A stretch of DNA of 63,309 bases, filler included, from Reclinomonas americana ATCC 50394 (Eukaryota), in the NCBI GenBank assembly GCA_048213135.1. It is 5 parts of 2 records of this genome, joined end to end, with 100 filler letters (N's around TTAATTAATTAA, not from the genome) between each part and the next. Parts side by side here need not be neighbours in the genome. Positions count along the whole stretch, not along the records: positions 1 to 31,277 come from PS015043.1; positions 31,378 to 43,024 come from PS015043.1; positions 43,125 to 50,537 come from PS015043.1; positions 50,638 to 58,482 come from PS015044.1; 1 more part is not named here. The stretch is one strand, 5' to 3'. The notes beneath the pieces are model-generated. The model was not told where the DNA came from and did not search any database. It worked only from the letters and a program-made list of their open reading frames with translations. Shown one piece after another: positions 1 to 63,309 of this stretch; position 1 is the stretch's first letter, and the number at the start of each line of letters is the position of its first letter. The translations under genes and the position numbers were made by a program.

Positions 1-484
1 TCTCTCGGCGCCAATGCCGACTCCTGGTTCCTGTATCCGCGAAGCAAGGGCGAGACGGAGCGCGATCTCACCATGCTGCACTTCCCCCACCTGTCGATTT
101 TCCGACCCTCGCTCCTGCTGGCCGAGCGCGAGGACAGACGTATCGTCGAGTGGGTCTCCCAGAAGACCGTGTTGCGTCGCGCTCGTGTCATACTTTTCTT
201 TGCTGATCGATTATCGCTGATGGCCGCCCGACAGTCCCTACCTCGGCGCGGCGCTCTTCTGGGGACCGCTGCGCAAATACCGTGCCATCCGCGTCGAGAC
301 GGTGGCGCGAGGAATTCGTGCTGACTTGGAGGAGCACCTGCCTGGCTTGCAGGCAGAGGAACAGGAGGGGTCTGCTGGGGAGCCGCAGGTGCGCATCATC
401 GACTCGGACACCATTGAAGTCATGGGCAGTGCGGGCTTGGAGGCCGATCAGGCCGACGAGGCCGCGGGTGAGGCGAGCAAGTGA
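1..484 (+). CDS. 3' part of HTATIP2/TIP30 (YraR/Fmp52-like) NAD(P)-binding oxidoreductase; exons <1-170 and 235-484
   Basis: Spliced translation SLGANADSWFLYPRSKGETERDL..FPHLSIFRPSLLLAEREDRRIVEW..V/PYLGAALFWGPLRKYRAIRVETVARGI..VRIIDSDTI resembles the family C-terminal motifs (GA..S.FLY...KGE.E, SIFRP..LL), recognised from memory. The 64-nt intron 171-234 restores the frame. Confidence 0.8.
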
Positions 485-639
485 TTTGGTGGGTTAGAGC
501 GGATGGATGGGCTTGAGGTGGTGAGGGGTGCGAAGCCTCAAAGAACACATGTGAGTTTTTGTTTTGGAGATTGTTACGAGAAAAAGAAACACGTCGACTG
601 CAATGTACAGTTGCCAATTAAAAAAACTATTGATGTTGA

Positions 640-3600
640 TCACATGCCGGTGCCGAAACGCCCTGCAGACTTCCCACTCTTGCCCTCAAAATTGTACGCG
701 CCCGGTCCTGCAGCACGACTGTGTCATTATTTTCCTCGCTCTCTCTCCCATGTGTTCATGCAGCGCGCGACAAACCTGGCGACGTGTCATCTCTCCTGGC
801 GGCAAATCGCTGTCCGATAGAGAATCCGCCCCTGCTGCCTAGTTTGGGTACCGCCGGCGAGTTCTCGGCGGCGTACTGACCGGGACCCGGTGCCGCCGAC
901 TCGCCCTTGGTTATTCTCGTCAGAATGCCCATGACGCCGCCCTTGGGTTTCTCCTGGTTGTCGTACCGATAGGCACCCTTTGACGAGAGACAGGGGCGTG
1001 AGTCAGCAGGAGGGTGAAGGAGCTCATGCACGTCAATGTGCGTACCGGTCCAGGCCCAGACGCTTCGGTCGGGATCGCCAGGCGTCCCCCGATGGTGAAG
1101 CCGCCAGTGGATTTCATCTTCGCATGCGCTTCGTGTGCTTCGTAGGCGGCTGTATGGCGAAGCACAGAGATGAGAATGTGCGTGCGAGAGCACACAAAGA
1201 GTGACGGAGAATAGAAGAGTGAATGTGTGAGAGAGGGAATAAGAGAGAGAGAGAGAGACACACACACACACACACACACAAAGAGACAGATCGACAGACA
1301 TAGCACAGACGAGTGAGAGACTGTGAGTGAGGTCGAGCTGCATTGCGAAGAGCGTGCCCGGTGCACATGCGCATGACAGCACAGTGTGACTCGTACTCGC
1401 TCACAACTTACCTGGCCCTGGAGAAGCGTCGCGAACCGCCTGCATACACCCGAATCAGAAACAAAGTCGCAGGTGGCACAGTAAACAACCCGCCTCTCAC
1501 CTCCGCAATTCGTTTGGCGATGGTGATGCCACCGGTGGCCAGCGTCGATTTCAGTTCATACGCACCTGAAGTAATTAACATGTCAACACAAACCAGCAAC
1601 TCCTATCGCCTGTGCACAGATCTATCCTCGCGTCTTTCCGTCACTCCGGTTCTCTTTCTCAGTCACTCTCGACATCTCATTTTGTTTCATTGTCATGTTC
1701 TCCGACACGTTTCACTCACTCACTCGTCGTCCTTCACTGTCACTCTCCATCCTTCTCTCCTTTCCTGTTCTCCATTTCATTCTTCTCTGCCAATTCCTGC
1801 ATCCCTCTCTCGATTTCACTTCTCTTCATCTGCTACTTCACTCTCTGTCTCATTTTATTCGGTCTCTGTCACCTCTCTCTTGATCACTTTCACTTTCGGT
1901 CCGTATCTATTTCTTGCTCTTCTCTTCATAATCTCTTTTCTCGTCTGCACATCCAGGATCACACGATCCGCATAGCTCGCTTCTCTTCTTGTTGTTCGCT
2001 TCAAGAATCTTTCTCTCCTGTTGTCTCTCTTCGTTTCTGCTCCTTCTCCCTTCCCCCCTTCCCGACCCTCCCCCACACGCACCTGGCCCCGGCGCCTTAT
2101 CCGAATCGCTCTTCTCCGCCGGCCGTTGTGCAATCGTCACACCACCCTGCGAGAGCGTCGTGCGATACTCGTACGCGCCTGAAAAATTCGAGGTAAGCAC
2201 TTATCCAGACTCTGTTCTCTCTAAATCTACTCTTACCTGGCCCAGGAGACCTCTCCGCATCCTTCTTCTCCGGCGCTCGCTGTGCAATAGTGTGCGCCGG
2301 CGACGGATAGCGCACCACTGGATTGTAGGCTCCGGGACCTGGCAGCTGATCTTGTGCCGCCGTCGTCTGTCGTGCAGAAAGAGAATCGTGTGAGATTACG
2401 TGGCATTCATCCCTCTTGCGAGCGTTGGCAACCTTGTCTATTCACGGTGCCTCTATAACACTCATATTCTTTCAGTGTGTTCAGCTTCACTCACTCTCAC
2501 CCACTCATTCACACTTTCTCTCACACTCAATAGCACTCGCTCACTCTCTTCGTTCCTCTTTCCCTTACTCCTTCTCTCTCACACATTGCACTCACTCCCG
2601 CCCTGTCTCCCCTCAAACTTCTCTCCTCTATCCCTCTCCTCACCCATGTCTCTCCATGTCTCCTCTCCATTGCTTCTTCTTTCCGTCCGTCTTGCATGTC
2701 ACTTTCTGTCTCGCTCAAACTACCTAACCGACTGCATCTTTCCCTAACTCTCCCTCACTCCCTTCCCTCTCTCACTCATTGCGCTCACTCCCGCCCTCTC
2801 TCCCCTCAAACTTCTCTCCTCTATCCTTCTCCTCACCTCTCCCCTCCATTGCTTCTTCTTTCCGTCCGTCTTGCATGTCACTTTCTCTCTCACTCACTCA
2901 CTAATTCACTCACACTACCTGACCCGCCGCAATTACTCGCTCACTCACTCACTCTCACTCTTTCACGCACTCAGTCACTCACTGCACTCACTCCTTCCCA
3001 CTCTCTCCTCTCACACACATATTTACAGCACTCTGCGCTCATACACTCACTCACTCACTGCCCTTTCTGCCTTCTCAAACTTCTCTTCCTTGTCCCTCTC
3101 CTTTCGCATGTCTCTCCCATGTCTCCCCTAGATTTGCCGCTTCTTTTCCCTTCTTCTGCTGTGTCACTTTCTCTCTCACGCACTCCCGCTCCCTCACCCA
3201 CTGCAATCACTCTCTCTCTCTCTCTCTCTCTCCCCACCTCCTTCTCTCCTTGCCCTTTCCCCCATCCCCCTTCCCCTTTCCTTCCCCCTTTCTCCCCACC
3301 TCCTTCCACCTCCCCTGGATGGTAACGCCGGCATTGCGCGACTGCTCATGATACTCATACTGCCCTGGTCCTGGCAAGTCGGCGGCNNNNNNNNNNNNNN
3401 NNNNNNNNNNNNNNNNNNNNNNNNNNNNNNNNNNNNNNNNNNNNNNNNNNNNNNNNNNNNNNNNNNNNNNNNNNNNNNNNNNNNNNNNNNNNNNNNNNNN
3501 NNNNNNNNNNNNNNNNNNNNNNNNNNNNNNNNNNNNNNNNNNNNNNNNNNNNNNNNNNNNNNNNNNNNNNNNNNNNNNNNNNNNNNNNNNNNNNNNNNNN

Positions 3601-6292
3601 NNNNNNNNNNNNNNNNNNNNNNNNNNNNNNNNNNNNNNNNNNNNNNNNNNNNNNNNNNNNNNNNNNNNNNNNNNNNNNNNNNNNNNNNNNNNNNNNNNNN
3701 NNNNNNNNNNNNNNNNNNNNNNNNNNNNNNNNNNNNNNNNNNNNNNNNNNNNNNNNNNNNNNNNNNNNNNNNNNNNNNNNNNNNNNNNNNNNNNNNNNNN
3801 NNNNNNNNNNNNNNNNNNNNNNNNNNNNNNNNNNNNNNNNNNNNNNNNNNNNNNNNNNNNNNNNNNNNNNNNNNNNNNNNNNNNNNNNNNNNNNNNNNNA
3901 GCTGTGCGCTCCGGCGGTCGGTGTGCCATGGTGAACGCGGGACCAGCGCGTTTGAGGTCTTGCGGTGAGTAGGCACCTTCACACACTCTCGAGAGTCAAC
4001 ACATGCATTCCCCTCTGCACACGAATCAAAGCACCAACGCACCTGGTCCGGGAATGGTGGCTGCACCAGTGGCCTCGCTGGCGATGGCATATCGTGACGC
4101 AATGGTCCACTGTGGCGACGCAGAGCGCAGACCGCGGCCAGGATCGTAGGTTCCTATTAGGATGTGCCATGAGGTCTTTTCTCCTTAAACACAAACACAC
4201 TCATAAACAATACCTGGACCGGGCTGTGGTTCTTGCGCAGACGCCTGCCCATCAATTGCTACGTGAGAGAGAGAAGCGGAGGAGGCAGAGAGTTCGAAAC
4301 GAGACAACGCACCGCCTCTTTCCATCGCTGGCCAATCGTAAACGCCTTGCCGGGTGACGTATCTGACACCTTGTACGCACCTGCAAACGATTTGGTGTTC
4401 AGATCACAACTTTTCCCAAAATACACCAGCCTTTGCAATACAAACACACCTGGTCCCGGAATGGTGTCCACCTGGCGCTCCTCGTAGCGCTGCGCAATGG
4501 TAAAGGCCGGAGCATTGCTTCGATCCTGTGGTGCGTAGGCCCCTGGTCCTGGCAGATTCTCCGTGGAGGTTTCCTGCCAGCGACCGAGCACGAGCGCGCC
4601 GCGAGTTGACATTTGGCTGTACTGCTTGTAAGCACCGGGTCCTGCACACCGGCGCGAGTGATGAGTACAATCTCTTCTTCCTGTCTACTTCTTTTTTTCA
4701 TCCCCCAACCCACCAGGACTCTCGCCAGCCTCGTGCTCCTTCAGGCGCTGGCCAATGGTGAACTCTGGTCCATGATCCTTTGGCGCGTACATGTACGCTC
4801 CTGTCCCCCATACACACTTCAGCGCCACGTGCACGGTTAGACAATCACCAAGCACAAAACACACACCTGGTCCTGGTCCTTCAGGTACACCCTCCTGCGA
4901 TTTCAGCCGCTGTCCGATGGTCCATTGCGGTAGGTGATGCAGGTGCGAGTCACCGGGGTTGTAGGCACCTGGCGTATAAACGTGAGTATGGCTGGCTGCC
5001 CACTTCTTCTCATGGTCTTCATCACACACGACGCACCAGGTGCCGGAGTCTGATTGTTGCCGCTCGAGTCTGTCGGTCGGCCCACCAGGGTTGCCGACGG
5101 CGCGTGCGAGTGCGTGGAAGGATTGTAGTCGGCCGGTCCTGGACCAGCGCGCGTCTCAGAGCTGCTGAGCCGCTCGGCAATGGTCCATGCCGGCGCTGCG
5201 TGCAGATTGCTGCCAGTGGGATTGTATTCACCTGTGAACGGGATGGTCAGCGTTGCTGACACTGACGACGATGACAGACTCTCTTGAACAAGATACGAAC
5301 CGGGTGCGGGCGTCTTTTGCGTTGTCGCCTCTTGCCACCGCGAGGCAATCGTGTACGCAGGCCCAGACATGCCCTCCGGCAGCGAGTACTCTGCCGGGCC
5401 TGGAGTGGCAGCACTGGTGGCTTGCGAGAATCGTTGACCAATGGTGAAGGCCGGAGCGCTGGCACGATTCGCATCTGACGCCTGGTACTCGGCTGGACCG
5501 GGAGTGACGGCCACATTGCTCGACTGCGACCACCGACTGGCCATCGTGAATGCCACACTCGATCGCATCTCCGGCAGCATGTACGCCGCTGGACCTGGTG
5601 TGTCGGTGGCGCCGCTCGACGCAGACAGGCGTTCTCCCATTGTGAAGGCCGGGGCGCGCGCACCCATCGAGTCCGACACGGTGTAATCGGCCGGACCCGG
5701 CATCTTATCAGGAGGTGCTTGCTCCAGACGGCCAGCAATGGTGAATGCGGGATGCCTTCTCTCCTCAGGCAACGTGTACGCGGCCGGACCTGCATCGAGA
5801 CATTCAGCGGAGGCAGGCACTGGGACGACGAAAGCTCTCCTCCATCTCCATTTCCAAACCTGGAGTTGTCGATGGCTGCGCGGCCGCATGTCGCTCGCCA
5901 AGAGTGAACGACGGGGCGCGACGACCAGTCGGATCGTGTACAAGATAGGCGGCTGGCCCGGGAGTATCCGACTGGTTAGATGCAGCCGCCAGACGCTCGC
6001 CAATGGTGAACGCAGGTCCATGTGGTCCCTCAGGCAGCAAGTATGCCGCCGGGCCTGCATCAGGTATTCACATTCAGCTCACACCACCTTCTCCCTCTCC
6101 CTCTCTCTCTCTCTCTCTCAGCTGCAGTCATNNNNNNNNNNNNNNNNNNNNNNNNNNNNNNNNNNNNNNNNNNNNNNTTCGGTCGGTTCCCCTCCGACGG
6201 ACGACGACGAACGTTAGTCGCCCGGGCCCGGCCGTCGCTACTACGTAGTTACTACTACTACTACTACGCTCACCACCTACCTCCTCCTCCTC

Positions 6293-6330
<38 letters not shown>

Positions 6331-9300
6331 TTCCGCCAACCTGGTGTATCAGCATTCGTCGGCCGTGTAGACTCATGACGCTGACCCATGGTAAACGCCG
6401 GACCGTGAGGAGCGAGTGAGGCGCTGAGAGAGTAGTCCGCGGGACCTGGCAGCTGCTCCGGTGGCACATCACGCCACCGCTGGCCAATGGTGAACGCCGG
6501 ATGACGACGCTCGTCGGGAATCAGATAGGCAGCCGGACCTGCATGGAATCGATGAGAAGAGCACAAGAAGCAGCGGTGGGAGAAAGGAGGAGCAGCGCAG
6601 TGAAACCTGGTGTGTCTGAGTTGGTGCCCGTCGGCAGATTCCACCGCCCGCCAATTGTGAACGCCGGACCGTGCGGCCCGGTGGGATCGTTTGCCATGTA
6701 GTCAGCGGGACCAGGTGCCTGCTCCGGCGGCGCGTCACGCCATCGTTGTCCGATCGTGAATGCCGGTCGTCGCTTCTCGTCGGGAATGAGGTACGCCGCC
6801 GGACCTGAGACAGCTTGTTAGAAGCCTGGGAGTCGATGGGGAAATGGTGCGGCACGTGATCAGCGTACCGGGATTGTCGGCATTGGAGGGCGCCAACAGT
6901 TCGTGTCGGCTCCCCATGGTGAATGCTGGTGCATTGGCACCCAGTGCATCGGCGTTGCTGTAGTCGGCGGGACCAGGTGTGGGATCGGCAGCAGCGTCAC
7001 GCCACCGCTGGCCAATGGTGAAGGCCGGATGCCGTCTCTCGTCGGGAATCAAGTAGGCCGCAGGACCTAACGAGAAGAACAATCAGCGAAGCGGAACTCA
7101 CCATCAGTCAACATAATATACGCAACCTGGCGTCTCCGTGTTGGTGCCGTCGGGAATGTCGTGGCGACTGGCAATCGTGAATGCTGGGCCGTTCGGGAAC
7201 GAGTTGGGCAAGAGATATGCGCCCTGTGCGGCGATTGTTGGTGTGAGAAAGCGATCGCATCTCTCGCGGGATGCAGACAACATGCACTCACAGGACCCGG
7301 CTGCTGCTCCGGTGGTGCATCTTTCGCTCGACCTTGAATGGAGAAGGCTGGTCCTTTCTGCGCAGCACAACGAAGACTCAGATGCACATTACTGCAAGTA
7401 TCGCGAATCAAGGTCCGACGCAACAGACAAGTCTCCAGGATTGTACGCCGCCTGCACAGGGAGGGGAGCAAGCACTGTGAGCATCGATAGACAGTGGCGC
7501 TGCGACAAGAAAAAGACGCAACTGGACCGGGATTGTTGTCGCCTTGCGGTGGCTCGTGGCGCCCGGTGATGGTGGCACTCGGACCGCGGGACGCGTCGCC
7601 AAGAGTGTACGCCCCCGGACCAGGACCGTCGGTGGCCACCACCGAGGTGTCTCGTCGTTGTTGGATGGTCCAGAACGGTCCCACCTGTATCCCACCAAAT
7701 GAGATACACATACTGCTGCACAACACTCTCTCTGGTCACGGAAACACACCGGCGGCAACTCAGGGGCGTAGTCGGCCTGCGTGGGTAGAGCGATGATTAA
7801 GAACACGAATATATCTCCCACGTTAAGGAGCAGATGATGATCTTCTTCGCACCGGTCCTGGCAACTTGGTGCTCTCACTAGCCTGCTCGTGTCGACCAAG
7901 CAAGACGGCACTGGGAGCGCGACGGAAGGTGCTGTCACCCGACGAGTAGGCACCTGCACCAGGCAGGTCATTCATGAGATAGAGGTGCGCAAGCAACGGG
8001 TCGTTGTCAATGCCGCACCTGGTCCGGGTCCATCGTGAGCCTCCACACTGTCACGCGACTTGTGAGGAATCGACCAGAATGGTCCCTGCGGCGGCAACTC
8101 CGGTGCATAATCCGCCTGCATTCACGCGTACACACAATCACAAAAACTGCGTCCAGAGAACGCCGAACGGTTCGCCAAGTGTGTCTCACCGGCCCAGGAG
8201 CACGCTGCTGTTCCGTACTCGCGTGGCGCTGTTGGATTGTGAATGCAGGCGCAGATGAGGGAAGTCGCGGGTCGTACGCTGCGGGTCCAGGAGTGACAGA
8301 CGCCCGTGCCTCCGCGTAGCGACTGGCGATGGTCCATGCAGGTGTGTGTGAAGCAGGCAAGTTTACAGAGTATGCAGCCTGCACGGGAAGGTGAGCATCA
8401 ATCATATCACGGAATAGCAAGTGAAACCACGCACCGGTCCTGGTGTAATGTCGGCCTCTGGCAGCTTGGTGCGATAGGCAATCGACACGGCAGGTGCGCG
8501 GCGGAATGTGCTGTCGCCCGGAACATAGTCCGCTGTGCAGATCACAGAGAGCGAGAGATAAGCGATGCGGGAAGAGGGAATGCGATTGAACAAGGACACT
8601 TTCTACGGCACCTGGACCAGGACCCTGCGCTGCGATCGAGTCGGTGGACTTGCCAAGCATCGTCCACTTTGGTGCATTCTGGTCGCAGTTGATGTCAGCC
8701 ACGCACGCATATACACACACACACACACGCATACACACATACAGAGAGAGAGAGAGGGAGGGAGGAAGAGAGAAATGCGTAGATTCTGGATTTCCCTGTT
8801 CTATCTCCTCTCTTCCCCCTCCTTTCCTCTCAGTCCCAAACTCAACAGAAGGCAAGTGTGGATCATATGCAGCCTGCAAATGGACAACATATCAGCGCAT
8901 CGCCCAACGCAGAAATAAGAAGGTTGCTGCTCTGTCGAAAAAACGCACCGGTCCTGGCGTTCGACTCGGCTCTGCAGAGCGCGGACGGTGCTGAATGCTG
9001 AAGCGCGGCGCCGATCGACGAACAGGGGAGTCATTGATGGCATAGTCGGCAGGCCCAGGCATGTCGTCGGCTCGTCGCTCGTGGTAACGCCTTTGAATGG
9101 TGAACAGCGGTCCTTTCTGTCGTACACGCAAGTGAGAACCGAGGAGTGCGATTCCGCGAAGTGCATGACTCGAAAACAACGCACAGCCATTGGAGACACT
9201 GAGTATGCTCCAGGTCCTGCGCGAAATCGGGAGGGAGTGAGCGTGAATCCTCAATCGCTTCGACAAATACAAAGCACGGACGCACCGGGGGTTCTTGACG

Positions 9301-12300
9301 GCGGCGCCGAGCTCGGTCGCTGCGCAATCGAGTGTGCTGGTGCGGAACGGCGAACGGGAGTGAGCGACACATTGTACGCCGCTGGCCCAGGTCCATTGCC
9401 CTCGATGCGTTCCTTGCGACGACCGGCAATGGTTACGCCGCCAGAACTCTTGGGAACAGCCGGTGAATATGCAGCGGGTCCTGGGCTGTCGTCGCGCGCC
9501 GGGGAACTGAAGCGTTGCGCCATCGAGAACTTGGGACCCGACTTTTTCGTCGACAATGCGTGGTCACGCGGAGCGTATGAAGACTGCGCGTGTACAAATG
9601 AGTCATGAAGGAGAACGCGAGGTCAATTATTCAATCATGCCGACAAACCGGTCCTGCAGCCATCAATCAAACATGCATGAGAACGTCATCACACGAAAAT
9701 TGAGGGTCAGTGAGAACTCACCAGGAGCTCGATGCACGGGTGCCGAGGCCGGTCGAGAAGCAATCGTGAATGCCGGTCCAGAAGACTTGTCCTTGACTGC
9801 GTACGCGGCCTACAGAGTCACACATGGTGAGATCGAAGGAACCTCGCAGCAGCAGCAAGTCAAGATGACGCACAGGTCCGGGAGTCTGCTCGATTCGTTG
9901 CGCACGACGGCTGCTTGCCATGGTCCACTCGGGGAAGTGCATCCGGTTGGAAGACGTACGATCGCGTGGGTTGTACTCGGACTGCATCAGAGAAAGTGAG
10001 TTGCAAAACGACAGAATGCGATAGATGCGGACACGCATTCTCACCGGTCCTGCATCGCAGAAGGAGCATGTCAGAAAAAGAAAAGTCAACAGAAGCAGGT
10101 GTGCACACACTTACCAGGAAGACGCTCGCGCGGGGCTGACTGAGACCGCCCAGCAATAGTGTGCGCAGGAGCACGCGGGTGCATTGATGAGAATCGCGCA
10201 TCGGGCGAGTACATGCCAGGCCCGACAGCCGAGGTCTCGTCCGGAAGATCGTGGCGACCAGGCATGGTCCACGCTGGTTGCGACCGATGGGCCGACGACA
10301 TGCGATCATTGGGCATGTATCCACCGGGTCCAGGACCATCGGGGCGCGCCTGCAACGGGTCACCCAAGCGCATACCGATTGTCCACGACGCAGCGAGCGG
10401 GTGCTGCGATACCATACGATCTTGCACATTGTATGCAGCCGGTCCCGGTCCGGCAGTGGTGTACGCACCGTCGTCGTCTGCTCGTCCAGGCATGGTCCAC
10501 GCCGGTGGCGCAGGGAACTTGGAGGAACGGCCATCTGACGGTCGGTAATTGCCCTGCGTGGCGGCATTGGTGAGCACATGAGGAAGGCATTGAAGACAGA
10601 GAGTTGCATGCCGCTCCATACCGGTCCTGCACAAATATGCGACGTTAGTTTCCTCAACATAACAAGGATGACAGAAGCGTTGATTTTCGTACCTGGCGTG
10701 GCGTCTGCCGGCAGGTCGTGATATCGACCCTGCATGCTGTACATGGGACCGCGACCTGGTGCTGGTAGCGAGTAGTGCGCAGGTCCTGATATACGAGGTT
10801 GCACACAGTCAGCGGTGAGATGCAGGCAATGCAGTGAAGTGGAAATGAAATCGACTGACCAGGGCCAGGAAGCCATTCGGCTTCGGCATAGCGCTGACCA
10901 ATCGTATACGCTGGTCCAGAGGGGTGCTGCGACAGGTGCCGCGGATCGCCGCTGTACATGCCCTGCAATCAGAAGCAAAAAAAGTGAGTCACCAGCGCCG
11001 CGCATCACTGACATCACTCGGTGAATCACCGGTCCTGCACAGAGAAGATGAGCCGAAAACCGAAGGGGAAGCGTGAAGGAACAACCAAGCGTAACACGCA
11101 CCAGGAGTCATTGGCGGAGCACTCTGGTCGTATCGGCCAGCAATCGTGAACGCTGGCCCACGAGACAGCTCCGGGAGAGTTACCGAGCCCTGAATCGATA
11201 CCTGTCAACTCTTTTTTCTTCCAACACGCGAGGAGAGATTGGAGGTACACACACCGGTCCAGGCATGGAGGTCGGTTCGTGCCCTTCACCGCGGCCAGGC
11301 ATGGACCAAGCGGGTGCAGCTGGATGCGTTGAATCGCGCACATCTGACGGTCGGTAGTCACTCTGCACGCACGATAAAGCAACACAAATGAGCATCATCT
11401 CCAAAGAGAGACAATAATATACGATCGCACCGGTCCTGGCACCAAGAAACCAAGTCAGCATTCTGGGGCGAAAAAAACACCATTCACCAAGAGACACATA
11501 CCGGGTGACGCCTGTCGCGGAGGTGCACTGCGCGGGCGACTGGACATGGTGAACTCCGGTGCGCGTGGTCCGCGCATGCCAGGCGAGTATGCTCCCGGTC
11601 CTGCGAGCGCCGATTAATAAAACATGAGCTCGCTTTCGCAACAATACAGCGCACAAACCTGGCGTGCCGGCCATCAGTGCCTCCTCGTACCGACTGGCAA
11701 TGGTGTAGGCCGGTGCCATGGGTCGTGTGGACAGTGTGCCGTCGTGCACCGAATATGCTCCCTGGAAGCATAGGAAGTGAGCGTTACGTGAGAGACGGGG
11801 TCAAGTGGGATGATGCTGCACAAACCGGGCCTGCGATGGGGAGAAAGTGAGCGAGAGAGGTCAAAGCAGAACGAGAGCAGGGAGAAATCTCACCGGGGTT
11901 GTCCGGCGGTGACGATGACGGCAGTCGTGCGCCCATGACGTGCGCCTGACCACGATCGGTTGCCGGCAGTGTGTACGCACCCTGCGTGTCAAACGATTAG
12001 CAAACAATAATCATCACAGCATCAAGCCATGTGTCACGCAACGGGTCCCGGAGCAGGATGCTCGTCACGAGAAGGGTAGCGACCGGCAATCGAGTATGCA
12101 GGCGCATTGGGGTGCACGGCGAGAACGCGATCGTTGCCATCGTATGCAGCCTGTGAGGCGATCATCAATGATATTGCAGTTTGCGTCGCCCCTGCACAAA
12201 AAACGTTGACAAACCGGTCCTGGTGTTGGCTCTTGTGCAGCATCGTGATGACGTCCCTGGATGGAGAACCGCGGAGCCAACTTGCGAATAATGGCCTCGA

Positions 12301-14164
12301 CAATGTGGTAGTGAGCGGGACCTGGCGTCGAGATGCTGCGAGCAGCCTCCTGTCGCTGACCTATGGTAAACGCAGGTCCCTGTGGACCGGTTGGAGTCGA
12401 ATAAGCTCCCTGATCGAGGACGGTGAGACAGCGACTGAGATTAGAAACATCGAGTGCACGAACCGGTCCAGGCGACATCGAACGCTCTTGCGGTTCGGGA
12501 TGGCGACCGGCGATCGTGACTCCGTGTACCGCAGGTGAGTGTGGACTGTACGCGCCCTGTGGAGGAAACGAGCGATCAGCACAAACACCTTGGGTAGTGA
12601 CGTGCCGAGAACGAGTACGAACCGGACCAGGAGTTGCCTGTCGATCCGAAGCAGCCTCTTCGCGCCTCGGTACAATCGAGTACGCCGGAGCAGTTGGGTT
12701 TGTCGATAACCTGCCATCGTCGCTGGTGTAGGCACCCTGCATGTAGCTTGATTAAGCTCGAGGACAGAAGACGGATTTGAGTCGCAGCCACGAACCGGTC
12801 CCGGTTGCGCGCTGTCGGTGTCAGACGAGGCGGGATGGCGCGACTGAATGCTCCACGACGGAGCGTTTGGATGCTGCGAGTCCATGCGCTGCTGTGGATT
12901 GTATGAACCCTGTGCAACAGGCAGCGCAGAATGAGTCGCCAAACACACGCCTCGGCAACCAGTGACCGCCACTTACCGGTCCTGGTGATGCTGATCTGTC
13001 CTGTGGATCAGGCGATTGTGGGTGGCGCGACTGCAAGCTGAATGCGGGGGCGGTCGGATGCTGTGAGTCCATGCGCTGCTGCGGGTTGTATGCGCCCTAC
13101 AAAAGACGGTGATCTGCGTGAGTGCAATACGAGAAAAGGGACGCTGCGCCCGACGAACCGGTCCCGGCGCTGCAGATCCGTCTGGCGCGTCCGACGACTG
13201 AGGGTGTCGCGACTGAATGCTCCACGCTGGAACATTTGGATGCTGTGAATCGGTGCGCTGTTGTGGAGTGTATGCTCCCTGCGTGTGACAGGAAACGGTT
13301 AGAATCGCCATCTGCAGGAGAAAATGACGTCCACACAAACCGGTCCTGCGCCGAGGAATACACACAGTAAGCATTCAGAACACAGGCAGCAGAAACAATA
13401 GACGGCACGCGCACAAACACATACCAGGTGACGAATCGCCGACTCCGCGAGGAACACTGGCAGATCGGCCGCTGATCGAGTACGCAGGCGCAGCACGACG
13501 AACAGGTGACACGTCGGCATTGTATGCACCCTGCACGTGATGCCAAGTAAGCGACATGCAGCAATGGGGCGGTACTGACAGCAAACAGACACACCGGTGC
13601 AGGCGTCCCTTGTTCCTCGCGCGGCTGCGCATGTCGTTCACCAATCGTCCACCGTGGCACCGTTGACTGCATGAGCTCCACGTTAACATTGTGCGCGCCT
13701 GGTCCCGGAGTCGGCTCGTGCCGACCGTCAGCCGACAATGGTCGAGTGCCCATGGTAAATGCTGGCGCATTTGGATGCCGGGAGGAGCTGTCGACTTGAG
13801 AATTGTATTGACCCTGCATCCACGAGTGAGCTGATGAAGTAGAAGTAAATGTGTGAGCATGTGCGCAACTGGGGCAGGCGTTGGCTGTGGATTGAACAAT
13901 GATGGAGGTCGACCAGCGATGGAGTGTGCCGGTGGGGTGGGGTTGCGCGATGACACGCGATCGTTGACAGAATATGTGCCCTGCGTCGTAGAGAAAGGAA
14001 GGGGGACACAGAGGCAAAGATGAGGCACGAGATAGAGAGAGAAGGTATGGGGAGGGGGACTGGGAGAGAGAATAAAGAGATGGGGTGGCAGAGAAAGAAG
14101 GAAATGGGGAATGAGAAGGGGGCACTGGGAAATAACAGAGGCAACAGTGAGGCAGAAAGGGGGC

Positions 14165-14211
<47 letters not shown>

Positions 14212-38936: not shown

Positions 38937-40381
38937 TTAGCGTGTGATTGCGAGTGAGATGCAGGTGATCGATCGTACGTCTTGGATTTGAGAGGCTTGG
39001 CCTTCGTTTCACGTGCTTCTGCACGGCGAATGAAGAGAAGGTGCGGAGTGTGTGTTTGCGGGAGAGGGGTGGCCATGGGATGGGCGAGATCACGTGGCGC
39101 AGCTGCCTCTCAATAGCTCGAACAGCGAGAAGAGATCTGAGAGCTGTGACCAAGTTGCTTGCCCTCCGAAGAGAGGCAAGCACTGAGAATTCGCTCTCGG
39201 AGCTTTGAGCAAGTCGACAACTGCAGTTACGGCACATCACGTGTTCGGAATAGCTGCAAAAGATCTGCGCGAGTTTGAATTCCAACTTCGAATTCCCCCA
39301 GAGTTCCAATCCCGGATCCTGATGCCTCCTCGGCAAAAAGATAAGCTTCGGATCAGCGCCGAGAGCGCGAACAGCCCGTCCGGCTCACCGTTAGGCGGTA
39401 CCGGCATTGCAATCCTGTTTTCTTCGCCGTATCACTCATTGCGGGGAATATCAGCGTGGTCGCTGAATATGTTTGTCTCCGCCTGGCGTCCCCCGCGAGA
39501 ACTTATTGATTTTCCCCGTGGTAGAACGCGTCTCTCCTCTCCATGGTCAAGCGTTCGATCGGCGCANNNNNNNNNNNNNNNNNNNNNNNNNNNNNNNNNN
39601 NNNNNNNNNNNNNNNNNNNNNNNNNNNNNNNNNNNNNNNNNNNNNNNNNNNNNNNNNNNNNNNNNNNNNNNNNNNNNNNNNNNNNNNNNNNNNNNNNNNN
39701 NNNNNNNNNNNNNNNNNNNNNNNNNNNNNNNNNNNNNNNNNNNNNNNNNNNNNNNNNNNNNNNNNNNNNNNNNNNNNNNNNNNNNNNNNNNNNNNNNNNN
39801 NNNNNNNNNNNNNNNNNNNNNNNNNNNNNNNNNNNNNNNNNNNNNNNNNNNNNNNNNNNNNNNNNNNNNNNNNNNNNNNNNNNNNNNNNNNNNNNNNNNN
39901 NNNNNNNNNNNNNNNNNNNNNNNNNNNNNNNNNNNNNNNNNNNNNNNNNNNNNNNNNNNNNNNNNNNNNNNNNNNNNNNNNNNNNGGAGGAGAAAGCAGC
40001 TGCAACAGTAAGCGAAGCAGCAGAGATGAAGTTGCAAGACCCAATGGATCGAGGGGCTTTGAGAGCGACGAATGTGTGTGTATGAAGGGAGAGTAGAAAC
40101 AGCCGTGACTGTCATTGGAGAAGCGACGATCGAGAAGCTTGCGTGTATGCACGTGTGCGAGATGAAGTTGCGAGACTGAATGCACGTGACCCTGTGTCCT
40201 TTCCCTTTTTAACCTTGAACGCCATCCTGACTCTGCCTTCTCCACTCTGCTGCGCTTTCGCCTTGGTCAGTGAGACTTGCGTGTGTTGTTGAGTGCAGCG
40301 ATTTGGCAAGCAGATGACACAGCACGCCAGTTTGGCAACCAGCAAGACGTCTCACCATTTCTTCTCCCTTCCCTCATGCAG

Positions 40382-42837
40382 TGCTGAGCTGCGGCCTCAC
40401 GCATCTGGCGGTGACCCCGCTCGACGTGACCAAGTGCAACATGCAGGTGAACCCGGGCAAGTACAAGGGCCTGCTGCCGGGCATGCGCACGATTATTGCC
40501 GAGGAGGGCTCGCGCGCCGTCTGGAAGGGCTGGGAGCCGACGCTGATTGGCTACTCGGCGCAGGGCATGTTCAAGTTCGGCTTGTACGAGGTGTTCAAGG
40601 ATGTGTACGCCAACATGGTCGGCCAGGAGGCTGCCGTGCAGTACCGTGGTCTGGTGTGGCTGACTGCCTCGGCGTCGGCTGAGTTCTTTGCCGACATTGC
40701 GCTGTCGTTGCGTTTCGAGGAGAGGATAAAAAGGGGGAAGAAGAGGGGTGGATGGAAGAAGAGAAATGAGAGAAAGAGCGAGAAGCGGGGAGGGGAGAGA
40801 GAAAGAGACACGGCCTTGTGTCTCTTTTGAGAGGAGTGATGATTGACATGCGTTTGGTATCTCGCGCCGAGTGAGCGATGTCTGCCTTTTCTCTCTCTTT
40901 CTCTCTCACACCGCTCTGCATTCTTAATGCTTTTTCGCGCTCTCGCTCTGCTTACCGTGCCGTAGCCACATAGTCTCACTTTCACTGCAAAATCGCTCCT
41001 TGTTGGTACCGTTCCACCACGCACTTTCGTTCCCTTTCGTTTGTACGCGCTTCTGAATCTTTCCTGTTACTTTCCTTGACTCTGTACCCTCTGACTTTTA
41101 TTTGTTTTTATACCCCTTCTCTCCATCTTGTTAGCGCACACGCTGCTGATTACTTCCTGTCACTGCCCTTCTCCTTCAGCCTCGTACTCTATTTGTGTAC
41201 ACTGCCAAGTCCTGTCTCTTGCCTCCTTTCTTTTCCCTCTCCCTCTTTCTCTTCCCTCCCTCTTCCGCTTGCATGATCACGCGGCACAATTGCACTCAGT
41301 CTCTCTTTCTTGTTTGCACGCTCCTAAGTTTTCTCTCTCACTCATTGGATTGTGTACACTGTGCCAAGTCCTCGTGTCTCTTGCCTTCTCTCCTCTCCCT
41401 CCCTCCCTTACCTCCCTCTCCCTTCCCTCCCTCTGCCCTGCCACTCATTCCTACATCCTCTTCCCCTTTCTCAGCCCGATGGAGATGGTCAAGGTCAAGG
41501 TGCAGACGTCGCCNNNNNNNNNNNNNNNNNNNNNNNNNNNNNNNNNNNNNNNNNNNNNNNNNNNNNNNNNNNNNNNNNNNNNNNNNNNNNNNNNNNNNNN
41601 NNNNNNNNNNNNNNNNNNNNNNNNNNNNNNNNNNNNNNNNNNNNNNNNNNNNNNNNNNNNNNNNNNNNNNNNNNNNNNNNNNNNNNNNNNNNNNNNNNNN
41701 NNNNNNNNNNNNNNNNNNNNNNNNNNNNNNNNNNNNNNNNNNNNNNNNNNNNNNNNNNNNNNNNNNNNNNNNNNNNNNNNNNNNNNNNNNNNNNNNNNNN
41801 NNNNNNNNNNNNNNNNNNNNNNNNNNNNNNNNNNNNNNNNNNNNNNNNNNNNNNNNNNNNNNNNNNNNNNNNNNNNNNNNNNNNNNNNNNNNNNNNNNNN
41901 NNNNNNNNNNNNNNNNNNNNNNNNNNNNNNNNNNNNNNNNNNNNNNNNNNNNNNNNNNNNNNNNNNNNNNNNNNNNNNNNNNNNNNNNNNNNNNNNNNNN
42001 NNNNNNNNNNNNNNNNNNNNNNNNNNNNNNNNNNNNNNNNNNNNNNNNNNNNNNNNNNNNNNNNNNNNNNNNNNNNNNNNNNNNNNNNNNNNNNNNNNNN
42101 NNNNNNNNNNNNNNNNNNNNNNNNNNNNNNNNNNNNNNNNNNNNNNNNNNNNNNNNNNNNNNNNNNNNNNNNNNNNNNNNNNNNNNNNNNNNNNNNNNNN
42201 NNNNNNNNNNNNNNNNNNNNNNNNNNNNNNNNNNNNNNNNNNNNNNNNNNNNNNNNNNNNGGCCGGCACATGGCCGACTGCGCTGGTCCCCGCCACCCAG
42301 AAGATGGCTGCCGAGTCGGCCAGCACTCGCTTCCCGTTCGGCTCGCTGAAGCCGTTGTGGATGCGCCAGATTCCGTACACGATGGCCAGTTGAGTTGTTT
42401 TTTGCTATAGATTGATCTCTTGTTCTCCAACGGCGGGATTCTCACACACACTCTGTGCACACACACACACAGAGTTCTTCTTCTTCGAGAAGGTCGTGGA
42501 GCTCTTCTACACCTACGTGTTCACGAAGCCCAAGTCGGAGTACAGCAAGGCCACTCAGCTCATGGTCACCTTCGCTTCGGGCTACCTGGCTGGTGTCATT
42601 TGCGCCATTGTCTCGCACCCTGCCGACTCGCTCGTCTCTCAGCTGGGCAAGGCCGACAACAAGGGCAAGTCGATTGGTCAGATTGCGAAGGAAGTGGGCA
42701 TGAAGAAGCTGTTCACGGCCGGCCTGGGCGTGCGTATCATCATGATCGGTACCCTCACCGGTCTCCAGTGGTGGATCTACGACACGTTCAAGACCGTGTT
42801 CGGCCTCGGCACCACCGGCGGCGCCGTCAAGAAGTAA
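40382..42837 (+). CDS. SLC25A3: Mitochondrial phosphate carrier, canonical copy; first exon not visible (probably in the upstream gap)
   Basis: LSCGLTHLAVTPLDVTKCNMQVNP, YSAQGMFKFGLYEVFK, AEFFADIAL, RQIPYTMAKFFFFE, CAIVSHPAD, RIIMIGTLTGLQWWIYD..GLGTTGG. Same intron positions as the upstream copy. Confidence 0.96.
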
Positions 42838-44139
42838 TCACGCTGCTCACGTGAGTGAGGGCGCTTCTTGAGGAGAAGATTTTTGCATTCCGTCACTGCT
42901 TTGTGCGTTTTGTGAGTCTATTTTTTTGTGGTTCTGCGTGGTGGTGGGTGCGAGAGCGAGAGTCTGTGGTGATCCGCCTTGCCGTCGTCGCTGCTTGTTG
43001 CAAGAGAGAGTACCTGTGATTTTTNNNNNNNNNNNNNNNNNNNNNNNNNNNNNNNNNNNNNNNNNNNNTTAATTAATTAANNNNNNNNNNNNNNNNNNNN
43101 NNNNNNNNNNNNNNNNNNNNNNNNCGTGTGTATTCAATGGGCTTGTTCCACACACACAGGTGGTCTTGTTCCCCGACGAATCCAAGGACGACAAGAAGAA
43201 GAAGAAGAAGGGAGGCTGCGTCGTCCTCTGAAGAGAAGGAGTGCACGCACACGCACCCCATTACATTATGGTTGACGAAAAATCTTCACCACCACGCGCT
43301 TGTTTGTTTTTTCCCTCGCCGCTCTTTCCTTTTTTCACGTCTCGCCAGATGGCGGGGCGTTTCATGCAAAATACATTGAAACGACATCACCACACTTTGC
43401 TGTTTAACAGGGGGAAGGGGTGGGGGAGAGGGTTAGGGGGGAAGGAGCATTTCAATTTCAATGCTCTGATAGCGAACCGGGATAGGGGTGGAAGAGAGAG
43501 CCTGAGGTGTAACGGGATCGTCCAGTGCGTGCAGCAGAGGAAGTAACAACGGACAGCTCCGAGGTAAGACAGGCAACAGTTGTTCCATTGTAGCCGAGAT
43601 TGTAGCCGAGAGGAGAATGGTCAGGGGGAGGGAGCAGCAGTGGAAACGCGCGGGTGGTGTATCTGGCCGTCAACTTAGTCCAGATGGCAGATGCATGTTT
43701 GGCTGCTGAGGAAGCAGTCAGCAAAGAGAGTGCTCAAACGCATGCAATGCTCTGAGAACCTTCGCGAAACGTAACTGCGGGTTGCTTGCGTGCTCCGTCT
43801 CTCTCTCTCTCTCTTGTTATTTCTTCTTCTTCTTTTCTTCTCCTCCTCCTCCGTATTCTTCTCCTTCACCGTCACCACACGATAATGAGACTCGTACAAC
43901 ACATCTGCGCTACTGTTTGAATTCATAAAGCTGTCTCGCGCCACCGCAGATCGTGCCAAACCGTCCCGTTGGTACAGACCGCGATTTGCAGACACCGTGA
44001 TGCCTTGCGGTTGGGGATCCCTCTTCGCTCTGCCCAGAACAGCTCCCGAGTACACACCCAGTTCGGCTTCCATCGCACGCGCACGCACGCCAAAATATTT
44101 CACTGACCACACAAACCGCACTTCACCCCTACACGCAAA

Positions 44140-46769
44140 TTACTTCTCATCCAGCTTCTTCACCCTCCGCTTGGATCCCTTTGACGATCTGCATGTTCAA
44201 CAACACTGAGTCACACCATCTCATCACTTTTCCCACACACAAGTGCGTACCCTCCAGATGCCGTCACCGCAGTCTCCAACACACCCGGCGCAAACACCGC
44301 ATCGAGAGGAGAACCCAGCGGTGCCGCAGCCGATGGTGGTGAGTAGCTAGCGACCGACGGAGACTCGGCCAGTGGCGATGGCGGACCGGGCACATCCACA
44401 GCCATGGCCGGATACAGCGACGACTGCACTGACGACGGCATGGTCACAGCGATCGCTGACGGCGGCCCCACCACCACAGATGGATCGGCAGGTCTCGCAG
44501 TCAGCAGCTTCTCGCGTTCGCGGGCGCGATCGCGCTCCTGTGGAGGAGGGAAAGAGAGAGAGGGAGAGTGAGAGACATAGAAGGCAAGACTGTGCACAGC
44601 AAGCAAGAAGAGAGAACAGTGGCGCGTGCTCTCGGTGTGACAATGAAACGAGAATATGCAAAGCTCAGCAGTTCACATCTCATGTTGCAGAGCAGGCAAG
44701 AAGAGCCAGAATAGTGACGCGTGCTCTCGATGTGAAAGAAGATGAGAATGCAGCACATCACACCGCAGTATGCATTACGAGCAAGCGAACATTGGCGCGC
44801 GATCTCGGAAGACAGACGCGACGAGAATGCATTGTGCTCTGCTGCTGGCACCACAGTCTTGCACAACAAGCGAGAAGAGAGAACAGTGACGCGTGCTCTA
44901 GGAGAGACAAAGGAACGAGCAGATGCAAACCTAAGCAGTTCACATCTTACTGTTGCAGAACAAGCAAGAAAAGCGAGAATAGTGACGCGCGCTCTCGATG
45001 TGCAAGAAAGAAATGAGAATGCAGCACATCACACCGCAGTCTTGCAGAACAAGAAAGATGAGAGAACAGCGGCATGCATCTCGTGAGACAAACAAGAGGG
45101 GAATGCATGGTGCTCTGCTATTCGCACCACAGTCTCGCACAAGAAGCAAGAAGGGCTCGTCAAGCCCTTTGCTCGTACAGAGGCATTCCTTCCTCTCCCC
45201 CTTTCCCTTCCTCTCTCCCATTCTCCCTCCCCCTTTCCCTCCCTCCCNNNNNNNNNNNNNNNNNNNNNNNNNNNNNNNNNNNNNNNNNNNNNNNNNNNNN
45301 NNNNNNNNNNNNNNNNNNNNNNNNNNNNNNNNNNNNNNNNNNNNNNNNNNNNNNNNNNNNNNNNNNNNNNNNNNNNNNNNNNNNNNNNNNNNNNNNNNNN
45401 NNNNNNNNNNNNNNNNNNNNNNNNNNNNNNNNNNNNNNNNNNNNNNNNNNNNNNNNNNNNNNNNNNCGGCGGCCGAGGCACCATTCGGCCCCGCACCAGT
45501 CGCCGACGACGAACCGGATGACGACCCAGCACCACCCGACGACAGGTGGAACGGCGACGCGCGGTCCTCCTCGTTCAGCACTTGCACCACGGCGGCAGCG
45601 GCCACTGCCGATGCGGCCGACTCCTCACCCGTGCTGCCAACGTCGAAGAAGCGATTGATAAAGTTCTTCCAGAACTTTTCCAGCTGCGGAGGGGGAAAAG
45701 GAGAGAGTGAGGCGTGGGAAAAACTTTGAGAGCGTGTGCGTGTGCGTAACCAACCATGTGCAGATCGACGAGATCGCGAGCCGCCGACGCCGCCACCGAA
45801 TTCCTGGTGCTGACGCCGAGGCCCGCCGACACGTGAGACACCTCGGGCGTGGCCGTGCCGCTGGCACTACCTGAACCCTCGTCCGTGTCGAGTGCCATGC
45901 CCTCCACTGCTCCGTTCGATGCCGATGACGGCAGCGACGACGCGGCGGTCGTGCTGGACGCCGCCGCTGCCGTGGCGGTAGTGGTGGTGGTGGTGGTCGT
46001 CGTCGACGTTGTCGAGAACGACGTGCCATTGGTGGCCGACGACGACGGCAGGTACTGACCGGGCTTGCTGCCGGCCGCCGCACGGAACAGGTCGTGCAGG
46101 AAAATGTGAATGTAGGGGTCGGCCAGAACAAACTGGATGCCGGCCACGTCGTCCTCCGTCTCGGTCGATTCGAGCTCGGCCACCAGCGCGCGGTGATTCG
46201 ACAGCTTCTTCTCGGCCTGACGGCAAAGCGCCGCCTGCGAGTCGAGCGCCTTTTGGTGGTTGCGCTGGTACACGTCCTTCCAGAAGAGGTTGAGCTCGCG
46301 ACGCGCCGCACGCCACTCCTCGTCCTTTTGCTTCAGGCGCTTGAGCACCACCTGCAGCGAGCTGGTCGGCGTCTTGCGCAGCGCCTCCAGAATGTATGGG
46401 CCGCGGTCGCCGTAGATGCGCGTGATGCACGCCTTGTGGATGTCTGAGGGAGGGGACGAGTGAGTACATGGAGAGGGGGGAGAGGGGAGAGGGGAGAGGG
46501 AGAGGGCGAAGGGAGAGGAAGAGGAAGAGGAAAAGGGAGAGGGAGAGGGAGAGGGAGTGACGAAATGAGGGAAGAGGGAGAGGGAGAGGGAAGACGGAAG
46601 ACGGAAGACGGGGAGGGAAGAGGGAAGAAGGAAGAGGGAGAGAGGGAGAGGGAGGGAGAGAGAGAGAGAGAGCGAGAGAGAGGGAGAGAGAGAGAGAAGA
46701 AAAAGTCACCAGAGCTAGGAAAAGAGATGATACAACCATAACAATAGCANNNNNNNNNNNNNNNNNNNN

Positions 46770-46833
<64 letters not shown>

Positions 46834-49800
46834 AGTCACCAGAGCTGGAAAAAGAGATGATCAACCATAACAATAGCACCAAGAGAGCACATTACAACGC
46901 GAAACACCCAAGTCAAAGGGAGAAGGACGAAGTGGTGAAAACAAGAATAGCCAAAGTGCATCCCTTTTCGACTCACCCTTCAGCTGCTTCATCTTCTTCA
47001 GCATGGTCTCCTCCGAGTATTGCGGGTTGCCACGCGAGTCGACCAGCGGCTCGAGGAAGCGAATGGTGGACAGGTTCTGCTCAATGACCACGTCCAGCTC
47101 GCATCGATCGTCCTCGCACTGGAAGAGGATTTCGTCAAACTGGCTGCGCTTGAAGATGTTGGTGGCGCTGTCCTCGCTACCGGCCGGCATCGACACCAGG
47201 CGGTCGTTGAGGACAGAGTCGCACATTGGGTTGCGGCCCTGGTGACGCAGGCCACTTGTGCGCTCCTGCACGAAGGAAAAGGGAGGGGAGAAGGGTGAGG
47301 GAAGAGGGAGAAGGAGAAGGGCGAAGGGGGGATGGAGGCGAAGGGAGGGATGAAGGGGAAGGGAGAAGGGAGAGGAAAATGGAGAGGAGGAGTCTGAGAA
47401 GGAGAAGGAGACGGATGGAAACGGAAAAGAAAGAGAACAACAGGGAAGCTGAGAGGAAAAGAAAGGAGATGCAAGCATAAATAGAGCGAATGAGACACAG
47501 AGCGAGAGGGACGAGTAAGAGGGAAATGAAAGCGAAGCTGGGAGAGGGAACAAAAAAGAGAAGTGGAGGAACATGAAGGAGAGAAGGGGCAGGCAGATGC
47601 AACAAGCAAGAGAGGGAACAAGCAAGAGAAGTCAAGGAACATGAACGAGAGGAAAGTGACGCAAGATGTAAGAGAGCGAAAGAAACAGGGGAGAGAGGAA
47701 GGGACGAGAGACAAAAGGGCAAGAGAGAAGAGAGGAAGAGAAGGAGGGTCTTCTCCCTCGCCCTTTCTGCCTCTCCCTTCTCTTCCTTCTCTATCTTACA
47801 CACCTTCTTGTCGATCGGGCGATAGCTGGGGCCATACTTGGACTTGGCATTGGCGCCAGTCCCCTTGGTGTTGACCATGCGCAGTCCTTCGCGCAACTCT
47901 GTGTGCCAGCAGTCAGCCACCTCACACTTCTCCTCCCCTTTCCGCCTCCCGACTCACCCTGCTCCAGCTGCTCCGAGCTCACCAGCCGACCAAACTCGCG
48001 CCGCAAGTCACCATAATCGGCAATCAGGCGATCCACCGACAGCACAAAGTCCTCGCGGCTCAGTGCGCCACCCTCGCGCAAGAACGCCTGCATCTCCACA
48101 ATCACGTCGCCGGCGAGACGCGGATCGCCCGAGCGCATCTTGATGTTCTCCAAGAACGCCACAATGCGGTTCGTCGGCTCCATTGACCGCTTCGTGGTCT
48201 TCTTGGCGCCCTTGCCGCCCGCACCACCGGCAGCCGCCGAAGCACCACCTGCCACTCCCTGTGCATTACATGCATTGTGAAATTTCATCGTCAGTGCTTG
48301 TCCAGAAATGTTTTCCGAACACGCAGAGTACTAAATTGGGAGTTGACAAGAGAATATCTGACACAAACCTTGCCAGCGCCGCCAATGGGAGGCACCATGC
48401 GCGAGGAGCCGCCCTGTTGCTGCTGCTGCTGTTGTTGCTGCTGCTGCATCTCGCGTTGCATTTGCTGCTGTTGCTGTTGGCGCGCAGCGCGGGAAAGACC
48501 ACCGCCAGCACCTCCGCGACCGCCCGACACAGTGGACGAGGGGAGGAGGCCGGGATCGGGACGCAGCTGGTCCACCGGCACCGGCATGAACTTGGAGAAT
48601 TCTTCCAGCAAATCTGTATTCCCTGCAAAGCCCGCTTCGTCAGCGGTCGCAAAAAAAGCATGGGGCGATGAGGATGAACAGGTAGCGCACCCGGTTGGTC
48701 GGCAAACAGCACCGTCACTTGCTCGTACACCGTATTGATGCTCGCCTGCTTCTCTTGGTACGAGTGCAGAATGTTGAGGAAGCGACGATACACCTCCGGG
48801 CGATCCTCGTAGCGTTTCTGTGATTTGAAATGAGCGCAATGTAATGGCCGCACAACGCACAAACACACAAACCTTGATCTTGGTGACGTAGTGCACTGCG
48901 CGCAAACAAAGCAGAAGAGTGAGTTCCACAGCAAGAACGGCACCTCCACATGTCCACAACAACTCACCGGCCTGGTCAAAGTCAATCGGCGACTTGTTGT
49001 CGTCATTGGGCCCGCCGAGCAATCCACCGCCGCCACCTCCGACCGCATATCCCGCACCTCCATTGGCGTGCCCGACCATTTGCTGCACACCGAGAGCGGA
49101 CACGGCCGGATGATGCTGCTGCTGCTGCAGCGGATGATGATGCAACACGTGCAAGCCGCCCGGCACACCCGCCCCGAGCGCTCCCGCCGTGTGGTAACCC
49201 GCCAACGACATGCTCTGTTGCTCGTCGATACGATAGCCTAACACGAAAAAAGGTGAGTGTCGCTTGTGTAGTGCGCGGCTTGTGTAGACACGTACCGGGC
49301 GGCAGGAAGGCATTGAAGCCGAGAATGAGATGCGGGTAGCCCTGGAACAACTCCGAGACGCGCTCAATGACGCCCGACGTCTCCAGCGAGCCACTCTTGA
49401 AGCTGCACGCAGAGGAGGGAAGTGAGTGCGTGGAGAGAGAGTGTGTGTGTGTGACAAAAAAGAAGAGTAACTCTTTCATAATCTCGAGAAATTGCGCGTA
49501 CACATCGCCACGCGAATTCGCAAACGTCTGCTTCACTTGCTCCAAGTACGCCAACGCATCGTCGACTTTGAGTTGCTTTTGCGGTGGCGCTCTGTGGCAC
49601 AAAACAAACAAACAAAGAAAAAATTGAGTATCTTTTTTTGTCTCGTCAGACTGCGCCTTCTGTGTGTCACTCTCTCACTGCGTGTCTGTGTGGCAAAGAG
49701 GGCAGCGATCGCACAACGAGACAAGCGTTGTCTTGTGTGTGTGTGTGGCGAGCTGACAGGACACACTGCGCGCAAATGCAACACGTGCTGGTGCCTGCTC

Positions 49801-50051
49801 GGAGGAGGAGGACGAGGAGCAGGAGGAGGAGCAGGAGCACGCACACGAGGGCAAGAGGCACACACACACAGCAAGAGACAGAGAGGAAAAGTTGGAGCCA
49901 TGTCGAACACAATGTCCGCGCGCGCGCAAACCTTCTTCTTCTTCTTTTGCTCTGCGTGCCTCTCACTGTGTGCCTCTCTCTCTGTGTCTCTGTCTCTCTC
50001 TGTTGCTGGTGTGACTCACCCCTCGGGATCGCCCTCAGCAGCGCGTTTCAT
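44140..50051 (-). CDS. SIN3: SIN3 transcriptional corepressor (PAH1, PAH2, divergent PAH3, HDAC-interaction domain); 3' end tentative
   Basis: MKRAAEG.., [135 protein letters not shown]. Confidence 0.95.
44590..45150. repeat. ~270-bp degenerate tandem duplication with ~90-bp subunits in a SIN3 intron
   Basis: GAGAATGCAGCACATCACACCGCAGT at 44744 and 45014. GCAAGAAGAG(AG)AA(C/T)AGTG(A/G)CGCGTGCTCT-like motif recurs 4-5 times. Confidence 0.75.
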
Positions 50052-50637
50052 GAGAATGTAGGGTTCTTCCCCGGCCTAACGACAACAAACACACACAACG
50101 AGCGCGGTTTCGCACACACAGACAGACACACTCAGAGAACAAAGAGAGATGCGTGCACGCGCGCGTGTACACAACAACAAGCAACACAGAGACAGTGACA
50201 GCCTGTCTCTTCTTGCTCTCTCCTCTCACACAAAGCGAATGTTTTTCGGTGCACCGGCCGAAATTCCGTCGTCGGACTCGGCCCCCTTTCGCTCACTCGC
50301 CACGAGCGCACTTGTGTCTTTCACTGTGTGTGTGTGTGCGAGGGACAGTGAGTGAGTGTGAGTGCGTGCGTGCGTGTGAGAACAATGATACAATAATATG
50401 CGCGCATCGCTTTCTTTCTTGCTCAGGCACGACACTTGCGTGTTGGTTGACGTCGTGTTAGACACGCGTGCAACAGTGAGCGTGAGTGCGGGAGAGAGAA
50501 CGCACACATGAGTGGAATTACGTACATACATTTCACANNNNNNNNNNNNNNNNNNNNNNNNNNNNNNNNNNNNNNNNNNNNTTAATTAATTAANNNNNNN
50601 NNNNNNNNNNNNNNNNNNNNNNNNNNNNNNNNNNNNN

Positions 50638-53600
50638 CCATCGCTCACTTGCACAATCACCTGTAGTCCGTTGCCACTCAGACCAGCCACATTGGATCGC
50701 AAGTCGGTGCCGCTGATGTTGAACGACGCCTGATGGGTACCACCAACAATCGTGTACGTCAGTGTCTGGCCAGTGTTGGGATCAGTGGACGACAGTGTGC
50801 CGACAACGCCATTCATGGCCAGCGGGGGACTGTACGTCGAGGTGGACAGAGTCGGCGGCGTCGGCACAACGTTGGCTGTCACAAAGGCAACAGAGTGTGC
50901 GAATGAGCAGGTGCAAACGGGAAGAGGCAAAAGAACAAGCCACCTTACTGACCTTCGCTGATCGTAAATGTGGAACTCGCTGTACCACCTGCTCCATCGC
51001 TCACTTGCACAATCACTTGCAGGCCGTTGCCGGTGAGACCAGCAACATTCGACCGCAAGCTGCTGCCGCTGATGTTGAACGATCCCATGCTGGTGCCGCC
51101 CGTGATGGTGTACGTCAGCGTCTGGCCCGTATTGGCGTCTGTCGAGGCGAGAGTGCCAATGACGCCATTTGTGGCAAGTGGCGGGGTGTAAGTGCTGCTT
51201 GACAGTGTGGGCGCCGTCGGATTCACATTGGCTGCACAACAAAACAAAAGCGATGGGTTAACGAGAAACAAGAAGGACGAGCGCAGTGCGCGTCGCTCCA
51301 ACCTTCGTTGATGAGGAATGTCGCTGTGTTGGTGCCACCCGCTCCATCGTCTACTTGCACAATCACTTGGAGGTTGTTGCCCGTCAGCCCACCCACACTG
51401 GAGCGCAAATCCGTTCCACTGATGTTGAAGGATGACTGATGCGTGCCGCCAACAATCGAGTATATCAATGTCTGGCCAGTGTTCGGGTCCGACGAAGCGA
51501 GAGTGCCGATGACGCCGTTGGCCGCCAATGGTGGCACGTACACACTGGACGACAACGTTGGAATTGACGGCACCACATTGGCTGATTGGGAGGTAGATGC
51601 AGTGAGTACGTCAGACGCACAATGATTGACGCCTTTGGAGAGAGACGCACCTTCGTTAATGACAAATGTTGCAGTTGTCACACCACCAGCACCATCGCTG
51701 ACTTGCACAGTCACTTGCAGCGCGTTGCCCGTCAGGCCAGCGACATTCGAACGCAGACTCGAGCCGCTGATGTTGAACGACGCTTGATTCGCGCCACCCA
51801 CAACAGTGTACGAGAGTANNNNNNNNNNNNNNNNNNNNNNNNNNNNNNNNNNNNNNNNNNNNNNNNNNNNNNNNNNNNNNNNNNNNNNNNNNNNNNNNNN
51901 NNNNNNNNNNNNNNNNNNNNNNNNNNNNNNNNNNNNNNNNNNNNNNNNNNNNNNNNNNNNNNNNNNNNNNNNNNNNNNNNNNNNNNNNNNNNNNNNNNNN
52001 NNNNNNNNNNNNNNNNNNNNNNNNNNNNNNNNNNNNNNNNNNNNNNNNNNNNNNNNNNNNNNNNNNNNNNNNNNNNNNNNNNNNNNNNNNNNNNNNNNNN
52101 NNNNNNNNNNNNNNNNNNNNNNNNNNNNNNNNNNNNNNNNNNNNNNNNNNNNNNNNNNNNNNNNNNNNNNNNNNNNNNNNNNNNNNNNNNNNNNNNNNNN
52201 NNNNNNNNNNNNNNNNNNNNNNNNNNNNNNNNNNNNNNNNNNNNNNNNNNNNNNNNNNNNNNNNNNNNNNNNNNNNNNNNNNNNNNNNNNNNNNNNNNNN
52301 NNNNNNNNNNNNNNNNNNNNNNNNNNNNNNNNNNNNNNNNNNNNNNNNNNNNNNNNNNNNNNNNNNNNNNNNNNNNNNNNNNNNNNNNNNNNNNNNNNNN
52401 NCGAGAGCGGGGCTCGGCAGACTACTTGGACAACAGACGATGCAAACCTTCGCTGATGGTGAACGTAGACGTGTTGGTGCCGCCTGCTCCATCGCTCACT
52501 TGCACAATCACCTGCAGTCCGTTGCCACTCAGACCAGCCACATTGGATCGCAAGTCGGTGCCGCTGATGTTGAACGACGCCTGATGGGTACCACCAACAA
52601 TCGTGTACGTCAGTGTCTGGCCAGTGTTGGGATCAGTGGACGACAGTGTGCCGACGACGCCATTCATGGCCAGCGGGGGACTGTACGTCGAGGTGGACAG
52701 AGTCGGCGGCGTTGGCACAACATTGGCTATCACGCAGGCAACAGAGTGTGCAAGTGAGCGGGTGCAAAAGGGAAGAAACAAAAGAACAAGCCACCACACG
52801 GACCTTCGCCGATCGTAAATGTGGAACTCGCTGTACCACCTGCTCCATCGCTCACTTGCACAATCACTTGCAGGCCGTTGCCGGTGAGACCAGCAACATT
52901 CGACCGCAAGCTGCTGCCGCTGATGTTGAACGATCCCGAGTTCGTGCCGCCCGTGATGGTGTACGTCAGCGTCTGGCCCGTATTGGCGTCTGTCGAGGCG
53001 AGAATGCCAATGACGCCATTTGTGGCGAGTGGCGGGGTGTAAGTGCTGCTTGACAGAGTGGGCGCCGTCGGATTCACATTAGCTAGGCAAGAGACAAGAA
53101 NNNNNNNNNNNNNNNNNNNNNNNNNNNNNNNNNNNNNNNNNNNNNNNNNNNNNNNNNNNNNNNNNNNNNNNNNNNNNNNNNNNNNNNNNNNNNNNNNNNN
53201 NNNNNNNNNNNNNNNNNNNNNNNNNNNNNNNNNNNNNNNNNNNNNNNNNNNNNNNNNNNNNNNNNNNNNNNNNNNNNNNNNNNNNNNNNNNNNNNNNNNN
53301 NNNNNNNNNNNNNNNNNNNNNNNNNNNNNNNNNNNNNNNNNNNNNNNNNNNNNNNNNNNNNNNNNNNNNNNNNNNNNNNNNNNNNNNNNNNNNNNNNNNN
53401 NNNNNNCGATGGGTCAGCGAGGACAAGAGAGACGAGCGCAGTGCGCGTCGCTCCAACCTTCGTTGATGAGGAATGTCGCAGTGTTGGTGCCGCCTGCTCC
53501 ATCGTCTACTTGCACAATCACTTGGAGGTTGTTGCCCGTCAAATTCGACACAGCTGTCACGAGGCTGTTCCCACCACTGACTGAAAACAGAGACTGATTG

Positions 53601-56600
53601 GTGCCGCCAGAGACATAGTAAGTCAACGACTGCCCCGAGTTTGGGTCTGTCGACGACAGCATGCCAATGACGCCGCCAAGTGCCAGTGGCGGCACATATG
53701 TCGACGACGACAGCGTTGGTGCAGTTGGTATCACGTTGACTGCAGCCACGAGGGGTGAACAACATTGCGGATAAACAAATAAGGAACAGGATTGACTGAC
53801 GCAACGCTCATCAATGTCGAATACAAAAGAGTTCGTACCACCAGAGCTGGCCGTGACAGTGATCTCAACATGCAAGTTGTTCCCGACAAGGCCCGCGACG
53901 TTGGATCGCAGGTCCGTGCCACTAATGTTGAAGGATGCTTGGTCGGCGCCGCCCGTGATCGAGAATGTGAGCGTGTCACCAGCCATGGCAGGTGTTGCGG
54001 AGAGAGTGCCAATCACGCCATTCAGAGCACGCGGCGGCGTATACAACGTTGTCGACAAGACGGGGACCGTAGGGCTCATGTTGGCTGCAAGGAAAGAGTC
54101 AGCGCACCAATGGCGATCTCATTACAGATCATCTGCATCACACAAACCTTCCGAAATGTTGAACGTGGACGAGCGAGTTCCACCAGCTCCGTCGCTGACA
54201 GTGACAATCACTTGAAGTCCGTTGCCGGTGAGGCCAGACACACTGGAGCGTAGACTCGTGCCGCTGATGTTGAATGATGCCGAGTTGGTGCCGCCGGTGA
54301 TGGAGAAGGTCAGTGTCTGACCGGTGTTGACATCGGTTGACGCCAGAGTGCCAATTACTCCGTTCAGCGCGAGCGGCGCCACGTACAAGTTGGTGGAGAG
54401 TGTCGGCGCAGTGGGTGCCACATTGGCTGTGCTCATAGAAATGTGTGATGAAGTGGATTAGCAGTGAATGAGCGCATCGCCTTACCTTCAGATATGTTGA
54501 ACGTTGTCGTATTCACACCGCCAGCGCCGTCGCTCACTTGCACAATCACTTGCAGGCTGTTGCCAGTGAGGCCTGCCACATTGGATCGCAGGTTGGTGCC
54601 GTTGATGTTGAACGAGGAAGAGTTGGTGCCACCAACAATGGAAAATACGAGTGTCTGGCCCGTGTTCGGGTCTGTCGACGACAATGTGCCAATCACACCA
54701 TTCAACGCGAGTGGTGGGGTGTACGTGGTCGATGACAGAGCGGGAGCAGTGGGGACCACGTTGGCTGTGCAGAGCGGCGTCAGCGACTGAGACAGAGAAG
54801 CACACAGTATGAAGCACAGGAAGGCATGATCACCTTCGCTGATGGTGAACGTCGTGCTCGCCGTGCCGCCTGCTCCATCACTCACTTGCACAATCACTTG
54901 AAGGTTGTTACCCGTCAACCCAGCCACATTCGATCGCAAACTCGTGCCACTGATGTTGAAAGAAGCTGAGTTGGTGCCGCCCGTGATCGTATAAGTCAGC
55001 GTCTGGCCAGTGTTGGGGTCCGTAGACGACAGCGTTCCAATTGTTCCGTTGAGAACGCGTGGCGGAGTGTAGGTCGAGGAGGACAGCGTTGGAGCACTCG
55101 GCGCAACATTCGCTGCGAAAAGGTGAGGACATAAACCACACAGACGTCACACCGAACGGCTTAAAAAGCGGAGGGTACACGCACCCTCATTGATCGTGAA
55201 TGTCGTGCTTGCCGTTCCGCCTGCTCCATCGCTCACTTGCACAATCACTTGCAGATTGTTGCCAGTGAGGCCAGCAATGCTGGATCGCAAGCTGGTACCG
55301 CTGATGTTGAATGACGCTTGATTCGTGCCACCGGTGATCGTGTACGTGAAAGTCTGACCAGTGTTGACATCCGTCGACGCAAGGGTGCCGATCACTCCGT
55401 TCGAGGCAAGTGGCGGAGTGTACGTTGACAAAGACAGGGTCGGCGCAGTCGGATTCACGTTCGCTGCCATGGTCACGACGAATGAGTCACACACCAAACT
55501 CATAACATCACTCACAAATTCTCGCGCATACCTTCGTTGATGGTGAAGGTTGTCGTTGCCGTCAGCGTTCCGTCACTGACGCGCACAATCACTTGCAACC
55601 CGTTGCCCGTGAGGCCGGCCACATTCGATCGCAGACTGGTTCCACTGATGTTGAAGGAGGCTAGATTCGTGCCACCGGTGATGGTATAGGTGAGAGTCTG
55701 ACCGGTATTGACATCGGTTGCCGACAGCGTGCCGATCACTCCGTTTGAGGCAAGTGGTGGAGTATACGTCAACGAAGATAACGTTGGTGCCGTCGGCGCA
55801 ACATTGACTGTAACAAAAAAACAATATTAATCACGACAAACATACTACTCTATCGTTGAAAGCTTGTGGAGCACAACGCACCTTCGCTGATGGTGAACGT
55901 GGCGCTTGCCGTACCACCCGCTCCATCACTCACTTGCACAATCACTTGCAGGCCGTTGCCTGTGAGACCAGCCACATTCGAGCGCAGACTGGTGCCACTG
56001 ATGTTGAACGAAGCCGAGTTGGTGCCACCGGTGATCGTGTACGTCAGTGTTTGACCGGTGTTGACATCTGTTGACGCCAGAGTGCCGATTGCTCCATTCA
56101 GCGCAAGCGGCGGCATGTATGTCGATGAAGATAGGGTCGGCGCAGTCGGATTCACATTGGCTGCGATGGACGATGAGTATGCACAACCCAATCTATCCGA
56201 GTAAAAGGGAAGTACCTTCGCTGATCGTGAAAGTCGTGCTTGCTGAGCCGCCTGCTCCATCGCTCACTTGCACAATCACTTGCAAACTATTGCCCGTGAG
56301 GCCAGCCACATTCGATCGCAAACTGGTTCCACTGATGTTGAATGAAGCGGAGTTGGTGCCACCCGTAATTGTGTATGTCAGTGTCTGACCCGTGTTGGGG
56401 TCGGTCGACGCCAGAGTGCCGATCACTCCGTTCGAGGCAAGTGGCGGAGTGTATGTCGACGACGACAGGGTCGGTGCAGTCGGATTCACGTTCGCTGCAA
56501 CGGATACGAAGAGTGAGCAACCACGACCAACTCGTTCCCCATATCAATTGACAACACAGACCCTCATTGATCGTGAATGTTGTACTTGCTGTTCCACCTG

Positions 56601-59600
56601 CTCCATCACTCACTTGCACAATCACTTGCAGATTGTTGCCAGTGAGGCCAGCAACGTTGGATCGCAGACTGGTGCCACTGATGTTGAACGAAGCCGAGTT
56701 TGTGCCGCCGGTGATGGTGTACGTCAGTGTCTGACCAGTGTTCACATCCGTTGACGCCAGAGTGCCGATCACTCCATTCGAGGCAAGTGGTGGAGTGTAT
56801 GTCGATGACGACAGGGTCGGTGCAGTTGGATTCACGTTCGCTGCAACGGATACAAAGAGTAAGCAAACCGCGAGGAACTCGTTCTCCATAACAACCGATA
56901 ACACAGACCCTCATTGATCGTGAACGTCGTGCTTGCCGTTCCGCCTGCTCCATCACTTACTTGAACAATCACTTGCAGATTGTTGCCAGTGAGGCCAGCA
57001 ATGCTGGATCGCAAACTCGTGCCGCTGATGTTGAATGAAGCCGAATTGGTGCCACCCGTGATCGTGTACGTCAGAGTCTGACCAGTGTTGACATCAGTCG
57101 ACGCCAGAGTGCCGATCACTCCATTCAAAGCCAAAGGCGGCGTGTACGTTGACGAAGACAGGGTCGGTGCAGTCGGATTCACGTTTGCTGACATGGTCAC
57201 GACGAATGAGTCACAGAGCAAACACAGAACATCATGACTCACGGGGTCTCGCGCACACCTTCGTTGATGGTGAAGGTTGTCGATGCCGTCAGCGTTCCGT
57301 CACTGACGTGTACAATCACTTGCAAGTTGTTGCCAGTAAGACCGGCCACATTCGATCGCAGACTGGTTCCACTGATGTTGAAGGAGGCTTGATTCGTGCC
57401 GCCCGTGATCGTGTACGTCAGCGTCTGACCAGTGTTGGGGTCGGTCGAAGCCAGAGTGCCGATCACGCCATTCAGAGCCAAAGGCGGAGTGTATGTGGAT
57501 GGTGAGAGTGTTGGTGCCGTTGGCGCAACATTGACTGTAACACAAAACAGAATTAATCACGACACACATACTACTCTGTTGTTGAGAGCCGATGAAGAAC
57601 TACACACCCTCGTTGATCGTGAATGTGGTGCTCGCTGTGCCGCCTGCTCCATCACTCACTTGCACAATCACTTGCAGATTGTTGCCGGTGAGACCAGCCA
57701 CATTCGAGCGCAAGCTGGTGCCACTAATGTTGAAGGAGGCTTGATTGGTGCCACCGGTGATCGTGTACGTCAGGGTCTGACCCGTGTTTGCGTCCGTGGA
57801 TGCCAGAGTGCCGATTGCGCCATTCAGTGCGAGCGGAGGCGTGTACGTCGACGACGACAAGGTCGGCGCAGTAGGGTTAACATTGACTGTAACAACTACG
57901 TTATCAGGAGGCGACGACATGAATACAACATCAAGCCAACATGCCTTCGTTGATCGTGAAAGTGGCACTTGCTGTTCCACCAGCCCCATCGCTCACTTGC
58001 ACAATCACTTGTAGATTGTTACCAGTGAGGCCAGCAATGCTGGATCGCAAATTGGTGCCGCTGATGTTGAACGATGCTTGATTGGTGCCACCCGTGATCG
58101 TAAACGTCAGTGTCTGACCAGTGTTCACATCTGTTGACGCAAGAGTGCCGATCACTCCATTCAAAGCCAAAGGCGGAGTGTACGTTGACGAAGACAGGGT
58201 CGGTGCAGTCGGACTCACATTCGCTGCAACGGATACGAAGAGTGAGCAAACCGCGATGAACTCGTTCTCCATAACAACCGATAACACAGACCCTCATTGA
58301 TCGTGAACGTCGTGCTTGCCGTTCCTCCTGCTCCATCGCTCACTTGCACAATCACTTGCAGATTGTTCCCCGTGAGACCAGCCACATTCGATCGCAGACT
58401 GGTGCCGCTGATGTTGAAAGAGGCCTGATTCGTGCCACCCGTGATGGTGTACGTCAGGGTCTGACCCGTGTTGACATCAGTCNNNNNNNNNNNNNNNNNN
58501 NNNNNNNNNNNNNNNNNNNNNNNNNNTTAATTAATTAANNNNNNNNNNNNNNNNNNNNNNNNNNNNNNNNNNNNNNNNNNNNACTTGCCGTTCCGCCTGC
58601 TCCATCACTCACTTGCACAATCACTTGCAGATTGTTGCCAGTGAGGCCAGCAATGTTGGATCGCAGACTGGTGCCGCTGATGTTGAACGAAGCCTGATTC
58701 GTGCCGCCGGTGATCGTATACGTGAAAGTCTGACCCGTGTTGACATCAGTCGACGCCAGAGTGCCGATCACTCCATTCGAGGCAAGTGGCGGAGTGTACG
58801 TTGACGAAGACAAGGTCGGTGCAGTTGGATTGACGTTCGCTGCAATGGATACAAAGAGTAAGCAAACCGCGATGAACTCGTTCCCAAATCAATCAACCAA
58901 TAACAGACCCTCATTGATCGTGAATGTCGTACTTGCCGTTCCGCCTGCTCCATCACTCACTTGCACAATCACTTGCAGATTGTTCCCCGTGAGGCCAGCA
59001 ATGCTGGATCGCAAACTGGTGCCGCTGATGTTGAACGACGCTTGATTCGTGCCACCGGTGATCGTGTACGTCAGTGTCTGACCAGTGTTGACATCAGTCG
59101 ACGCCAGAGTGCCGATCACTCCACTCAAAGCCAAAGGCGGAGTGTACGTTGACGAAGACAGGGTCGGCGCAGTCGGATTCACGTTCGCTGACATGGTCAC
59201 GACGAATGAGTCACAGAGCAAACACAGAACATCATTACTCACGGGGTCTCGCGCACACCTTCGTTGATGGTGAAGGTTGTCGATGCTGTCAGCGTTCCGT
59301 CACTCACTCGCACAATCACTTGCAGATTGTTGCCAGAAAGACCGGCCACATTCGATCGCAAGCTGGTTCCACTGATGTTGAAAGAGGCTTGATTCGTGCC
59401 GCCCGTGATCGTGTACGTCAGCGTCTGACCGGTGTTGGGGTCGGTCGAAGCCAGTGTGCCAATCACGCCATTCAGAGCCAAAGGCGGAGTGTACGTGGAA
59501 GGTGAGAGTGTTGGTGCTGTTGGCGCAACATTGACTGTAACACAAAACAGGATTAACCACGACACACATACTACTCGGTCGTTGCAAGCTTGTGGAGCAC

Positions 59601-62600
59601 AACGCACCTTCGCTGATGGTGAATGTGGCGCTTGCCGTTCCACCTGCCCCATCACTCACTTGTACAATCACTTGCAGATTGTTGCCGGTGAGACCAGCCA
59701 CATTCGAGCGCAGACTGGTGCCACTGACATTGAACGATGCTGAGTTGGTGCCACCGGTGATCGTGTACGTCAGGGTCTGACCCGTGTTTGCGTCCGTGGA
59801 TGCCAGAGTGCCGATCACTCCATTTGAGACAAGCGGCGGAGTGTACGTCGATGACGACAGGGTCGGTGCAGTTGGGTTAACATTGACTGTAACAACTACG
59901 TTATCAGGAGGCGACGACATGAATACAACATCAAGCCAACATGCCTTCGTTGATCGTGAAAGTGGCACTTGCTGTTCCACCAGCCCCATCGCTCACTTGC
60001 ACAATCACTTGCAGATTGTTGCCAGTGAGACCAGCAATGCTGGATCGCAGACTGGTGCCACTGATGTTGAACGAAGCCGAGTTGGTGCCGCCCGTAATCG
60101 TATATGTGAAAGTCTGGCCAGTGTTCACATCTGTTGACGCAAGAGTGCCGATCACTCCATTCGAGGCAAGTGGTGGAGTGTATGTCGATGACGACAGGGT
60201 CGGTGCAGTTGGATTCACGTTCGCTGCAACGGATACAAAGAGTAAGCAAACCGCGATGAACTCGTTCCCAAATCAATCAACCACTAACAGACCCTCATTG
60301 ATCGTGAATGTCGTACTTGCCGTTCCGCCTGCTCCATCGCTCACTTGCACAATCACTTGCAGATTGTTACCCGTAAGACCTGCTACATTCGATCGCAAAC
60401 TGGTGCCGCTGATGTTGAATGACACTTGATTCGTGCCGCCGGTGATCGTATACGTGAAAGTCTGACCCGTGTTGACATCCGTCGACGCCAGAGTGCCGAT
60501 AACTCCATTCGAGGCAAGCGGCGGAGTGTATGTCGATGAAGACAAGGTCGGTGCAGTCGGATTCACGTTGGCTGATGGTGTCAATCGAATGAGTCACAGA
60601 GCAAACACATGACATCATTACTCACGGGGTCTCGCGCACACCTTCGTTGATGGTGAAAGTTGTCGTCGCCGTCAGCGTCCCGTCACTGACGCGCACAATC
60701 ACTTGCAGATTGTTGCCAGAAAGACCGGCCACATTCGATCGCAAGCTGGTTCCACTGATGTTGAAAGAGGCTTGATTCGTGCCGCCCGTGATCGTGTACG
60801 TCAGCGTCTGACCAGTGTTGGGGTCGTTCGAAGCCAGTGTGCCAATCACGCCATTCAGCGCCAAAGGCGGAGTGTATGTGGATGGTGAGAGTGTTGGTGC
60901 TGTTGGCGCAACATTGACTGTAACACAAAACAGAATTAATCACGACACACATACTACGCGGTCGTCGAATGCCTGTGGAGCACAACGCACCTTCGCTGAT
61001 GGTGAATGTCGTGCTTGCCGTTCCACCTGCTCCATCACTCACTTGCACAATCACTTGCAGATTGTTGCCGGTGAGACCAGCCACATTCGAGCGCAGACTG
61101 GTGCCACTGATGTTGAACGATGCCGAGTTGGTGCCACCGGTGATCGTGTACGTCAGGGTCTGACCCGTGTTTGCGTCCGTGGATGCCAGAGTGCCGATTG
61201 CGCCATTCAGCGCGAGCGGAGGCGTGTACGCCGATGACGACAAGGTCGGCGCAGTAGGGTTAACATTGACTGTAACAACTTCGTTATCAGGAGGTAACGA
61301 CATGAAAACAACATCAAGCCAACATGCCTTCGTTGATCGTGAAAGTGGCACTTGCTGTTCCACCAGCCCCATCGCTCACTTGCACAATCACTTGCAGATT
61401 GCTACCCGTGAAGCTGAGAAGGTTTGACCTCAAACTGGTGCCACTGATGTTGAACGAAGCCGAGTTGGTACCGCCGATGATGGTGTACGTCAGTGTCTGA
61501 CCAGTGTTGACATCCGTCGATGCAAGAGTGCCGATCACATTGTTCATGGAAAGCGGCGGAGTGTATGTCGTCGGTGATAACGTCGGCGTGGTCGGATTCA
61601 CGTTGGCTGATTTGAGAACAAGAAGCATAGTGAGAATACGTCACATGACGACGAGCCAAAACATGCTCAAACATCACCTTCGTTGATGGTAAATGTTGTG
61701 GTCGCCGTCAGCGTTCCATCGCTGACGCGCACAATCACTTGCAACCCGTTACCCGACAGGCTAGCGACATTTGATCGCAAACTGGTGCCGTTGATGTTGA
61801 ATGACGCTTGATTCGTGCCGCCCGTAATCGTGTAGGTGAGAGTCTGACCAGTGTTGGGGTCGGTCGAAGCCAGAGTGCCGATCACGCCGTTCAGAGCAAG
61901 AGGCGGCGGGTACGTGGATGGTGAGAGTGTTGGTGCCGTTGGCGCAACATTGACTGGAACACAAAATAGGATTAACCACGACACAAATACTACTCGGTCG
62001 TTGAAAGCTTGTGGAGCACAACGAACCTTCGCTGATTGTAAATGTTGTGCTTGCCGCTCCGCCCGCTCCATCGCTCACTTGCACAATCACTTGCAGATTG
62101 TTGCCGGTGAGACCAGCCACATTCGATCGCAGACTGGTTCCACTGATGTTGAAAGAGGCTTGATTCGTGCCGCCCGTGATCGTGTACGTCAGCGTCTGAC
62201 CAGTGTTGGNNNNNNNNNNNNNNNNNNNNNNNNNNNNNNNNNNNNNNNNNNNNNNNNNNNNNNNNNNNNNNNNNNNNNNNNNNNNNNNNNNNNNNNNNNN
62301 NNNNNNNNNNNNNNNNNNNNNNNNNNNNNNNNNNNNNNNNNNNNNNNNNNNNNNNNNNNNNNNNNNNNNNNNNNNNNNNNNNNNNNNNNNNNNNNNNNNN
62401 NNNNNNNNNNNNNNNNNNNNNNNNNNNNNNNNNNNNNNNNNNNNNNNNNNNNNNNNNNNNNNNNNNNNNNNNNNNNNNNNNNNNNNNNNNNNNNNNNNNN
62501 NNNNNNNNNNNNNNNNNNNNNNNNNNNNNNNNNNNNNNNNNNNNNNNNNNNNNNNNNNNNNNNNNNNNNNNNNNNNNNNNNNNNNNNNNNNNNNNNNNNN

Positions 62601-63309
62601 NNNNNNNNNNNNNNNNNNNNNNNNNNNNNNNNNNNNNNNNNNNNNNNNNNNNNNNNNNNNNNNNNNNNNNNNNNNNNNNNNNNNNNNNNNNNNNNNNNNN
62701 NNNNNNNNNNNNNNNNNNNNNNNNNNNNNNNNNNNNNNNNNNNNNNNNNNNNNNNNNNNNNNNNNNNNNNNNNNNNNNNNNNNNNNNNNNNNNNNNNNNN
62801 NNNNNNNNNNNNNNNNNNNNNNNNNNNNNNNNNNNNNNNNNNNNNNNNNNNNNNNNNNNNNNNNNNNNNNNNNNNNNNNNNNNNNNNNNNNNNNNNNNNN
62901 NNNNNNNNNNNNNNNNNNNNNNNNNNNNNNNNNNNNNNNNNNNNNNNNNNNNNNNNNNNNNNNNNNNNNNNNNNNNNNNNNNNNNNNNNNNNNNNNNNNN
63001 NNNNNNNNNNNNNNNNNNNNNNNNNNNNNNNNNNNNNNNNNNNNNNNNNNNNNNNNNNNNNNNNNNNNNNNNNNCGTCTGTCGACGCGAGAGTGCCAATC
63101 ACTCCGTTCGAGACAAGTGGCGGAGTGTACGTCGACGACGAAAGGGTTGGTGCAGTCGGATTCACATTGACTGTGATAGACAATGAGAAAAACCCCATCA
63201 CCACGAATACGAAGAAACAAGTACCTTCGCTGATGGTGAATGTCGTGCTAGCTGTGCCGCCCGCTCCATCGCTCACTTGCACAATCACTTGTAGATTGCT
63301 GCCAGTGAG
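50638..63309 (-). CDS. Giant tandem cadherin-like repeat protein; ~33 complete or partial 92-94 aa domains visible, one per phase-1 exon; open at both ends
   Basis: Consensus (A/V)NVNPTAPTLSSSTYTPPLALNGVIGTLASTDVNTGQTLTYTITGGTNQASFNISGTSLRSNVAGLTGNNLQVIVQVSDGAGGTASTTFTINE. Exons are 276-282 nt separated by ~56-76 nt introns. The pattern G.VIGTL...D......TY.I......F.I.G..L......V.V.V.D.G resembles cadherin-like repeats. Confidence 0.85.
58908..61677 (-). repeat. Higher-order 1383-bp repeat (4 exons plus 4 distinct introns); further copies at ~56908-58291 and degenerate at ~55184-56560
   Basis: Homologous intron donors are spaced 1383 bp apart: 61327/59944, ~60990/59607, ~60641/59258, ~60292/58909. 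Confidence 0.9.

What the first reader, a model, noticed from the sequence alone, without database searches (positions are those of the whole stretch)
171..53805. A second, register-shifted class of 5' splice site (N|GTTGCGT, N|GTTGAGT) tied to a non-G last exon base
Seen: most donors read G|GTNNGT (gtgcgt, gtgagt, gtatgt, gttcgt, gtttgt; G at +5). A distinct set reads GT-T-(G/C)(C/A)G(T/C), the same consensus with an extra T so that G sits at +6. First intron bases: 171(+), 7126, 7424, 7522, 8846, 12042, 13869, 15043, 15712, 16428, 24975, 29703, 31633(+), 32633, 37631(+), 38539(+), 40707(+), 42389(+), 53805; weaker A|GTTACTC at 49471. That is 19 sites in 8 genes, roughly a tenth of the introns I traced. 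In 18 of 19 the -1 base is A, C or T; the exception is G|GTTGCGT at 7126. Non-G exon ends with ordinary donors also exist (7291, ~9184, 9873, 14301, 37248). Several positions are fixed by reading frame or conserved protein (171, 32633, 42389). Established: rare human GUUAAGU-type donors are read by shifted or bulged pairing to U1 snRNA, and +5G normally pairs with U1 and the U6 ACAGA box. Inference: this organism uses the shifted/bulged register routinely, or has variant U1/U6 snRNAs serving a second donor class.
Basis: partly seen in the sequence, partly recalled or inferred. Interest (0 to 1): 0.88.

Follow-up and report, generated by a model that had tools for sequence, protein, structure and literature searches.

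The report
Extra-T splice donor class
In this intron-rich eukaryotic DNA about one intron in seven starts with GTTGCGT instead of the usual GTNNGT, almost only where the exon does not end in G, which suggests a second, routinely used way of recognising intron starts.

Summary
All 20 listed motifs are at the stated coordinates and strands. Of the 19 GTT-type sites, 16 are donors required by reading frame plus conserved protein, repeat motif or exon periodicity. Three cannot be verified: 16428, 24975 and 29703.

I catalogued 114 supported donors:
- 88 are ordinary (G at +5); 82 of them follow an exon-final G.
- 16 read GTTG[C/A]G[T/C]; 15 of them follow A, C or T. Fisher p = 1.2e-12.

At 21 homologous Pro-Gly-Pro|intron sites of one gene, 0 of 15 CCG| sites carry the extra T, against 4 of 6 CCH| sites (p = 0.0025). 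The extra base is always T. Only the first 7 intron bases are shared, and the 3' ends look like those of ordinary introns.

So this is a real second donor form of the major GT-AG spliceosome. The mechanism is not shown. A one-base displaced (shifted, or +2/+3-bulged) pairing to U1 fits the pattern. But with a standard U1 5' end the predicted pairing is weak, so a variant snRNA remains possible. No genome, snRNA gene or RNA run was available. Verdict: a new variant of a known kind.

The parts
171..177 (+). T|GTTGCGT donor, phase 2, TIP30/HTATIP2-like gene
   Evidence: PDB match (2fmu_A, E 9.5e-9) runs to residue 55 of 56 just before it. It is the only in-phase GT..AG pair into the downstream frame. 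The downstream exon has no homology support.
7120..7126 (-). G|GTTGCGT donor, phase 1, STPGR gene; the only member after G
   Evidence: lies in the 1,891-aa open model; restores P-G-P-A-A-Y
7418..7424 (-). T|GTTGCGT donor, phase 0, ends a 27-nt exon
7516..7522 (-). A|GTTGCGT donor, phase 0 after Pro-Gly-Pro
8840..8846 (-). T|GTTGAGT donor, phase 0, ends a 27-nt exon paralogous to the one at 7451-7425
12036..12042 (-). C|GTTGCGT donor, phase 0 after Pro-Gly-Pro
   Evidence: (found with flat donor scoring)
13863..13869 (-). A|GTTGCGC donor, phase 0
15037..15043 (-). A|GTTGCGT donor, phase 0 after Pro-Gly-Pro
   Evidence: (read by hand; the gene finder was wrong here)
15706..15712 (-). T|GTTGCGT donor, phase 0 after Pro-Gly-Pro
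16422..16428 (-). A|GTTCCGT, possible donor of the first STPGR exon; not verified
   Evidence: fits phase 1 to the acceptor at about 16222, but other models are possible
24969..24975 (-). A|GTTGCGT, possible donor; a tandem copy G|GTTGCGT lies at 24987-24993 in the same phase
   Evidence: both fit the acceptor at 24870. Flat scoring chose 24993.
29697..29703 (-). A|GTTGCGT, possible donor; acceptor not seen (assembly gap 28531-29108)
31633..31639 (+). T|GTTGCGC donor, phase 1, SNF2/SRCAP-like gene piece
   Evidence: The Pfam SNF2 match ends at 31631. There is a weak continuation in the next frame.
32627..32633 (-). A|GTTGCGT donor, phase 1, SNF2/SRCAP-like gene
   Evidence: The SNF2 profile reaches position 181 at 32635 and resumes at 181 on the next piece. 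The acceptor lies beyond a gap.
37631..37637 (+). C|GTTGCGC donor, phase 2, phosphate carrier 1
   Evidence: 0 gaps in 8 homologues around the junction
38539..38545 (+). A|GTTGAGT donor, phase 1, phosphate carrier 1
   Evidence: (found with flat scoring)
40707..40713 (+). C|GTTGCGT donor, phase 2, phosphate carrier 2 (same position as 37631)
42389..42395 (+). A|GTTGAGT donor, phase 1, phosphate carrier 2 (same position as 38539)
53799..53805 (-). C|GTTGCGT donor, phase 1, cadherin-like repeat gene; the only repeat whose junction base is not G
   Evidence: 279-nt exon period kept
49465..49471 (-). A|GTTACTC, weak non-consensus donor in the Sin3 PAH domain; not a member of the class (no G at +6)
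23370..23376 (-).

Best explanation
GTTG[C/A]G[T/C] is a genuine second form of the 5' splice site of ordinary (major, GT-AG) introns in this organism. Cleavage is before the GT. One extra T after GT moves the conserved G and T from +5/+6 to +6/+7. This form is used almost only where the last exon base is not G.

The most likely mechanism is inferred, not shown. U1 snRNA, and perhaps later U6, pairs one base out of register. Intron G+1 lies opposite the U1 base that normally pairs with exon G-1. T+3 takes the place of T+2, and G+6/T+7 take the place of G+5/T+6. An equivalent description is that one of the two T's is bulged. The catalytic centre still cuts at the GT, as described for human shifted and +2/+3-bulge sites. 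The intron's own G thus stands in for the missing exon G.
For: - Real donors: 16 of 19 sites are fixed by frame plus conserved protein or repeat evidence.
- Link to the -1 base: 15 of 16 class members follow non-G, against 7 of 98 other donors (Fisher p = 1.2e-12). After removing duplicated contexts and one paralogue, 104 donors give p = 8e-11.
- Matched cores: GTG[CA]G[TC] has 19 G and 5 non-G; GTTG[CA]G[TC] has 1 G and 15 non-G (p = 1e-5).
- Homologous Pro-Gly-Pro| sites: 0 of 15 CCG| and 4 of 6 CCH| carry the extra T.
- In the cadherin-like gene, the one repeat of 31 whose junction base is C is the one with GTTGCGT.
- The extra base is always T. +4 to +7 equals the commonest ordinary +3 to +6 (GCGT, GAGT). 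+3T, +4G and +6G are invariant in 16 of 16.
- All three intron phases occur. Nothing is shared beyond +7, so this is neither a repeat family nor a codon artefact.
- The 3' ends have the same CAG and CTCAC/CTGAC-like motifs and similar lengths as ordinary introns, so the same spliceosome is likely.
- Where the exon ends in CA, RNAduplex with the standard U1 5' end picks the +1:C9 register: 7 sites, with pairs at -2, -1, +1, +3, +4, +6, +7.
- Such registers are experimentally established in human cells (PMC4856993, passages read; the 2009 and 2012 primary papers are not held).
Against: - No transcript evidence and no snRNA sequence for this organism.
- With a standard U1 5' end the predicted duplexes are weak. 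The class mean is -2.3 kcal/mol (n = 20) against -6.2 for ordinary donors (n = 96). At 12 of 20 sites neither register is found.
- In this model N|GTGCGT pairs as well or better, yet it is the rarer form after non-G (6 against 15). Stability alone therefore does not explain the preference.
- 9 of 16 members have C or T at -1, which cannot extend a shifted helix.
- +5 is C in 13 of 16 members, not the A that a standard U1 would favour.
- The catalogue comes from one 63-kb window. 8 of the 16 sites are in one gene and 2 are paralogous copies.
Confidence: 0.48

Rival explanations
1. The organism has a changed or additional snRNA that reads GUUGCGU by continuous pairing. Candidates are a U1 variant whose 5' end is complementary to the heptamer, or a changed U6 or U5 contact. 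The two donor forms would then be served by two recognition RNAs within the major spliceosome.
For: - The class is much tighter than the ordinary one. +3T, +4G and +6G are invariant in 16 of 16, whereas ordinary donors vary freely at +3 and +4.
- C is preferred at +5 (13 of 16), and pyrimidines at ordinary +4 (64 of 82), which is not what a standard U1 favours.
- Predicted pairing to a standard U1 is weak.
- There is a precedent for U1 co-evolving with atypical donors in Entamoeba and Mastigamoeba (bioRxiv 10.1101/2022.06.08.495308; abstract and sections 15 and 16 read).
Against: - No snRNA gene could be examined.
- The same preprint reports a standard U1 in Thecamonas and Micromonas despite a +4C preference, so donor preferences do not predict the U1 sequence.
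- The 3' signals of the two classes are alike.
- A variant fully complementary to the heptamer would not by itself explain why the class avoids exon-final G.
Confidence: 0.2
2. There is no special recognition. After a non-G exon end only the strongest intron cores (G[C/A]GT) are tolerated. The extra T is a neutral or mutation-driven variant that the spliceosome tolerates, and the tight link is a local feature of these few gene families.
For: - The spliceosome here tolerates loose donors after exon-final G: GTACTTGT, GTACTTCC, GTGATCAT, GTTTCACT, GTGATTCA and four GTNNNGT.
- All 6 ordinary donors after non-G have the same strong core, GTG[CA]G[TA].
- The predicted U1 energy gives no advantage to the extra T.
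- 8 of 16 sites come from one gene.
Against: - The extra base is T in 16 of 16 and never A, C or G. 15 of 21 strong-core donors after non-G carry it, against 1 of 20 after G. A neutral variant should not depend on the -1 base.
- The sites lie in 6 unrelated genes and all three phases.
- The flanks are unrelated beyond +7.
Confidence: 0.2
3. The junctions are misplaced: the real cuts lie elsewhere, for example one base downstream (G|TTGCGT) or at neighbouring GTs.
For: - No RNA evidence is available.
- For junctions where the next exon starts with G, the mRNA would be identical under a one-base slide.
- At 37631 a slide would even be synonymous.
Against: - A slide would require TT..GN introns, while GT..AG fits every case.
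- Neighbouring GTs are out of phase or create stops.
- Open frames of 1,891 and 536 aa, the 279-nt exon period and gap-free homologue alignments all depend on these exact junctions.
Confidence: 0.04

Closest known systems
Shifted (+1) and bulge +2/+3 base-pairing registers between human 5' splice sites and U1 snRNA (Roca and Krainer 2009; Roca et al. 2012; Tan et al. 2016, PMC4856993)
   Same: The donor lacks G at +5 but regains the consensus when read one base further on. There is a U-U after G+1. Cleavage stays at the GU. The human model site for the shifted register also has A, not G, at -1 (Table 2 passage).
   Different: - In humans the +2/+3 bulge register was predicted for 68 (54 after curation) of 201,541 sites, and all validated non-canonical registers make up 1.5%. 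Here the class is 16 of 114 catalogued donors.
- Here it has a near-invariant heptamer and is coupled almost absolutely to a non-G exon end.
- The 2009 and 2012 papers could not be read. What I say of them beyond one search is recalled.
Asymmetric-loop and +4/+5 bulge registers (Tan et al. 2016)
   Same: Four donors here (G|GTATCGT, G|GTGCCGT, G|GTATTGT, G|GTGATGT) have the extra base at +3 to +5. G|GUAUUGU is the very model site used for the +4/+5 asymmetric loop in that paper.
   Different: All four follow an exon-final G, so they behave differently from the GTT class. There are only four cases.
Co-evolved U1 snRNA with atypical donors in Entamoeba and Mastigamoeba (Roy and Bowser, bioRxiv 2022)
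   Same: A lineage-specific donor consensus is matched by a changed U1 recognition sequence. This is the model for the variant-snRNA rival.
   Different: There a single donor consensus replaces the standard one genome-wide. Here two forms coexist within the same genes. No snRNA of this organism was seen.
U12-type (minor) introns
   Same: A second donor class coexisting with the major one in the same genes.
   Different: - The donors here do not resemble the minor-class donor (that motif is recalled, not from a call).
- The 3' regions are like those of neighbouring ordinary introns.
- The frequency of about 14% is far above that of minor introns (0.36% of human introns, as quoted).

Membership tests
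Major (U2-type) GT-AG intron | GT at +1/+2 and AG at the 3' end | tested here: met
   GT at 16 of 16. AG was seen at all 15 whose acceptor is inside sequenced DNA; the one for 32633 lies beyond a gap.
Major (U2-type) GT-AG intron | 3' region like that of the other introns of the genome (branch-like motif, pyrimidines, CAG) | tested here: met
   Inspection of the last 45 nt of class and ordinary introns shows CTCAC/CTGAC/CTAAT-like motifs 15-30 nt upstream of CAG in both. This was by eye, with no statistical test.
Shifted or +2/+3-bulged U1 register 5' splice site | Poor match in the canonical register (no G at +5) | tested here: met
   16 of 16 have C or A at +5.
Shifted or +2/+3-bulged U1 register 5' splice site | Consensus restored when read one base further (U at +3, G at +6, U at +7) | tested here: met
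   +3T in 16 of 16, +6G in 16 of 16, +7T in 13 of 16.
Shifted or +2/+3-bulged U1 register 5' splice site | The non-canonical register is predicted more stable than the canonical one with the organism's U1 | tested here: inconclusive
   With the standard 11-nt U1 5' end, RNAduplex gives +1:C9 at 7 of 20, canonical at 1 of 20 and neither at 12 of 20, with weak energies. The organism's own U1 is unknown.
Shifted or +2/+3-bulged U1 register 5' splice site | Rescue by register-specific suppressor U1 snRNAs | not testable with these tools
   Requires experiments.
Donor class served by a variant snRNA | An expressed snRNA with a recognition sequence complementary to the class | not testable with these tools
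   No genome is held. There is no Rfam hit in the window.
U12-type intron | Extended conserved donor and a conserved branch site close to the 3' end, differing from major introns | tested here: not met
   Only 7 bases are conserved at the 5' end. The 3' regions are not distinct from ordinary introns.
Introner-like or repeat-derived intron family | Sequence similarity along the intron | tested here: not met
   Alignment of the first 45 nt of 16 introns: invariant columns 1-4 and 6 only, and no consensus beyond column 7.

The most novel reading that the evidence does not exclude
This lineage runs a two-code major spliceosome. Exon ends in G are paired with GUNNGU donors. Exon ends in A, C or U are paired with GUUG(C/A)GU donors, which are read by a dedicated recognition RNA or altered contact: a second U1-type snRNA, or a changed U5/U6 interaction. 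This second donor class would be genome-wide and would relax the coding constraint that the last exon base be G.
Probability: 0.2. Interest if true: 0.9.

Novelty: new variant of a known kind. Interest (0 to 1): 0.68.

Why it matters
Non-canonical U1 registers are known as rare exceptions in human genes. Here a single such form would account for roughly one donor in seven, and for about two thirds of all donors after a non-G exon end (15 of 22). Its use depends almost entirely on one exon base.

If this holds genome-wide it has three consequences:
- It offers a natural system for asking what the exon-final G contributes to 5' splice-site recognition, and how U1, U5 and U6 share that task.
- Gene finders trained on GTNNGT would misplace a tenth or more of this organism's introns.
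- Synonymous codon choice at exon ends is visibly shaped by splicing: CCG in 15 of 21 exon-final Pro codons, against 5 of 21 two codons upstream.

Tried and rejected
- **Whole genome:** none is held, so there was no genome-wide logo and no snRNA search.
- **Rfam on the window:** no match.
- **RNA runs:** no RNA holder was listed.
- **Earlier findings:** nothing for this genome or these words.
- **Identifying the organism:** three protein searches gave no close relative.
  - Phosphate carrier: at most 65% identity, to chytrids, oomycetes and metatranscriptomes.
  - Cadherin-like repeat: at most 50%, mostly bacterial.
  - Beta-propeller: at most 40%, mostly prokaryotic.
- **Metagenome scan for relatives of the carrier:** three loci at 44-55% identity, not used.
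- **Literature searches for the heptamers** found nothing on splicing. The claim "not in print" rests only on these two searches.
- **Gene finding:**
  - A seed set of long ORFs was too noisy.
  - A gene finder with flat donor scoring found 6 of the class (38539, 42389, 53805, 12042, 7522, 7126) but skipped short exons.
  - The final models used a bonus for +5G or +3T/+6G and no exon information, followed by hand correction.
- **Hand corrections and rows dropped:**
  - Dropped: 6385 (spans a gap), 58585 (runs into a gap) and the false split at 15130/15042.
  - Moved: 16170 to 16116, 13418 to 13424, 11095 to 11101, 10108 to 10114 and 5027 to 5036.
  - Three false 'CAA|GTGCC' donors were replaced by GC donors.
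  - 53838 was replaced by 53805, and 52449 by 52447.
- **A guess I withdrew:** GC donors in the STPGR gene. Those sites are ordinary GT donors.
- **Pfam and PDB** gave no support for the exon downstream of 171 or for the exon ending at 29704.
- **Paralogue conservation of the heptamers** is not informative. Third codon positions are still 73% identical.
Full report
**What the window is.** The 63,309-base window is a draft-assembly piece of an intron-rich eukaryote. It has 28 runs of N, and genic GC is about 0.55. No whole genome is held for it, Rfam finds no RNA gene in it, and no RNA sequencing run was listed. Everything below therefore rests on the DNA of this window and on protein comparisons.

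The genes recognised are:
- a TIP30/HTATIP2-like gene at the left edge, plus strand;
- a very large sperm-tail PG-rich-repeat (STPGR/SHIPPO) gene on the minus strand, about 16,230-3,900;
- a PQQ-like beta-propeller ORF;
- an SNF2/SRCAP-like gene on the minus strand, whose next part lies on the plus strand across a gap;
- two tandem mitochondrial phosphate-carrier paralogues on the plus strand;
- a Sin3-like gene with PAH repeats;
- a gene of at least 31 cadherin-like repeats, one 279- or 276-nt exon each.

The organism could not be named. The best protein identities were at most 65%, 50% and 40%.

**Are the sites there, and are they donors?** All 20 motifs are at the stated coordinates and strands, with the stated -1 bases. 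I tested each as a donor.

- *Phosphate carrier 1.* The exon set 37157-37247, 37306-37630, 38372-38538, 38599-38935 is in frame only with donors at 37631 (phase 2) and 38539 (phase 1). The resulting protein aligns to eight database homologues with no gap within 12 residues of any junction.
- *Phosphate carrier 2.* The paralogue has the same two donor forms at the same two positions, 40707 and 42389.
- *STPGR gene.* A region-trained gene finder plus hand correction gave 62 exons. After correction the two parts on either side of an assembly gap read as 1,891 aa (53 exons) and 536 aa (9 exons) without a stop. 48 of 51 PGP are followed by [GASQ]xY across the junctions. This fixes 7126, 7424, 7522, 8846, 12042, 13869, 15043 and 15712.
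- *Cadherin-like gene.* 53805 keeps the 279-nt exon length and phase 1 of its neighbours.
- *SNF2 gene.* The Pfam profile reaches position 181 at base 32635 and resumes at 181 on the following piece. The match on that piece ends at 31631, two bases before the donor at 31633. Continuation after 31633 is only weakly supported.
- *Site 171.* The upstream exon matches TIP30 structures up to residue 55 of 56. The GTTGCGT site is the only in-phase donor leading into the downstream open frame. That downstream exon has no homology support.
- *Not verifiable.* 16428. 24975, which has a twin GTTGCGT at 24993 in the same phase with G at -1. 29703, whose acceptor is hidden by a gap.
- *The weak site.* 49471 (GTTACTC) is a plausible but non-consensus donor and not a class member.

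**How the donor catalogue was made, and its biases.**
- The gene finder scores coding potential, an acceptor matrix and GT (in one run also GC). It uses no exon-end information.
- The first passes scored all GT alike. They already found six of the class: 38539, 42389, 53805, 12042, 7522 and 7126.
- Later passes added an equal bonus for +5G or for +3T with +6G. This could favour the class over other odd donors, but it cannot create a dependence on the -1 base.
- I corrected or dropped rows by hand where motif, stop codons or exon period showed an error. These are listed under Tried and rejected.
- The supported catalogue holds 114 donors: STPGR 60, cadherin-like 31, Sin3 10, SNF2 7, carriers 5, TIP30-like 1.
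- Thirteen further donors that rest on the gene finder alone or are unverifiable were kept apart.

**The numbers.**

| Donor type | Total | -1 = G | -1 = A, C or T |
|---|---|---|---|
| Ordinary (G at +5; three are GC-AG) | 88 | 82 | 6 |
| GTTG[C/A]G[T/C] | 16 | 1 | 15 |
| Extra base elsewhere (GTATCGT, GTGCCGT, GTATTGT, GTGATGT) | 4 | 4 | 0 |
| Neither pattern | 6 | 5 | 1 |

- Of the 16 class members, 10 are GTTGCGT, 3 GTTGCGC and 3 GTTGAGT. The 15 non-G members have A 6, T 5, C 4 at -1.
- Class against the rest, by -1 G or non-G, gives (15, 1, 7, 91), Fisher p = 1.2e-12.
- Removing identical contexts and the second carrier leaves 104 donors and p = 8e-11. Adding the 13 weaker donors gave p = 1.4e-13.
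- Restricted to the same core, GTG[CA]G[TC] follows G 19 times and non-G 5 times. GTTG[CA]G[TC] follows G once and non-G 15 times (p = 1e-5).
- All six ordinary donors after non-G have the strong core: GTGCGT four times, GTGAGT once, GTGCGA once.
- So after a non-G exon end, 15 of 22 donors carry the extra T.

**Two natural experiments that do not depend on the gene finder.**
- A plain pattern search for Pro-Gly-Pro codons followed by GT in the STPGR gene gives 21 sites. Fifteen end in CCG and all 15 are ordinary. Six end in CCA, CCC or CCT; four of these read GTTGCGT and two read GTG[CA]GT (Fisher p = 15/5985 = 0.0025).
- At these sites the -1 base is a synonymous third codon position. It is G in 15 of 21, against 5 of 21 in the first Pro codon of the same motif. 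The exon-final G is therefore itself under selection.
- In the cadherin-like gene, 30 of 31 junction bases are G. The single C is at 53805, the only GTTGCGT donor of that gene.

**Specificity.**
- GTTGCGT as a word is not over-represented: 14 against 9.75 +/- 2.8 in shuffles.
- But GTTG[CA]GT occurs 18 times on the sense strand and once on the antisense strand, and 16 of the 18 are catalogued donors.
- The same words with A, C or G as the extra base occur 0, 9 and 11 times on the sense strand and are never donors.
- The 16 introns share only their first seven bases, so they are not copies of one element.
- Their lengths, CAG ends and CTCAC/CTGAC-like motifs resemble those of neighbouring ordinary introns (by inspection).
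- They occur in all three phases and in six unrelated genes.
- GTTGCGC also occurs six bases inside six cadherin-like exons, where it is not used. The word alone is therefore not sufficient.

**Mechanism.**
- *The pattern.* The class equals the commonest ordinary cores preceded by GT plus one T. This is the signature of the human "shifted" and "+2/+3 bulge" registers of U1 pairing. There U1 binds one base out of register while cleavage stays at the GU (PMC4856993, passages; review PMC9311317). The original 2009 and 2012 papers are not held.
- *The appeal.* In the displaced register the intron's G+1 occupies the place of the exon's G-1. That would explain why the form appears where G-1 is missing.
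- *The energy test.* I used RNAduplex and the standard 11-base U1 5' end printed. The +1:C9 register is chosen at the seven sites whose exon ends in CA. At 12 of 20 sites neither register is found. Energies are weak: mean -2.3 kcal/mol against -6.2 for ordinary donors.
- *What the test shows.* Ordinary donors after non-G are also weak (-1.1 to -6.6). In this model the extra T brings no gain over N|GTGCGT, so the displaced register describes the pattern but does not yet explain the preference.
- *A hint about this organism's U1.* C is preferred at +5 of the class (13 of 16) and pyrimidines at +4 of ordinary donors (64 of 82). This suggests that U1, or its use, may differ from the standard.
- *Why that hint is weak.* A changed U1 that matches atypical donors has been reported for Entamoeba and Mastigamoeba. 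But Thecamonas and Micromonas prefer +4C with a standard U1 (bioRxiv 10.1101/2022.06.08.495308).

I therefore put the displaced-register reading at about one half, a variant recognition RNA at about one fifth, a tolerated variant without special recognition at about one fifth, and misplaced junctions at a few per cent.

**Comparison with what is known.**
- In humans the +2/+3 bulge register was predicted for 68 sites (54 after curation) of 201,541. All validated non-canonical registers amount to 1.5%.
- Here one such form makes up 16 of 114 catalogued donors, has a near-invariant heptamer, and depends almost entirely on the -1 base.
- The four donors with the extra base at +3 to +5, all after G, match the human asymmetric-loop or bulge types. 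One is the very model sequence of that paper.
- Searches for the heptamers together with splicing terms found nothing relevant. Searches on shifted registers found only the human work, a tunicate paper that mentions the possibility, and the Entamoeba preprint.
- I rate this a new variant of a known kind. The limits are one window, no transcripts and no snRNA.

Noticed in passing
13345-13341, 11830-11826, 11435-11431, 11034-11030, 10626-10622, 10049-10045, 9653-9649 (minus): Seven 5-nt microexons (two bases completing a Gly codon plus CCG) lie between two short introns in the STPGR gene. Each restores the Pro-Gly-Pro-Gly-x-Tyr motif, and the 1,891-aa open frame needs them.
   Followed up: partly
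61327, 59944, 57944 (minus; first intron base): There are three GC-AG introns, G|GCATGT, at the same position of three cadherin-like repeat copies. A GT-only gene finder had cut 24 nt off these exons.
   Followed up: partly
14454, 8611, 4213, 61677 (minus; first intron base): Four donors, G|GTATCGT, G|GTGCCGT, G|GTATTGT and G|GTGATGT, also have G/T at +6/+7, but the extra base is not at +3. All four follow an exon-final G, unlike the GTT class.
   Followed up: partly
24993 and 24975 (minus): Two GTTGCGT copies lie 18 nt apart in the same phase, the first after G and the second after A. They are possible alternative donors that would add or drop six residues.
   Followed up: no
31386-31914 (+) versus 32599-35070 (-): Consecutive parts of one SNF2/SRCAP-like gene lie on opposite strands on either side of the gap 31914-32534. 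This is most simply a misoriented contig in the scaffold.
   Followed up: no
STPGR gene, 21 Pro-Gly-Pro|GT sites between 15884 and 7291 (minus): The exon-final Pro codon is CCG in 15 of 21. The first Pro codon of the same motif is CCG in 5 of 21. Synonymous codon choice is shaped by the splice site.
   Followed up: yes
50638-63309 (minus): A gene of at least 31 tandem cadherin-like repeats has exactly one repeat per 279- or 276-nt exon and phase-1 introns of 54-82 nt. The closest database relatives of a repeat are mostly bacterial cadherin-domain proteins, at 33-50% identity.
   Followed up: partly
63224, 56215, 54833, 6606, 11029 (minus; first intron base): Five donors have neither +5G nor +6G (GTACTTGT, GTACTTCC, GTGATCAT, GTTTCACT, GTGATTCA). 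All follow an exon-final G. With that G the intron side can be very loose.
   Followed up: partly
37157-38935 and about 40300-42836 (+): These are tandem paralogues of the mitochondrial phosphate carrier: 71% amino-acid and 81% nucleotide identity in the compared exon. Intron positions and donor forms are conserved.
   Followed up: partly
31278-31377, 43025-43124, 50538-50637, 58483-58582: There are four gaps of identical layout: 44 N, 12 bases, 44 N. This looks like an assembly or masking artefact.
   Followed up: no

Follow-up and report, generated by a model that had tools for sequence, protein, structure and literature searches.

Seven exons of only five nucleotides (nt) each very probably form part of a single minus-strand gene of Reclinomonas americana ATCC 50394 (assembly GCA_048213135.1), where each is predicted to supply the Gly-Pro of the signature motif of a repeat protein. 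The window, i.e. the whole stretch of DNA that was analysed, comprises 63,309 nt (five parts of two records, joined by filler), and all positions are counted along it. Judged from its conceptual translation, the region holding the seven sites belongs to the central part of a giant gene whose product is a ciliary or flagellar repeat protein of the SHIPPO/ODF3 type. Here we present the features of these exons, together with the gene model and the comparisons on which they are based (Table 1).

Each of the 5-nt segments lies between two GT-AG introns of 62-79 nt and is directly preceded by CAG and directly followed by GT (7/7); six of them read GACCG and one reads GCCCG. The sites had been proposed in a first-pass annotation, which gave minus-strand sequence with plus-strand coordinates; all seven were recovered in place on the minus strand, and the lengths of the flanking introns, derived independently, agreed in all seven pairs. 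On the minus strand, 13 copies of CAGGMCCGGT are present (0.30 expected), a number reached in none of 100 shuffles. The other six matches, at 7851, 8433, 8947, 12213, 12975 and 14619, are ordinary exon ends (..CCA GGA CCG/gt) followed by a single intron.

Table 1. Predicted micro-exons, their flanking introns and the gene that contains them (A and B, intron positions within the repeat motif, see text)
Feature	Position	Strand	Description	Basis
SHIPPO/ODF3-type (PGPGxY) repeat protein gene	700..16593	-	ends provisional	Pfam PF07004, motif map, segment-wise gene model, PDB matches
Micro-exon 1	13341..13345	-	GACCG	sequence match, gene model, translation
Upstream intron 1	13346..13424	-	79 nt, A, phase 1	gene model
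Downstream intron 1	13279..13340	-	62 nt, B, phase 0	gene model
Micro-exon 2	11826..11830	-	GCCCG (synonymous variant)	sequence match, gene model, translation
Upstream intron 2	11831..11893	-	63 nt, A; in frame and stop-free if retained	gene model
Downstream intron 2	11762..11825	-	64 nt, B	gene model
Micro-exon 3	11431..11435	-	GACCG	sequence match, gene model, translation
Upstream intron 3	11436..11501	-	66 nt, A; acceptor is the one weak site by the model's splice matrix	gene model
Downstream intron 3	11363..11430	-	68 nt, B	gene model
Micro-exon 4	11030..11034	-	GACCG	sequence match, gene model, translation
Upstream intron 4	11035..11101	-	67 nt, A	gene model
Downstream intron 4	10963..11029	-	67 nt, B	gene model
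Micro-exon 5	10622..10626	-	GACCG	sequence match, gene model (chosen even before splice-matrix training), translation
Upstream intron 5	10627..10692	-	66 nt, A; in frame and stop-free if retained	gene model
Downstream intron 5	10554..10621	-	68 nt, B	gene model
Micro-exon 6	10045..10049	-	GACCG	sequence match, gene model, translation
Upstream intron 6	10050..10114	-	65 nt, A	gene model
Downstream intron 6	9982..10044	-	63 nt, B; in frame and stop-free if retained	gene model
Micro-exon 7	9649..9653	-	GACCG	sequence match, gene model, translation
Upstream intron 7	9654..9721	-	68 nt, A	gene model
Downstream intron 7	9584..9648	-	65 nt, B	gene model

Regarding the reading frame, every locus has, as had been claimed, an upstream exon with the phase-1 ending CCN G and a downstream exon beginning in phase 0, and inclusion of the five nucleotides leads from phase 1 to phase 0 and restores the PGP motif in seven of seven cases. 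Skipping shifts the frame, again as claimed, and each single skip leads to a premature stop (after 69, 70, 1, 131, 64, 73 or 6 codons). The three junction peptides predicted earlier are all present in the conceptual translation, and the GCCCG copy indeed carries a synonymous change (GGA to GGC). A cross-species profile made from 27 repeats of P0003, a transcript-derived relative of 3374 aa, favours the micro-exon product at all seven loci, by +2.1 to +10.8 bits. The codons completed or encoded by the micro-exons are GGA (6/7) for Gly and CCG (7/7) for Pro; in 22 unsplit motifs, the Gly codons are GGT (11), GGA (7), GGG (3) and GGC (1), and those of the second Pro are CCC (9), CCA (6), CCG (5) and CCT (2). 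The GGA/CCG preference of the micro-exons is expected if all five bases double as splice-site context. That these are coding exons needed for both frame and motif, as the first-pass annotation held, was supported by every sequence-based test.

Gene structure was modelled with a Viterbi model of our own, home-made and trained on this single gene, in which exons of at least 1 nt were allowed and the splice matrices were taken from 26 introns not adjoining the sites. The model chose the 5-nt exon at all seven sites and returned 1558 stop-free codons over 43 introns in one uninterrupted stretch. Forbidding the micro-exons one at a time cost 13.1, 21.1, 12.8, 19.0, 10.3, 12.6 and 20.6 nats, and forbidding all seven cost 109.5 nats. 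Elsewhere in the gene, a 13-nt exon (8624-8612) and a 222-nt intron are probably parsed wrongly; inspection by eye places an acceptor at 8679/8678, which yields an intron of 168 nt and an exon of 67 nt with the expected second half of a repeat. Below approximately position 2100 the parse is unreliable.

All 14 flanking introns have a GT and a CAG of their own as well as a branch-like motif, located 9-27 nt from the 3' end; the motif used (YTNAY) is loose and frequent by chance. When exon positions were included in the scoring, 27 of the 28 flanking splice sites ranked in the top 5.6% of decoys, a support that is partly circular because the matrices then draw on exon positions which the repeat motif itself has shaped; with intron positions only, 16 of the 28 ranked in the top 10%. 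The acceptor before 11435 is poor both ways (43.5% and 68.4% of decoys equal or exceed it), and both donors of the 10622 locus are weak.

This weakness of several flanking sites on intron-only scoring would suit a gene with no micro-exons at all, in which each interval of 132-146 nt is one long intron removed via other, locus-specific sites that keep the frame, with the loss of PGP at seven junctions; a stop-free, frame-preserving alternative does appear at all seven loci once the micro-exon is forbidden. The replacements, however, are patternless: at each locus a different single intron takes over, 110-225 nt long and in one case with a GC donor, compared with 54-79 nt for 40 of the 41 introns in the main stretch, donor scores are as low as -5.7, and the PGP motif is destroyed in each. 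Except for the GC donor at the 11030 locus, where the alternative is a legitimate-looking GC-AG intron that loses one Pro only, no shift to another canonical donor or acceptor was found that would restore the frame at the seven loci. Such introns also fit the cross-species profile less well at every locus and leave unexplained an invariant CAG/GNCCG/GT within saturated sequence. At a cost of 10-21 nats for each micro-exon forbidden, the single long intron was rejected, and we regard a gene devoid of micro-exons as very unlikely.

The gene that would contain the micro-exons spans at least 16 kb and, according to our gene model, holds approximately 74 repeat motifs and approximately 75 introns. 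Three of its exons match PF07004 (E-values 9.1e-14, 1.6e-08 and 1.7e-23) with scores of 51.9, 35.5 and 82.4 bits against a curated cut-off of 20, which places the protein in this family with repeated copies; the approximately 74 motifs of the conceptual protein are copies of the PF07004 repeat. Among PDB sequences, the ODF3/CIMAP1 chains of the sperm doublet-microtubule structures 8otz, 8snb and 8iyj match, with E-values down to 1.7e-10. These chains and the giant 'SHIPPO 1-like' proteins of flagellates, e.g. those of Gefionella okellyi (3374 aa), Trypanosoma brucei (2395 aa), Volvox reticuliferus (1711 aa) and Hexamita inflata (1424 aa), carry the PF07004 PGPGxY repeat in long arrays, as does the protein predicted here, although identity to them is only about 30-36%; the best SHIPPO relatives, at about 32-36%, are from unrelated flagellates. 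For a Sin3 fragment used as a further query, the best relatives were 56% identical, over one third of its length. With the 140-aa exon between two micro-exons as query, no protein relative of near or longer length scored, so that no predicted or transcript-derived protein spanning the junctions was found. An Rfam search of the window gave no match.

That a predicted protein was not found with this query could also be expected of a decaying or unexpressed gene copy, or of an assembly artefact, in which the pattern would be without function. The assembly is a draft with 28 runs of N, three of them within the gene (3387-3899, 6132-6177 and 14212-14231). Against such an origin stand the long uninterrupted stretch of stop-free codons and the conservation of the splice cores; an assembly artefact was rejected because the flanks of the seven sites are unique, which speaks against collapsed or duplicated reads. 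We consider it barely credible that the pattern arose in this way.

The 10-nt core CAG/GNCCG/GT is invariant among the seven copies except for the one synonymous base, and the columns flanking it hold 0.41-0.45 bits. Intron interiors are 0.57-0.59 identical, compared with 0.55 for unrelated or shuffled introns, i.e. at background, and the repeats following the micro-exons are 28-55% identical. Exon and splice sites are therefore conserved while the introns have diverged, among paralogues only, and since the seven copies are paralogous they are not seven independent observations. Regarding the proposal that six of the sites lie in consecutive blocks of about 400 bp, four of the spacings agree with it (395, 401, 408 and 396 bp), whereas one is longer, at 577 bp. 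Tandem Repeats Finder did not report the blocks of about 400 bp, which agrees with an old, diverged duplication. Six of the seven micro-exons probably owe their spread to an ancient duplication, in tandem, of a unit of four repeats that included two of them from the outset. Upstream and downstream introns of the same locus were also compared, as a test of one being the duplicate of the other, and their identity (0.52-0.64) is that of the background.

Within the PGP(G/A)xY motif, which holds most introns of the gene, introns occupy one of three fixed positions: A (phase 1) splits the Gly codon behind its first base, B (phase 0) follows the second Pro codon, and C (phase 1) lies one base past B. 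Seven repeats hold both A and B, and the 5 nt between them (GA-CCG or GC-CCG) complete the Gly codon and encode Pro. A micro-exon would thus result from the presence, in a single repeat, of two intron positions separated by 5 nt. The introns are very uniform (about 65 nt), and each flanking intron is equipped with a donor (GT), an acceptor (CAG) and a branch-like motif, which suggests that each is recognised separately, by intron definition. The two flanking introns are probably removed successively, because a 3' splice-site complex and U1 would hardly fit together on 5 nt. Inclusion would be essentially constitutive, given that skipping shifts the frame.

The same frameshift could instead serve regulation if inclusion were real but partial, with skipping or in-frame intron retention giving truncated or variant proteins, or down-regulating the mRNA via premature stops. 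Every site would yield a stop within 131 codons when skipped, three flanking introns (63, 66 and 63 nt) could be retained in frame and without a stop, and among the 411 Drosophila microexons of exon-microexon-exon type counted in PMC8042270, 68.9% are given as alternatively spliced. Yet about 40 well-conserved downstream repeats would go missing, and the human micro-exons below 10 bp whose length is not a multiple of three (non-3n) are, in the five genes presented in PMC9929638, constitutively spliced. No sequence feature marks any single site as regulated, and partial inclusion appears improbable beside the constitutive inclusion proposed here.

Several known systems resemble the predicted arrangement in part. 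In the recursive splice sites of long Drosophila introns (zero-length exons), nothing stays in the mRNA; they share with the present sites 3' and 5' splice sites that are nearly back to back, which implies stepwise removal. A recursive splice site was rejected for the present loci, where 5 nt lie between AG and GT and are predicted to stay and are needed for the frame. The MEG genes of Schistosoma have exons of 6-36 nt, in multiples of three, which are freely skipped to vary a secreted protein. They likewise have many very short exons in series in one gene, in contrast to which the predicted exons are obligatory, measure 5 nt and belong to a cytoskeletal repeat protein; as a skip here means a frameshift, this type of gene was rejected as well. 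Stwintrons were rejected because 14 of the 14 introns have a GT, a CAG and a branch-like motif of their own; with an exon of 5 nt, the three exon bases beside each site are identical whichever intron goes first.

Plants and animals are already known to have constitutive ultra-short exons of 1-5 nt; seven in one gene are unusual. For plants, the examples given in PMC8831610 include constitutive coding micro-exons down to the 1-nt exons of APC11 and VPS55, and an RT-PCR-validated pair of a 5-nt and a 12-nt micro-exon in a rice gene. In both cases a tiny exon between spliceosomal introns is required for the frame and for a conserved part of the protein; those of plants are described there as evolutionarily conserved and mostly absent from annotations (PMC8831610), and the expectation of the first-pass annotation that standard gene predictors would miss such exons is consistent with that account. 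Plants have one or two per gene, however, whereas here seven paralogous 5-mers in one gene all cut the same repeat motif, between adjoining introns of only about 65 nt on both sides. In humans, the constitutive non-3n micro-exons presented in PMC9929638 are those of MPC1 (4 bp), TNNI1, KSR1, TMEM237 and MUSK, and there, too, a length that is not a multiple of three means constant inclusion or a premature stop. The MPC1 micro-exon is characterised in the same account by long flanking introns and an 'exon island' of a 67-bp upstream 3' splice-site region plus a 6-bp donor (PMC9929638), unlike the short introns found here. A search of a library of open-access papers found none that deals with 5-nt exons in series or with the positions of introns in SHIPPO genes. 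We tentatively suggest, as a possibility somewhat short of even, that no serial array of obligatory non-3n ultra-short exons has been described before, and that this one was formed, and later multiplied, at places where a repeat motif holds two old intron positions at a distance of 5 nt.

If this is true, the spliceosome of R. americana would routinely and accurately handle 5-nt exons between introns of about 65 nt, and an annotation without these exons would break up a protein several thousand residues long, leaving frame-shifted pieces. Should transcripts confirm them, the sites would amount to seven replicates, provided by nature, of an exon much too small for acceptor and donor complexes to fit next to each other; the gene would then allow the minimal exon under intron definition to be studied seven times over, and the short introns would make the order of intron removal and the mechanism of micro-exon splicing directly testable. 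The co-occurrence of two intron positions 5 nt apart bears on the old question of whether introns slide or are gained independently at proto-splice sites, and would mean that introns at nearly the same position in homologous repeats can be different ones rather than one slid intron. More speculatively, site-by-site skipping could give a microtubule-binding ruler protein a set of discrete lengths.

The micro-exons lie in a single, very large gene on the minus strand (span at least 16 kb) for which our own gene model gives approximately 74 SHIPPO repeats and 75 introns. The window has a G+C content of 56.5% (called bases) and 28 runs of N. The repeats encoded by the exons are 31-40 residues long and centred on the signature PGP(G/A)xY. 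All three exons that were searched against Pfam matched PF07004 (SHIPPO, sperm-tail PG-rich repeat; E 9.1e-14, 1.6e-08 and 1.7e-23), and the nearest solved proteins by sequence were ODF3/CIMAP1A, B and C (E down to 1.7e-10) in the sperm doublet-microtubule structures 8otz, 8snb and 8iyj. Among 1.84 billion representatives scanned, 1154 relatives were found at E ≤0.001 and 24 at ≤1e-30, the best being giant repeat proteins of flagellates (Gefionella okellyi, Hexamita, Stentor, Volvox, Trypanosoma brucei) with an identity of about 30-36%. The G. okellyi relative, from a transcriptome, measures 3374 aa; giant SHIPPO proteins of a similar kind (1424-3374 aa) are present in Gefionella, Trypanosoma, Volvox and Hexamita. 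The host gene is remarkable in its own right. Elsewhere in the window, genes for a Sin3-type co-repressor and an SNF2-type ATPase confirm the eukaryotic source; the best Sin3 relatives showed only 56% identity, over the conserved domain.

Features of the window and their coordinates (A, B and C denote intron positions in the repeat motif)
Feature	Coordinates	Strand	Remarks
Host gene	≥16593 down to ~700	minus	SHIPPO repeats
Main modelled stretch	13990-6324	minus	43 introns, 1558 stop-free codons
Micro-exon 1	13341-13345	minus	GACCG
Micro-exon 2	11826-11830	minus	GCCCG
Micro-exon 3	11431-11435	minus	GACCG
Micro-exon 4	11030-11034	minus	GACCG
Micro-exon 5	10622-10626	minus	GACCG
Micro-exon 6	10045-10049	minus	GACCG
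Micro-exon 7	9649-9653	minus	GACCG
Flanking introns, in frame and stop-free	11831-11893, 10627-10692, 9982-10044	minus	63, 66 and 63 nt
Four-repeat units	11981-9584	minus	~3 copies
Successive repeat exons	12796-13278	minus	120, 120 and 114 nt; B intron after each
Two-repeat units	6324-7066	minus	three, near-identical, each with an A-type intron
Modelled 13-nt exon and 222-nt intron	8612-8873	minus	alternative acceptor at 8679/8678
(GA)n/(CT)n and GA-rich microsatellites	14167-14260, 6296-6326, 17268-17407		in the gene's longer introns or spacers; two adjoin assembly gaps
Sin3-type co-repressor exons	46861-49674	minus	PAH repeats and Sin3_corepress, E 2.1e-21
SNF2-related ATPase fragment	~33235-33918	minus	
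Two open frames	53414-55146	minus	weak Big_9 (bacterial Ig-like) matches, 21.9 and 23.0 bits vs curated cut-off 23.6

The motif CAGGMCCGGT occurs 13 times, on the minus strand only, against an expectation of 0.30 (13 or more matches in none of 100 shuffles). Seven matches are the micro-exon sites, at which intron-like sequence precedes CAG and the upstream exon ends in CCN G followed by GT; the remaining six are normal exon ends (CCA GGA CCG, then gt). The first-pass annotation had reported seven 5-nt exons from the sequence, and this observation is confirmed: recomputation returned the same coordinates for all seven, independent derivation the same 14 intron lengths, and translation of the gene model the same phases. 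The lone synonymous variant is indeed GCCCG at 11826, and the three junction peptides that had been forecast are all present in the conceptual translation. Spacings of the six clustered sites are 395, 401, 408, 577 and 396 bp; the description as consecutive blocks of about 400 bp thus holds for four spacings (395-408 bp) but not for that of 577 bp.

Gene structure was modelled with a self-written Viterbi model (three-periodic coding model, intron background, donor and acceptor matrices, length prior) which follows stop codons over junctions and accepts exons down to 1 nt. None of the 26 short introns used to train the splice matrices touches the seven sites. One 5-nt exon was picked prior to any matrix training and all seven by the trained model, under which the family motif is legible at every repeat boundary of the main stretch. 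Each 5-nt coding segment has a complete short intron on either side and is needed for both frame and motif. Forbidding the micro-exons in turn cost 13.1, 21.1, 12.8, 19.0, 10.3, 12.6 and 20.6 nats, and forbidding all seven 109.5 nats. The best replacements were seven unrelated single introns, 110-225 nt long and poor in their splice sites (one is GC-AG); each lost or garbled PGP. Outright skipping disrupts the frame, as had been predicted, with a stop after 69, 70, 1, 131, 64, 73 or 6 codons. For a cross-species check, a profile was made from 27 repeats of P0003, the transcript-derived Gefionella protein. It scored the local translation with the micro-exon above that of the best alternative model at all seven loci (+6.0, +10.8, +4.2, +2.1, +10.3, +10.0 and +4.3 bits). 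The seven segments are well supported by the sequence as frame-essential 5-nt exons, a reading that we regard as highly probable.

Intron length is strikingly uniform, 54-79 nt in 40 of 41 introns in the main stretch of the gene; the 14 flanking introns measure 62-79 nt, and merged spans would be 132-146 nt. With full matrices, which take in exon positions moulded by the same PGP motif, 27 of 28 flanking sites ranked in the top 5.6% of decoys (GT or AG); only the acceptor before 11435 did not. Support from intron-only positions was weaker (16 of 28 in the top 10% of decoys); the 11435 acceptor looked weak, as did the two donors at 10622. YTNAY, a loose motif, is present in all 14 flanking introns, 9-27 nt from the 3' end. 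Elsewhere in the gene, the modelled 13-nt exon and 222-nt intron are probably wrong; the alternative acceptor would give a 168-nt intron, in which a (CA)n-like microsatellite lies, and a 67-nt exon carrying the second half that a repeat should have here.

In the whole-gene model, 61 of 75 introns occupy three fixed positions, all within 6 nt of the PGPG motif. Thirty are of type B and directly follow PGP (phase 0); 19 are of type A and split the Gly codon behind its first base (phase 1); and 12 are of type C, which lies one base downstream of the end of PGP (phase 1). Codon choice follows intron type (CCG in 15 of 21 B-only repeats, CCA in 9 of 10 C repeats), which fits proto-splice-like sites as intron locations. 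Upstream (~13.9-12.0 kb) every repeat boundary has a B intron, with A added only at micro-exon 1; downstream (below ~7.1 kb) A or C is present in most cases. Micro-exons are found where A and B coexist, and no repeat of the model combines A with C or B with C. Short repeats of 31-33 aa alternate with long ones of 34-40 aa, every micro-exon lying at a short-to-long junction. Exon lengths and best-partner identities suggest a four-repeat unit (88-nt exon, micro-exon, 103-nt exon, A intron, 93-99-nt exon, micro-exon, 108-nt exon, B intron). One or two micro-exons probably arose once and were then amplified through tandem duplication; their ultimate origin could be independent gain at two sites or micro-homology recombination between A-type and B-type repeats. 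The near-identical two-repeat units look like the product of a tandem duplication far younger than that of the micro-exon units. Immediately downstream of micro-exon 1, the successive exons with repeats 70-72% identical are another young duplication.

Obligatory ultra-short exons as such are already documented. In plants, PMC8831610 describes exons of 1 nt in APC11 and VPS55 as well as an RT-PCR-validated pair of 5-nt and 12-nt exons in rice; PMC9929638 describes the 4-bp exon of human MPC1 and other non-3n exons below 10 bp, and PMC8042270 a search for 3-7 nt exons in Drosophila. The open-access papers searched yielded neither a gene with identical non-3n micro-exons in series nor any description of where introns lie in SHIPPO genes.

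Where introns measure about 65 nt, the donor and acceptor of each intron would be expected to be recognised as a pair. With only 5 nt between the upstream intron's acceptor complex and U1 at the downstream donor, the two probably cannot be bound at once, so that one intron is likely removed before the other; as the exon exceeds 3 nt, the same three exon bases would stand beside each site in either order. Simultaneous definition of both sites is possible by analogy with MPC1: according to PMC9929638, its 4-bp exon can be recognised as one unit with the 6-bp donor and 67 bp of the preceding intron.

When the seven loci were aligned with the micro-exon as anchor, the ten columns of CAG/GNCCG/GT were identical throughout save one synonymous base, and flanking columns held 0.41-0.45 bits, about the level expected from seven unrelated sequences. 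Intron interior identity was 0.573 among upstream and 0.588 among downstream introns (unrelated introns 0.549, shuffled 0.548), and was also at background for suspected paralogous and within-locus pairs; repeats after micro-exons share only 28-55% identity. Synonymous positions of the micro-exons are almost frozen (GGA in 6 of 7, CCG in 7 of 7), compared with 22 unsplit motifs (Gly: GGT 11, GGA 7, GGG 3, GGC 1; second Pro: CCC 9, CCA 6, CCG 5, CCT 2), as expected if all five bases also serve as acceptor and donor context. That the arrangement outlived saturation of all surrounding sequence argues that it is kept by selection on correct splicing.

Three of the flanking introns are in frame and stop-free, and retention of any of them would add 21-22 residues to the protein rather than truncate it.
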